Part shown: one piece after another, positions 1 to 64,000 of the stretch
How the letters are laid out: every line of letters begins with the position of its first letter
Position numbering within the stretch: the first letter of the stretch is position 1
NCBI GenBank assembly: GCA_050084515.1
Contig: CM114271.1
Span: 12,958,001-13,022,000, forward strand
DNA length: 64,000 bases
Reading direction: 5' to 3'
DNA from: Blasia pusilla
Taxonomy: Eukaryota
Position numbers and translations under genes: made by a program
Notes under the pieces: generated by a model
Told to the model about the DNA's origin: nothing
The model's database searches: none
Seen by the model: the letters and a program-made list of their open reading frames with translations, nothing else

Positions 1-61
1 AAATTCATTTCCCAAACAAGGGTACAAAGGTACGTGATCCTCTCCCACCTCTAATAACAAA

Positions 62-1800
62 TTAGCAAAAGTTTGTTGCTATGCACATAAATGAACTTCT
101 AACCTTTGTACACGTATGTTTGTCGTTAACTTCATCATATTTACATTGAGACCGTAGAGATGACCTCTTTATAATGGTTTGGATGATTTGTGGATGATCC
201 CCATGACAAACAATAAGCAATATTTGACGAATTCGAAAGTCACCACCAAATATCATGAGTTTTCTACCAAATGATACTTGTCGTAATCCAAGAGAGATCA
301 ACATCATATTATCTTGTAAAATACAATTCATTGCCTCAATTGCGTAGGGATGACTCCTTATCCCACACAAGGTTGCAGATGGATAAACTTTGTGTTTGTG
401 TGTAAGGATGCATTGCATCCTTACATCTTGATATAATTTAACCCTAAACTCCTTTTGATTTAGCTGCATCCGTGATAATCGTTCTATCTCTAGATCTATA
501 GTGGTATAGAGGTCAACCACATACTTTTGAGTAAGTCGACCAGACCAAACCCTAATAGATGATTTTTATCTTTGACACTAACCCGCATTTAGAGTCGAAA
601 ACATGCAAATTGCAAGGCCGTCACACTCTTTCTCCTTGTCTCTTGAATAATATCACTGTCAACTTTGTCCTTGATCATCCATGCAATCATCCAAAATTTC
701 ATCATGTCTCTTTCCTGACTACGTAGTGATACAATGTTTACGGTGCTCCGGAGACTTCTGAAAGGTATTCCAAGATGCTACATGCTTCACTACACACAAA
801 TAACAAAACAAAGTGTAATGGAATGTATGCTTCATTTAGGTCAAAAATATGACTTACTCCTCCTCCATGAAGTTGTACAACTATATCACGATGGTGAACT
901 TGTTCACTTCCATCATCTGATAAAATAACCGCTACCTTGGAAGCCATTCGAAAGTTATAATGCTTTGCATCAAGACCTCTCTTAATGGCCTTTAGGATCA
1001 TCCGCATACTTAGGTCACTTGCTTTGTATGCCATCGAGGAGAACATTTGCACATATGGATTATATTGGTGTAACATATCTTGAAGCCTTTTCAAGATCTC
1101 TAAATTAAGATTAGAAGATCTTGACATAACTCTTTTACGATTTTGTAATTCATTTATTGTATCATGATTGTAGAGTTGAGCAAATTGGGGCTCATCCCCA
1201 AGATCTAGATAGAAGGGACCAATAGAATGATATATCCTACTTGAATCCTAAAGTGCATAGTGCCACAAACTTGCTCATTCATATGCACTCCACAGGATGC
1301 TATTAATTGAAGTGTAGAATTGTAAGCTCGAGCATGAGTAAGAAAAGGAAGGCTTCTAGGACCAATACCATCAATCAATGATTTCAAGAAAGAAAGGGAC
1401 GATTTCAAGAGGGGAAGATTGATGCTTCTATGCCCACAACACATACCATATGGTGAGTCACAAAACTTTGTACCTCGCACTATTTCACATTTCCAATATA
1501 AAGCTCTACATGATGGGCATATTTCTATCATACAACCCAATGTAAGACGATCACTGCTAATATCACTTTCTTGGAAGTTTGGTCTCCTTGCAAGATTGAG
1601 TAATGTATTAACTTTTTCAACTCTATGAATATTTGGAGAAGGACATTTTGTTGAAGTATTTGGAATTTTTGAACTTTGTACTGGTAACACAACTCCATGA
1701 TCTATAGAAGGCATAGGATGTACTATTGAGGTTACTTCATCCTCAAGATTATAAAAAGTGGAAGTATTCTCTCCGAATTCAAGGGCAAGTACAACCACTT
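62..1800 (-). mobile_element. Helitron Rep/helicase remnant (fragmented, internally deleted)
   Basis: ORF 1205-1798 has the Helitron N-terminal CxxCxAxxW..E..CC..LP..RAYN..FRI motif. ORF 738-1127 has LQDMLHQYNPYV..YN..RDIVV..YIPLHFVLLF. ORF 62-520 has VDLYTTI..ERL..NQKEFR..LY (Helitron_like_N) followed by PIF1-type FGRKLMIFGGDFR..QIL. Confidence 0.9.
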
Positions 1801-4269
1801 CATCTTGAGGGGGGGGTAGTTATTGTATCAGGTAACTCAACTCTTGGTGTTACATAAATAGTTGGTTTAGTCATAGAAGCAATCTCGAAACATCCATGAA
1901 GTGAAATGTCGGGTTATTAAACTCTTGGCGATACATAAGTAAAAACTTGTTGCACCTAAAGTATAGAATCAACTTGAATAAATTCATCTTCTCCAACTCC
2001 AAGAGGAACTCCATGATTTTCTTCTACCATAACCTCATCCTCACATAATGACCTCTCATAAAATTGAAAGTTTATAAGAATTAGGAAGAACACCAATATA
2101 AATGTTAAAGGGTTAGAAGCAAAGATGTAGAAAAAGGGAGCGGTTCGAATATCACCTTATAAATGGACTTCCATTATTTGAAATCTTGGCATTTGGAATA
2201 GTTGGAATCGTCTCTACTACCAAAGTAGATGTAGGTTGAACTTGTAGCACTTTCCTTCTTCTCTTGTAATTCTTTTTTTGCATGAAAATTTCCCTTTAGT
2301 CTCACGAATGGGTCATTTTCATTTTTTGGCTTAATCATGCAAAACCTTACAAAAATTACGTACATCGATAGGATTTGATGGAATTGGAAGTCTTCAACAA
2401 CATGGGAATGTCAAATGAGTGCACCCATATTTGAGGTAGGAATATATTGATATTGGGAATGATCATGATTGGAATGAACTTATGTTAGAGATGTTTCAAT
2501 GGTGGTCTTGATGCAGGGTGCTAGGTCACACCCTCCATCAAGGCATACGTCTTGCTTTTGCAACTCATATCTCACTATTAAGCCCACTAGGGTTTTGATG
2601 GTCTAAGTTGGCGCTCATTTGGTCATGAGGGTTGTTTCATCTCGCCAATGATCCAAACGAGATGCAAAAGGTTAAAGCGGTGCTATCTTTTTTAAGAAGG
2701 GGACTTGCATTTAAGCATGTTCAAATAGTTGAGGAGCCACTGTTATACCTCAAGTTCTATCAATATTGGGAGGGAGTGTAGAGAGGATTTTACCAAGAAA
2801 AGGGAGGAGCAAGGTCTAGCAAACCAAATGCAAACCTTGTTCCCAAAGTTTTTCTTACAAGGAAATAACAGATGAGGAGGAGAGAGCACAAGAGCGGAAG
2901 AGGAGGAGTAAGAGGAAGAGCATAAGAAAAATTTGGAGCAAGAGCATGATTTTCTATAGCAAATGAGACACAAGAAAGAGTTCAGGAAGGAAGAAGAAAC
3001 AAAACCAACAGGTCTCAAAGATCAACCTCCACCTCCACCTCTAGAGAGCATCGCAAAGAAAGCAATTACCATAAAAGGAAATAAAGAAGGAAGGGGAGAA
3101 AGTAAATGAGAGAAGAAGAGGACCAAGCCAAGAAAGTCTTAGTTGAGCTCCACTTGAGAACCATGTATCCAATGGGGGAGTGGGTCTCTATAGACTAAAA
3201 GAGGATCTAGAAGCATTTGGATCCAATGTGGAGAGGCTATGTCCTATGTGAAGGTGTGAAGAGAAGCAAGAGGTTGGATGTGGAGGTGGAAGTGAGGGAA
3301 GAGTGAGCCAACGGCTCAAAGATAGCCAACACCTTCATCAAGGAGAAAATGGTTACTATCTAAGATAGGAGGAACTACAAGAAAAGGCTAGTGCTGAAGA
3401 TGAAGAAGGATGGAGAGTACAACAAGCCACTTGGTATGGACAAGAAGACCTTTGAGGCAATAGTCAAAAACCTAGAGGCCCGAGACCATACCCCCATAGC
3501 AAGGAGGCTCCCAAGGGGAATGGTTGGGAGCAGCAAGCGCCAAAAGGAAGAAAAGACTAATGTCTTTGGCCAAATAGGATTTGTTGCCTTTGTGGGAAGA
3601 TTTGGAATGAGCCTTGCTATTTTTCAATTTTCTTTTTGGGATTCAACGCTCTAATTTTTTGTAATTTTATGACTTGTAAGACATAATAAAGTGACCCCTT
3701 AATTACCAACGCCTTCACGATGTCTCCACTTGTAAATAGCTTAACCCCATGTTAGACATTGTAAGACTATAGCAACATGTCATTTATGACATTGCAACGT
3801 TGTAACTTATAATGACAGTCTAGGGGTGTTTTTAGGGGCCCATTTACACGATATGACTTTCATACACATATCGTGTTTGGAAATAAATCTGGTTTCTATG
3901 AGTCAACTTCACAACTTAAAAAGGAGGGGGCTTTACCTTGTGAAAAAGGATAAATCCATAATAGTCACCCTATAGGCATTTATTGCAAGACCGGGCAGCT
4001 TGGACACAGGCGGGCAAGAGAGAGGGATCTAACAAAAGGAGGAGATTGGGCAAGTTTGAACTTGACCTACTGCGTCTGCAAGGCATGATCGACCTCACTA
4101 GCCTAGCATTATTTCTTGGTGAGATTAAGGGGCTGTGTTATTTAGTTATGAAATAATGTTTTATTATGTGCTTGGATCTTCTGCGCGCTATAGCTAACCC
4201 TACGTTCAATAAATGCATGCAGGGTGACTCTTATGTGCTTCGATATGTTTATGATATCGTGAATTGCTA

Positions 4270-4745
4270 CAAAGATCCATTTGGAAACTTGATGTCCATA
4301 TTTTCTTGTCCCCTCAATCTTTATTATCTCATAGATAAACCTTTCCCAAATCTTCTTGAAAACAATTTTTCATTTCTTTTCGGCTTGGGCATGTATGAAA
4401 TGAAGCATCTATTTTCAATACTCAATGCTCTCTAGAGATAGGATTAGGGCAACATGAATTTTATCTCATGTAATATTTGAATATGTTTTTTCTCTTCATT
4501 TCCATCTTCACTCTTGTTGAGGGAACAACTCTTCTTGAAATGCCCTCTCTTATCATGATTCCAACACTCGATAGTCCTTTTCCTAACTTTAGATTCCCTC
4601 TGATGGATTTAGTTCCACCCTTTTCTAAACCCCTTTTGGAATTCCTTCTTAGGTCGTCAACATTTGAGGTAAAGCTTGAAGCATACTTGATTTCCTATGA
4701 TCTTATTCACTCAACACCAACCTCAACGAATCCTAACACTTCAAA
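4270..4745 (-). pseudogene. Ty1/Copia gag C-terminus and protease fragment
   Basis: Manual minus-strand translation across frameshifts gives LVLSE*DHRK, a zinc knuckle IECWNHDKRGHFKKSC, then DASFHTC..DLGKVYL..IKFPNGS (Tnt1-like protease region). Confidence 0.7.
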
Positions 4746-7700
4746 TAAGAAGTTTCCACCGTGACCAAGCAATTTCAACTTTACGCAAATAAGATAAGAT
4801 CAACAATGCTACGATTTCATAAGATGAACGAGATAAGAAAGATATATCACTAGGAAGATGATCCATATCTTCAGACCAAGATCTGTGCCGAGCATATTCT
4901 GCGTTGTGAATTATTATTGCAAGTTTAGAATCAGGAGACTGTGGATGCACTAACATGTGATCATCGCTATGTATGTATGCTAGCGATTGGCAATTGAAAG
5001 AGTCAGGCATCAACGAGACCGCGTCGATTTAAATCATGCATAGTGTATGAGCGCAAGCATAAGGTAAGTGAGTCGAATGGACAGGCAGAACACAGAGAAA
5101 TTCAAATTATTTACATAGAAAAAGTCTCGAGCTCCATCATATTAAGGAGGAGATTGAGAATCCTTGATTCATGAAGTTTTCCTGCTGTTGATACGTGAGT
5201 GGTGACGTAGATGCTAAGAAACGCTGAGCTATATTTCGAATTAAACCCTTCCTTCAGAGATAGATAAATTTGATTAGGCAGGTTGACATCTGTTGCAGAG
5301 CGCTAGCTAGCATCTGGTCCTGAATAGAAAACCCTTTAAAGGCTGTGAGATCAGATTGATCCTTTTTGTCTGGGTAGATGCGGTCCTACAAAACCAGGCA
5401 GGCTGCGAATGTGATATAGTGGCTTCTCTGAGCAGCAGACCCTTAGAACTTGTCATTTGGTGTATGTAACTCGGTCTGAAATCTCGGGAAAGACCACAGA
5501 CTAGAACACTGAGGTGAAGAATGCTCAAGTGAATCAACGATGACACCTACCCTATCCTTGCGTCGCTAGTCTGTGAATAAGGTGAGGTGATAAGGTGAGG
5601 TGAGATGACTTTTGTCGAATGGTGGGTGGACATCTGCCACCCATATAGTATGTCTCTGTCCTGGCTAAACATAAATAAATTCTTGAAAGTTGTAAACAGA
5701 TTCAAGTTTCCACAGGTTTCTCTTTCCATGCTGAAATAGTGGGGGCGAAAAGATGTGATTGCAAAGAACACTCACGATTTTGACATCAAAACCTTTTGAG
5801 ACCAGAACATGAAGATTCCTTCTAAAGTGTAAGCGATCGGGAAACACTTGCAAACGAGAAATCTGTGTCTAGACGATATAGAGTTTTCAGCGGAGCGCTA
5901 TTTTCACGCCATTCCTTCTGGAGACTAGAGTTTTTCTATTTTGAAGCATTCAGGAGTTGGAAAACAGTAAACGTTTCTTCAACCCTTCACCTTGATTTAA
6001 AAGGTTTGGAATATGTTCCAAACAATTTAGACAGAAGTACTCTATTACTATAGTGGTAGTCAGAACGACGTCGGTCCGAATGCCCTGCTGCCAATATAGA
6101 TCGACTGCGATGGGGTCAAGGATAGGAGATGGGATAGGAAATGTTGGAAATCAAGTCAGGTTGCCAGAGATCCCAGATCGTACTCGGTGCATCTTTGAGG
6201 TCTTGCGGCACTCTACTTTCTTGCCATGATTGTTGACATCGGATGCCCAGCCAGCTACCGAAGAGGCGTGGCTGATAGATGTAGCTGGAAACTCTCGCAT
6301 TGATGTTGTTTGTCGTGCAGCTGGATAGAGTAGAGGCCAAATTTGATCAATCATGGATCCATATGATGACGCTACCTTGAAACTCGGGAAAGTTGGAGAG
6401 AGCACACGCACTGGTACGCTATTCGTCAGTGAACTGAATCGTCAAAAGGTTGTGGTTGAACTTTTTCTGCTCAAGGTGTTTGAATACTCCGACCCGGCAA
6501 GCAGTACTCGAGGCGTTTATGTTTAAAAAGCAATTCATTCATAGACCGAGGACGTATTGAAGTGGAGACCACAAATCAAAAGCAGTAAGCGATTTCATAG
6601 TTGGTCTTACCAACTACGGAGATTACGACTTATCACCGGAATGATGAAGCCCTACGGTCTCGTGATCACTCAATTGATCTGTTCGCATGGTGATGTCAAC
6701 TGTCGTGCGGTCTCAACTCAATTAGTTGATAACGCAGGCCAATTGATGGCCTTGATATCTCCGTTCTTATAGAGGACCGAGTCAGGCTCTCTAAAGAATC
6801 CTTGGACTGGAGATCAACCGATGATTCTTCGGTCACGATAAGGACGAGATTCACTTACGGTCAGTTGAAATATCAAGCACGGGCGCTTCGTTCGATGGAC
6901 CCGTAGGTGCGAGCTTGTTGGAGCCTTTCGATTCACTGTGAGAAAGCCGACTTCATCTTTTGAGGTTTATTGGCTTTACGATGAGACCAGATCGAGAGCG
7001 GAGGTCCTAGACCGAATCAGTGCCTGAAGCTGCAAGTGGGGACCATGCCACCTTGAGGGTATGACGTCAAAGCGCGGTGGTTGTCAGTACAAAAGTTGTT
7101 CGCGTTTCTGTGAATGATCTATTTGTACGCGTACCGAGGCATTACAGGGAATTGAGGCTTGTCTATGGGTTGATGATCCAGAGTTCAGCTCGAAGAGTTC
7201 CGCAGCAGCATTCATGTCTCCAACCGAAAACTAGAAGACATGATGCTCGGATGCTGTCTCGTCTCTACGTCCAGGACTCCAGGCGTGCTTTTGGAACGTA
7301 CGAGTAGATGTGGGTGAGCCGGAACTTCTTGGTAGCCTACATTACATACGATGGAGTGCTAACTTGGATGATTGTTCATGGGCATCGGAAGATGTGCACC
7401 TGTAGCGATGTGGCTGTTGAACTTCTTAAAAAGACTCCAACGGTTGAAGTTTCGAGCCCACTTGTTGTGCGGGCAGTTTATTAGAACTTCCGGAATGGAC
7501 ATGTCTGCTATCCATCTTGGCTTAGTTATCCTTCTTGCAATGCTCACGATGATCTAGCAGATCCAAAGCAACGTGTTCCAGAGTTTAACAACCCCGAACT
7601 AAAGAGCTTTTCATGAGCAGTCCACAAAATTTGGCTTCTAGCTCTGATCACCGAAGGCACGTACTTGTAAAAGAGCTGCTCAGCACTGTGAAGCAGTCGT

Positions 7701-10202
7701 CGATAAGATGAGAATAGGGTAACCTTAAGTTGCATCCTCCCGATCAAGTTCATCAAAAGCAGGATCAAAATGTGAAGCTAGTATCTAAACTAATAAAAAA
7801 TTTGCTATTGGGAGAATGTCGACTTCTCTGTCAGATCAAGTACTGCGCGAACACACAGTTCTCAACATGCTGATGCCCTCCCATTACGTACTTGTACTTA
7901 TGTGCCTGCCATTGGGTAGCTCTACCCTATCCTGGAAGTTAGATCGGCAGTCTAAGATGCATATAGAACTACTTGGTCTTCTTGAACATGGATGGGCCCA
8001 CAACCGCAAAATGCAACGTTTTGAGCTTTAAAATATTTCTGGGAGGTACGTCATGATGTGCAGGTGCCGAAATGACCATATGTATCATAAGTGCAAGACA
8101 CGACACTCTTGGAATCAATAGCCGGTCCATGGACCTGAGTTGCCACAGGTAAAGTGGGATATGAGCGTTCGAGGTTGAAGGTTCTCCAGATGTTCTGGTG
8201 ATGATGTCAACTGGTAAGTGATCAGTTGCATTTGACGCCACTGCCAGGGAGCGCTGGACAAAAAGAGAGGGTAGTTGAGTCGTGATCCAAGCGCAGGACT
8301 TCCCGCCGCGATTAATACAAATTCCGATTCGTGGTCTATATTCTGCCAGATCGACTTTCGTTTCTAGAATCGTTGTACTTGTAGTGCACAAACAAAATTA
8401 CAAATGCAACAAAGTGGACGAGGATCCTTTGCCAGTAGTGATGTGAAATACTGAGTATTCGATCTCTTTTCCAGGACATCGAGAAGTGGTCATTGAAATG
8501 CGTCGTGAATTCATAGCTTTGAGGTTGGTGGAATTTAATAGGTTGCTGCCTTCCAAGGAAATGGGAGAGCCGGTCCGGTTGTAAGAAAGTTCTGCTGCAT
8601 TGCTACAGAGACCATGGCACGCTTCCCCATTCGAATGCCTGTAGTTCCGTCACAATGAGCTCTGCAGAGTACAAATTACTTTCGAACGTGCGGTGTGTAT
8701 TCCGCTGGACATCGTTCGCTCATCTTTTCGGAACAGTCTACTTATCAGAAATAAAAACAGTTGGATGTAGTCGCCCAAAGATGGGATGGCTGATCGATTC
8801 ATATGTGTACTACAGATGGTCATGAGTAGAGCTGACGTCTATGCCAGTTCCATGAGCGAGGTCTTACTTAATGCTTGCACTCCAGAGAGCTTTTAACTTG
8901 TGTCCGGAGACAAAAGTGGAACTTGAGCGGACGTCAATTTCTTCCATGGTCCTGTTTTCACCGAAGAATTCCAAGCACATTTATATTTTTGACACTCATT
9001 TATTCGCAGGAACTGTTGCAATCCTCGAACCATGAGAACCATGCCTACGCCTGGCCCATGCAATTTAATCTTCTCCGCCCTGAATCGTGACGGTTGGAAT
9101 CAGACGTTGAGTATTGTAATTATTATGTGTAGCCGCATGCACATGAACCATGGTCCCTTCGAAGAAATTATCGATTGATCCAGCTAGCAGCTACAGCCGT
9201 GGACGGCGGTTCGGTGCACGCAAGCTGAAGATCTATCTATCTCTTCATCTTTAATTAATGGAATGATCAGGACTCGGCGAATGTAAATGTCTCGCTGCCA
9301 GAAAACTGTACTTCGCACAAACAAAAGATCGTAACAGTACAGTTCCCAAAAAGGTGGAACATATTATGATCCATCTCTTGCTTGCATAAGCCAGCGCCGG
9401 TGTTGCGGTCGTCAGCTCCCAGCAAATCATGGGTGGAGCAGTAGGTGCCTCCAGAATGAGTACGTCGCTCCTTACCAACCACGAACTTGTGTGAAATGGT
9501 CGATTTGCACGGTGAGATGGACACTCGGTGTGCGATATTCCTTGCTGCTGACTCCTGGAGGGAATCAATTCCAAATGGTGAACGTCGCCTCGGAATTCGA
9601 AAGGGTGCAGCTACAGATGCTTCTTTAGTTTCTCCGAATTGGAGTAGGGTATTGGCCAATAGGTGAGCGATGTACAAAAAGTTCTCCTCAATCTCACTAA
9701 TCACTAACTCGAAGCTGACGACAGATCGTAGAGCGGCTCCAGCATCCCGTACAGCTATGATCGTCTCGCGCATCGCTATCGCGATGACGTTTCCGATAGG
9801 TTATTGTTGTTCACTTGCATCTGTATTGCTTTTCACGTGGAGGTACTTTGAATATATCAATGTGAAGCCGGTTGCTATCATACCTCAACTGCCATAACAA
9901 AATCATGCCCTTCTTGGGTCCCCCGACGACAATTCTATTAACTCCATTCAGTGATTTACTCTACCTCCCTTTTCGGATCTATAGTCGGAAGGCTACCAAA
10001 GACACTACTTTTTAAGTGCAGACTCTCCGTTGCTTGAAAAACCAGTTGAAGTTGAAGTTTACATGGACTTCTTTCTTAAGCCACAAAAGGATCGGAACAC
10101 AATCCAAATCCTGGAAACTTTGTGACGATGGGAACGAGAGTACTAGTCGTTAGCTGGTCACCCGTAAGAAACGAAAGAGCGATAAAGTTAATTTACTCTC
10201 AA

Positions 10203-10472
10203 ATTGCCAAGCTGGTGGCAACAGAGCGGTTTGTGACATTGAACATTAACTTACAATCTCTGCCCAAAGCTGCTGCACTGGTTGTAGGGTAGTTTGTATT
10301 GTGAAGAGGTTCTTGGCAGACATTTGGACTCAGGAACCTCTGCACTGCTACTATGAGAATCACTCACGATCACTACGAGGATGTCTTCCTCCTCTCAAAA
10401 TTTTTTTGACTTCATTTCTTCACTAGCACTGTTTGACTAGGTTACCATGGGCACTAATTAACGAGTCCAGTT
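10203..10472 (+). mobile_element. Older 3' fragment of the same non-LTR retrotransposon family as 10503-15229
   Basis: Colinear similarity to 14897-15228: TGCCCAAAGCTGCTGCACTGGT is identical, GTGAAGAG-TTCTTGG is shared, and GGCACTAATTAACGAGTCCAGT matches GGCACTACTTAATGAGTACAGT. Confidence 0.85.
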
Positions 10473-10479
10473 TGTTTCC

Positions 10480-10512
10480 CTCTCTCTCTCTCCATCTTGG
10501 AGAGAGAGAGAG
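10480..10512. repeat. Perfect 15-bp-stem inverted repeat of TC/GA microsatellite
   Basis: CTCTCTCTCTCTCCA-TCT-TGGAGAGAGAGAGAG, read directly. Confidence 0.9.
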
Positions 10513-11028
10513 AGAGTCGGCCTGGTTGGGTTTAAACCCCAAAACTACAAGTCCCGACAGGCCTGGTATGTTGGGACGACATGTTCTAAAGCAGTGCTCC
10601 TGGGTAGCTTATAATGAGTGAACCGCGTGCAAGCAATATAGCAATACTCTCTGTCGAGTTGCCCATTGCTGTAGTTGGAACCTGCAGTGAGCTTGCGATG
10701 TCGTTCCCCTGGTTGGTAGGTGTGGATTAGTGTGTCCTGTAATCCATGTGACTTGCGGCAGTTGTGCCACAAGTAAGGTGTCCAGTGGACTTAGTTGGAG
10801 AAATGGAGACCTCTCCTTCTTTTGAAGCTGGATTCACGGGCCCTCCTCTGCAGCTTAATGCCAGGGCTGTTCACCTTGGCAGCTAGTGATGATCTCTGGG
10901 GGTAACAAGCGGGCTCTCTTTGGGCATCCTGCCGCTTGGAGGCAGCCCCTCCGCACAAATAGGACAGCGAGTCCCTGTCTGGACTCTCGGGCTGGGAGCT
11001 TAAACATTCTCCCCAGATCCTAAATCAG

Positions 11029-11640
11029 TTGTTTGCCAAACCTCTTCATATAATCAGCGGCCTTGAGCCCAATATATCTCAGTCCTCCCAAGCTTGTGAG
11101 GAGTATCAGTTCACCTATCAAAGGCGCATACCAAAGCCCACCATCCCCAAGCTGGGTGGGGAATACCGGCATGTTTATGTGAGACGCTCAAAGGCCCCCT
11201 GGAGTTCGGATCTGGGCAGCGAGTTCAATCTGGTCTACAGGAGGAGACCACGGTTCCACATGATCATTTTCGGTGTACGTCCCACAATAGACTTTGTCTC
11301 ATTTAAGATCATGTGCGCAGCTTTGGGCTTTGAATTCCTGGCTACTACTGGGGTTACTCGGATGATGAACGGCAATCAATTTATCTTCAAGACGTCTATC
11401 AAGGGCAGAGGAGGACAATACTTGGCTTGCCACAAAAACCAGGTGTCTCAAGATCTGACATGTGCCTACAACTGGAGGGCTATGGTAGTCGAGGGTGGTT
11501 CCAGCTTGAAGGAAAGGCCCATCTCCACAAAACCGCTGGTGATCTACACACCTAATATCTTTAGTGTTCTCCAAGGGACCAGCGATGAAGAGCCTGCACA
11601 TGAAGAGGTTCCATGTCTTAGCAGCTACACCGACGCCTAA
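11029..11640 (+). CDS. Putative LINE ORF1 (start uncertain)
   Basis: 203-aa ORF directly upstream of ORF2 on the same strand; contains an NIFSVL motif of the kind seen in LINE ORF1s; no named domain recognised. Confidence 0.55.
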   Translation: MFAKPLHIISGLEPNISQSSQACEEYQFTYQRRIPKPTIPKLGGEYRHVYVRRSKAPWSSDLGSEFNLVYRRRPRFHMIIFGVRPTIDFVSFKIMCAALGFEFLATTGVTRMMNGNQFIFKTSIKGRGGQYLACHKNQVSQDLTCAYNWRAMVVEGGSSLKERPISTKPLVIYTPNIFSVLQGTSDEEPAHEEVPCLSSYTDA

Positions 11641-11669
11641 AAAGCGTGCCGCCGATCCCCAACCCACTT

Positions 11670-14600
11670 AGTGACAAGTCTCCGTTTGGGTACGGAACTT
11701 ATGTGGGTGACCCATGCAATGAAGCAGCTGGAGGTTGCTGAAGTTTTGCTGAAAAATCAAATACATATATGCGGGGGTTAGGAAACTTGGGAAACCAAGT
11801 TAATGGAGATACCCCATGTACCACATTATGCATGGTTTGGAAAGATGTGCAAAGCACCAGGCGGACAACAACAGAGAGGTATGAAGGGTGTCGGGTTCTT
11901 CATCGAGACTTCATGGTGGACAAGTGTGAGATCATCAAAGGCACAGGGCTCAAGTATGAACACAGCATATGGGTCAAAGTCCGAGCTGAGTGCAACTCGC
12001 GGGATATGTATATCGGGTGTATTTACATGCCTACAAACAGTGAATCTGTTGCTGTGATAGAGGCAGCGTTTGATAGTGTGAAAACTGATTTCCTTGGGTT
12101 CCATACAAAGGGGAACATAGTCTTGCTGGGAGACTTCAACAGCTGGGTGGGGCAAGGCACTGATCCCCAAGCGGAGATCGGGATGTTTGGAGATGTGAGA
12201 GTGAATGGCAATGGCACACGGCTGATCACAATGTTGAGGGAACTTCAACTGATGGCACTTAATGATAGGCATAAGGTGGGATCCCCACCTTGGACTAGGG
12301 TCAACTTCAAGGAGAATGAGAGCTCCATTGTGGACTACATAGCTGTGGATGAGGAACTCTACACACGCAGTGGGAAGATCACAGTGGATGCGACAGACAT
12401 TGGAAGATAAGATCATTCATTGGTCTGGACAGAGTTGCAGCAAAGGCTAAAATGCTCGACCAAACCAGTGCAGAGGGTGATCAAGAAATGGAGGATAGAG
12501 GACTTCCAAGATGAGGGCAACAAGAAGGTGTACATTGGCAAGCTGGAAGAAAATCTCTTGGCATTTGACACTTTCAATGAATCTACCGTCAAGACCTTTG
12601 GGTTCACAAGAACAACTGTGGACATGGTCTTTGGCATGGTGGGAGCGTGGAGTGACAGATGCAGGAGATTGTCGGCGGCAGAAATTGATAATATCGGTGA
12701 GCCGTCAAATGGTGGTCCTTGGAACTCAAGGCGACCATTGCCAAACGAAGGAAGCGTATGTCACAAGTGCCAAAGCCAGGGGCGATGCATCCTTGTGGGC
12801 GAGTATGTGGCCCTCACGCAGGAAACCCGTCTTCGTGCGCATGCACAAGAAGAAAATGAACAAGCCACATACTCATCCATCAATGAGAATTTTCGAGAAT
12901 CAGAAAAAGTTCTGGATGGAAGTGCAGAAAGGCCTTGAAGAGAAAAGACGGTGGAATGGTGACCACGGCTAAACGGATCCGACATGTGTTGGAAGGCCAT
13001 TACAAGGAGTTAGGCGGGAAGCCCGCTCGGACATCCCTTGAAGAGTAGAACTTGAGAGGGTGGTGGAGGATTTTGTTAAGATACAACGGGAGAAGGCGAT
13101 GATGATGAGGTTGAGTGGGCAACCCATATAATGATTGGTTCTCCTGGCTGAGGTGGGAGCAGCGATCAAAGAACTTGTGAAGCACAAAGCGGCGGTGGTG
13201 ATGAGCTTGTGAATGAGTGTTGAAGTATGGCGATCTTTGCTATGGCTCGTTCTCTAGTGAGTCTCTTCAACCTGGTCAGCGGGCGGGCGAAGTCATCCCA
13301 CAAAGATGGCCGATGGGAGTCATCGTGAACCTCTTCAAGAAGGGTGAGCGAGAAGACCTGGAAACTACAAGGGTATTACATTCTTTGAGTGTAGTCGGAA
13401 GCTCCTCCTGCCGTATACTCAACAATAGGATCTCTATGTACCTGGAGGAGAATTCTGTCATCAAGGAAGGCCAGGCTGGCTTCCGGCAAGCCGAGGATCG
13501 TGGACCACATCGTCACCTTCAGTCAGATCATCCAGGGTAGGAAAAAGAGGAAAACCCACCTATTGCTTCTTCGTGGACCTCAAGAAGGCATACGACCTTT
13601 GTATGGCGTGACGGGCTTTCTTATAGCCTGTGGAAGGCGGGGCTGAGAGGGAAAATGAGGAGGGTGGTGGAGAAGATGTACCAGAACACAAGGAGTAGAG
13701 TTCTGGTGAATGGCCAAAAGAGTGGGACATTCGACATCAAGCAAGGAGTGGCTCAAGGATGCCCGCTCTCCCCCACCCTCTTCAACATTTTCGTGAATTC
13801 CCTATTGGAAGAAATGGAGGATAGTGGACTAGGCATACGGGTGGGCAAAAACTCTATTGTTGCGCTCATGTTTGCTGATGAATTTGGTGGCCTCGAGGAA
13901 ACAGGAGAGAAACTCCAAGAGATGATCTCCCTGACCAAAATCTGGTGTGACATGTGGGGCATGGAGGCAAATGTACTGAAGTGCCGTGTGATGATTTTCA
14001 ATGGCAAGGAAGAGGACCAAGAGATCCCTCGTGTGGCTACCTACACCTATCTGGGCATAGAATTCTCGGAAGATTGCATGTGGGATGCACACATCAAGAA
14101 GACTACTGAGAAAGGCCACAAGAAGGTGAACGGTCTGTCCAGATTCCTACGGTGCCGGGACATCACATCAGAAGTAAAGCGCTGAGTCATTTTGCATACC
14201 ATTCGTCCCTCGCTGGAATACGGGGCAGCAGTGTGGGATGCCAACACCAAACAAAGGGATAGGCTTGAAGCTGTGCAGCTGAAGGCGTTTCGGGGTATGA
14301 TGTCAACTTCATCACGAACAGCCCGCGTTGGTGTGAGATCAGAACTAGGTGTGGAACCCTTGGAGGATAGACGTGACATCGCCAAGTTGAAATGGCTGAG
14401 GCAGCTGGAGACAATGGACTCCCATCGCTATCCTAAAGAGGTGATGGGGAAAACCTGGACCCAAAGAAGACCCGTAAAGCAGGCCAAATCTTGGACGAAA
14501 AAGGTTCAAGAGATTGTGCAAGCATCCAAGCTCCCAGCAGGGCCTGAACTGTGGGAGCAAGATGAGAAAGCATTCGTGGATACCATAACCAAAGCAGTGG

Positions 14601-15218
14601 GCAAACGCTCACAGCAGAACAACATGGAGGAAGCCAGGAAAATGTCTGGCCTCTCTCTTTTGACGGTATATCCCGAGAGGGCAGAACTGAAGAACTATTT
14701 GCGGGGAACCCCTTGCTTGGGAACCCGGCTCAAGTTCAAGTTCAGGACGGAGGCAATCCCCTTGAACCATAAGAAAAGCAGGATGGGAACACAACTAAAC
14801 TCTTGCGCCTTGTGTGACGATTGGGCCTAAACCTCTAGTCATTACTTGGTCTCCTGCGCAAAATTCACAACACACAGCAAGAGCATATGCTGATATTGCT
14901 AAGCTGGTAGCACCAGAATTGTTCAACACATTCAGTAGCCTTGATTCATTGCCCAAAGCTGCTGCACTGGTAAGTAATGTCTATTGGGGATCCCAATCAG
15001 GTAAAGTAGATTGTGTGGTGAAGAGTTTCTTGGTTGACAGTTGGAAGCTCCGCACAAACACGTTGTTTGGTCAGCACTCACACTATATGAGAGTGTCTCC
15101 CTCCTCTCATATGGTACCTTCTTCACTTGCTTCTCTCTCTACACCCATCCCAGTCTCAAGCACCGTCCAACCAGGGCGCGGGGTCTATGGTCGCAAGGCT
15201 ACGACAGGCACTACTTAA
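11670..15218 (+). pseudogene. LINE ORF2: AP endonuclease, reverse transcriptase, C-terminal CCHC-type finger; frameshifted
   Basis: IGCIYMP, VLLGDFN, NGNG, SIVDY, *DH (APE); NLFKKG, QAGFR, FVDLKKAYD, GVAQGCPLSPTLFNIF, LMFADEF, YTYLG (RT); CALC..HYLVSC. Spread over several frames. Confidence 0.93.
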
Positions 15219-16787
15219 TGAGTACAGTCTCTTGGAGTCGCTAACCAGACTTTGAATTGGAGCTGCAAATGGGAAAGTTTCTCTCTGAGGTCAGGAAAAT
15301 TGTCCAGTAATGAGATTCATATCGACATCCGGAAGCTCTCCACTAAGTAGCCAAAATGGTAATAACTGTTACGCTAGCAAGCTTTCCTTCAGTAGCACAC
15401 GAGTCAAGGGCTCACTCCATACCAGACTCTCGTATTAGTATTGAGTGCCCTGATTTACGCGTGCTCTCTCTCCATGTTTTAAAAAGATAAAAAAATCAAT
15501 TCTACTTGTCCGATAATCCATGTGGCAACATTTCGGACTTCTACAAATCAAGAACCCATCTTCTTCAGAAACCCATCTTCTTCAGAATAGTACTGGCACC
15601 GAAATTTCTCATGCCCTTCACGGCTCTCCTTTCATTACAAGAAAAACTAAGCTTAGCAGAGCTTACGTTTTCTATCAGAATTCTTTGAAGCTTGCTTGTA
15701 AGAATGCATGTGAAATCAACGCCCAGAAAACCCTTTTTTCCTGTTATAAAAGAGATTTGTCCATGTTGAAAATCGAAAAGGTGTCCTTCAAAAGCTAGAT
15801 AGATGGTGTTCTCTGCCTTTTTCCTCCTCTACCCATCTGAGTCCCCATTACCATCCAACCTGGCTAGGACATCAGAAAGCTGCATGCGTGGCTCAAATGT
15901 GGCTATGGACTCGAGTTCATGATAGGAAAATATCGAAGGCCCTCGCTAAAACATATTTTCTCGCGGAGAGGACAAGATTGAAAAATCTGGTCTTGATGGA
16001 GGGAAGGAATTCCATGACACTACGGTCTTCCCGTGGACTGGAAAATCAACTGAGCTCTTGTGAAATACAGGAATAGAAGAAGCAGTGGAAGGAATCTCAA
16101 TGACGCCACAAAAAGGTGGACCTGCTGACTCCATCTGTTTCCTATACTAATGCCAAAGAAAACTACCAACATTCGTGGATCAGAATGGAGACGGAATCAC
16201 GAAACTTACAAGGAAAGTGAAGCTGGAGATGAAACTATACCTCCTTGAAACTAGCAGCGAAAAGAGAAACATTCCACCCTGAAATTTCTGATTGAAATTG
16301 CGTTTTCAGAGCAGTAGACCTCATTTAGTTACGGTCGATTGCTTTTGCAGAGCTTCCTGGCTGCACCGATTAGTAGTAAAAGTTAAATGTTTTCTTTCAA
16401 ATCTTCTTGTGTGGGCTGACTAGTCCTTTGTTTGGTCCCTCATTCACATAAGGTCGATTGTGTTGCAACACTTTCTTGTCTGCACTCACTAATAACATTC
16501 GTCGATGTCCTATTCCAGGTGGAGTGGATTCTGTTAATCTTCTCGGCTAAACTGACTGGTAATCTTTTCGGTCTCCTAATTTAGATCAAGGTCAATTGAG
16601 CTTGAGGATCTTCTTGTCTGCATCGATAGTTTCAACATTTAGGCATGCGAATTCGGTCGACATCGATTGTATTGTGTAGAGCTTCTTCAGCACAATCCAT
16701 GCAAGCTAGCTCAGATGAGAGACTATTGCTTAATTGGGGGATTTCTGACAGATTTATACAACCGTGGAGTGGGTTGCAACTCTCTCT

Positions 16788-16984
16788 TGTTGGAATGTGT
16801 AAACGGCAACAAGCCTGGCTGCAACGTAAACACTCCATTCCGCTGGACAGACGAGTTAGGCTGCACCTGCAACGTAAACGCTCTTGCTTGCAACGAGCAC
16901 TTAGCTCATGTATAAAACACTTCATGTAATCAATGGCAGTGACCAGAAAATTTCCGCTCAACAATTCTGCTGAAACAAACTACA
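16788..16984 (+). repeat. Candidate 5' LTR of Copia A (197 bp)
   Basis: Begins TGTTGG, ends ACA immediately before the PBS, contains TATAAAA. No partner LTR found, so the start is inferred. Confidence 0.55.
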
Positions 16985-16996
16985 TGGTATCAGAGC
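16985..16996 (+). promoter_or_regulatory. Primer-binding site, initiator tRNA-Met
   Basis: TGGTATCAGAGC, the canonical plant tRNAiMet PBS. Confidence 0.95.
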
Positions 16997-17286
16997 AAGT
17001 TACATGTGAGATCTCTAGCCGAAACTGAGAGTTACTTCGTACTCCGAGTGAGAGTGGTACTCACATACAGAGGACAGAACTCTAGAACTCTGTACCCTTT
17101 CCACAGCCACGGAAAGACAGGAGGAGCGTGCTGGTGAAGAGTTTAGAGAAGTTTGTACCTTGTTTGTCTTTTTCACATGGACAGACATCAAGCTGAGAGA
17201 AGAGGAAGAAGACTAGCAATCAGAAGTTGATCAGATGCAGGTTAGAGGACCAGCAAGATCGAAGTGAGCACCTATCGAGATCAAAG

Positions 17287-19273
17287 ATGACGAGCCTTAC
17301 TGACAACATATTGAGTGAGAGCCACAAGCTGGATAAGAGCAATTCCGGCACTTGGTGATTCAGGATGAACGCCATTCTAATGGCATCTGATCTTTATGAT
17401 ATAGTTGATGGCAGCGAAGAGAAGACTTCCAACATGGATGCTCGAGCCACGAAAGACTTCGAGAAGAGAGATCGAAAGGCTCTTGGAATTCTGATGATGT
17501 CAACGAGAGATTCTCAAATCCCTCATGCAAAGATCTCCAAGCAAGCTTGGAGTACACTTGAAGCAGTTCATACTAGCACAAGCATGACAAGAAAACTAGC
17601 ATTGTAGACACAAATTTACTCAATGAAGATGAGCTCGACCTCGACTATGTATTCTCACCTCAGGATTATGAAAGAGTTAAGAGACGATTTGGCAGAAGTC
17701 AAGGTCTAAATTGATGATGAGACCATGGCGGCCATTATGACGAATAGTGTGGCCCAAGACTCATACAGGGATTTCATAAACTCTCTAGCCGTGAGAGAGA
17801 AGATGCCTACTTTTCCTCAACTATGGACACTCCTACTTGACAAAGAGAGGCGACGCAACGACCTTGCTGCCCAAGAAGGATAAGAGTTGGGACCTAGCGC
17901 TCTATTCAGCCAGAAGAAGGGAACATTCCCGCGTCAATATGAAGAAAAGCGATCACAACAGCGCAACATATCCAGACCAAAGGCCTAAACCTTCCGCACC
18001 ACCGAGAAGAAGTTCAATGGTAAGACCTATAGCACTACTAGCAAGAAGGAGTGCACAATATGTGGTAAGATTGGCCATGATTCCAATCAATGTTGGTATG
18101 GAATGATCGCCACAATCGATCAATGAGACCACAAGAAAAGCAACGAAGCTTACTCGCCGAGAATGGGAGAACTAGTCGAGCACTCACACTAGAAAGTGAA
18201 GATAATGTGCGTGGACTTATCTCAACGTTGGCTACCATAAACCAAGTGGAAAAATGGTTCATTGATAGCGGCGCAAGCAACCACATGATCAAGAATAAAG
18301 GTTGGTTCACATCATACAAACCTTTGATGAATGGACCTGAAGTATCAATGGGAGACGGTTTCATTCTGCTATTGGGGAAGGAGATGTGCAAGTGACATTG
18401 CCGTCGGGTGAAGATTATACAATCAAGGATGTGTGGCATATTCCAACTTTACACACAACCTTATCTCCATTGGCCCCGGAAAGAGAGCAAATGAAGGTTT
18501 TTTTTTATTCCAAGGGATGCGAGTTCTTACAAGATGCCGAAAATTCTGTCACTGCCCAAGGAGTAAGGTATGGACAACTCTATCAACTTCTTAGCAAGCC
18601 GAGCCCTCAACTATTTGCAAGATCTTCAAACCAACTACAAGTTTGGCATGAAAGACTTGGATATTTTAACACAAAGGGCCTCAAGTTGTTAAGCAAAGAC
18701 AACATGGTTGGAGGATTACTTGAATTAAGTGGAGAAATATTCACTTGTGAGACATGCTTACGAGGCAAGCAATCAAGGCAAAAGTTTGAAAAGCATACCT
18801 TCTCAAGGGCTCCTACTCCCCTCCATCTAGTCCACATCGACCTTGGAGGACCAATTCTAACGGCTTCACTATCTAGGGCAAGGTACTACAAGCTATTAGT
18901 TGATGACCATTCAAGATTTATGTGGGTTTATTTCTTGCAACACAAATCCGATGTATTGGGTGTTCTCAAGAAATTTCTTACATTGAAGAGAACTCAATCC
19001 AATATAGTAGACTAAGTGGAATCCTTGCATCTAAACCTTGGTAAGCCACCCTCAAAGGTGAAGATGATATGAACATACAAGGGAGGTGAATTCACAAGGA
19101 AAGCATTTGAGAACTTTTGTAGTGCTTATGGCATCCGTCATCAACTTACTACGGCCTATACCCCACAACAAAATGGTATTGTTGAGAGGAGGAATCGAAC
19201 CGTAGTTGAGATGGCAAGGTGCATGTTGAAAGGGCGAAATCTCCCCAACTATATATTCTTGGGCAGAGGCCAT
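17287..19273 (+). pseudogene. Copia gag-protease-integrase, with stops and frameshifts
   Basis: RMNAILMASDLYDIVDG..DRKALG (gag), CTICGKIGHDSNQC knuckle, WFIDSGASNHM (protease), WHERLG..CETC, VHIDLGGP, VDDHSRFMWVYFL, GGEF, TPQQNGIVERRNRT (integrase). Confidence 0.95.
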
Positions 19274-22200
19274 CACTAGAAGGAAACATGTCCATTGCAA
19301 CTAAAATACGAAACTAGATCTAGTGCATATATGCAATATACAACTGTTGTGACTAGTTTAGTGCCTAGTTGCAAAGGACGAGTCATGTAGACCACTAGTC
19401 GCAGTTAACCCATGGTGGCATGATGATGTGGCTATTGATTGGGATAGTTTTTCCTTAGTGTTTTTGTACATGGAAAGTGTCTTGTCACACTAACTACATA
19501 TGACGAGGTAATATTTCGAGGTTGACATGGCTCATAGAAGGAAGAACCACCTCATCATGTATATGACTACATCCAGTCATTCTAGTCCCAAAAAATCCTT
19601 GTATTGGACATGTGGCCCAATAGAATTTGTCGCTACTTAAGAATATGCACTAACTACAGTGCACTTATCGTCATTTAATCCTATTGTGTTCCAACACGTG
19701 GCATCTTGTCCTTATTTGACTACATGTAGTGTATGAAATAACTCTAATTAGTTTCATGTTGCGTACTAGTTGTGGTACTTTTGGAGTACTACATTGGTAG
19801 TCCTCATTCATGTACTACATGTAGTATTTTTTCTGATAGTGCTCATTGGTGTAGTAAAAGGTATTTTTGGAATGTTTTTGGTCACCTTCTTCACCCATAT
19901 TGAAGTTGCTCTTTCACCTCTCCAAGGAGAGCCCATAGTTGAATGATACATTTCTTAGGTACATGCTTTTAAAATATTAGAAACTCATGTCAAGCAAGGA
20001 TACTTATAACTCATTTGTTCTTGAACCAATGATAGAGATGTAGATAATGCATGATGCAATCTTCAAACTCCATATGTAACACAATATAATTAGAGGTAGA
20101 ATGAAAGTTCATGATCTGATTTGTCATACTGCTATAAGCTATTCATACCATCACTATAGCAGAGAGCCTAAGGTACAAAAAACAACTGCACTTTTCAAGA
20201 GTTTGTTCCATAACTGATTTTAAATTCATCAATAGAGAGGCAACTCCTTGCAACAAACCATCCAGCTGGAATACTCAATAGTTCCAACTCTAGCACAATG
20301 GAAAAGGAGAGAATTTTATGACCATTTTGTAAAAAACACAAGTCCACGTCATAAATACATGCAAGACTAAAGGATTTTGATCACCAACTCTAACAGAATA
20401 GGAGTTTCTAGATTACAGTAATCTAGAAAAAAACTTTGATCATATCTTCCAATGGAAAAAAAATCCATCCAAAATTGTCACAAATGGTTGTGCCTCTATA
20501 AGATATGGTCACCGGCCTATTCCAATGGTGTATCTTTCTTCAATTACCTCTCAGGCCATAAGACCTGAGACCCAACAAATTGGTTCAAGAACAACTATGG
20601 GGGGTCATCATCGCGGTTTGGAAATGGTAGTTCAGCATCACCATTCAAAATTACCTTGATATGAACTTTCACACATCCAAATGGGATTTCTTTCCCATGG
20701 ATTATATCTGGACCTGCAAGACTTAATACGTATCCTGCTCCCACAGTTGGCGAGTGTTTTTATTTTGCTTCATCAACACATAATCACCTATTGCAAGTTG
20801 ATACAAACACAACCAAAGACCATGAGTACAACTTGTTCACTTTGAGTGATAACTCCAAGAAAGAACACTCTTCATATGGATGAAACAAAATAAAATGCAC
20901 CACTAATACAACCACAAGAATTACCTTCAAAATGCTCCAACCAATATTAGGAATGTTGGAAGAAAATATAGAATGTGCTTGGCTGGTCTACAATGTGTAC
21001 ATGAACATGGTCAAACACTTGAGTTGTCCCTATTGAAGTTTGAATGCAATATAAGTTAGGAAAAAAGGAGAGGGGAAAGGATAGAAGGGAAAAATAATCA
21101 TGGACTAGGTCTGAAACTTACAGCCAATTGTCTTTCTTCTCCACTCAAGAGTCCTTCTTCTTCTTTGGAACTCCTTGCTTTGGTTGAAGTTGATGTTTAC
21201 CATCCTGGTTATCTTGGTCTTGTCTGTTGGATACCAAGGTGGACTAATCTGGTTTCAATCCTTGCTCAGTGCAACGTGCAACCTCCCTAATAGTCGTTGT
21301 GTGTGGATCACTAAGTGTCACACAAGGAGATAGTGTAGCTTTTGGTTGAGTCTCCACATCAACAATATCAACCAATGGTTGTGGATTGTTAATATTTTCC
21401 ACATTCAAGGTAGGAGCCAAGGAAGGTGAACTTGGGTTTTTAGATGATTCCACTACAAACTTGGAAACCATCTCTTGAATCAAACCAAGGGTTTGCCTAA
21501 TAGCCTTAATCTCACTCTGTGTAGATTGTGCCTCTTTCTCTAAAATCTCCATCTAGTGTGTCAATGTAGAACCAAATCCTTGCACAAAAGTAAAGCATCA
21601 CAAGAAGGCTTAGTAATCTGAATAGGAATTACAAACCAGAAAATAAAATGAATCCCGAGATATACATATATGTAAGGTGGCACAAAAAATGATGAAGGTA
21701 GGAAAATTACTGTGGTGCCAACAGTATGTTGACTAGGGCCACCCTCACATGTCCCAAGTGACTCTCCCAACTCATGTAATGAAGGGCTTTCTCCCCTTTC
21801 TTTTGTCTACAAGATCAAAATTAGATTCTTAGTTAGAACCTTAATATGATACATCTGAAAACCAAGTATAAATTCAGAAAATAAAAGTAGAAACATCATA
21901 GGAGAAAGCAATTACATACCAAAGAGAGTTTCACTCCTTTGTGACCAGTTCAACCTGTTTGATTAGGATGCTCAACCTTGCCTCTATTCATCTTCATCCT
22001 CTCTGTTTTTTTATTCCCTCCCGTGAAAGCCAGTAAGACTTGAGGGCTTCCCATGTATCAAGAAGTACATCCGAAGGTGTTGAGCAATCCATGCTAAGCC
22101 CTAAGCTATAAAAGAGCTTCTTCAAACAAGCACTTTCTCTTTTCATTATATTTGCTAAGGTCGACTTAAAAAATTGATTACTCAACTCATACCCAACGTA

Positions 22201-22900
22201 CTCCCAACCTTCTTCCATCTCTCTTTTCACAGTCTTGTATCAAACTCGGATTGCTTTGCCACATCAGGTGTACTAAGGTCTAAACAGCAAAGGGCACAAA
22301 CCTTCAACTCATCATGCCAAGGTGTCTTCCCAACACAACCAGAAATAATTTCTCCAGATGATGTAACTTCAACTCTTGGCTTCAATCCCTTTTCAAGAAG
22401 AGCCTTTGTATTTTTCTTCCATTGCTTGAGGCTTTCTTGGTGATGATGACGAGCTATGAAGCTTGCTGTAACAAGGCCACCAATGGGATCACTAGATAGA
22501 GTTTTTAAAATATTATGAAAGATAATGAGAGATAAAAAAACTACCAAGCTCAAATGAAGTCTTTAAGATTCAAAGTGATTTCTTGAACAAACCAAGTTCA
22601 TGTAGTGCATCTTACTTTTAACAAGGATATATACTAACCACTTGGAGGAGTTGGACCTCGGGGATGACGCCCTGGAGACTTCTCAATGATATTTGCTGTA
22701 GGGGGCTCCACTGTAGCATTCGGGATACCATGAGTGGGTAACATCCCATAATATGGATTTGGTGGATAGTATAGTCCTGGTGTCAATCATTAACATCCAA
22801 AAATTAGATTTGATGCTTATTATAGAGAAGAAAAACGTAGGTAAACTCAATAAAAAAAAACCTTCCAATTAAACATTATAATGAACATCAAGAGGGAGAG
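19274..22900 (-). mobile_element. CACTA (En/Spm) transposon, one terminus preserved; other end not found
   Basis: Starts CACTAGAAGGAAA exactly where the Copia integrase stops. Subterminal ACTACA/TGTAGT repeats at ~19300-19860 include ACTACATGTAGT palindromes. TnpA-like exons lie inside. Right boundary approximate. Confidence 0.85.
20545..22480 (-). pseudogene. CACTA accessory (TnpA/Ptta-like) spliced gene remnant
   Basis: TPSDVLLDTWEALKSYWLSREGIKK (Ptta/En/Spm-type motif, ORF 21994-22230) and terminal exon VGAGYVLSLAGPDIIHGKEIPFGCVKVHIKVILNGDAELPFP..VGSQVLWP (TNP1-like). Confidence 0.75.
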
Positions 22901-23339
22901 TGCACTGAAAAAATCCCACCTTGACGAATAGGCTATTTTGGAAACCTTGAATACAAAGGCATGGGCCATTGATTGGCCGATGGCATGTGGTACTTTTCAT
23001 CTCCAACCATAGATGGCACTTCTTGTTTATACCATCAGTAGATTAGTATCACACATTAGTATAAATAAGTGAATAATGCAATCATTCCTCTCCTTCATGC
23101 AACCCGTCAAAGAAATACAAATATATAAGAAAATCATTTTCTCCTTTAAATCTTCGCTAGTCTTATTGAAGAATACTATCTCACACAACTGTTGGCTGAA
23201 ATCTAAAGTGGAGTGAACTTTATGACTTTGCTTCATGGATCTTCATCACCTTTGGTCGGCTCCACTTTGGTTGCTTCTTTCAATGGCGCAAAGATGGCAC
23301 TTTTGAAGGTGATTTATTATTCATCACTAGTATCTCAGA

Positions 23340-24530
23340 TGGAGACTCGGAGGATAAATTTGTGACAAAGCGTGTTTTTGCAGGAAGCAGCAATCGGCTC
23401 TTCACTGGATTGGTTTCCATGAATTTGGTCATCATCCAAGTTCTAACATCTCACAAGCTTGTGCAAAATTCATGTCCACCCAAGGCCATTTACCCCACTC
23501 TTCGCTGAATAGATCAAGAGAGTGTAATACGCATCTACCCCAAAGAATATGAGGAAACTTTGCTTTGATAAGTTTCCTTGATACTCACTCATTACTAGCA
23601 TTGTCTGTCAAAAGTTGCAACACATTCTCTAGACCGATATGCATGATAGTCCTCTCTATGTGACCTGCCAACCATTCCGTTGTTTGGGATTCCCCTTTGG
23701 TATCCACCGACTCAATCATCACCTCATCTTGCAGACACGAGACCATTATGTTCACTAAAGACTCACTTCTCACATTGGTCCAAGAATCAATTCTGATCGT
23801 GGCCCCCAAGCGCAAATTTTCCAATATGCCATCCACCTATTCCTTCACCTTCCCCATATGTTTCTCAAGGAGGGTGGTGCGCAATGAATTGTAACTAGGA
23901 CCTGAGTAACCCTTCATCTTTATTGTTGCCAACACTGCTTGTTTGAAAGCATCTAGCTGTACTACATTGAATGGTATTCCACATTTGTAGAAACACTTCA
24001 TCCATATGTCATTTGCAACTTCTATTCCTTGGATGTTGAAAGAATCCCTCGGATCGGCTTGCTTCTTCCAAGAACTACTACTCCCTTGAATGGGCCCAAC
24101 AACTCCTATGCATTCCTCGAGACTGTCGTTTGGTGGCATGTCCGCAACCCCATCAACATTTTGCACAAGATAAACACTATTTCCTATTTTTTGCGAACCT
24201 ATTTGTAATGGAGTTGTCTCTTCCACTTCACTTGAAGGTCTCGCTTCCCTTCTTTGGCCATTTCCCACAAGAACCCTGTTTCGGAGATTTCGTTGCACGC
24301 TGGGAGGGACCTTCATCACACATAATTTGGCATGATGGATATCATGATCTCCTTCCTTTTTCTTTCGTCTCTTTTGTGTAAAATGCTCCACCATCCGTGT
24401 GCTATGATAGGTTTTTATAGAATAGGAACAATACTTGCACTGCCATCTGCTTGATGTTCCATCTTCCACATGTACTTCTTCCCGATGTTCCTTCACGATC
24501 CGTTGCAGTTCTCTGGCTTTGGTTATGATT
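23340..24530 (-). pseudogene. hAT transposase (BED finger + DUF659-type), 3'-truncated
   Basis: WQCKYC..RMVEHF..C (BED); FYKCGIPFNVV, PSYNSLRTTLL, IRIDSWTN, QLLTDNASN, LLPAKTRFVTN; in-frame stops. Confidence 0.9.
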
Positions 24531-24798
24531 ATAGGCAGACACTAACCCCACCCAACAATATTTGGATAATTTGCAATAATTTACTATATCAATAGTAGGA
24601 TATATCGACCAGTAAAATATATGAAAATTACACCAAATCTTGTATGTGAATGCTCCAATAACAAAACTTGGAACACTCACTATGAACAAGAAAGATCAAT
24701 ATGCTAACCTAGATAACTGAGATACCTTAACTTATCAGGGTTATCTAGTGGAAAAACATATTCTCACTTAACAAGTTCAACTATCTATGGAGAAAAAA

Positions 24799-24803
<5 letters not shown>

Positions 24804-24837
<34 letters not shown>
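24804..24837. repeat. (GA)17 microsatellite
   Basis: Read directly. Confidence 0.95.
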
Positions 24838-24840
<3 letters not shown>

Positions 24841-25319
24841 AGGGAGGAATGAGATTGTGAGGATATACAAAAAATGAGCAAGTTTATATAAGGGAGGATG
24901 GAAGAAAGAGAATGAACCCTTATAACTTCCCAAATCGTCTATCCCCACTTACAATTGATTACTAAACCATCTCCACTAATTTTATTTTAACAAACCTGCT
25001 TTTATTCTCCTATTAGATTCCTTCTTGATCTATCCTACCTTCTTGACTTACTCTAAATTTCCAACATACTTTTTTTTGCAATACAACCACCCTATTCAAA
25101 TCTATTTTAATATCGTCCTTCCTTTCTCCAACACTACTATCACAAATTCTTTAATTACTCTAATTTCTAACTAACCTATCCTCTACTACAACCACCCTTC
25201 TCCAACCTCTCAAGCCGTCAATCACCCAACCCCTAGACAAATTCATTTAATACCCCACTTAAAAAAATAGGCCCACAACCCCTAACTCGCTTATGGCCCG
25301 CACGGCCCGCAACTAGCCC

Positions 25320-25648
25320 AAGGTTGCATGTGGAAAAAGTCCGTGTCTGTGGATATATCCATGTCCGTGGACTTATGTCCGTCCTATGGAAGGACTTGTT
25401 TGTATGGGGCCCACCTTTCCCTTCTTTCTTATTCCCCTTACTTACCTTTGTGTTCCATACTCCCCCATTTCTTCCTCCCTCCACCTCCACTCCCTCCTCC
25501 CTCATTGCTCCTCTCATCCTTGCCTTGCCTTCCATCATGGACTAAAAGTGTGGGTCCCACCTCTTGGAACCCATTTCCGTGGACATGTCCAGACTTGTCT
25601 GTCCATATCCCTCCTAAGGAAGGACTTGTCCGCTTTTATGCAACCATG
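25320..25648. mobile_element. hAT-family MITE (~329 bp)
   Basis: Termini AAGGTTGCAT / ATGCAACCATG; 8-bp direct repeat ACTAGCCC at 25312-25319 and 25649-25656; internal GTCC/GGAC repeats. Confidence 0.85.
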
Positions 25649-26029
25649 ACTAGCCCGCAAGCGGGCTCTAAGGCTAGCATCTTAATCCACAACTAGCGTG
25701 CAGGTGGGCTCCAAGTCCACCAAAAATCCCACGCGTGCGCTTGGCGGCCCGCGCCTTATCCCGCACAAAGGCTCCAAGGCCCACGACAAGCCTGCGCGCC
25801 AGCTCTAAGGCCCATGTCCTAGCTTGCACGCGGATTCCAGGGGCCCAGAACTAGCCTGCAGGCGGGCTCGGCAGCCCGCAACTAGCCCGGAGGCGGGCTC
25901 CAAGGCTCGCGACTGTGGCCCGCATCCTTGCCCACACCCTTCATTGAAGCCCGCACGTTGGCCTGCACCCTTCATTGGAGCTCGCACCTGTTCCCGCGGA
26001 TTAAGCCCGCGCCTAAAAAACCCGTGCTT

Positions 26030-26099
26030 GTGATCGGTTTTCCATATCGGTGGTCATGTCCGTCCCATGGACAGACTTTTCCGTTTCCATGCAACCTTG
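26030..26099. mobile_element. Terminal fragment of a second copy of the same MITE family
   Basis: Ends ATGCAACCTTG (reverse complement of CAAGGTTGCAT) and carries the same ATGTCCGTCC-ATGGA motif as 25374-25390. Confidence 0.7.
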
Positions 26100-26510
26100 G
26101 TCCCTCCCCGTCCGTTCTCTTCAATCCATAAAGGCGCAATATCACCTGATCACAACTATAGTGATAGAGATATTAGGCCGCCGCATATCGTAAGCTTATG
26201 GATTTAACCTCTTGACGGCCTCTACACATAAGTAATGTTTTTTTCCCTCTTCTAGATCATCTATCCTTTCTATGTGGATTCCACTTATGGTGTCTATCCA
26301 CATAAATTTCCGCTCTTGAAGGGGCCTCCACTGATCTAACAAATCAATTTTTTTACTTGACTTCTTGCTTCATCATCATCGCTTGATAAGAAGATCGTCT
26401 TGATACACAGTCGAAGCATCATTCAAATAATCCTATAAGTGTGACATAAACTTTTTAACTTGTGATTTCTAGTAGACTTTTCTGAATAGATTCTAGGGGA
26501 ATAGCCATTA
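26100..26510. repeat. Dispersed repeat, copy 1 (copy 2 at 43061-43480)
   Basis: Both start GTCCCTCCCC..CCGTTCTCTTCAATCCATAA and stay colinear (TAAGCTTATG, CTCTACACATAAGT, AACAAATCAATTT, ATCGCTTGATAA, TAAGTGTGA, TGATTTCTAGT). Confidence 0.85.
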
Positions 26511-27915
26511 GACTTAATACGAAGATGAGTTTACTAGGCTTGCTTTCTATTGTCTTCAAAAATTATTCATCCAAACTAAATGGAGATCAACCAATTTTGA
26601 AATCAAGAGGGTATCCCTCTTCCACATTAGATGCCACTCTACCGCTTGGATCTAAACCTCCAATTTGATTATTGTAGCAACTATATAAAGTACCAATTCT
26701 ATCCAACTCACCCAACCATGTCATATGAGTGAAATCCTGCACAAGGCTTCTTGGAAAAGGTCCAACACCTTCATAAGATCTCCAGATCCAATTCCTCTTG
26801 ATTCGTCCCGTGTAACTTCTGGTGGGAAAATTTTGAAAGCTAGAACCAAAGGAAATATTAACACTACCAACAAGAAAAGAAGTTGGAAGACCGCAATTCT
26901 TGATCCCCAAGCTTCATTTTGGAATAACTTCACCCCTGGTCATCTGTAAAACTACAAAAATTTTAAGAAGATGCAACAAATTTTTAAAAATGATCTTAGC
27001 TGAGAGCTAAGATCATTTTTTTCCAAGGATTTTGAGCTTATGAGACTAAATTATTGCTTGTGTTGTGCGTAATTAACAAGATCTTAACCATCCATCCTCT
27101 TTATAAGAATGTTTTCCATCACCCATCCAATTCTTAGGGCCATCCGGTGGTGGGAAGTTTATATTCAACCAAGATATTTTTGCAAAGCACGTGCGGTATT
27201 ATAAGAGGGGATTAGTGAAGGTAAGGTCCCAAAAAAATCCTGAAACGTTTTGGGAGCATGAAAAATTAGAGTTGGAGGCTTGGTGATTTTTTTTAAGGCC
27301 TGTGCATGGGGATTAAGCATAGTATTTTTAATTCCAACTAAAAAATAGGAAAGTATGATTAGAACCATTTAAGTGATTTCAAAGGATACTAGTATTTTTC
27401 ATCTAAAGTTTAAGGCCCATCTAATTGTTGGAAATTTTGTTTGCTTGTAGTTTGTTGTCTCTATGTTTTCCTATTTTTCCAATGGGTTCCTTTCCTTTCC
27501 TTTTTTTAGTTTTCAAAAAAGTTTTCTCTCCTTCCCTTCTCTTCCTCTTCTCCTCCACATTGGATTTCCATCACTTCAGTTTTTTTTTCTTGCTTTGGTT
27601 CCTTTCCTTTCCTTTCCCCCTTCTCCTCTTTCCTTGTTTCCTTTCTTAATCCCTTCCTTTACTTTTTCTTTCTTTCCTTTGGTTCCCTTTCCCTACCCCT
27701 TCATTTCTCTTCTCTAGTCGCCGCCATCCTTCCTTCCTTTTCTTCCTTCCCTCCCCTCCTCTTCTTGTCTCTTTCCCTGAAACTCCCGCGTGCGCGATTC
27801 GGGAGTTTCATAACTGCAAAGTCCGCTTCACTTCCCGCCTCGTACTCCAAGTCCCCTTGCTACTACTACTCTCAATCGAGGAGGGCTGCAATCCGTGACT
27901 ATTTAAAAGAGAGGG

Positions 27916-27918
<3 letters not shown>

Positions 27919-28004
<86 letters not shown>
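27919..28004. repeat. (TC)43 microsatellite
   Basis: Read directly. Confidence 0.97.
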
Positions 28005-28008
<4 letters not shown>

Positions 28009-28046
28009 GGGTCTATGGTCACAAGGCTATGACAATACTCCTTTAG

Positions 28047-28968
28047 ACACAAAAGGCTAGTTTGTGCAATTTCTAATTAAAGACTTTATATGGTCCGAAG
28101 CAAGTTGGACATGGATGGAATGAGAATTGGGATTGCTCCTTATTGGCACTTGGTTGGCGGTGCTCTGATTCTAATCCATGTCTCTACACAATGAAGATGT
28201 ATCACTTAGTCCTTGCCCTTATTGTGTACCTTGACGATGTGTTGAATGGAGGGAAATGTTTTTAGATCATTGTGACTCAAAAGGAAGCTTTGCAGAGGTG
28301 CTATAAGATCAAAGACCTTGGTGAGTTGAATCATTTTCTTGGCATCACTTTTTCTCGAAGTAAAGGAGATGGAGCCATTAGTTTGAGCCAAACTAAGTAC
28401 ATCTCTCAAAAGCTTGAAGAATTTGGGATGAAAGAGGAAAAAGTTTTTGCAACACCAATGGAGCCCGTGCATTTAATCATTCATGAGAATGATATGCCAC
28501 TCGACTCAAAAGGAGTCAAATTGTATCAACAAGCATTGGGATCTTTTTTGTATTTGGCAAATGCAACTAGGTATGATATCTCTTTTGCTTGCCAACACTT
28601 TGCACAATATTTATCTCGACCTTGCACATCACATTGGCAAGGAGTGAAACAAGAGTTTTGATACTTGCAAGGAACTAAGAAACTAGTATTGCGATACCTT
28701 GGCAGACATGCAAGCTTGGAACTTGTAGGATATAGCGATGCAGATTAGGGAGGTCACAAGGAGACACGATGTTCAGTTGGAGGTTTCACTTTCACACTAA
28801 GCAAAGCAGCAATCTCTTTGTCAAGCAACAAATAGACAACACACTCTCTCTCATCAACAGAAGGAGAATATGCTGCTGCCACTATTGTAGCAAACAAAGC
28901 TCTATGGCTTGAAAAGGCAGTGGGAGATTATTGGATCAAGCAACCATATCTAATCGTCATTCATGAGG
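28047..28968 (+). pseudogene. Ty1/Copia B reverse transcriptase and N-terminal RNase H
   Basis: KTLYGPKQ..W, VYLDDVL, IKDLGELNHFLGI, LSQTKY, TPM, YQQALGSFLYL..TRYDISFA, GYSDAD, SSTEGEY; ends ..IVIHE. Confidence 0.93.
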
Positions 28969-29589
28969 AACACCAATTTTGGCATTTCTGGTGAATTAAC
29001 ACATTTATGGGTTTTCGACTTTCTTGAAGTCATGCTTACAAGTAAAATAAGGACTTAAGTCCATTTACATATGACCATGTATTCAAGTTCTTTTGCAACC
29101 AATCAAGTCTCTTTTAGTCGCCGACAGCCTATATAGTATGATCTTGAAGTTAATGTTGAGAATGATGTTAATAATGTTTATTTTGTTTGTTTCTTTCGAC
29201 ATCTCGGGAGAGCGAAGGCTAGCGTGTGATGTGGTTAAAGTTTTCCTAAACATGTTAGAGCAATATTTGCAACAGAAAATAATTTATTTCGCGACTTTAC
29301 AGTAAAGGAGGTGGCAGACGATTGATTTTCGCCAAGGTTTGTGCGTTCGTCAGCCAAATCAAAGCTTAAGACCAAAGCATTCTCAAGTGAAGAAACAAAT
29401 AATCTTGGCCTCATGGACCCTCCGCCCCAACCCCACTTCTCCCCAGTCAGCAAGAATCTATAAAGTCTTGCTGCCGATATATCTACTACTTTCCGCTAAA
29501 GGAGTTGTTCGGGCTTTGGAATACATCCTACTGATATTTCTTCGGCATTTGGAACTATTGTTCCACTGGAAGGTTATTGAATGGCGTTT

Positions 29590-31125
29590 GGAACTCTAGT
29601 TCCAAATGAACTCAGAAGTATTTGGTTTCTACCGGTTGAGATAGACCTGAAATTGACAGCGCAATGTGATGGTTCGGCCCCGGAGAAGATTCCATTGAGT
29701 GCCAAGACAAAGCAATCGGAACTCTAGTTCCAAATGAGGATGGGGATTTCCCGTTACCGGATGCCTTCTATGGCCGGAATTGGATCTTAGGATCCAATTT
29801 GACTCAGACTAAACTTGGCTCCAAATGACGTTCAGTGGTGCGGTAATTTGGGACACAATCAGAATTGGGGTTCCGATTCTACACTTGTTGTCGACTTATT
29901 GGGATATAAGCAGCGGGTCATTCGGACCCACAGTTCCAATTGAAAATTGGGGTTAAATATTTCCGGATACCTTCTGGGGCAAGAATTGGATCTTCGATTC
30001 CAATTGGACAAACAGAATTTACCTTCTCATTCTACATTTGTTTCCGACCTATTGGGATGCAAGGAGCAGGCCATTTGGAACTACAGTTCCAATTGAGGAT
30101 GGGGATTTCTCTTTATCGGACACCTTCTATGGCCGGAATTGGATCTTAGGATCCAATTGGACTCAGACTAAGTTTGGCTCCAAATGACCTTCAATAGGCT
30201 CGACAGTTTGGGAGACAATTGGAACTAAGGTTCTGATTTTCCACTTGTTGCCAACCTATTGGGATACAAGGAGCAGGAAATTCGGATCTACAGTTCCAAT
30301 TGAGGATGGGGATTTCCCTTTACCAGACGCCTTTTGCGGCCGGAATTGGATCTAAGGATCCAATTAGACTTAGACTAAGTTTGGCAACAATTGACCTTCA
30401 GGGGACACGATAGTTTGGGATAGAATCAAAACTAAGATTCTGATTGTACACTTGTTGCCAACCTATTAGGGTGCAAGAAGCAGGCCATTCAAAACTGTAG
30501 TTCCAATCGAGGATGGGGATTTCCCTTTACCGGACGCCTTCTACGGCCAAAATTGGATCTTAGGATCCAATTGGACTTAGACTAAGTTTGGCTCCAAATG
30601 ACCTTCAACGAGCGCGACAATCTCGGACACAATTGGAACTAAGGTTCTGGTTCCCCACTTGTTGCCGACCTATTGGGATGCAAGGAGCAGGAAATTTGAA
30701 ACTACAGTTCCAGTCAAGGATGGGGATTTTCCTTTATCAGATGCCTTCTGCGGCCGGAATTGGATCTTAGTATCCAATTGGACGCAGACTGAGTTTGGCT
30801 CCGAATGACCTTCAGAGGGCACGGTAGTTTGGGACAGAATCAGAACTAAGATTTTGATTGTACACTTGTTGCCGACCTATTGGGACGCAAGGAGGAAACC
30901 ATTCAGAACTACAGTTCCAATCAAGGATGGGGATTTCCCTTTACCGGACACCTTGTGCAGCCGGAATTGGATCTTAGGATCCAATTAGACTAAGTCCAAG
31001 TTTGGCTCCAAATAACTTTGAGCGAGCACGGAAGTTTTGGACACAATCATAACCAAAGTTTTGATTCTATAATTTTTCCCGACGAAGGGATCTCAAGAGC
31101 AGGCTTAATGGAACTATAGTTCCAA
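29590..31125. repeat. Tandem array 1: 207-bp unit, ~7 copies, three 14-bp quasi-palindromes per unit
   Basis: The anchor (G/A)AGGATGGGGATTT recurs at 29736, 30095, 30302, 30509, 30716 and 30923. Units contain GGAACTACAGTTCC, AATTGGATCTTAGGATCCAATT and GGAACTAAGGTTCT. Confidence 0.95.
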
Positions 31126-31761
31126 TTCATCTAGAGGATGGCAACGTTGAGGATGCAAGCTCTACAATAAGAAACTGGACACACATATCATATAATAAGT
31201 CCATTGCACGATCATTAGATGATAGTTAATATGATCATTGAATATATAAGATTTGGAACTCAAGTTCCAATTCGGGTTGATTAAAAAATATGCCTGACAA
31301 TCATATGGCTTCGCAGTCTTTAGATTCCACTTTCTGCAATATGTTACAGTTCTCGCAATCTTAGCTTCCATTCTCTACAATAGGTTATAATTCCAGTTGT
31401 ACATGACTACAAATATCAAGTACCAGAGAATTTACAAATGGTGACAATACATTTCCAATAAGAGGAGATTCTCATCCGTTGCTATATCTTTGACATTGAT
31501 GGGCTCAAACCTGGGCAACATACTTCTTGAATCCATCCACTTCAATATGGTACATTTCAGGTTCTATTTGCAAATGTACCCAATGGCATCAAAATAGAGT
31601 ATCATTTCAGCTACCTATTACCCTCAGTGAGGTCTCTTCGTGCTCAATCGCAAGAGTATCTCATCCGTGGAAAGGTTGGTAATCTCCTCCTCAATCTCAT
31701 GGATATACTTATTGAGTCTATTGGCGAAGTTACTCCAACTAAACCTTCCCTCCCTCGAAGT

Positions 31762-33324
31762 CTAAACAATCCTCGTGAAATCAATTTGGAGATCTTCCTT
31801 TAGGGACTGGTAGATAGCTTGGAACTTATCGTAAGTCTTCTTCTGATACTCCTTGTCCAAACTATGCAGGTCCATATCCCAATCCTTAGCCTTTGCGACA
31901 ATGTAGCGAAAAGACGATGCTTCAGTTCGTGTAGGCCATACTCGTGAAGGAAACAACGGGCAACTTCTTGCCCGATCATCATCAAGCACTTCAGGTGGTT
32001 TTTGGAGATCATTCCCTTCGATGGAATAGTCGAATACGTTATCCACCAAAGCAGATGCCTTGGAGTTGAAGAAGATTTGGTACACCTTCTTACATTCTTG
32101 GTCCAGGCGAGAACCTAGAGTATCTACAATGGTGATCGACTTGGCTACAACCCTTAGTACAAAGTGATGGCCATGCAGGGTGACGATAAACACCTTCTCG
32201 GTTCCATCGTGTTGCACCACTTCATTCCACACAATATCTATGCTCTCATCTAGCATGGCATCATAAGGGAAAACATCATAAATATAAGGGAGGGAGACAT
32301 AATCCACAAAGCTCATATTGGTGTTGATGTAGACACCAAATGACAGTCCACCCTTCTGACTCCACTTTGCTACGGACTCCACGTCTAAGAAGCCGCTTTT
32401 ATCAATGACGTCCTTAAAACCAGACTGATTATCCCACTTCGCATACAAGCAAGCCCCCAACTTCACGATGCCATCGAGAACTCTAGCTGGGAGATATTTT
32501 TCTGTCGGATACTCCAAACACCACCTGGCAGTAAGGAAGGCATTGATACTACATGTTGAACTCGCAACTTCCACTAAATTCTGATCCACGCCGTCGAAGA
32601 TGACATTTGCAATGATCTCTAGTCTTGGATATTTCTTGCATACAGTCCGAGTCAAATGTCGAGGTAAAATTTGGAATAAGACCGAGGCCTTTAGCTTTTC
32701 CTGGATTGCATGGAGAAGACGTTTGCCATTACTGCCACTAGATTGTGGCTTTGGAAAACCAATCTGCCTAGTACTAATAAAATGACTAACACTCATCTCA
32801 TCTAGGAAACTCTCTTTCATTATCAGAAGGTAAGAGAGAAGAGTACCGGCCTCGCAATGATTTTTTTCGTCTCGAGATCTTGGAAGTTTATTAAATTTCG
32901 GAAGGGTTATAATGCTATTTGGATCATTCAAAAGGAGGGAATTAATTCCAATGTCCACCAGGACTGTATTCTTTGGGCAACAGAAGTTTCCAAACTCTCT
33001 AACAGCGTAAAAGAACGGCAGATCTTTCACATACTTCAAGAGATCCTTTGTCCCCTTTTGAACAGAGCAGTCCCGCACAAACCAAAAACATTTGGCCTTT
33101 TTTACGAAATATTCAGACAAATAGCAAGAATTTGCTAGCATCTCAAGCATTTCAAGCGCATCTTCCCTATTCATCATGGTCCAGAACCCATAATCATATT
33201 CTCTCTCTATCATTTCAATTAGTATTCTGATGTAGGGGGGGACAAATACATCCCGCCCATCTCTCGACATGAAGGCATTGTTTCCCCTAAGGCCGAGGGG
33301 ATACGATTTGCTAACCCTGTCCAT
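31762..33324 (-). CDS. 520-aa ORF: FCP1/NIF-like HAD domain + herpes-tegument-like (VTD/C76-type) cysteine protease domain
   Basis: N-part VFVPPY..YGFWT..DC..KDL..NTVLVD..NDPNSIITLPKF, preceded in frame (across one TGA) by PLLILKIDG. C-part SSTC258SINA..VLDGIVKLGACLY..FIVTLHGH386HFVL..IVD401TLG..LQIDF. Confidence 0.7.
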   Translation of the reverse strand: MDRVSKSYPLGLRGNNAFMSRDGRDVFVPPYIRILIEMIEREYDYGFWTMMNREDALEMLEMLANSCYLSEYFVKKAKCFWFVRDCSVQKGTKDLLKYVKDLPFFYAVREFGNFCCPKNTVLVDIGINSLLLNDPNSIITLPKFNKLPRSRDEKNHCEAGTLLSYLLIMKESFLDEMSVSHFISTRQIGFPKPQSSGSNGKRLLHAIQEKLKASVLFQILPRHLTRTVCKKYPRLEIIANVIFDGVDQNLVEVASSTCSINAFLTARWCLEYPTEKYLPARVLDGIVKLGACLYAKWDNQSGFKDVIDKSGFLDVESVAKWSQKGGLSFGVYINTNMSFVDYVSLPYIYDVFPYDAMLDESIDIVWNEVVQHDGTEKVFIVTLHGHHFVLRVVAKSITIVDTLGSRLDQECKKVYQIFFNSKASALVDNVFDYSIEGNDLQKPPEVLDDDRARSCPLFPSRVWPTRTEASSFRYIVAKAKDWDMDLHSLDKEYQKKTYDKFQAIYQSLKEDLQIDFTRIV

Positions 33325-33640
33325 AATTCAGAAAATATTTCCGTCAATTTTGAGGATAAGAAGAGGCCTAAGGGATTTCACCTATCCACCAACCAATGCA
33401 AGATATTAGCCTCTCAAAGAGGGAATTAGAACTATAGTTCCATCAGGAAATATTCATTCACTGAACTATCACAGTGCTAGGTTGGTGTCCAACATTTTGA
33501 CTTGCATCAGGCTCCTTTGGTTCATAGTAGTGTCGGTAATCACCAGGCTACGTGAAACACTTCAGTATTAGGAATAATCCCAAATTTACAAGTGTAAGAT
33601 TGGCTAAAACTGGTTCACAATGGGTAAAAATTCACATTAC

Positions 33641-34224
33641 CTTCTTCCAATAAGAGGGCAAATCGCATTGTCGGATGAACTCCCATGGAGTGTGGAAGTG
33701 GCCATTGAATATGTTGAGCCACAGAAGTTTGACATAATGTGTCAAAATTCTTATGAGAAAACTATCTTTTGAAGATGATGCCTTATATTTCGGCACCTTC
33801 ACAAAATATTGTACACTATCGTGGTGGTTCTCGTTTCCGACCATGTCCAAAAAAAAATCTGTTGCTGGCTGTCCAAATCCAGCCAACTTCTTGTTGCCTT
33901 GTCAAAATAGTTTAGCAGTTTGAATGGAGCCGCTTGACCTCCACACGGATTGTCATTTGTACCAACCAAATTGAACCCAACCGGGGGAACATTCCTCTCT
34001 TGTAAATGATTCAAAATTGCAGCCTCCATTTTGGCCAGACTATCTTCATTCTTACATGTTCACATGCCCAAAGCAAAGTAATCACTAGCTGCGTGGAGAA
34101 AATATCCATACCCTCGTATGATGCTAATACTTTCCAAGTTGCCAGAGTTTTGATAAGCAAGGCCGAATAGCAGGACCTCGTGCGGTTCAAAAAGCAGCAT
34201 GATTTTACCAGATCTCGGTCGAGT
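33641..34224 (-). pseudogene. Exon encoding a second degenerate FCP1/NIF-like domain
   Basis: Acceptor ATGTAG then TRPRSGKIMLLFEPHEVLL..IIRGYGYFLHAASDYFALGM*TCK..(frameshift in T-run)..FLDMVG..FVKVPKY..DSFLIRILTHYVKLL..WKK, donor GTAATG. Confidence 0.55.
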
Positions 34225-35384
34225 CTACATCAAACATTTCTTTCATCAAAATCCAAAGAATCATACAGAAATACAAAGGCGATGCAAGGTTGTAGGAGAA
34301 AATGAAACACAACATGAAAATAGAAGTCCTCAACTCTCAGACTGGTAACATTACATTAACTACTATACCTCTCGTGTGCTGAAGGGATGCACGGGAAAAA
34401 CCCTTATACTTCATAATACAATTGAAAGAAGGTAGTCACAGGGGAATGAATGGGAATTGAAGTTATGATTAAGATATGAATGAAAATGATTGTCACTTCA
34501 AGCTCCCCTACGTGCTAAAATCCAAAGATCTAATTTCCCTACTCATTTCCCTAATGGTATCCAAAGAGGTTCTATCCTCCATGCTCGACTTTATGGAACC
34601 ACCACCCGCTAGTTATCTCAACTCTCTTTCGGCATGATCAAAGTCTATGTGAAACCCTTGATAGTAAAGATGCCGATTGAGTCTTACCAAGGACGAGGTC
34701 CCTTGGTCGATGTTGGTCTGTTGGCCAGTACTATGTGGAGATGTTCCATGTGCTGGGGATGGATTATTATGCTTATTTTTCTTTGAAGGTTTCACGGCTA
34801 TAATTTTCGGAGATGCGTCCGAACCGCTAAAGTCTCCAAATTTTGTTGATACTCTTCTACGTAGGATCCGTTTCATTTTTTTTTATCGGTCCATATTTCC
34901 TAGAGAAGCCTTCAGTGCAATGACTCTATATGTCCTAGATATGTTAGTGTTGGTTCTCCCTTCATATTGTGGCCTAGCAACTTTCTTCGGCAATGTACTT
35001 CTTGCCGAAGCCGTAGGCTTTGTAGGCACTAGAGCTCGAGGTGGAACTTGAGACCCATCGTTTTTATGTGCATTTACACATTTGATTGTTAAATTGTGTC
35101 TAGAGTCGTCAGAATCCAATATTTCGAGTGCAATGGCTAAGTCAGTCCCGAGGATAGTATTTCCTACTTTTCTAAGTTGCAAGTCACCAAGCACTGAACA
35201 CTCAAACGTCAACCTACTACGCGTTCCACCGTGTGACTCCTGTATGAAACCACGATATGAGGTCTTCTTTTCTGAATTCAAAGTGTGGAGACCCTAAACA
35301 CAACGAGAACTTTAGATGAGTTAATCACTACTTTAGTTGCTCACATGATTCAGAGAAGCCGGTGACGTTGCAATGAGCTTTTTC

Positions 35385-35860
35385 GTACCCTCGAGTCCCT
35401 CAATCCCCTTTTCTCCCTGTGGAGTCTGCTTTTCCACTCCCTCGTTCTCCTCGTCTCCTTGTATAGTGGCAAAATGTTTGACATAATGAGAACTTAAGTT
35501 CTACATCAGTGCAAGAGGAGGTAGGAAAACTGAAAACATAATATGAAATATTAATTGGGTTGCTCACCTCAGAAGGAGATTCCGATGACAGTGGAGTCTA
35601 CTTTTCCATCCCAAGCAATCCCTCTCTCTGCTCTTCTCCCTGTGTAGTGGCAAAATGCTCCACATAATGAGAATTTAAGTTCAGCATTAGTGCAAGAAGA
35701 AGTTGGGAAACAGAAATCAGTATAGGAAAAAATAATTGAGTCGCTCACCGGAGTAGGAAAGTCCGATGACGTCAGAATCTACTTTCCCATCCCACATAGT
35801 CCCTCCCTTTCATTTTCTCCATGTGGATACTCAACGTAATGAGAAAAAAACTGTTAATTC
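35385..35860 (-). repeat. Tandem duplication of a ~180-bp exon+intron unit (2.5-3 copies)
   Basis: TAGTGGCAAAATG..ACATAATGAGAA..AGTGCAAGA..GCTCACC recurs at ~35455-35568 and ~35636-35749; short purine-rich minus-strand exons end in GTGAGC donors. Confidence 0.75.
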
Positions 35861-38800
35861 GAAACTAATACCGGGAAGGATTTGCATGCATTAGGAGGAT
35901 CATAGAGGATCATGTAAATTTCTTACCGTAGTTGGTGTTTTCGATGATGGCGTCTGCTTGGATCAACTCTCCAGCACTTCGTCCTCCTTCTTTCCCTCGG
36001 GAATGAGCATCGATAGTCCAAATGATTTTCCACCAATCAACGATGACAGCTTCGCAAACGGATACTTAGATTATCGTCCCACTCAAAAGCATAATTTTTT
36101 TTCATATCGAGCTTCCTAAATTGAACTTACAATATTTTCTCCCAACAGTGTGAGGATAGTTCTGGCGGAATATCTTGCCAAACCAGGAGTAGCTAGAGCA
36201 CTTGTATTCCTTTAAAAAATTGAGGGTTCAATACATCAAGAAATGTCACCCTTTCAAAAGTTGGGGGAGCCAATCCCTCACCCTCATCCCTCTCCGCGAC
36301 TCCATCGTCCTGAGCCATAGACCAACCAAAATCAATAATGGTCCTACTTGAGTCGAATAGGAGTGCAAAGAGAAACAAACGTCTGGCATGATTCAAGGCA
36401 CAAAATCCTGGAGCTTACTTCTGATTCGTAATCATCTTTTGACTCTACTTCCATGTCCGGGTCCTTTGCTCCTTTGCGATTCCGGGCATCTGCCTGTTTT
36501 TTGCCTTTGAAAGGTGCCACCTTCCAATCTGGTTAGGACTTCACTCTAGGGATAGTCCTTAGAAGACAACGGTTTGCATCAACCTTGAAGAATTGATCAA
36601 ATTTTAGACGAAAGTCCGACAATGTCACCCCATCCACTTGCGGACAGAATGCTTGGAAATTGATGCCCAAAACTTGTAACGATACCAGCTCAGGGAGTAA
36701 GTACATGTCTTTGAATAAAAACTTAAGCCAAATGCATGTTATCATGATCGGAACTTAGATTCCGAGAGAAATTCACCACTAGAGCCACCAGTACGCAGTG
36801 ACATGGATTTACCACAATGGAATTCTTCCGCACTCCCACCTTTGACAAGCCGGAGAAAATCTCCACGAGGTTACCCATTCGAAACTCGTTCTCTTCGAGG
36901 GTCGGAAGGAATCTATACTCCTCGTTGATCGTATCTCTTGTATCGAAGAGGGAGGCGGGAAGAACTTTTCCGCCAAGTACTCTGTTTACAGCAACAAGTT
37001 GTTCATCCAGAGTGGACTCATCAAAACTTTGCAAACCTGAAGGGCTACAAGGCTGGAGCACTACCACGTCCAAGATGCTACCACGTCTCAATCCTTACCA
37101 TGTTGGAAAGGCTACTACATTAGAAACGTTACTGCATCTGAACGGACCGTTTCAACATTTGAAGGGGTACTACGTTCAAACCATTAGGAGGTTAGGCTTC
37201 TCACGGCTTGCAATAAGATCTTGAGTCCATACTTGAATAAACATGGCAGATCATAATCTGTGTGGTTCCCACATGTAGATCTTAACATACTAACCCTTAC
37301 GTCCGTTATCCAAACGGCACGAGCCAATCCCTTTAATGAAAGTAAATACATTGTTAGGAAGAAACCCAAGCGTTAGAGGCCAAGTATTACGGCCTTTGAT
37401 GTTCCTCCTTCTCCTTGTCCCTCCACCATTATCTATTTTTTTAAGATGGGACTAAAGGAGACAAGTTTAGACTACAAACGCAGTAGATATATATGTAGAC
37501 CCGTGACCTAACTCCTCAAAAAGCATGGCTAGCTAGCTGCAAAATGCATTCACAACTTGAACGCAATAAGGCGGTTGTAGGCCTTAGTGCCGTAATTGCA
37601 CTGTGACAACCTCACTCGAATCATCCAAAGCTCCTGCTCAGTTCCGATTCTTAGTTACTCTTAACCAACCGAAGCTGGCTTCCGTCAGTCTAGAATACTT
37701 AAGAATTGGAACTATAGATCTAGTTAAACAAAAAAAAATTGAATCCAATTCCCTAAACCAATTTTTTCCGTCCTCCATTCAGAACTAAAACGCTGTCGTG
37801 GCAAGAGTCTTTCTTCGAGTAAGGGCAGGCCTTCTAGCTGCGGCAGACGCGGTCGATGCAAGATGAACTCTCTGAGAAGATCTCTTTTTTCAATATAAAA
37901 TTATTATGTGTACTCTCCATTCTCTCACGACACGTATCACAAATGGAAGTGCTGAGGCGATCACTTCTTCGTAATATCGGACCCCAAAATTCCTAACTAT
38001 AAAATCCCTATAAACTATTTTATGCTTGTGTACGAGGAAGATAGCACAACTAGTGTTAAATACCACTTGAGCAGGCCTATTGACGTCTATGGATCGTTAT
38101 ATAAGGACATACAAAGTACAATCCCATGTCCTTCTATATGTGATGATAGGAAGGATCACCGGAGTTGGAGATTGAATGACCTGGTTCATGAACGCCTCCC
38201 CAAAGTGATAAACTAAATAGCGAGTGAACCAGTGCCTATCTACAAAGAGTATCTTGATATGGTATGGATTAAGGAAAGGAAAGTCGGGCACAACTCGTGC
38301 TCCACCCCTATCCATGCTTTACAGACATTCTCTACTCTCCTCAAGAATGGGTTTTGGCGGAGTTATTCTCTCAAGAGGGGTAATCCACTCTCATTGGGGA
38401 AGTAACAAGCCAAAACATTCACTATTTTAGTATGACTAAACTCCTCTAAGGTGACAAACCTCTCATCTCCACACACACACCACACTCTAGAAACCTCTCA
38501 AAGAATAGACCATGGTCAAGTTACTCTCCCAAGAGGGGTGATCCACTCTCATTGGAAGAGCAAGCAATCACAAAACCATACACTCAAGAGTGACACGAAA
38601 GACTCAAGATGTAGAATAGAAGGTGATGAATCCTTGAAGGTTCTCCTCTTTATATTCTCACAAGAGATCAAGAGTACAAAATAGAGCTAATCTTATCTTG
38701 TGCCACATGGATTGGCTAAGCCTTGAGAATTAGAACTTTGGATCCAATTCCAGAAATGCAAACTCATTCCAACCCAATTAGCAAATGAAACTCTAGTTCC

Positions 38801-39149
38801 AAAAGAACAAGTTGGCTTTGGTCGGTCGGGAGTACAAAAGAATCGGAACTACAGATCTAGTTAAACAAGCAATAACTGAATCCAATTCCCTAAATTTTTG
38901 TAACTCTACATGTAGGGTGTGAATCGGAAGTGTATTTGCAAACCCTAAAATCTAAACACTAACATGCACAATACTTCTAGAAATGATAGAACGACCAAAA
39001 TACCTTGACGAAAGGCACTAAGGAATCTAGCTCTACATGATATCTCCTGCCCCACAATAAAAGCCATACATTCAATTGCACTAAAAGTATGTATCTAGGC
39101 TTAGTTTGATAGCTTTAAATCCATAAATGAATGGATACCTAAACCCGTG

Positions 39150-42100
39150 CTTTCTGAACTAGAGTTCCCAAATCCAATCGTTGGCCTTTATGCTTGCTAC
39201 CTCACAATGGGAACTATAGATCCACTTCTTGAAAAGAGAAGGAGGATCAATCGGAACTTAGGTTCTGATTCCAGACACGACAATTGAGCCCAAACGGTTT
39301 CTTTCAAAATTGTAGTTCCCAAATGAGATCGTGGGCCTCCTTATTGGATTCCTTACTATCAGAACTAGAGATCCAATTCTTGAAATGAGAAGGAGAATCA
39401 ATTGGAACTCAGGTTCCGGTTCCTCACACGACAACTGAACCTAAACAAGGGCGTTCAGGTCTGTAGTTCCTAAACAAGATTGCAGGCCTCCTCCCCGACT
39501 TCCACACCATCGGAACTAGAGAAGGAGGATGAATCGGAACTCAGGTTCCAGTTCCACACACGAGGACTGAGCCCGAACGGGTACTTTTGGAAGTGTAGTT
39601 CCCAAATGAGATTGTCGTCCTCCTTTCCGGCTTCCTTACCATCAAAACCCTATATCTAGTCTCAAAATGAGAAGGAGGATCAATCGAACCTCAGGTTCTG
39701 GTTCCAAAGATGGGAGTCCCCACCTAAACGAGGCCTTTCGGAACTGTAGTTCCCAAATCAAATCGCTGGCCTCCTTGTCGGATTCCTCACTATCAACACT
39801 AGAGATCCACTATTCGAAATGAGAATCATAATCAATCGGAAGACAATTAGATACGGGAGTCCCTACCTAAATGGGGGCTTTCTAAACCACCAACTCCCAA
39901 ATCAAATCACCAGCCACTTTCCTTACTAACCCACTATCGGATCTCTACTTTCGGTTCCCGAAATGAGAAGAAGGATCAATGGGAACACAAGTTCCGGTTC
40001 CAAACTCGACAACTGAGCCCGAACGGCTGCTTTCGGAACTATAGTTTCCAAATAAAATCTTCAGCCTCCTTATTGGATATCTCAATATGGGCACTAGAGA
40101 TCCTGTTCTTCAAATGAGAAGCAGGATCAATCAGAACACAGTTTCCGGTTCTAGATGCGGGAGTCCCTACCTAAACAAGGGCTTTCGGAACTCTAGTTCC
40201 CAAATCAAATAACGGGCCTCTTTCCTTACTACCTCACCATTGGAACTATAGTTCCAATTCTCGAAATGAGAAGGATGATGAATTGCAACTCAGGTTCCGA
40301 TTCTAGACTCGACAATTGAGCCCAAACAGCTGCTTTCAAAACTAGAGATCTAGTTCTCAAATGAGATCGCGGCCCTCCTTATCGGATTCCTCACTATCAG
40401 AAGTAGAGATCCTGTTCTTGAAATGAGAATGAGGATGAATCAAAAATCACGTTTCGATTCTTCTAACAAGAACTGAGCCCGAATGGCTCCTTTCGGAACT
40501 CTAGTTCCCAAATGAGTTTGCCGTCCTCCTTCCCGGCATCCTCACCATCAGAACTCTCCATCGAGTTCTCGAAACTAGACGGAGGATCAATCGAAACTCA
40601 GGTTCCGGTTCCATAGACGAGAGTCCATCACTGAATGAGGTCTTTTGGAACTCTAGTTCCCAAATCAAATCGTCGGCCTCTTTCCTTCCTACCTCACCAT
40701 TGGAACTCTAGAATCATCCAGTTCTCGAAATCATAAGGATGATCAATCGAGACTCAGGTTTTGGTTCCAGAGACAAGAGCACCAACCTAAACAAGGGCTT
40801 TCGGAATTGTAGTTCCCAAATCAAATTTCTAGCCCCTTTCCTTACTACCTCACCATCGGAACTCTAGTTCCAGTTTCTGAAATGAGAAGAAGGATCAATC
40901 GGAACTCAGGTTTGGGTTCAAGAGAAGGGAGTCCCTACCTTAACCATGGTTGTCAGAATCGTAGTTCCTAAATCAAATCTCCGGCCTCTTTCCCTACTAC
41001 CTCACCATCAAAGTGAGAAGGAGGATCAATTGGAACTCAGGTTCCGGTTCTAGCCTCGAAAATTGAGCCCGAACGGCTGCTTTTGGAAATGTAGTTCCCA
41101 AATGAGATCGCGGGCATCCTTCCTTGCAATTGGCACTAGAGATCCCATTCTCAAAATGAGAAGCAGGATCAATCGAAACTCAAGTTCCACTTCCGAACAT
41201 GACAACTGAGCCCAAACGGGTATGTTTGGAGCTATACTTCACAAGTTTATATTGCAGGCCTCCTTCTCGACTTCCCGCAAGGAGTACCCTTGCCGTTAGC
41301 ACCTTTCTTAGTACTTCTTGAGCTACACCATTGGAACTAGAGATCCACTTCTTGAAATGAGAAGGAGGATGAATCAGAAGTCAGGTTCTAGTTCCATAGA
41401 CGAAAGTCCATCTCTGAATTTCCCAAATGAATTCCCTGTCCTCCTTCCCAACTTCCTCACGATTGGAACTCTACATCCAGTTCTTGAAATTAGAGGGAAG
41501 AGCAATTGGAACTCAAGTTCCGGTTCCAGAGACGGGAGTCCCTACCTAAACCAGGGATTTTCAGACTATAGTTCCCAAATCAGATCGCCGGCCTCTTTCC
41601 TTACTATCTCACCATCGGAACTCTAGTTCCAGTTCTTGAAATGAGAAGGAGGATCAATCAAAACTCAGGTTCCGGTTCTAGAGACGGGAGTCCCTACCTC
41701 AACCAGGGCTATCGGAATTGTAGTTCCCAAATCAAATTTCTGGCCTCTTTCCTTGCTGCCTTACCATCGAAGTGAGAAGGAGGATCAATTGGAACTCACG
41801 TTCTGGGTGCAAAGACGGGAGTCCCTACCTAAACCATGGCTTTTGGAACTCTAGTTCCCATATCAAATTTCCGACCTCTTTCTTTACTACCTCACCATCA
41901 AAACTCTAGTTCCAGTTCTCAAAATGAGAAGGAGGATGAATCGGAACTTAGGTTCCGGTTCCACACACGACAAGTGAGCCCGAATGGCTGCTTTTGGAAC
42001 TGTAGTTTCCAAATGAGATCACGGGCCTCCTCATCGGATTCTTTGCTATCGGGACTAGAGATTTAGTTCTCGAAATGAAAAGGAGGATCAATCGAAACTC

Positions 42101-42330
42101 GGGTTCTAGCTCCTGACACTAACCCTAAGCCCAAACGGGGGCATTCAGAATTGTAGTTTCCAAAAGAGATCGCAAGCATCCTTCCCGGCTTCCTCACCAT
42201 CGAAAGTAGAGATCCAATTCTCAAAATGAGAACAAGGATCAATCAGAACTGCCATTCCGGTTCGAGAAACGATAAGGGAGCCCTAAACAAGAGCATACGG
42301 AACTGAAGTTTCCAAATCAAATCGTTGGAA
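39150..42330. repeat. Tandem array 2: ~151-bp unit, ~20 diverged copies, three quasi-palindromes per unit
   Basis: The anchor GAAATGAGAAGGAGGATCAATCGGAACTCAGGTTCC recurs (e.g. ~39231, 39382, 39960, 40112, 40263, 41921, 42072, 42223). Units also carry GGAACTCTAGTTCC and GGAACTAGAGATCC. Confidence 0.95.
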
Positions 42331-42946
42331 CTGTTCCCTCCAATGCTAGAAATGAGAACGAGAACCTACGCCAAGTAGTAAGGTGTAGGTTCTTATTCTC
42401 ATTGGACTCCATTTCCATTTTCTATCATGCCGCAATTGACATCAGAATGAACTCCTATTGAACTCCACCGTGCACCAGATCGACAACAATACAAGTGTTG
42501 CATTCGGAAGGAGAAGAAAAAAAACCTCACAATGGTATTTCCGCGTTAACCTACAAAGATCAACAATCGGGCGCTCACATTCTTCCCTCACTTGCAGAGC
42601 AAGCGCTTTGCTCCTCCGGTGCAGAGAGATCAATAGCAAAAAAATGATATGGGAAAATGTTGCTACTTATACTTGTCATTCATGATAGACTCGATGTTTG
42701 CCTAGCAGTCCAGATTAGATCCATGCCAACACACCTACGTCACTTAACTTAGTACTCGCATCAATTTCAAAATTCAAATTTGGACGTCACAGATTCAAGA
42801 TATCATTCGTGTCACGAGAAGATATCGCGCATTAGATCAAAACCGCATATGTCAAAATCATCCGAGCCACTCCTTGATTAGTTATGAAAAACCAATGGCT
42901 GAGATTGACAAAAGGGCACGGATCGATCACCTCAAACAGACTTCAA

Positions 42947-43025
42947 TTGGAATCCTATATAATCCTAGCTCATTCCCTTAGAATGGTTTTCTAATGGAGT
43001 GAGCGAGGATTATATAGGATTCCAA
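42947..43025. repeat. 79-nt near-perfect inverted repeat (hairpin)
   Basis: TTGGAATCCTATATAATCCTAGCTCATTCCCTTAGAA / TTCTAATGGAGTGAGCGAGGATTATATAGGATTCCAA; 37-bp arms with 3 mismatches. Confidence 0.92.
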
Positions 43026-43060
43026 CCCAACCTCACAAGCCTAATCTCCCAACGTCCTTT

Positions 43061-43480
43061 GTCCCTCCCCAACCGTTCTCTTCAATCCATAAGGGCGCTA
43101 TACCACATGATCACAATTGTAACCATAGTCTAGAGACGTCAAGCCTTCACATATCATAAGCTTATGAATAGAACCTCAGGACGGGCTCTACACATAAGTC
43201 CTCTATTTTTTCCTCTTCTGGGCCATCTGTCCTTTCATAATCCATTCCACTTAGGGTCTCTACCCACACACATTGGTAAAATAACGAGGGCCTCCGCTAG
43301 TCCAACAAATCAATTTGTGACTTCAAATCTTGCTTCATTATTATCGCTTGATAAACAAATCGCCGTGATATAGAGTCGAATTACCTTCAAATAATCGTGT
43401 AAGTGTGATGCAAACTTCGTAATTTCTGATTTCTAGTTCTATTTTTGGAATAGCTTTATAGAGATGACCATAATACTGGA
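43061..43480. repeat. Dispersed repeat, copy 2 (copy 1 at 26100-26510)
   Basis: Colinear similarity as described for copy 1. Confidence 0.85.
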
Positions 43481-43609
43481 CAAATACCAAGGGTATTTTT
43501 CCGATTGATACTATACATCCAAATATGTCGAGGTGACGTCCACCTTAGAAAGTCAATTGAGAGTTTGGCAGCCAAGTGGCAAGTTAACCATCTTTGACTT
43601 ACGCCGAAA

Positions 43610-44595
43610 GATTCCTAATGTTCTTTCGAATGGGATCTTAAGATCTGCTAGAAGATCACCAAAGTTCCAATCGGACTTGCCCTTCCTCATCCCAATTGGA
43701 TCTTAAGGTCCAATTCACCCACTGTCCAGTGACCCTTCAATCGAATCTTAAGATCCGAATCAAGGACATTCGGCTCGTTGGAAGGTCATTCGGAACTATA
43801 GTTCCCAATCACCTCCAAGTGAGAGAATGTTGGCCTTCGGGCTCAAAAACTCTCTCCTTTATTTACTAGGAACATTCAGAACTATAGTTCCATTTGGAGA
43901 ACTACGCTAGAGGCTGACGCTTTTCTCAGCTTAAGAGTGGACCTTAAGATCCACCCTTCCCTACGGGATCTTAAGATCCAATTCACCCTTTGTCCTGCGA
44001 CGCTCATATCGGATCTTAAGATCCGGTTCATGGTCATTCGGGCATCCGCATGCCTGCCGACAAACAGTCCACATTTCTTCTTACCAAATACCCCACGATT
44101 CACAGAATCGCGATAGATGCGCAAAGGAGTTTTTTTCAACTCCTTGATGACTTCATAAGGGGAATGGCTCCTCGCAGCCATCACAACCAAAGTTTCAATC
44201 AGACTTATCCTTCCTCATCCCGATTGGATCTTAAGGTACAATTCACCCACGGTCCAGTGATCCTTCCATCAGATCTTAAGATCCGAATCTATGACATTCA
44301 GCCCTCCACGTGCCTACCAGTGGAACCTTCTAATATTGCTGGAAGTTGTCCGTTCCCGTCTCGCGTAGAGGGAACGATGTTATTTCAAATGGGATCTCAA
44401 CTTCCGTTGGAAGGTCATTCAGAACTACAATTCCCAATCACCTTCTGGTGAGAGAATATAGGCGCAAAGCAGGTTATGTTGAACTTTCTGCTGACTTTAT
44501 TATGTGGATGGCACATCTCCACATTCGGAACCAGAGTTCCAATCAGACACACCCTCCAGGTTGCCACTCTTCTTGAATGGATCTTAAGGTCCAAT
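43610..44595. repeat. Irregular array 3 of the same palindrome family
   Basis: Repeated GGATCTTAAGATCC / GGATCTTAAGGTCC / GGAACTATAGTTCC, plus duplicated blocks such as CCTTCCTCATCC..TTGGATCTTAAGGT.CAATTCACCCAC and CGTTGGAAGGTCATTC. Confidence 0.85.
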
Positions 44596-44699
44596 TTGCC
44601 CTGTGCAATAGTATGATTATAGTTCTATCCCACTTTCCATTTGGTGTATGGCTAACAATTAATTTCCGCTTCGATGTTATGGTGCAGATTCCATATTGA

Positions 44700-45560
44700 T
44701 GCAATGGAATTCTGCATCAATGATGTAGTGTATCTAGAGGATGGATCATCCATCTCTGTTGGAAGAGTTAGAATTGTGGATGCCAATTCTGAGAGAATAT
44801 TCCACAACATACCACTTGGTAAGGACTCCTTGTACATGTCTCTGGAGGAAGTCTTCGGAAGTTCAGCAAGCACTTAATATGAAGAACCTCTGTCCGATTT
44901 CATCAGAGCATTCATCACATAGTGTAATGGAGTTACAACAACTAATACATGTGGTGGACGTGAGGATGAGGAAGGAGAGCCTCATTGCCCCACATAGTAT
45001 TCAAAGAAAGTTTTCTTAAAAGTTTGAAGGAATCAAAGCTTCTTATTGGTTCAGGGCGTGTTTCCGAAAGCTTTGATTCACATGAGATCCAACATATGTC
45101 CTTCTTTGACGACCAACGGCAACCGTGGATATGCATAATAGTTGATGAGTCATACTACGAACAAGCTACCCACCCGGATAGAAGAAGGCTACAAGATATG
45201 TTGGGAATGTTTGCAAAATATCCCAGATATCTAATTATAGAATAATACAATGAAACCATGGATATTAGGAAGAGGAAGCACTCAGCCTGCAATACCTCCA
45301 CCAATGTACAAGTTGCGGTTCCCATGATTGGTCGTATGGAATCAGTCCTTTTACTGGTGCAACTTACAGAGAACAATGGATGTCTAAATATTGGAGAGGG
45401 AATTGTTCACTACGTCAATCCAAACGACAAAGTTGGTGTTCAAAGACTAGTGGATCACCATATTGGCATATTCATTACCAACATCATGAGTCGTCTTACA
45501 TGCCACAAGGTTCTTGAAAGGAACTTAGTCAAATGGCCTATGGCATCTTGCATTATTAAA
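44700..45560 (+). pseudogene. Three short TNP1/TnpA-C-terminal-like beta domains upstream of, and at the N-terminus of, the transposase
   Basis: SVGRVRIVD..IFHNIPLGKDSLYMSLEEV; LIGSGRV..WICIIVDE..GMFAKYP; IGEGIVHYVNP..IGIFIT..LVKWP. These resemble the CACTA terminal exon at 20545-20760. Confidence 0.4.
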
Positions 45561-48245
45561 GATGGACGAGACTTGTGGACATGCTACTTGGAGTGTTCAA
45601 CCGTGTCCCGAGGGACCATTGAAGCAATAACAGGCAAGAGGAAGAGAGCTTACATGCAAACTTATCGGTGTAAAAAGAGATGTCTACCACGAGCTACCAA
45701 AACGAACAAAAAACTAATAGAGGAAGATATATCACAAGTGGTGTTGAAAAAATATTGCGAACAATTATGTTGCCAATATACACCGAGAGATGTTGTTCGT
45801 TCAAGCAGAGAGAAGTCTTGGAACAAATCCTTTCAAGAAAGAAGGGAATCACTCCACGCCATGGTCCATTCGTCTTCCTTCATTGACGGACAAAAGGTTG
45901 TGCAATTGGAAGGTAGAATGGTGTGGCGTCCACTTTGGAAACAGATCCATGGTCTTGGAAAAAAAAGCTTCGAGGACGAAGTAAGAAATGTCAAAGATGG
46001 CAAGATACCGACGTGGCATGGGAACCTCGGAAGAAATTGCATAACCTAGAGGACGGCGTGAGCGGTGGAAACAATCAAGCTGATAATTGAGGAGACTAGA
46101 GATCAGATGCCCCACAAGGAAAGAACAATGTTAGATAGAAGAAGAGAGGAATTGATTCGTTTGCCTCAATTTTTCTCCTCGAAGTATATACGAGAAGTAG
46201 TCAATAAGGAAGGAGAGAAATTAGGATTAGCGAGAGTCTCACAATCAACTATCAGTCAAATCAAAAAACAATATTTCTCCAATGTTTCTATTCACAAATC
46301 ACATGATAACTTTTCTCGTTGTGCCACATGTGCAATGTTGAAGTCTCTGGGAAATATTGCATCAACAAAGGAGGAGAAGGCTGTTGTTAAGGAATGGGCA
46401 TTCAAACATGATGACTTACAAAGGTCTCAAAGGATTTTATATTACACTTGGCAAGCAGAATCCGTGCGCCATCCTCAGTCTTATCTTTGCCTAATCCACA
46501 AAAAAATGGATAGTTTCAAAATAGGTTTGCCAAGAGCGTGGCAACAAACCAGAGATTTGGCTTTGGCTCAACCGTTTCTCGTTACTTGTACAATTAAATA
46601 TTACGGAATAACACTCCATTATACTAGAAAATGATTTAGGATACAGGTAAGAGTTAGCAAGTTCGTAGGGCTATCTTGATTTTGTTCACATAATAAGACT
46701 TAAGTTCCCATTTTTAATCCACACCCAAACTGTTTCCTAAGGAGAATGAGATCGGTCTATTCCTGATCCATTAATCGGAACAAAAGTTTTCATAGGGCGT
46801 TACATTTCTTGCCTAATGGAACTTGCGGACGCATGTGGTACTTGCAGCAGGTACCTAATTTGGAGAAATGGTACCTTCTTTAGATACTTGAATATTAAGT
46901 TGAATTAACTTTTACTCACTCTATTTCTTATTACAAGTATCTTGACTCATGGGCATGGACCGTGTGCAATTGCTCAATTTGACATAGGAGTTTACAAGCA
47001 AGGATCTAATTAGACAATTGGATCATTGTCAAAGTTTTTTCGGAGTTTGGAAAACCCCGTGGTGAAATATAGAAATTCTTGGACATGCCCGACCTAACTC
47101 CACTTCATAGTCAATTCTTAAAAGGGAGGGAAAAGCTTGATGGATTACTCCGCGCAGCCTATAGGCTCACGGAGTCTGCCAAAGAGGGACCAAGAAAGCT
47201 GCCTAAGATTCTGAATCTACAAATGGACAACTTTGGAAAAGATGACAAAAATATTTACGTTATGGCGTACTTGGCCCTTCTTGTTCACAAGGAGGTTTTG
47301 GAAGAGATTCACTTGGCTTTTCTCATCCCCGGGCACACTCACAAAGTTGTTGATGCTATGTTTGGCAAGTTCTCGGGAACTTTGCGGTGACACAATGCCT
47401 ACATCTTGAAAGATCTTGCAACACAGTTCTTTAACTCTATCTCATTGAATCCAGCATCACAAGTGGTTTAGGACATTCCCGACTTCAAGGAGTATTTGAA
47501 AGGTTTCATCGGGCCTAAGATGAAAAACTAGTGGTATGGACTGCAAAGGCCAGATCAATTCCAATTTACTAGATCTCCGGATGGTATGCCCATCATGCAT
47601 TACAAGATGTATGGTTCTCATAAAGAGTGGTTGCCGAATGAGCGTGGTTATGACGTATTTTTGCGTCATGAAATTATTGGACATCCTCTTATCCCTACTA
47701 GGAATCCAAAGCGCTTACTGCCCATATCCTTGAAGGCATTTTTCGATGTGAAGAAAGGCGTATCTCAGTACATTGAGTACTTTGATAAGATGGGAAGGAA
47801 GTCTTACAGAGGCACAAAGGTGGAGTTCCAATAACTAGCATGGCAGTAGAGGAAGACGATTGAGGAATTGGACCGATTATTTCCTCATGGAAACCTTGAG
47901 GACAAGGTTCAAAACTTGCAGTTAAATCACAAAACAACAGCAAATGAAGATTCTTCTACCAATAATAGGATCAGTTTGATAGCCCATGACATCGCTTCAT
48001 TGTTCTCTGAGACATTGGAAGATCTTTTGCCTCTAACCAAACGGAACACTCAAGTTCCTATTGTCTTTGAAATAGAATTCCTCCAAATTGAGATCACTAT
48101 TGTGGGCCCACTAGATTCAGGCCTAGAGTTGATATGTTATCAATGGAGGAAACACGAGTAGTATTGGTAGATTTCAATATTGGAGACTTTGTCATAATTA
48201 GACCAAGACAAGAAAGAAACAAATATCCCATATGGAAAAAATGGG
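45258..48245 (+). pseudogene. Sola-like DDD transposase, spliced, inactivated
   Basis: LWKQIHGL, GNLG, DQMPH, FSRCATC, H..Q..QR..Y, YLCLIHKKMD..K..LP; intron ~46588-46937; ILTHGHG, LNLQMDNFGKDDKN, AFLIPGHTHKVVDAMF, C-terminal IGDFVIIRP..YPIW. Several stops and frameshifts. Confidence 0.8.
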
Positions 48246-48777
48246 CGAAGAATAGTTAAGAAAAACCAATGTTGTGTCCACATGACTCGATTATAACATC
48301 TTTCGCTAATTCTACGTATGCAATAGAGGATGGACTAGTGAGTATCCCCATTGACGTGGCTAATTTTGTCAAGTCTAGAATAACTTATGGCACTAACCTA
48401 GTACTAGAAGATAGAGATGACTACTAGTAACAACAACAAAATTACTATAAGTTTGTGTTACAATTTAATTTGATGTTATTGACAATCATCACTTGATTTT
48501 ATAAAGATTCTTTATATTTCTACATATGGTATGTCATTGAGATTATTGAATAAAATGGTTTAAATTTGTATAAGCTTTCACAATTGGAATCGGATTCCAT
48601 GTTCTTCCATTTTAAATTTTATTGTTTGGTATCGTGCTCCAACTTGCACCATCTAGTTTAATTCATCCATTTGGACTTTAGATGAAAACCGAGTTTCCCT
48701 AAGTAAGACTACACTCTATTTCACAGTAACTCCCAAAATCTATTGATTTACAAACTTGAATGGATCATTTAATATCT

Positions 48778-49053
48778 TAAACCCTAAATCCTAGGGGACT
48801 AGTAAGCCTAAAGCCTACAACCTAAATACTAAGCCCTAGCCAAAAAATTCTATAACCCTTTCTTGAAGCCTAGACATGAAACAATAAACCCTAAACCCTA
48901 AAACATAAGCCATAAACCACAAAGCCTAGGCCAAAATCCCTAACCTTGAGCTATAGATCCCTAAGCCAAAAACTCAAGACACTAGGCCAAAAACCCTTAA
49001 CCTTAACCCCTAAGCAAAAAACCCTAAACCCTAGAACCTAATCAATAAACCCT
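48778..49053 (+). repeat. Degenerate plant telomere-like (CCCTAAA)n array, left part
   Basis: Repeated AAACCCTAAACCCTA variants. Confidence 0.9.
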
Positions 49054-51131
49054 TGTCACATCTTTTAGGATAGATCTGTGAGATCTAATAGAGCACGTTC
49101 GCGAGTAGTGGAGGAGAGACTCAAGAGGTTGAGGATGACCTACTAAGGCCCCGGGAAACCTGAGAGAACACGTTTCCTCTTCATTTCGGCTCATTTGGAG
49201 CCATATTGAGGAACTTAGTGTTTTTAGGTAAGTACCATTTTGAGTATATGATCAACTTTCTATTTGTGCTTAGTGGCTGTTGACCTCTTACATCAGGTCA
49301 AGAGCCAAGGAGGTGAGTTGGGAGCATAGGTTACCATGGAGAGAGCTTGGGAGATGGGAGGGGTATACCTCAAGGAGAGAGAGGTTGAGAGCTCATTCTT
49401 TCTTTGTTGAATCTCTAGGCACAAGGCGGAAAACTATGGTCCCTTGCCCTGTGAGTGTAATCCAAGCCTCTCATTAGGAGAGTGGGTTTGGTTTGACATT
49501 GAGAAAGACATGTGAGAGTGCACATATGTGAGAACTATGGTGTTGTGAGAGAGATTGGATCTTATTTTACAAAGAGAGAATAAGTGAGTGAGAAAGCTTC
49601 ATGAGGGAGCTCGCTAGTTGCTTGATGTTTTGTGCAGGTTGGGGGACCGTGTTCCCCACTTCATGGCTCATGGGAGTGCTCACTAGAACAAGAGTAGTGC
49701 GAGTTTACTGTTTTGATTTTTTGTATGGGAGAGTGGCACGCGGAAGCGCTGCCTAATTTTCAATAGGAATTGAGTATCGGGGTGGATTTCTCCATGCCAA
49801 TGCTCTCCAGAACACCATGAAGCTTGCTGATTTGTGTTCTCATAGGTTTTATTTTTCTTGGGAGAAATCAGTGCGGAAGCGTGGGAGAAAGAAACGTTGA
49901 GCTTTACGATAATCCCTGTCAGTTCTTACATGAATTTTTTATTCAAAATATTTTCTAATGCCAACGTAGATCGTGAAGCTGTGCACGCTATGCAACAAAC
50001 AGTGCGCAATTTGGAGTTGTGAGCAAAAAGTTATGGTCAATCTTGCAAAGCTTCCATTGCTAGGCGATTTTTAGGGTTAAATTGCTTAAACCCTAAACCA
50101 GCCGCCGCGCCGGCGGTTGCTGTCACCGTCATAGTCACCGTCAATGGTCCGCCATCAATGGTCAACCGTCACCGTCAATGGTCCATAATCCACCGTCCAC
50201 CGTTGGCCGCCGCCGCGTAGCGCTGCTCAGAGCCGCGTTTGGTTGTTGTCCACCCTTGGTTGCCATTGCCGCCATTACGGAGTGGAGGGTCTTCTACGAC
50301 GACCGTTGATTCTCTTATTTGCACCGCCACCATATACTTTGGTTTGGCCGCCACCGTCATTGCAATTTCGTCATCAACCAATAATAGCAGGTGATCTCGG
50401 CTTATGGTGTTTGATTTTTCATCATGTTGCTATGTTGTGATTGGTAGCCGCTCGACGACGATCGAGTATTGTGCCGTGACGCCCGTAGACGCAATGCACC
50501 TCTGATTGCCATGTCGTGCCGCTTGTGGTCATATCGCATTGTCTCGATCACGAAGCCGCTCCTTCACTAAGGAGCAGAGCGTGTGAATTGCTGATTGAGG
50601 AGGGTATGCCGCCGAGTGCCGCACCCCATTCTTGAGTGCCGTGTTGTTTGTAGTTGTTTCGTGCCGCCAGTGTCGTACCGGACCGTTGAACCTGCACCGC
50701 ACATCGAGGAGGTTTGAGCAACGTCACTACGAGAGGAGTAAGACTTACTGATTGGAGGAGTTGTCTTCACGACCAAGTTAGGGTCAAGATTTGCAGTTGC
50801 CGAGTTTGGGTCGGATATTTGCAGTTGTTAGGTTACCCATTCTGGTCTATTACCCTACACGTGTGAGGGATTTCCAGGTATTGGGAAGTTATTTGGGATA
50901 CTGCGTTTCGTGCTGGTGCTAGGAGCATCGATGATGCATGGGTTTAGAGGACATAGACCTATGTGGGATGTCCACAGTTGAGGATGGTTTGTTGATGAGA
51001 CGATAGATCAATTGATTTGCCGCACCACGCTTCTTGTTGTCGCACAACACACGTCTCAGTGAGAGAATGTAGGTTGAGTGCCGCATGTTTAGTTTGAGTG
51101 ATTGAGGGATTACTTGCAAGATTGAGAGTGA

Positions 51132-52100
51132 TTGTGTGAGAGGGGCACGAGGGCCATCACGGCGTTCTTCCAGGATTTTGAGAGGCGAGGTAGTGAACCT
51201 GAGAGTAGCTCTGGAGGGTTTACCCGGAGTGGTGCGAGGTTTCGAGGGTCTCCACGTGGGAGACCACCTCGATCTCCTTTTGTGTCGTCTTCAGACGAGG
51301 GGCAGCATGTAGAGGAGTGTGTTAGTGATCCACCGTACACATTGAGTGGTCCCACCAGTTGGGCGTACGAGATGGACGATCGGGGTAGAGGACCGCATAG
51401 GTTTTCAAGTGTTGTAGGCACTATAGAGCTACACGACTTCATTGCGGAGTTTAGGAGTTGGTGTGACTCGTATCGGGCTAGAAACTCTAGAGAGTTCAAC
51501 CCAATTACAGCATGGAACGGTATGTTCCAGCATTTTAAGGGGGCGCCCATGGATGATTACCATGAGTTCTCCCACAGATATGCCCAGGAGATTGAGGCAT
51601 GGCAACTCTACTATGACCCACACTATGTGTCATGGACGGGGCTGTTCCCAGATGAGGAGGAGGAGTCAGGAGAGGCTACTTCCTCTTCCACTAGTGATGT
51701 TTTAGGAGGGGTCACTCGCACTCGAGTAGTTGCACCATCTAGTCGGGTTCGTCCCAAGTTCAACCTCGTGGTTGAGTTCTTTGTTGAGTTGAGGGCGAGC
51801 TACCAAGGGGTATGGATGGAGAAGTTGCAAAGCATCCACGACTTTCAGAGGCGCCCACGTGAGAGTTTGAGTGAGACTTACACTCGCTTGCGCCGGTTGA
51901 TCAATGTCACTCAGGTGGTGACAGAAACTCAAGCTATCCAGTCATGGTACGCGATGTTATATCGGACCATGCGGACACGGGTGCGGGAGGGGGTCATGGA
52001 CGTGTGCTTCAGTATGGAGGAGGAGATGGTGTTGCACTAGGAGGTTATCAGTGTCACTATTGTCAGAGGTATGGTCATTCACCCGCCATGTGTTTCAGTT
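51132..52100 (+). pseudogene. Gypsy gag
   Basis: 302-aa ORF with FQRRPRESLSETYTRLRRLI (retrotransposon gag-like), followed by the knuckle CHYCQRYGHSPAMC at ~52052-52093. Confidence 0.8.
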
Positions 52101-52989
52101 TACACCCTGAGTTACGTCCGGACCAAGGGCCACAGAGGGCACCAGAGCAAGTAGTCGGTTCGGGTGGGCCTAGAGATTGTGCACCAGGTGGTCTCGTTGG
52201 GGGACAAAGAGCTGGAGTTGCCCAACAGGGTGGTGAAGCTGCCCGTGGAGGAGGTAGAGTCCCACCACCTAGACGCGTCGAGGGAGATGTCGGGCGTGAG
52301 GTTGGGATGGCTGCTCAGATACAACAGCTACAACAGCTATAGGAGCAGATTGCCGTTATGGCATTGAGGTTACCCGATGTCCGATCTGTGACATCGACAT
52401 CATATAGAGCAGCCAGAGATATTGAGGATTCTGCTTGGATGTGCGGGGTTGCCCAAATGGAGGCCGCCGCAATTATGATGCGTGGAGCAACCGCAGAGTT
52501 GGATCCACAGCGAGGGGAAGCCAAGAAACAGGCTAGGCTTCCTCAATCTTTCACGTTGTCCGAGGAGATGAGGACCCCATTGATGGGTCTTGATCAAAGT
52601 TCCCGAAGAGTTGGTGATGTTATTGGTGTGAAGGCACGGAGGCCAATGGGAGAAACAAGTGCGAAGACTCTTATTTTAAATGCTTTGGAGTAGCATGTGT
52701 TGAGTACGATGTTGGGAGCGGCCACGATGGTGTACCGTGCTCCGCTGTTTTCTGCTTCCAATGTTATGACATTGGGAGGTATGCCTGCCGAGGTGTTTTG
52801 GCTGGCCGCTACACTATGTGAGCATGGAGTTGATGTTCTTGCATCACGTTCAGAAGTGATTGCAGAGGAGGTGATGGACATACCCTTGGAGCACATGCTC
52901 GGGCCATGCACGTCAGATTCATGGCAAGTTGCGATTGATGGCGGAGATGTAGGCTAGACCCATGATAGAGCATGCCATAGCTTCTCTTG

Positions 52990-53400
52990 GTGTTGTGTTG
53001 CTGGATAACCGGGGAGAGGTCTTCTAGTTGGTGAGTCTAGAAGGTAGAGCTTTTAGTTTGCAGTGCGTCTTGTTGGATTCAAGAGCGCAACCCCTGATGT
53101 TGGGGAAAGCGTCATTCAGAGGATTGGGCTTGACGAGAGCCAATATGGAGCGTTGTCCATTCCGGATATAGACATCCTTGGATGGAGCGAGTACCACACA
53201 GTATATCACCCAACAAAAGCTCGTGGTGAGGATTCGCTTGGGACATCCTACACATGAGTCTGTGGTGCGAGCCAAGGCGATAGTGACTAATGAAGAGTCC
53301 TACGACGTCTTGGTTGGTGGAGCAGTGTTATATCCGATGGGGTTTTGCCTGGATTACTGGGAGGAGTCAACGTCCTCTAGACCAGGATGGCATTCAGATG
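52990..53400 (+). pseudogene. Gypsy aspartic protease
   Basis: LLDSRAQPLMLG (degenerate DSG) ..YDVLVGGAVLYPMGF. Confidence 0.75.
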
Positions 53401-53680
53401 ATGAGCACTATAGCTCATTACTCGTTCGATTCACAAGTGTAGTGATCGAGCAACAGCCAAGAGAGATGACGACCTTAGCAACATTTAGCAGTGCCATGAC
53501 TTGGCCTATTGATTTGATTGAGGGACATATCCATGCAGAGGATACTCCCATTCTTGACATGTCTAAGGAGAGGAGTATTATGGTAACCGCATCATTCCCT
53601 GGAGGAGAGGTGCTGCTGTGGGGCTAGAGTTAGGAGCTTCGTTGTTTATCTGATGAGCATGTGCAGACAGTGTGGAACAA

Positions 53681-54530
53681 TACCTACACGTTGAGATTGA
53701 TAATGTTGCGGGGAGCACTTCACTTTACCATATGGCGCACTTACACCTCTATTTTCCCGACTTGTTGTCTCCGTCCGCCATTCAAGGTTACCAGAGTTCC
53801 CTACCGAGGGACATTTCATTGTTGGGGGCGTAGGACTTGGAGCAGGTAGGGCCCATACACGTGGTCATTGCTGGTCGGCCATGTTAGGGCCAATCAAGTG
53901 CTAGACGAGGTAGCAAATTAGCTGACTCTCGGTCTAGGTTGTTTTGGGAGATGATGCGGATCTTGCGAGCATCAGTCTCGTCCTCCAACATACATACTGG
54001 AGAATGTACCAATTTTGAGCGATTCAAGATTCCGTGTAGTGACGAGTGCACATCAGGTGCATGGATGGATCAGCCCGGAAGTTTTGTTGGATGCGGCGCG
54101 TGTGGGTTCACGAGCACATCGTCCGCGTCCTTGGTGGACCATCTTGGTACCACACGAGGTGTTGCGGAGGGCATATGCAAGAGTGGAGTGCCCCTCCGAT
54201 TTGTTGGTGGATTCTATTCTAGATCCAGGTCGTCAATCATAGGTAGTGAGGCACGATGACCCACCGCCGTTGATTGTGGTCAACAGAATTGGCATGCCAC
54301 GGGCAGCCTTTCCCACATTTGTGAGTTTTCCTGCTTCCTTTACATACAAGGAAGCCAAACTTGGCTTGGTTTGGGATGACCAGGTATAGAGATTAGTGGA
54401 GCCCAACGTCGATGAACGAGACCAAGCGATGGGATTTCCCACAGGAGTGACGGCAGAACCGTCACTATTAGAGGCATCATGACATCATGTCTCAAGTAAG
54501 GCGATGGACCTGAATTGCTTCACATGGATT
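53681..54530 (+). pseudogene. DNMT3-like C5 cytosine methyltransferase domain inside pol
   Basis: YLHVEID..A (II), LPRDI (III), VVIAGRPC*GQS..LADSRSRLFWE (IV/V, Cys at 53882-53884), YILENV (VI, ENV at 54000-54008), DAA..GSRAHRPRPWWT (VIII), EPNVDERDQAMGFPTGVT (IX), KAMDL (X). Motif I absent. Confidence 0.9.
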
Positions 54531-54869
54531 TTTAGTTTAGCAATAGCTGAGCAGCATCGTTGGAGGATGTGACATATCACAGTTGTTGAGTTGGTGAGCC
54601 CCATGCCTACCAAGACGGTTGGGGCAGTGGCTCATGGCGAGACTTGAGGAGATCGACACACCAGGGATGATCGAGAGAGACATCCTTGGACTTCTTGGGA
54701 TAATTTGCAGGTACGCCAGGAGATGATAGCCACAACATTGAGCATGGTTCCGAGTACTACACGTGGAGATGAGAGTTCTATTGTCCGAGACGGGGTTGCA
54801 CCATAGCAACTACCGACATCCGCACCGGAGAGTCCTACCGTAGTCACAATAGAGACTTGGGAGCCAGAT

Positions 54870-56280
54870 ATGGGCCCTAAGTTGACAAGAGGAGAGCAGC
54901 ACTAGATACACCAGTTACTTAGGAGTTATAGGAGTTGTTTTGCATTTAGTATGCATGATTTGGGTACGCTGAAGGGTCCATGGATCCGCATTGAGTTGTC
55001 GAGTTACACGATGATCTTCCGACGACCCTAGAGGTAGAGGGATATGGAGAGGGCTCTGATTCAGAGTAGGAGCCGAGACTTGGTTGACATAGGACTAGTG
55101 GAGATGTCACATGGAGAGTATGCATCTGCCACTTTCATGCCCGCCAAGAAGGATGTGCATGGCAACTGGACGGATAGGCGGATGTTGAAGATTACCGACT
55201 TATCAATCAGGAGACAAAGTCCGATAGGTATGCCATGCCCACTCTTGAGGAGATCTTTGATGGTATTGGGCATGCAAAGGTCTTCAGTTTATTAGATCTT
55301 TGAGCCGGATACCATCTACTGCCTATCAGATTGGAGGACAGGCAGAAGACTACATTGGGGACATCGATCCCCACGGGAAGGATTGCTTGTACCAGTGGCG
55401 GTTCTTATTATTTGGGTTAAAGAACGCCCCGGCTGAGTTTCAGAGGGTCATGGATAGGAACTTGGCAGGTCAGATTTTGCTAGGTGTTATATTGATGATA
55501 TCGTAGTCTTAAGCGCCACAGTTGAGGAGCATGAGTGACATCTAAAGGAGGTGTTTCGACGATTGCATTTACATGGGCTGAAGCTACATCCAGGCAAGTG
55601 CAAGTTCTTCTACAACCTGGTTGAGTACCCCAGTCATACGATATACCCAAGGGGTCTTGGTGTGCAGCAGAAGAAGGTAGAGGCTATTTCACGCATTCCG
55701 CGCCCTACAGATGTGAGTCGAGTTCGTGCATTCATTGGATTGGCGAACTTCTATCGACGATACGTCAAGGATTTTATCTCGATTGCAAAGCCGCTGACCT
55801 TGGTGACAAAGGTGGATCAAGAGTGGCACTGGGGGGATGAGCAGGAGAGAGCATTTTAGATGCTCAATGATAGATTGACATCCGCGCCCATATTCATGAG
55901 ACCAATCAGGGGGCGTCCTTTCTAGTTGCATACCAATTGGAGCATGTTGGGGCTTGGAGCCGTACTCACCCAGCATGATAATGATGGTAGAGAGTTCATG
56001 GTGGCTTACGCTAGTTGCTCGAACAACACTGCAAAGGCGAAGTATAGGTCGTATGAGGGTGAGTGCTTGGCTGCAGTGTGGGCTGTCGCACATTTTAGAT
56101 GTTATCTATTCGGCAATCCCTTTACCATCATTATTGATCATCAGTCACTTAAGTGGTTGATGGAGTCCGACAAACTTACAACGAAGCTTGCAAGGTGGGC
56201 TCTTTTGTTGCAAGAGTATGACTTCTAGGTGGTGCATAGACCTGGGACGCTCAACCAGGATGCAGATGGTTTGAGCCATA
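54870..56280 (+). pseudogene. Gypsy reverse transcriptase and RNase H
   Basis: YASAT..KKD..RRM, DRYAMP, FSLLDL*AGYH, FGLKNAPAEFQRVMD, YIDDI, KCKF, VRAFIGLANFYRRYV, GLGAVLTQ, ECLAAVWAVAHFRCYL, IDHQSL, LARWAL, DADGLS. Confidence 0.95.
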
Positions 56281-56659
56281 ACCCATGCCCGAGTCAGCGA
56301 GATATGATAGGAGCTCGTTGGCATGGTGAGAGTGAGGAGGAGTTGGTGTCATGTTGTCATGCGTCAGCCTATTTGGGCTTGTTGGGTATGGAGAGCCAGA
56401 TTTCTGAGACTTCGATGGCGAAATCTGATGGAGAGTCCTTAGATCCACAGCCCGATGAGGACACGATAGTTGGCCGAGACATTCATGATGATAGAGTGGT
56501 CTTGGAGTACCTGCGTACGAGTAGCGTTGCAAACACAGTGGATGCTAGAGAGCAGGATCGGATCCTACAGCGAGCCATACAGTTCTGGTGGGAGGGGACA
56601 CATATGTTGGGAGTGTGGGAGGATGGTAGAGTGCGTGTAGTGCCTCATCCTTTGTAGAG

Positions 56660-57730
56660 AGCACGTTTGGTACGTCATACCCATGAGGAGTTGGGCCATT
56701 TTGGAGTGAAGCAGAGGTACAACTTGCTCTAGATTTCAGTATTGGTGGCGAGGCATGCAGACTGACGTTCAGCAATTTGTTGTTAGATGCATGGTTTGTG
56801 ATCGAGTCCGAGCATCGTTCAATGCTCCGACTCCACGGTTGCATCCACTTCCGATCATGGGTTTAGGTTATAGATGGAGTTTGCATTTTGCAAGACCTTC
56901 TCCTTTGACAGAGCACCATAGTCATTATGTGTTGGTGATGATCGAGCACTTCTCGACGTGGATAGAGTTGGTTTCATTGCCTAAAAAAGCAAGTGAGGGA
57001 GTAGCGTATGCCTTCCTAGATCGAGTTTGAGTCATTACGGCGCACCAGCTGAGGTGTTGACAGATCTAGGTACATAGTTCCGAGGGGAGTTTCAGGCCTT
57101 GTGTGATCAGGCACTGATCGACCACCGCACTACTTCGCGAGATCATCTTGAGGCAGATGGACTAGAGGAGCAGGTTGTGCAGACGCTGAAGAGAGGACTA
57201 CGCAAGTATGGCTTGCAGAGAGGTCACCTAGGAGATTGGGACCTTTAGTTTCCGTGGTTGGCGATTGGATACAGATTCAGCAGGCAAGCATCCTTAGCGT
57301 CTTTCTCACCGTTCTTGCTTTTGTATGGCCCAGAGCCAGATTTACCTGCGGCGATTCGTCGAGATGTTGATGAGGTGTTGAACCTTGATGACCTTGATGT
57401 ATGGATGCAAGCATGTTCTTAGAGGGCTGAATTTTTTCGGAGAGTGATGCCCATGGTGTTTGAGAACTTGGCGATTACACAGCATCAGGATACATTGAGG
57501 TATGCGATTATTCAGGGGGGTGGTTATCGACCTACTATCCAGACGTTCCATCAGAGAGATTATGTCTGCTTGCAGTAGACGGCATCCACGACGTTGGATG
57601 TGACTGCAGGGCGCACCATCTTGAGAGTGCGTGAGGTTTTGCCATCAGGTTTTCTCTTATTGGAGGGATGCGATGGTATGGTTTGGAAGGACCATGTGCG
57701 TAACTTTGCGCCGTGTCACCTTCCGAACAT
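56660..57730 (+). pseudogene. Gypsy integrase
   Basis: HEELGH..CMVC zinc domain, VLVMIEHFSTWIE, YGAPAEVLTD..F, EADGLEEQVVQTLK, SPFLLLYG. Confidence 0.92.
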
Positions 57731-57779
57731 TGACGATATAGTTGATCGGAGCTTAGCACTAGTTCCTACATGCTTGCGA

Positions 57780-57914
57780 TGTATATTGTGCGGTTCCGCC
57801 CATGGTGCAGCCACTATGCTAGTCTATGATGGATGTTTGAGAGGATGCCATATGGCATGCTTGACGCCACCTCTCACTAGGGTTCCTCAGGGACAACGGA
57901 TGTGTCCCAAATGT
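57780..57914 (+). other. PHD finger at the integrase C-terminus
   Basis: CILC..MLVYDGCLRGCHMACLTPPLTRVPQGQRMCPKC: C4HC3 spacing with the third Cys changed to Tyr and the conserved Trp to Arg, both single transitions. Confidence 0.9.
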
Positions 57915-58208
57915 ACATTGGGTAGGTAGTTCTACATTCTGACGTGTGTCTATGACATGGATGACAAGAAAGTGACTAACGATGGGGCCACATGAGTACC
58001 CGGCCTTCTTGCTCTTAGTGTCCGAGAAATGTATGTCATGGTAGATAGGGATACATGGCTATCTGGAATTAGAGGGACCTAACCACCAGCTAAGGGGGCA
58101 ATTGGAGATATTTCGGTACTTCTTGTCTTGTTGTTTGGATCATGCTTGTTTGTGTGTGTATTTGGTGACAGCGATGTGTGTTTTATAGCGATGTGTATGC
58201 GCACGACA

Positions 58209-58710
58209 TCCTAAACCCTAGGCAAAAAACCCTAAACCCTAACCCCTAAGCAATAAACCCTAAATTCTAGGAAAAAAACCTTGAAACCTAACCCCTAAGC
58301 CAAAAACCCTAAAGCCTAAGACAACACCCTTAAACCCTAACTCCTACAAGAAAAACCCTAAATCCTAGGCCAACAACCCTATACCCTAATCCTTAAACAA
58401 AAAATCCTAAATCCTAAGCCAAAAACCCTAAACCCTAACCGCTTAGACAAAAACCCTTGGCCAAAAATCCTTAACCCTAAGCCAAACACCCTAAACCCTA
58501 GAACTTAAGCAATTAACCCTAAACCTTAAACCCTAGGCCAAAAACTCTATACCGTAGCCCCTAGGCCAAAATCCCTAAGCCCTACGCAAAAAGCTATAAA
58601 CCCTAAGCCAAACACCCTTAACCCTAGAACCTTAGCAATAAACCCTAAACCCTACAATGTAAGCCAAAAACCTAAACCCTAAACCCTAGGCCCTAAGCCC
58701 TAAACCCTAA
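58209..58710 (+). repeat. Degenerate plant telomere-like (CCCTAAA)n array, right part
   Basis: Repeated AAACCCTAAACCCTAGGCCAAAA-type units, continuing the array interrupted at 49053. Confidence 0.93.
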
Positions 58711-58841
58711 GGCATAAACATGGTTGACAAAGAGGGTAAAACCTAAGTTGTACTCCCATTACTCTATGTCCTACTATGCTAAAAATCATAGTAGAATAGA
58801 ACTGGGTTTTCTAAAACATCACATTTTTCGAAATCGGTGTT

Positions 58842-59058
58842 GAGGATAATGAGTCATGTATTGCGATCGCGAAGAATCTTGCTCATAATGGTCGCACCAA
58901 ACATTTTGATATTCAACACCACTTCTTGAGGAAATGCGTAGAGAAAGAAGAAGTGGAACTCAAATATTATCCAACTAAGAAAATGATCTTGACAAAACCA
59001 TTAGCTAAAGTAAGGTTTATTGCTTATAGAAATATGGGGCTTGCACGCATGGCATAAT
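58842..59058 (+). pseudogene. Copia B RNase H, C-terminal part
   Basis: EDNESCIAIAKN..HNGRTKHFDIQHHFLR..V..LKY.PT..LTKPL..F; continues the frame broken at 28968. Confidence 0.93.
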
Positions 59059-59471
59059 GGATGAATTTTTTATTTTTCTAAGACAAAAAAATATCATCTT
59101 ATGATTCAAAAAAAATCGTGAGATGGAAGCTCTAAATTATCTTTTTGATAGATTGCAAAAGATTGTATTTTCATTAACAACCAATTCCCAATCCTATTAT
59201 GGTTAGGAACTTGGAACTAAAAGAAGTGTGTTTAATAAATTTAGGGGGTAGCTTTATTATGGAGTGGGGAATTGTGGGAGTAACTTGTTTTCCATAGGCC
59301 CATGCCATATATAGTTATAAGTTAGTGGGGTTGGTGACTATGAAGGCAATTTTAGGGAGAGGAGGATTTGGCAACACCCCTTTCTTTACTTATGCTTCTT
59401 CATTAGGGATATCAATAGAACGAAGGACTAGAGGAAGTCTAATAAAGATGAATTGCCTTTCCATGTAGGAG

Positions 59472-59640
59472 TGTTAAAATAAAGAAAGACTTATAAATCC
59501 ATAAGGAATGCATTGTATTTAGGTTCACTCCAATTATACCGGCATAGATTTGAAACCATAAGTCTAGTAACGATCACTTCTTACTCTTAAAGAGAATTCT
59601 TTTCATAAGATGCCTCTTCTTAAGTGTGTTAAAATTAACA
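59472..59640 (+). repeat. Candidate 3' LTR of Copia B
   Basis: TGTTAA...TTAACA inverted ends preceded by a short purine run (AGGAG), downstream of RNase H; no partner LTR in the window. Confidence 0.4.
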
Positions 59641-62600
59641 CACTTGGAATTTTTTTACATTTGGATTAAAAAAAACTCTCCAATGGATAACTTGCCTGTC
59701 CGAACCGTAGAAGTTGTTTCCAATAAACACTTCACTTGGAGATGGAATTTTTGTCATCGCAGATATATGTATGCGGAGCAGGTACACGTATACCGCCGTA
59801 ACCTGGACTTCACACTTCGGGAAAAGTCTATGATTTCCCTCGACGAATCCCAGGTGAGGTCATTGTCACCCCCGATTCCCCGCCTCCACATCGAATTGCG
59901 ACCGTCCAAAAGCATCGTATCCGTTTCCTACACATTTCTTAAATCTGTCCGAACATAGAGTCTTCAAAATGTGTCTTTGTGTCACCAATCGTGTACGAGC
60001 ATATATCTCAACGGATTCAATTTCACGCGATGGGAGATAAGCTAAAATCATATGCTTTGTTGATTTTCAATCAACAAAGCGTATACCGATCACCTTCCCA
60101 ACGTGACCAAACCAGCCGGTCTTTGGCTGTGTCCCCATCATCATGGAAACTGCAAAATCCTCGCCTTCCTGGGAATTGAAAGAGGTCTCAGGAGTGCCAG
60201 GGAGAAATTCTCGACCTTTCATACGTCACTCGGTGAACTCTTCTACCGGGTTTGAAAGAGCTCACTGTGTGTGTGTGAACACATGGACTTTATGTATGCA
60301 GCTAACGTACCCGTTATTCGTTGCTTGTGCATGTATAGGATCATTTGGAAATCAAAAAATCTCTGACTGTCATACTGTGCCATTTCAAAATGACCTCTAA
60401 GCAGAATACTGAAATACACAACTCAAGGTCATGATTCGTCAAGAGCAGCACATGGTCATGCATTTGCACAAACGTCGAACTTGAGCGCAATTTGTCGAGG
60501 GAAACTAAGCGCATCAATGCTACCGACGAGAACCGTACAAAACGTGGTGATGAGGGACACGGCCCGTTATTACCTATTCAAGAACAGATAGGGCAATGCA
60601 TTTTTCATTCCTTTATTATTCCCGAATTTTGTAATCGATAAACCTACATTTTTCTGAGCAGCCCGGCGGGACGCGAGCGGATCAGTTGATGCCTTTCCTC
60701 ACGCTTAAGAATTTGAATGAAAATACCATTTTAACTTACATCGAGGAAACAGATTTCCCCGGGACGTAGGTTTCGAGATAACTCTTTGTTTCCAAGGAAA
60801 GGTAGTACAACGTTTCGTTGTACCACCTTAGCATTGGCAAAAAAGGAGCAAAAAGTTCCCTGTCACGGTAAGCGACGATTTATTCAAAATTATGATTCGG
60901 CCCGTCCCGCAGATCTTATCTAGTACAGCATACGATGTATGTGTGGGATTTCCAAGGTTAGATGCGGGTGGACTTTTAGCAGTCGCCCCTGTGAAAAGGG
61001 CAACCAGTCTTGAAATGAAAAGATGCACCCGGACTTGAGGTTCACATGTGGAACCCATCAATTCACGTATAATTCAAATCATACTTAGCGTCGAAATTGT
61101 TTCTGTGTTCCATTCAACCGACCGGTGGCCTTCATTGCCAAGTGACAAAAAGGCTAGCTCGGGGCCACCATAAGGATTTGCACTCTCTAGCTCGAGGCCT
61201 CCTGCAGTGCCTGGAATTGGCGATCCTAAAGTGCCAGACAGCTTCAAGACACACGAGAACTTAGCTCTGTAGCGACAATTCCTGAATCGCGAAACGTGAA
61301 ACTCTCATGGGCATGGATTCTGATGTGCCGTCCAAAGGCATACGTAACTCGCAAGGGGCGCACCATGAGGAACTTTCTTGGTCGAGCAAGGGATCGTGGC
61401 GGCGGGAATAACTCCCGGCGTACCGGCCGCTGCCGCAACTGTTCACGATCATTCGCTAGATCGCTATATTATTAGGTCTTTCAGGGGGGGGTCCGGAGCT
61501 CCGGGGCGGGCAAGCTAAGCTAGGAGGGGGAGGGGAGATGTGATTTTTGACCAACGAGCTCGGCCTACACAGCAAGTTAAAGGCCAAGTCCTGATTCCTC
61601 GATCGGTAGAGCAGGCGGGGATCCGGCCGGGATGTGAGCATGTCGTGAGGTTTGCAAGATTTTGCGCCGTGATGGATGTAGGAACCGATCATCCATGTCC
61701 TCTGCTAATTTACGACTGGTACGTGGATGTCGAAGAATGCTCTTCTGATCCCTCGCTGCATTCGTGATTCCGTCCATGTGACAAAGAACGTGTTGACTCG
61801 ATAAATATGTACGTCTCTACAGATCTGCAGGGACTTTCGACGGTCGCAATGTCCGGAAGTTATACTGAACAGAAATGCTTTTTCCTCCATCAGGTTCTTT
61901 TCTTCCGCTTCGAAATTCTACACAATTATAGACAGACCATACCATTTCCGTCCTGCATTTTCCCGACTTTCAAACCTGTCCTGTTAGCTCTCAAAATTTG
62001 ATCATTCTCTTCTTCCCCACCCTTCCTAGCTTCCATCTTCTCCGGTTTTCTTTTCGAATGATGGTTGTAATTATGCCCTGGCCTTAGTCATAGAGACGCT
62101 AGTGGTGCTGCAGGAGAAACTACGCAAGTGAAATGGTGCTATTCGTAGTAGTAGCAGTTACCAAGAATTATTCCAGTACGCATTTCGGTCGACCGTAGGT
62201 CAGACGCGGGACGGAGGAAAACGGAACGTTGATTAACTTGAGGATCCGGATGTCGACGTGATGCACGCGGCGGCACGTACTTATTTTGGCAGAAAGCTCT
62301 CCAGCACCCACGGGCGAGCGTGCACACGCGCGCTCGGCTTTGGGCAATTTGGCCCAAAGCCCCTGCGACGGGTGAAGCCGTGGAACCAAACGTGGTCGGC
62401 CGTTTACCACTTTCTACAGCCCAAAACAGAAGAGGAGACCGCGCAGGCCGTGGAGAGCTTCGCACGCAAGCAATCCCACGACAGTTCGCAGGTTTTGGAT
62501 CACGCAACCGTTAAACGCTTTGAACATTGCAGTCTGAGATGGACCAATTAGTTTGGATCCCAAGGTACGGTATAGTGTAATTGTGTTGCGAGGATGAGCG

Positions 62601-64000
62601 AGGGAACCGTATAAGTTTCTGCGGATGCGAGACTCCAAATATTTTCCCCGTCCGTAAAAATAGACCTGGAAAACGAACTGGCCGGGCACTGCTTGGCAAT
62701 ACTTAGATTGCGGCACATGGCCAGTTGGACAACTTGCAATAGGACTCGAATGGCATGATCGGAATTATCATATTCTTATTCCCGATTTCGATCTTTCCCG
62801 ATGACATATAGCCTTCCCGAAACCTTTAAATGGAGTTTAAACAACTCATGCAATGTATGAGTGAATAGTGCATACGCACATTTCAAGGGCACAGGTACTT
62901 TCAGGAAAATAAACAAATTTACTTCATCTATGAAGAAAGAACTCAGCTCTCCAAGTTTCACGAATCAAATATGGAGGTTTTTGAAACAAGAACCCATACT
63001 CTTTTAATAGTATAGATCCGTAACGATCCGCACGTGGATCCGGATCGCTACACATTACACTGTTAGTGTGCGCATGCGCCCTTCCATGACCATGAGGCCA
63101 TATGCGGTTCGTGGCCCAGCCTCGCAGGTCTCGTAGCCCGCAAAAATTATAAATATGATGGCTTACATTCCCAAACTCGAGTGTGGCCGTCATTTCCGAA
63201 TAGGGCCATTTGTACATCACATCCTCTCTATTCGTGATGACGTCAGGCACCTTCAACTAAGATAGCCCGTTGGGCCGAAGGAGGCTCCGGGGAGTTTTTT
63301 CTCGTGAGAACCGGTGCTTTACCGGTCTGTACAAAAGAGAACCGTAAGGAATTTCTTAATTCGGTCTGCTATTTAGATACAAATACAAAGGAGAGTCTGT
63401 GGTTTTTGAGTCCGTAATTTTAAAAAATTCTTCCAGCTAGCTCAACCCCGGTTCTCCCCGACATCGGGCCGCACTCTATTTGATTCTTTTGTCATTATAG
63501 GAGCATATACCCAATTTCGGGTAGTTTTTCGTTTTTTTTGAAAATTTGAAAATTGTTTCTCTTTCATGGCAAACATGGTGAACATAATAATTATTTTGCA
63601 TTTAAGTTTCACTTATTTATTTTTGTATGTTATATAGAGCCAACATGAGCTTTTTAATACCTGGATTTTGAGGTTCTTAAGATACTTTTTCGAGTTTGGT
63701 TGAATTTTTCATCATCCTTTGCCCCATCCATGTTTCTATGTCCACGTAGAGATCTAGAGAAGCACTCACTCGAAGTCCCTACCTCTCCTATTCATTCCGT
63801 CACGAAGGAGAGTGGTATTATGCCTCCTCTCTTGAAGTCTCTTCCAATAATTTTTTTAAGAGACTTCAAGAGAAGGAAGTCTCTACCCTCTCTTTACCTC
63901 TACTCTTAAATCTAAAGGAATGTAGTTTGTTTTTCCCTATCCTTTCTATGTTTGCATTTTTTTACTCCCCTTTAGAGTTGTTATTACCTTTCTTTGTCTT

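Follow-up and report, generated by a model that had tools for sequence, protein, structure and literature searches.

The Sola superfamily of DNA transposons is said to go back to Bao and colleagues in 2009. The accessible part of one description (PMC10741241) defines it by a DDD transposase and a 4-bp target site duplication (TSD), reports terminal inverted repeats (TIRs) of 11–1124 bp and typical sizes of 2–9 kb with some elements above 15 kb, and includes plants among the hosts. Sola1 is recorded from Physcomitrella in the accessible part of PMC9033089, and Sola from mosses, ferns and Capsicum; curated bivalve Sola1 elements have a mean size of 5.4 kb (PMC10294476). Majorek 2014 merely names Sola, within clade E. 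In a survey of 1007 plant genomes that screened only elements of 2–12 kb, Ginger and Sola together account for 9 of 3203 active clusters (PMC12973397). A second point of comparison is the large plant CACTA (En/Spm) element, exemplified in the accessible part of PMC8978399 by a 16.5-kb quinoa element with internal arrays and a second open reading frame (ORF).

The window analysed here is a stretch of 64,000 nucleotides of Blasia pusilla DNA. It contains an insert of 29,873 bp (28969–58841). With a probability of about three in four, this is a single copy, old and dead, from a multi-copy family of large TIR DNA transposons that move by cut-and-paste and encode a DUF7869 transposase. Like Sola, the element has a DDD transposase, a 4-bp TSD, short TIRs (13 bp, in the 11–1124-bp range) and a plant host; unlike typical Sola elements of 2–9 kb, it measures ~19.8 kb. 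Palindrome arrays, a telomere-like subterminal array and a 521-codon second ORF are not mentioned for Sola in the literature examined.

Table 1. Features of the insert and its immediate borders, in window coordinates.
Feature	Position	Strand	Remarks
Left TSD copy, GAGG	28965–28968		in Copia RNase H codons HE/D; direct reading
Left TIR, AACACCAATTTTG	28969–28981	+	direct reading; AACAC..ATTT.. common with relatives' TIRs, 9/13
Left subterminal array	29551–31268		153/207-bp units with palindrome GGAACTNNAGTTCC
Second ORF, P0001	31762–33327	-	stop-to-stop length 521 codons; ATG at 33324
Tandem duplication, 181 bp	35438–35794		2 copies; 35569–35948 skipped by some contigs
Fragment of unrelated high-copy repeat	37794–38710		nested, foreign to native element; loose read ends at both borders
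Central array	38787–42312		~152-bp units with palindrome GGAACTNNAGTTCC; length differs among copies (read-contig joints)
Segment 75% identical to 26095–26514, outside element	43056–43477		TIRs looked for, none found
Third array, short	43658–44540		palindrome GGAACTNNAGTTCC; directly upstream of transposase
Transposase pseudogene, DUF7869 family, DD41D core	45246–48161	+	single frame; 17 stops, 8 in 46632–47070
Telomere-like array, left part	48760–49053		CCCTAAA-type, 21/28/49-bp higher order
Ty3/Gypsy-type remnant, TG...CA ends	49054–58208	+	nested; RT_RNaseH, Integrase_H2C2 and PHD matches
Telomere-like array, right part	58209–58722		
Right TIR, CGAAATCGGTGTT	58829–58841	-	reverse complement AACACCGATTTCG; GTGTT end, as in relatives
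Right TSD copy, GAGG	58842–58845		direct reading

Insertion site and transposase

Insertion took place in a Copia RNase H gene and left a 4-bp duplication, GAGG. Direct sequence reading places the interruption at IVIHE/DNESCIAIA: the Copia pol frame stops after ...IVIHE at 28967 and restarts as DNESCIAIAKNLAHNGRTKHFDIQHHF... at 58845, and both halves are in frame after removal of the insert and one 4-bp repeat. The 13-bp TIRs are identical at 11 positions, and the two mismatches (CpG>CpA and CpG>TpG) are consistent with CpG decay; the ancestral TIR is AACACCGATTTCG. A fifth base (A) beyond GAGG repeats too, so a 5-bp TSD is a possible reading; the 4-bp reading alone yields symmetric TIRs. At one fixed pair of places, a TIR of at least 11/13 together with a 4-bp repeat has a chance probability of ~4e-8. 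Further exact TIR copies were not found elsewhere in the window, and Rfam and tRNA scans of 28–60 kb gave no matches. The original prediction, made from the sequence of the window, had given exact ends from the split RNase H, 13-bp TIRs with two CpG-type mismatches and a perfect TSD; these readings hold, the last with the 5-bp alternative just given.

The same prediction placed one DDD transposase inside the insert, and here too the analysis agrees. When 58 long homologues were compared with the window by tblastn, 70 of 70 matched segments fell inside 45432–47816, which indicates a single transposase locus. Pfam DUF7869 (PF25273) matches at 47073–47390 with 84 bits against a curated cut-off of 26 (E 1.3e-23). 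Homologues number 1358 library proteins at E<=1e-3 (top identity 58%); they are named 'uncharacterized' or 'hypothetical', apart from one Branchiostoma protein called 'ATP binding'. DUF7869 is present in all 40 aligned homologues, and only one of them carries a further Pfam family. Word-based homologue searches with P0003, the core piece and P0001 returned nothing, which is weak evidence only.

In the transposase family the DDD core is RNase H-like, and 41 residues separate its second and third Asp. Across the 40 homologues Q351, D353, N354, G388–H391 and D395 are invariant, and an IIDGMDQ block lies upstream of D353 and D395. The window copy retains MDN and GHTHKVVD; in the first catalytic Asp block it has HKKMD where the family has IIDGMD. 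Over residues ~133–427, a structure model of the family (pLDDT 77) matches the Mos1 catalytic domain best (Z 9.5, rmsd 3.0, 161 residues aligned), with retroviral integrases next at Z 9.3 to 8. In a Foldseek search, no PDB structure matched the model at E<=0.001.

Relatives and superfamily placement

Relatives were collected from metagenome contigs, where 596 pattern stretches gave 352 confirmed cases and 80 retained loci. The right-end 20-mer ...AAATATGTGTT (<=4 mismatches) occurs in 24 of the 80, with 20 distinct flanks; in these loci the element ends ...GTGTT about as far downstream of the transposase core as in the window. This distance is 2.3 kb in the window after removal of 49054–58208, against 1.75–2.6 kb in relatives with both coordinates read. 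Because related transposases sit in AACAC...GTGTT elements, in equal orientation and at a similar distance from the right end, the termini of the insert belong with its internal transposase.

One relative, L042, is a complete element of 11,273 bp (681–11953 of its contig) with TIRs identical at 19 of 20 positions, starting AACAC, and the TSD ATAT. All 21 of its TGGTGGCCACCA palindromes lie within the element (expected 0.03), in subterminal and central arrays. A second TIR pair among the relatives, in L021 (5125–9418), has no TSD, and the 4-bp TSD is supported by only two cases, the window and the independent L042. Like the window element, such relatives encode a DUF7869 transposase close to their right end and on the same strand, and they have AACAC...GTGTT termini, a 4-bp TSD and tandem palindrome arrays in subterminal and central positions. 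They differ in transposase core (~50% identity; 51–52% for the top four loci and 43% for L042), in using another palindrome, in having no homologue of P0001 and in being about half as long.

The family presents what the Sola descriptions name: a DDD triad in an RNase H-like transposase (D353, D395 and the upstream IIDGMDQ, on a Mos1/integrase fold), 4-bp TSDs, and TIRs, of 13 bp here and 20 bp in L042. Judged by these described features, the element is on balance probably what repeat libraries name Sola. The earlier label, Sola-like, is overstated in that it draws only on the DDD core and the 4-bp TSD, the family's sole Pfam label being DUF7869.

That sole family label is absent from the literature searched, under either DUF7869 or PF25273. 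Together with the fold matches to Mos1 and integrases, and with the 41-residue D–D spacing, which resembles that of some Tc1/mariner groups, it would suit a DUF7869 lineage outside Sola: Academ, Chapaev/CMC, Ginger2 or Transib (3–5-bp TSDs), or an unnamed DDD lineage near Tc1/mariner and the integrases. Such a placement is rather unlikely, as the TSD is GAGG or ATAT and not TA, Pfam searches for rve, Transposase_21, RAG1, XPG and helicase domains gave no match in the window pieces or the 40 homologues, Sola is already known from mosses, ferns and Capsicum, and DDD with a 4-bp TSD is the published Sola definition in the accessible part of PMC10741241.

Individual superfamilies were compared in turn. 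Tc1/mariner transposases and retroviral integrases resemble the window family in fold and in the short spacing of the last two catalytic residues; Tc1/mariner was rejected, since it has a TA TSD and a DDE_3/Transposase_1 enzyme of ~350 residues, whereas here there is no such Pfam match, homologues are 700–1000 residues long, TSDs are non-TA and elements span 4–20 kb. In architecture, large plant CACTA elements resemble the window element: both have TIRs and subterminal repeat arrays, both combine the transposase with a second, functionally unassigned ORF, and both contain tandem or satellite arrays internally. CACTA/CMC was nevertheless rejected: in place of CACTA termini, a 3-bp TSD (2–4 within CMC) and a Transposase_21-type DDE enzyme, the window element has AACAC...GTGTT, a 4-bp TSD and no such Pfam match at E<=10 in the transposase pieces. 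Ginger, which combines an rve-type, integrase-like transposase with a 4-bp TSD, was rejected as well: no rve was found in the window pieces or the 40 homologues, and the likeness to integrases is at core level only. Academ, marked by a 3–4-bp TSD and a transposase accompanied by an XPG nuclease or helicase, was compared by description; no XPG or helicase Pfam match was found.

Copy number, nested pieces and native size

Read depth was taken from a WGS run of 1966 M letters over 28.8–48.8 kb in 30 bins. Summed depth is near-flat, at 25–86 (mean ~50) in 28 of the 30 bins. Only 118 of 16442 aligned reads are >=99% alike and 9187 are <90%; differences comprise 1279 C>T and 1236 G>A against 591 A>G and 580 T>C. 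Among the read alignments listed, none has a loose end at 28969. The flat depth fits an old multi-copy family whose copies combine left end, 521-codon ORF, arrays and transposase. Because these parts have approximately equal copy number, 28.97–48.77 kb was amplified as one unit.

Two foreign pieces are nested in the insert. The Gypsy-type remnant is 9,155 bp long; blastn with words of 11 and 7 found no LTR pair, and there is no clean TSD. The nested Gypsy proposed at the outset shows RT_RNaseH, integrase zinc and PHD matches and lacks these two structural marks. The high-copy repeat fragment at 37794–38710 has a read depth of ~590–1095 against ~50 elsewhere (10- to 20-fold), and RNA reads map to it; in the RNA run almost nothing falls outside this repeat. 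Because this 0.9-kb repeat is nested too, the native size is ~19.8 kb or less, and the ~20.7 kb first given is too large. The accompanying claim that the whole unit moved together is supported for the ~20 kb left of the Gypsy, at the smaller size. Flat depth would also be expected if foreign pieces had nested in an ancestor prior to amplification.

A pile of independent transposons, in which a small TIR element entered Copia and transposase, ORF and arrays then nested separately without any 20-kb unit moving, is improbable. Two nested pieces are indeed demonstrable, a 420-bp internal segment is present outside the element too, and P0001 and the telomere-like arrays are missing from most relatives. 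Separate arrivals are nonetheless at odds with a depth that is flat across left end, ORF, arrays and transposase and rises sharply in the foreign repeat. The termini match those around related transposases in orientation and distance, and L042 shows the same plan of subterminal and central palindrome arrays. An assembly chimera or rearrangement in place of an insertion, conceivable in that the window is one assembly, is very improbable given the in-frame rejoining of the Copia halves minus one 4-bp repeat, the inverted repeats flanking the break and the coverage of the left part by contigs from two other sequencing runs.

Second reading frame, repeat arrays and significance

The original prediction described P0001 as a multi-exon cargo gene. 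It is instead a single ORF; additional exons were looked for and not found, and its stop at 31762–31764 reads differently in 57 of 61 genomic reads. The N-terminal half has a weak NIF-phosphatase-like match (PF03031, E 4.4e-4 to 1.2e-3) under the curated cut-off; Pfam gave nothing else, including no Peptidase_C48, and the idea that the C-terminal half is a ULP-like protease was rejected as unsupported. Homologues were found neither in the 80 related loci nor among PDB sequences at E<=1, and the Atlas gave no usable match; a single-sequence structure model (pLDDT 32.8) is unusable. P0001 is best read as a lineage-specific second gene; capture from a host is not demonstrated.

Three palindrome arrays and telomere-like repeats, both foreseen earlier, are borne out by counts. 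Within the window GGAACTNNAGTTCC has 39 matches at <=1 mismatch, all in 29551–44540 (expected 0.22), and none in the right subterminal region. The two parts of the degenerate CCCTAAA-type array hold 18 of 24 AACCCTAA matches (expected 2.2); a AACCCTAA pair at 50071–50096 was rejected as a third part. Among 17 related loci checked, one (L061) has a telomere-like array.

The history of the locus can be outlined as follows. (i) The TIRs would have served as binding sites for the transposase, as would the short palindromes GGAACTnnAGTTCC, which stand in arrays in the subterminal region and upstream of the transposase gene. (ii) The transposase would have cut with a 4-bp stagger and mobilised the whole unit. 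(iii) The element probably then decayed through methyl-C transitions. (iv) Later it was apparently hit by the Gypsy-type element; with the fragment of high-copy repeat that it also carries, a native length of ~19.8 kb would be left.

An undescribed giant, gene-carrying family, as first proposed, is too strong a claim, since Sola elements >15 kb and plant Sola (accessible part of PMC10741241) and a 16.5-kb CACTA with arrays and a second ORF (accessible part of PMC8978399) are in print. The element belongs to a rarely studied group of transposons, in which it is large and unusually decorated; it is no new kind of element, and the locus leaves knowledge of transposon mechanism unchanged. Sola-type elements are the least characterised plant TIR transposons, and the locus supplies a large copy whose limits are fully and exactly placed. 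Its terminal signature, AACAC...GTGTT with a 4-bp TSD, is linked to Pfam DUF7869 and could give a domain of unknown function a role. The palindrome arrays are a candidate binding-site architecture that can be tested. More tentatively, plants may harbour a coherent uncharacterised lineage of 11–20 kb Sola-type elements, with AACAC...GTGTT termini, 4-bp TSDs and fast-evolving palindrome arrays as putative transposase-binding sites, to which the window family would have added a second gene (a NIF/HAD-like remnant, open over 521 codons despite the stops in the transposase) and a telomere-repeat-like subterminal array. Size-capped annotation can miss long DNA transposons; if such a lineage exists, pipelines with a 12-kb ceiling (PMC12973397) would systematically overlook its 11–20 kb elements.

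Termini of the insertion and nested sequences

The element (28969-58841) interrupts the RNase H frame of a decayed Copia pol. Junction reading and flank translation place the frame ...STEGEYAAATIVANKALWLEKAVGDYWIKQPYLIVIHE up to 28967 and its resumption, with DNESCIAIAKNLAHNGRTKHFDIQHHFLRKCVEKEEVELKYYPTKKMILTKPLAK, at 58845; the insert between the Copia halves is 29,873 bp long. [quoted passage not shown] The two TIR mismatches (CA/CG and TG/CG) show the pattern expected from methylated-CpG deamination, and AACACCGATTTCG, without mismatch, is the probable ancestral TIR. The base following GAGG is A on both sides, so that the TSD is readable as 5 bp, but the TIRs are symmetric only if it is taken as 4 bp. 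At one fixed pair of positions, at least 11/13 inverted matches together with four repeated bases would arise by chance with a probability of approximately 4e-8. No exact TIR copies occur elsewhere in the window, and matches with up to two mismatches are at chance level (nine versus 6.5 expected). In the host Copia, the 234 codons that precede the insertion contain three in-frame stops (28266-28967). Upstream of this stretch, 25.6-27.5 kb lacks coding sequence and has a high GC content, which implies a further interruption or truncation of the Copia. A GC-richer block at 10963-19015, probably a further LTR retrotransposon, has several plus-strand ORFs of 175-225 codons and, at 16985, a motif resembling a tRNA-Met-type primer-binding site.

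Features of the element, in window coordinates
Feature	Position	Strand	Remarks
TSD, GAGG direct repeat	28965-28968 and 58842-58845		
Left TIR	28969-28981		AACACCAATTTTG
Palindrome arrays, three tandem	29.55-31.27, 38.79-42.31 and 43.66-44.54 kb		carry GGAACTNNAGTTCC
P0001, second ORF	31762-33327	-	521 codons, ATG at 33324
Transposase	45246-48161	+	sole transposase locus in element
Telomere-like array	48760-49053 and 58209-58722		degenerate CCCTAAA-type, 21/28/49-bp higher order
Gypsy part	49054-58208	+	9,155 bp; TG start, CA end; splits telomere-like array
RT_RNaseH	55926-56228	+	in Gypsy part
Integrase_H2C2	56710-57030	+	in Gypsy part
PHD finger	57579-57929	+	E 1.5e-6; in Gypsy part, downstream of integrase zinc domain
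Right TIR	58829-58841		CGAAATCGGTGTT, reverse complement AACACCGATTTCG

Two foreign pieces are nested in the element. The one predicted to be a Gypsy insertion does carry Gypsy-type domains; a search for an LTR pair found none, and no clean TSD can be read from the flanks (ACCCT / TCCTA). The other had been missed. Genomic read depth reaches ~590 and 1095 in the bins covering 37440-38773, with sharp loose ends at 37794 and 38710, and an unrelated high-copy repeat fragment is therefore nested between these positions. Within the 20 kb, RNA reads reach appreciable numbers only here (depth 20-54 in run X14). A joint at 38710/38728 marks a small local inversion or a hairpin. A non-coding segment of ~420 bp, without TIRs, is shared at 75% identity between 26095-26514, upstream of the Copia RT, and 43056-43477, within the transposon; it represents either a piece strayed from another copy or a small repeat in its own right. 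Scans of 28-60 kb for Rfam families and tRNA genes found none.

The transposase and its cognate termini

Read in a single frame, the transposase comprises 972 codons with 17 stops; eight of these fall in 46632-47070, a segment with a shift of frame as well. The stretch 47073-47390 matches Pfam DUF7869 (E 1.3e-23). A full HMMER scan of 1.84 billion representatives returned 1358 proteins at E<=1e-3, the closest at 58% identity over 65 residues. When 58 long matches were compared back to the window by tblastn, the 70 resulting segments were all confined to 45432-47816. Across 40 aligned homologues, nine residues are invariant (Q351, D353, N354, K360, G388, H389, T390, H391 and D395), and the corresponding motifs are LQxDN..ENKN and VGHTHEDID. 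The first catalytic Asp is likely to be that of an upstream IIDGMDQxK block; the last two are separated by exactly 41 residues.

A structural model of one homologue (P0084) was built by AlphaFold with the 40-homologue alignment (pLDDT 77, pTM 0.73). Foldseek gave no match to this model at E<=0.001. An alignment-based structure search of 48,161 chains ranked the Mos1 catalytic domain first (Z 9.5, rmsd 3.0, 161 aligned), followed by retroviral and foamy-virus integrases, Metnase, TnsB, IstA and Sleeping Beauty at Z 9.3 to 7.4, values that are only moderately over the tool's background. All of these matches cover model residues ~133-427, spanning the three Asp: the first follows beta-1, the second beta-4, and the third is on the next helix. 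That the matches are consistently DDE/D enzymes and that the Asp residues occupy these places supports a DDD transposase with an RNase H-like core. The copy in the window retains MDN and GHTHKVVD, with HKKMD as the first block, and is a pseudogene.

Metagenome contigs were scanned with the transposase-core alignment: of 596 pattern stretches, 352 were confirmed and 80 loci kept. Downstream of the transposase, 24 of the 80 loci have the same 20-mer end ...AAATTAATTAAATATGTGTT (up to four mismatches), followed by 20 different flanks, which identifies these as true element ends. They terminate in GTGTT, as does the window's CGAAATCGGTGTT. One locus, L042 (assembled three times, also as L044 and L048), holds a complete element of 11,273 bp (681-11953) with TIRs AACACATATTTAATTAATTT and AACACATATTTAGTTAATTT (19/20) and ATAT on both sides as a 4-bp TSD. 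Two further loci (L067/L063) are the same insertion, with flanks 89% identical, and are not independent. A TIR pair at L021 (5125..9418) is not flanked by a TSD and speaks against a simple picture. The ancestral window TIR has AACAC..ATTT.. in common with that of the relatives (9/13). From transposase core to right end the distance is 1.75-2.6 kb in relatives with both coordinates read, and 2.3 kb in the window with 49054-58208 set aside. Together with the palindromes described below, these termini and distances tie the window termini to the internal transposase; by this sequence comparison, the window TIRs are shown to be cognate with the DDD transposase family. Two canonical right ends lie 4.7 kb apart at L080 (12262 and 16942), and the left TIR at L021 5125 abuts sequence internal to another copy. 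Family members may insert into or beside each other.

Arrays, putative second gene and amplification as a unit

The three predicted palindrome arrays are borne out: GGAACTNNAGTTCC has 39 matches in the window at no more than one mismatch, all within 29551-44540, versus 0.22 expected. An additional copy (33428-33441) lies ~100 bp upstream of the P0001 start. The L042 element contains 21 copies of a different short palindrome, TGGTGGCCACCA (<=1 mismatch, 0.03 expected); none lies outside the element (range 777-11652), and they are found close to its two ends and in tandem arrays at its centre. The comparison with relatives makes short-palindrome arrays a trait of the family as opposed to captured satellite DNA. 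Because they are confined to the element, are subterminal and promoter-proximal, and are paralleled in L042 by a different sequence, the palindromes (GGAACTnnAGTTCC) are putative transposase-binding sites. The predicted telomere-like repeats are also present, as a split, subterminal CCCTAAA-type array. Only one of 17 related loci checked has such an array, which argues that it is a lineage-specific addition; that locus (L061, 4910-5546) carries a degenerate version with a similar 21-bp unit, 65.5% identical over 328 bp to window 58210-58530.

The 'multi-exon' cargo gene of the original prediction proved to be the single ORF P0001, for which no further exons were found. Residues 27-153 align with positions 37-140 of 160 of a NIF/FCP1-type phosphatase profile below threshold (20.4 bits, cut-off 21.8). 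Beyond this match, no likeness was found in a word-based search, the Atlas, PDB sequences or a single-sequence fold. The profile start precedes the first residue of P0001, and the catalytic DxDxT motif of the family presumably sits there, ahead of the ORF. The stop codon is private to the copy in the window: of 61 genomic reads, 57 differ at 31763 (TAG -> TTG), leaving the frame open for 45 more codons. The ORF is stop-free over 1.57 kb, versus seven premature stops in ~2.5 kb of transposase outside 46.6-47.07 kb. This hints at past constraint, weakly because the terminal stop is a private mutation. P0001 had no tblastn match in the 80 related-transposase loci, which points to a lineage-specific addition, and it would represent a second gene of the element.

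Whole-genome reads labelled as the same species (1966 M letters) were compared with 28769-48768 at >=80% likeness, as were those of an RNA run and the contigs from two older runs. Summed depth is 25-86 (mean ~50) in 28 of the 30 bins, spanning left terminus, P0001, arrays and transposase. Within the left terminal 400 bp it is 43 (at 29252), so the terminal region has the same copy number as the interior. Of 16442 reads, 118 are at least 99% alike and 9187 below 90%; differences of the type C>T (1279) and G>A (1236) outnumber A>G (591) and T>C (580) roughly two to one. Depth, divergence and transition bias thus indicate a multi-copy, old family decayed by methyl-C transitions. As a rough estimate there are at least ~50 copy-equivalents, the 118 near-identical reads capping single-copy depth at ~0.9. 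Among the loose ends listed for reads over 28769-48768, none falls exactly at 28969. The ~20 kb was amplified as a unit. The original prediction put the native size at ~20.7 kb; the near-flat depth upholds the unit, and the size is reduced to at most ~19.8 kb (29,873 - 9,155 - 917).

Classification of the family

According to PMC10741241, Sola is defined by a DDD transposase and a 4-bp TSD, with TIRs of 11-1124 bp and sizes mostly of 2-9 kb, some above 15 kb; plant occurrences include Physcomitrella, and flowering plants are described as uncommon hosts. Other papers record Sola in Physcomitrella and Capsicum (PMC9033089; PMC7076952) and in Azolla (PMC6786969). The mean length of curated Sola1 elements from bivalves is 5.4 kb (PMC10294476). 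The window element combines the three Sola-defining features (DDD, 4-bp TSD and TIRs), and is probably Sola by published description rather than by Sola1/2/3 sequence affinity. CACTA, Tc1/mariner and Ginger each disagree with the element in termini, TSD or Pfam family. For Academ, whose transposase comes with an XPG nuclease or helicase, Pfam searches gave no match to either, and this group may still be a candidate. The closest well-described architecture is that of large plant CACTA elements, with TIRs, subterminal repeats, two ORFs and internal arrays; an example from quinoa measures 16.5 kb (PMC8978399).

The sequence shows an insertion with a 4-bp duplication, followed by decay and nesting. 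Movement would be by cut-and-paste, the target being cut with a 4-bp stagger. The original observation is sound and the element is real; the interpretation as a giant plant transposon family is right in kind, with its novelty overstated. The element represents a large family, itself new, within an established type of plant DNA transposon, probably Sola. The analysis also links DUF7869 to AACAC...GTGTT termini and 4-bp TSDs, and reveals a palindrome-array architecture common to the window element and its 11-kb relatives.

Follow-up and report, generated by a model that had tools for sequence, protein, structure and literature searches.

The window, the whole stretch of DNA that was analysed, comprises 64,000 nucleotides from Blasia pusilla. 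Positions 49055-58208 on the + strand very probably represent an old, dead copy of an element with genes of the Ty3/Gypsy type, a DNMT3-like methyltransferase (DNMT) inserted between the protease (PR) and the reverse transcriptase (RT), and a PHD finger downstream of the integrase (INT), belonging to a family with split repeats. The features are listed below in positional order, with the evidence for each in brackets.

48866-49054, no strand: left flank, degenerate CCCTAAA-type tandem array, plant telomere-like (repeat search, sequence reading)
49055-49568, + strand: terminal repeat A, copy A1, begins TGTCAC (host read joints, depth)
49569-51131, + strand: untranslated leader, fast-evolving (zero blastn coverage, lower read depth)
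51369-52093, + strand: gag, with the CCHC zinc knuckle CHYCQRYGHSPAMC at 52052-52093 (tblastn of P0125 and P0150)
52938-53684, + strand: aspartic protease region, 5 in-frame stops (tblastn of P0125 and P0006)
53657-54731, + strand: relic of a DNMT3-like C5 cytosine methyltransferase (PF00145, homologues at 2.5e-69, alignment)
53687-53701, + strand: motif II-like HVEID (motif mapping)
53867-53890, + strand: motif IV, IAGRPC*G (motif mapping)
53994-54011, + strand: motif VI, ILENVP (motif mapping)
54105-54137, + strand: motif VIII, GSRAHRPRPWW, with RxR (motif mapping)
54309-54332, + strand: FPTFVSFP (motif mapping)
54498-54515, + strand: motif X-like KAMDLN (motif mapping)
54858-55860, + strand: reverse transcriptase, decayed, FGLKNAP at 55411-55431 (tblastn of P0006)
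55926-56228, + strand: RNase H-like domain (RH) of the Ty3/Gypsy RT type (PF17917, E 1.8e-31; PF17919, E 1.7e-18)
56710-57250, + strand: integrase, H2C2 zinc domain and core, decayed (PF17921; tblastn of P0150 and P0085)
57780-57914, + strand: PHD finger, C-terminal end of pol (PF00628, E 1.5e-6, 28.6 bits)
58092-58098, + strand: purine run AAGGGGG, candidate polypurine tract (adjoins repeat B)
58101-58208, + strand: terminal repeat B, copy B1, ends GCACGACA (host read joints, homology)
58210-58724, no strand: right flank, degenerate CCCTAAA-type array like the left one (repeat search, sequence reading)

The telomere-like flanking array is host sequence and lies outside the element. The reading frames of the element itself are interrupted by at least 27 stops and by several frameshifts. 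Its leader has no DNA similarity to 80 related metagenome loci (blastn coverage of 0 across 49000-51400), and neither the gag ORF nor the protease read-through gave a Pfam match. The active-site motif of the protease reads LLDSRAQP at 53070-53093, where relatives have DSGAQP. A tblastn alignment of the Marchantia protein P0006 runs over 54858-56609 with 51.6% identity and 10 stops; the RT matched PF00078 only weakly, below the cut-off (E 0.0013), and the integrase fell just under the cut-off of 25.5 for PF17921 (E 2.2e-5, 24.9 bits). Both PF00078 and PF00665 were found in relatives. The PHD end of pol is 69% identical to Marchantia P0085 over 276 residues in tblastn, and one zinc ligand of the finger differs from those of relatives. 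At the position equivalent to AAGGGGG, the related loci L073 and L006 have AGGGGGG; the purine run is presumably the polypurine tract.

The methyltransferase motifs were located by three-frame translation of 53400-54700 and motif mapping. They follow one another on the + strand in the order II-like, IV, VI, VIII, FPTFVSFP and X-like; the numbers II, IV, VI, VIII and X are our labels, after the literature on C5-methyltransferases. In motif IV, the catalytic Pro-Cys is kept, while the next codon, for Gln, is now TAG. The relic contains seven stops and one frameshift in total: five stops lie within 53681-54530 (53831, 53885, 54240, 54387 and 54480), two further ones in the conserved tail (54570 and 54645), and the single frameshift at approximately 53968/53970. 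Motif I, the SAM-binding FxGxG motif, is missing from the window copy and was lost by deletion; about 57 residues of the relatives, including LDLFGGISTGL, are gone between the PR and DNMT alignments. The methyltransferase in the window is therefore a relic and not a working member. There is only one copy of this piece within the window.

Comparison of the first read-through piece with PF00145, set beforehand as the test on which the initial annotation would stand or fall, gave a match at E 2.5e-5 (24.3 bits, cut-off 22), and relatives reach 35-45 bits. The second piece alone had no Pfam match at E<=1. Against proteins it had seven matches with E values from 1.4e-52 to 2.5e-69, all seven of which carry PF00145 and which include liverwort proteins at E 2.5e-69. 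The predicted identity of the relic as a methyltransferase is thus confirmed far beyond chance at the level of sequence. The initial annotation had described motifs II to X in order and in pol orientation, including the catalytic PC, ENV and RxR, in a domain broken by stops and a frameshift, and this description was borne out; its naming of motifs II to X already implied the absence of motif I. The domain extends slightly beyond the annotated span of 53681-54530, and homology to P0001 places it at approximately 53657-54731.

When compared with the PDB, the second piece had no matches at E<=10 and the first piece had only non-significant ones (best 0.054); the intact relative P0002 was used in place of the window pieces. 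P0002 matched 49 PDB sequences at E<=0.01, headed by DNMT3A (6.1e-12), DNMT3B (1.4e-9) and DNMT3C (6.1e-9) and followed by 4onj, 'DNA methyltransferase' (1.2e-8); DRM2 (1.6e-4), HaeIII (3.5e-4) and HhaI (3.8e-3) ranked lower. An AlphaFold model of the methyltransferase of an intact relative had a pLDDT of 90.4. All 31 Foldseek matches listed were DNMT3A, B or C, the best of them with an E value of 2.5e-19 and a TM score of 0.84 on the target. Thirty relatives show no or almost no variation at three residues, the catalytic Cys, the Glu of ENV and the Arg of RxR, and the alignment shows an unpermuted motif order. The best 150 of 4,268 methyltransferase matches are all of the transposon type; therefore, the term DNMT3-like rests on the PDB ranking and the fold. 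Together, these two support the assignment of the domain as probably DNMT3-like, as the initial annotation had proposed. Pfam matches to the accessory domains PWWP and ADD were not found in P0125, P0006 and P0157.

The order of the pol domains apart from the methyltransferase, PR-RT-RH-INT, is that of Ty3/Gypsy elements, and PF17917, PF17919 and PF17921 are present in the window. A different picture emerged at the termini. No LTR pair was found in the window: repeat searches with seeds of 14 and 11 and a blastn comparison of the ends with a word size of 7 returned only telomere-like arrays, and a Smith-Waterman comparison of the ends scored 20, whereas shuffled sequences reached up to 28. Inverted repeats amounted to two short, weak pairs. 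Host DNA reads defined the joints instead, with 288 reads joining 58208 back to 49055 and 367 joining 49568 to 58100/58101. Read depth was 2827-3824 over repeat A and 547-1289 over the leader. In related loci, the A repeats begin with TGTCATG, and 17 of the 18 loci that reach the 3' end stop aligning at 58208-58210. An alternative 3' end at 58170 (GTGACA) was ruled out, since homology and the read joints give 58208. The B-A-B arrangement was seen in L073, L056 and L015. The repeat plan of the family is one of split direct repeats, A-internal-B-A-B, and not of ordinary LTRs. The window copy lacks the A2 and B2 expected 3' of B1. The five-base flanks ACCCT and TCCTA differ, so no target-site duplication is claimed. 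The Gypsy label of the initial annotation therefore holds for the content of pol (CCHC gag, PR, RT, RNase H and the zinc domain of a DDE-type integrase, with the methyltransferase between protease and RT) but not for the repeats, which are split in these three loci and in the host reads. Because A2-B2 and motif I are lost and at least 27 stops and several frameshifts are present, the window copy makes no enzyme now; it is only a fossil, and its value lies in the family that it reveals.

DNMT-bearing gene models number 16 in Marchantia, and the domain also occurs in proteins of Calypogeia, Riccia and Sphagnum and in 160 metagenome stretches. The gene-model order in these four bryophytes is gag-PR-DNMT-RT-RH-INT-PHD; the Marchantia proteins are gene models and may skip breaks. 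In P0006, Pfam places the DNMT at 460-529, the RT at 833-919 and RNase H at 974-1098. P0005 is a single uninterrupted metagenome ORF of 943 residues with the order zinc knuckle-PR-DNMT, and in L006 one frame is common to the PR, DNMT and RT ORFs. An intact pol is absent from all 80 related metagenome loci (longest + strand ORF, 508 residues), and the methyltransferase is free of stops in only two of them. A whole open pol of the bryophyte type was not seen among the loci and metagenome ORFs examined; the whole metagenome pol ORFs P0157 and P0166 have another gene order. In the host DNA reads, the summed depth was 1285-1956 in the DNMT bins, 1781-2174 in gag, 1795-2510 in PR and 2595-3142 in RT-RH, so that the DNMT depth is 65-100% of that of gag and PR. 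The methyltransferase is an integral part of the family pol.

The family accounts for 174,048 of 12,434,590 sampled host DNA records (1.4%) at a likeness of at least 80%. At the same threshold, three RNA runs contained 6,824, 7,387 and 7,110 records, on the sense strand, with one orientation prevailing by more than 10:1; such records derive mostly from other copies and are no proof of a coding-competent transcript. The family is abundant and transcribed. It has hundreds to thousands of copies, almost all of them decayed. When the window was compared with its 10 closest loci among the 80, dN/dS was 0.18-0.21 at a dS of 1.7-2.05; a ratio of 0.2 is only a rough value because dS is close to saturation. 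Among the loci, dN/dS drops from 0.86 to 0.5 with rising dS, in an all-pairs calculation that skips stop codons and in which 698 of 3,075 pairs were saturated and gave no ratio. The two stop-free loci as a pair (dN/dS 0.86 at a dS of 0.06) are uninformative. These ratios show purifying selection on the methyltransferase domain.

Several other origins of the domain can be weighed against its place in the family pol. A one-off host DNMT3 pseudogene, or a fragment captured by a single copy, would agree with the single, badly broken piece in the window and with a methyltransferase read depth below that of RT and integrase; given the same PR/RT position in Marchantia P0006, the 16 Marchantia gene models together with the Calypogeia, Riccia and Sphagnum proteins and the 160 metagenome stretches, and the DNMT depth relative to gag and PR, such an event is extremely improbable. 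The initial annotation had staked its claim on other family copies sharing the domain, which they do. Domestication is also very improbable: the bryophyte sequences would be host genes and the window a pseudogene of one, as the annotation of many as ordinary Marchantia gene models and the existence of several proteins with the DNMT domain alone might suggest. Against this, the piece in the window is embedded in a gag-PR-...-RT-RH-INT-PHD array with family repeats at its ends, and there are hundreds to thousands of copies, nearly all of them decayed. A bacterial enzyme that is not DNMT3-like, acquired by contamination or recent transfer, is hardly credible. P0039 is labelled 'MAG TPA: DNA cytosine methyltransferase [Candidatus Obscuribacterales bacterium]' and several sequences were named 'site-specific DNA-cytosine methylase' by JGI. 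However, P0039 clusters with polyprotein-borne sequences in the tree of relatives (from which four of 42 rows, P0129, P0136, P0140 and P0183, with a matched envelope of more than 480 residues, were excluded), bacterial enzymes rank far under DNMT3A-C in sequence and are absent among the fold matches listed, and the domain shares its polyprotein with eukaryotic retroelement domains.

With the methyltransferase accepted as part of pol, its target has to be considered. It might methylate RNA, act in trans on host DNA, or play a non-catalytic DNA-binding or structural role. According to PMC5890265, a LINE-borne DNMT failed in de novo DNA methylation in yeast, and RNA was suggested there as its substrate; moreover, the sequence separating motifs VIII and IX could not be matched to DNMT3A. 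These alternatives are nevertheless unlikely as a group, since conservation of the catalytic Cys, ENV and RxR is complete or almost complete in the 30 relatives, the fold matches DNA-bound DNMT3A/B structures, and dN/dS is about 0.2. The conserved residues, the modelled fold and dN/dS fit a working DNA enzyme and are also compatible with action on RNA or in trans.

In active members, the methyltransferase would be translated within Gag-Pol and, after protease cleavage, would be released or remain fused. Using S-adenosylmethionine, it would methylate cytosines of the new cDNA of the element or of the DNA at the integration site, and the PHD finger would tether the complex responsible for integration to a given state of the histone tails. 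Catalytic activity, a DNA rather than RNA substrate, the timing and any benefit are presumed in this scheme. The chances that the methyltransferase acts in cis on the cDNA or insertion site appear roughly even. That the family is still active in a host land plant with a functional DNMT3-like enzyme writing 5-methylcytosine is possible but rather unlikely. In that case, 5-methylcytosine would be placed on the cDNA of the element and on its fresh insertions, or else in trans on host DNA, and a transposon at about 1% of the genome would, besides the host enzymes, shape part of a land-plant methylome.

The closest published system is KnitGypsy-Dnmt3 of the charophyte alga Klebsormidium nitens, which, in the available text of de Mendoza et al. 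2018 (PMC5890265), has a non-rearranged Dnmt3-type domain within a Pol of Gypsy domain content, few copies, and purifying selection on the domain; a legend assigns it the repeat structure of a DIRS element, the order A-coding-B-A-B being spelled out for SymbioDIRS. As judged by this description, the present family shares with it the Dnmt3-type domain in a Pol of Gypsy content, the DIRS-like repeats and purifying selection on the methyltransferase. In contrast, the hosts are land plants (Marchantia, Calypogeia, Riccia and Sphagnum) and not an alga, the family makes up approximately 1.4% of the sampled DNA reads and not a few copies, and a PHD finger follows the integrase; the term 'PHD' occurs 0 times in the available text of PMC5890265. 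No K. nitens protein appears among the named matches listed, which is weak evidence of absence. DIRS retrotransposons, some of which carry methyltransferases, such as SymbioDIRS-Dnmt3, have the same A-internal-B-A-B split direct repeats and use a tyrosine recombinase (PMC5890265, available text). In the present family, by contrast, the integrase is of the DDE type and includes an H2C2 zinc domain; PF00589 for the tyrosine recombinase had no match, and the H2C2 and rve integrase domains are present instead.

Polyproteins of the green algae Chromochloris zofingiensis (P0169) and Haematococcus lacustris (P0176) have the order RT-RH-DNMT-INT-PHD, as do a Scenedesmus 'pol' (P0226) and the metagenome proteins P0157 and P0166. 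Among 10 representatives of distant relatives, a single cluster bore the name of an organism, Scenedesmus. The green-algal polyproteins carry a homologous methyltransferase (35-43% identity to P0002) and the same integrase and C-terminal PHD finger, but their methyltransferase lies between RNase H and integrase, whereas that of the window and the bryophytes precedes RT, and the tree places these polyproteins outside the bryophyte clade. If the family proves active, it and these relatives would form one ancient element group of the green lineage that pairs a chromatin writer (DNMT) and a reader (PHD) with DIRS-like split repeats and a DDE integrase. Among cellular enzymes, the catalytic domain of animal DNMT3A/3B/3C is the best match in sequence and fold, with motifs I to X, including PC, ENV and RxR, likewise unpermuted in the family. 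The family differs from it in having only about 20-22% identity, no PWWP or ADD and a transposon polyprotein as its source, and its motifs VIII and IX lie further apart than in DNMT3A, with a dissimilar sequence between them. Plant DRM2 belongs to the same superfamily, and DRM structures are weaker PDB matches to P0002 (1.2e-8 and 1.6e-4). The motifs of DRM are circularly permuted (PMC5890265, available text), unlike those of the family.

Full-text literature searches found no methyltransferase-bearing retrotransposon described for bryophytes or other land plants, although bryophyte DNMT3 copies may be listed in the supplements of PMC5890265 and PMC12344493; the available parts of PMC11982613, PMC11244446 and bioRxiv 10.1101/2021.02.12.428880 contain nothing on such elements in land plants. 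The evidence supports the element as a further case of a Gypsy-borne DNMT3-like methyltransferase, with a range that now includes bryophytes. Because the named land plants hold the family, the known range exceeds the published alga, and the extension to land plants that the initial annotation had raised is upheld. For the window itself, the position of its sequence in the tree and the plant-type telomere-like flanks point to a land plant.

Cytosine methylation is the main weapon of the host against transposons, and a transposon with its own de novo methyltransferase is therefore a paradox. To our knowledge, studies of such transposons are confined to dinoflagellates and one alga. Here, a Gypsy-borne DNMT3-like enzyme has persisted into bryophytes at high copy number, transcribed and alongside a PHD finger. 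Genetically tractable land plants such as Marchantia thus become available for testing which advantage DNA methylation brings to a transposon, whether host methylation is disturbed by it, and how an element with a DDE integrase replicates with DIRS-like repeats. In the window as a whole, there was no Rfam match, and a 521-residue ORF had no usable match in a protein atlas. A Pfam search of ten other ORFs in the window returned LINE and Copia domains only.

Translation of 53400–54700 in three frames revealed the remains of a C5 cytosine methyltransferase on the plus strand. The initial annotation had described this region as a Gypsy element with a DNMT3-like enzyme between protease and RT, and the conserved blocks follow each other in the order that it had claimed:

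53687, plus strand, HVEID
53867, plus strand, IAGRPC*G, with one stop inside
53994, plus strand, ILENVP
54105, plus strand, GSRAHRPRPWW
54309, plus strand, FPTFVSFP
54498, plus strand, KAMDLN

The catalytic PC, ENV, and RxR are retained in IAGRPC*G, ILENVP, and GSRAHRPRPWW. The domain is present at the proposed location, but the proposed span (53681–54530) was slightly too short, and the domain occupies about 53657–54731. The expected interruptions were also located: five stops within the shorter span (53831, 53885, 54240, 54387, and 54480) and one frameshift at about 53968/53970. The conserved tail has two more stops (54570 and 54645). When stops were replaced by X and the frame was read through, the first piece matched PF00145 (E 2.5e-5, 24.3 bits, cut-off 22), the family against which the domain was to be checked. 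The second piece alone had no match in Pfam or the PDB; it had seven protein matches (E 1.4e-52 to 2.5e-69), all of which carry PF00145, with an unnamed Calypogeia fissa (liverwort) protein at the top (64% identity, 98% of the query covered). In the alignment with relatives, motif I (the SAM-binding loop) is absent from the relic, and the relatives are longer by about 57 residues at this site, LDLFGGISTGL among them.

Searches with related proteins (tblastn) placed gag, protease (PR), methyltransferase, RT, RNase H, integrase, and a PHD finger in one collinear array on the plus strand. The features around the methyltransferase are as follows:

51369–52040, plus strand, gag (tblastn with relatives)
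52052–52093, plus strand, CCHC knuckle of gag
52938–53684, plus strand, protease region, active site now DSRA (tblastn)
54858–55860, plus strand, RT (tblastn with relatives)
55926–56228, plus strand, RNase H (PF17917, E 1.8e-31)
56710–57250, plus strand, integrase (PF17921, slightly below the cut-off)
57780–57914, plus strand, PHD finger (PF00628, E 1.5e-6)

This copy does nothing now. Its segments aligned by tblastn contain at least five frame changes and at least 27 in-frame stops (14 against the related protein P0125, 10 against P0006 in RT-RNase H, and 3 against P0085 in integrase-PHD). The CpG observed/expected ratio of 0.70 is a moderate depletion (CpA, 1.43) and is close to that of the rest of the repeat-rich window (0.63). 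No second copy of the element was found in the 64-kb window. Transposon debris is located elsewhere in it, at 62–1819 (minus), 11742–14830 (plus), 18341–19015 (plus), and 58815–59057 (plus), where Pfam identified a LINE encoding endonuclease and RT (PF14529, PF00078) and part of a Copia gag-pre-integrase (PF13976). Just to the right of the element, the tail of a Copia RNase H was recognised by eye. An open frame of 521 aa (31762–33327, minus) has no match in Pfam or the protein atlas, and no ordinary host gene was recognised in the window.

The methyltransferase belongs to pol in this family, and four lines of evidence agree on this point. Other copies do carry the domain, in proteins of Marchantia, Calypogeia, Riccia, and Sphagnum, in a metagenome ORF, and in host reads. 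The Pfam order in Marchantia polymorpha MARPO_0091s0058 (P0006) is DNMT, RT, and RNase H. The 58 long matches include 16 Marchantia gene models, one Calypogeia protein, and one Sphagnum fallax protein, and the near-length matches listed (120 of 174) include Calypogeia, Riccia sorocarpa, Sphagnum troendelagicum, and S. tenellum. A single unbroken metagenome ORF of 943 residues (P0005) runs from a zinc knuckle through the protease to the methyltransferase, and in L006, a related metagenome locus, the PR, DNMT, and RT ORFs share one frame with single stops between them. Host DNA reads at ≥80% likeness to the element gave summed depths of 1781–2174 over gag, 1795–2510 over PR, 1285–1956 over the DNMT bins, 2595–3142 over RT-RNase H, and 2892–3528 over integrase and PHD. 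Therefore, most family members in the host genome carry the DNMT segment. The dip in the first DNMT bins is consistent with the deletion and strong decay of the window copy there.

The description of the domain as DNMT3-like rests on PDB ranking and predicted fold. P0002, an intact relative, matched 49 PDB sequences at E ≤ 0.01, led by DNMT3A (E 6.1e-12), DNMT3B (1.4e-9), and DNMT3C (6.1e-9) and followed by 4onj (1.2e-8; deposited as 'DNA methyltransferase', which we take to be tobacco DRM), DRM2 (1.6e-4), HaeIII (3.5e-4), and HhaI (3.8e-3). An AlphaFold model from 30 relatives (mean pLDDT 90.4, pTM 0.89) was compared with the PDB by Foldseek; all 31 matches listed were DNMT3A, B, or C, with 6f57_D at the top (E 2.5e-19, TM 0.84 normalised on the target). 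The motif order of DRM is permuted, whereas that of the aligned domain is not. The catalytic Cys, the Glu of ENV, and an Arg of RxR are invariant or nearly so in the 30 relatives. A full HMMER scan gave 4,268 representatives at E ≤ 1e-3, of which 269 reach E ≤ 1e-30. The 150 top-ranked ones all belong to this transposon type, and many are part of proteins of 1,000–3,456 residues.

The order PR-DNMT-RT-RH-INT-PHD is shared by the window and the bryophyte proteins, and the DNMT of Mesostigma viride P0173 likewise follows a protease-like stretch. The order RT-RH-DNMT-INT-PHD is found in Chromochloris, Haematococcus, Scenedesmus, and many metagenome ORFs, at 35–43% identity. In a maximum-likelihood tree of the domain (38 rows, after 4 of 42 were dropped for oversized envelopes), the window falls within a 19-row clade (SH-aLRT 100), as a long basal branch by itself; this clade includes every named bryophyte row (8 Marchantia, 3 Calypogeia, and 3 Sphagnum). 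The tree position, the plant-type telomere-like flanks, and the LINE and Copia remains make it very likely that the host is a bryophyte or a close relative, of a species other than those named. Independently of this, the family extends to land plants, because matches are named as Marchantia, Calypogeia, Riccia, and Sphagnum; no tracheophyte is among the named matches listed. The rows of the moss Sphagnum (P0012, P0015, and P0150) join Marchantia without the liverwort Calypogeia (SH-aLRT 97). This grouping departs from host relationships; possible explanations are parallel lineages of old origin or transfer among bryophytes. The NCBI label of P0039 (49% identity) assigns it, as a DNA cytosine methyltransferase, to a metagenome-assembled genome of 'Candidatus Obscuribacterales'. 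It groups in the tree with polyprotein-borne eukaryotic sequences; therefore, the bin probably holds a eukaryotic contig. Two algal-type metagenome polyproteins (P0157 and P0161) have 300–350 more conserved residues C-terminal of the PHD finger, with stretches such as 'VVTAPPL' and 'IVMAPPP'; this extension of P0157 has no Pfam match. In P0169, a G-patch is located between DNMT and integrase.

At ≥80% likeness, 174,048 of 12,434,590 sampled host DNA records (1.4%) match the element. Only 179 of these reach ≥99% and 138,337 are under 90%; therefore, the family is large and diverged, and the window copy is one of its old members. Three stranded RNA runs gave 6,824, 7,387, and 7,110 records on the element (~0.06% each), with one orientation more than 10 times the other, which usually means that the dominant one is the sense strand of the element. 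The DNMT bins have 25–72 RNA records in this orientation. RNA reads ≥99% like the window copy numbered 6, 3, and 1, so this copy is essentially silent and its relatives are transcribed. Two joints occur in RNA reads and in no sampled DNA read: 51065–51119, which skips 53 bases (16, 7, and 9 reads), and 54970–56039, which skips 1068 bases over most of RT (9, 23, and 5 reads). Their ends are AA..CA and GA..GC rather than GT..AG, and they could be expressed deletion derivatives rare in the DNA sample or products of template switching.

Compared with its ten nearest loci, the window has a dN/dS of 0.18–0.21 over the domain, at a dS of 1.7–2.05, which is close to saturation. The median among loci falls from 0.86 (dS 0.02–0.1, n = 49) to 0.52 (dS 0.4–0.7, n = 79), as would be expected if copies decay neutrally after insertion and active lineages are constrained. 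The domain is stop-free in 3 of 81 sequences, a single stop-free match is present in 2 of 80 loci, and the longest plus-strand ORF in any related locus is 508 aa; the sampled copies are nearly all dead.

The relatives have an integral, conserved domain of DNMT3 fold with intact catalytic residues under purifying selection and a PHD finger at the integrase end, and the family is abundant and transcribed in the host. In active members, the enzyme would be made within Gag-Pol and may methylate new cDNA or the insertion site; the PHD finger would read a histone tail and thereby place the integration complex, a role for which the chromodomain of chromoviruses is an analogue. We consider the chances evenly balanced that the predicted enzyme acts in cis, on DNA of the element itself; we regard a role on RNA, in trans, or of a non-catalytic kind as rather unlikely. 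de Mendoza 2018 (PMC5890265) argue likewise for a DIRS-borne Dnmt3, with CG methylated de novo in yeast; in their view, the element might benefit by passing as self DNA, by being protected from deamination, by setting chromatin where it inserts, or by restraining itself. The kind of element is already known from that work, which alone is still cited for 'streptophytes' in the relevant passages of bioRxiv 10.64898/2026.05.21.726589 and PMC12344493. Full-text searches of the literature gave no description of such elements in bryophytes; they may be listed in supplementary files. Public databases already contain the proteins, annotated as hypothetical. Therefore, the family adds to a known kind. 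Four points extend that kind and merit the attention of specialists: the family occurs in land plants, it has a high copy number and is transcribed, it carries a PHD finger, and its methyltransferase domain takes either of two positions in pol among green-lineage elements.

Repeat searches and comparisons of the two ends of the element found no LTR pair in the window. The element is flanked at 48866–49054 and 58210–58724 by degenerate tandem repeats of the plant telomere unit CCCTAAA (periods 7, 14, 21, and 28). Its insertion site was apparently an interstitial telomere-like satellite, and its ends show no recognisable target-site duplication. The 80 related metagenome loci show ~70% DNA identity to the window from 54852 onward, and the alignment stops at 58208–58210 in 17 of the 18 that reach the 3′ end. 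Self-comparison of 16 of the longer loci showed that four (L006, L040, L073, and L056) have their coding region flanked by a direct repeat, A, and that three (L073, L056, and L015) have a short repeat, B, directly before and after the 3′ copy of A. The order in the family is therefore A1-internal-B1-A2-B2, as read base by base in L073. Host DNA has 288 reads that continue from 58208 into 49055, with three intervening letters, and 367 that connect 49568 with 58100/58101; the depth at 49055–49666 is 2–7 times that of the leader; from these joints and depths, A is 49055–49568 and B is 58101–58208. Other copies have B-A-B, and the window copy ends after B1, without A2-B2, a loss that recombination between B1 and B2 may have produced. 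A few RNA reads cross the B-A junction (4, 6, and 10 per run), which fits a terminally redundant transcript. A short purine run lies just 5′ of B in the window and in relatives. de Mendoza et al. (PMC5890265) ascribe the repeat structure of a DIRS element to the Gypsy-Dnmt3 of Klebsormidium nitens, and they spell out the DIRS arrangement as A-coding region-B-A-B. Two loci that match P0002 at 42–48% identity have an inverted duplication of ~970 bp (84–89% identity) bracketing the methyltransferase region (L071, 9493–10467 versus 11925–12897; L057, 7656–8630 versus 10084–11056), which suggests head-to-head copies or a palindromic rearrangement.
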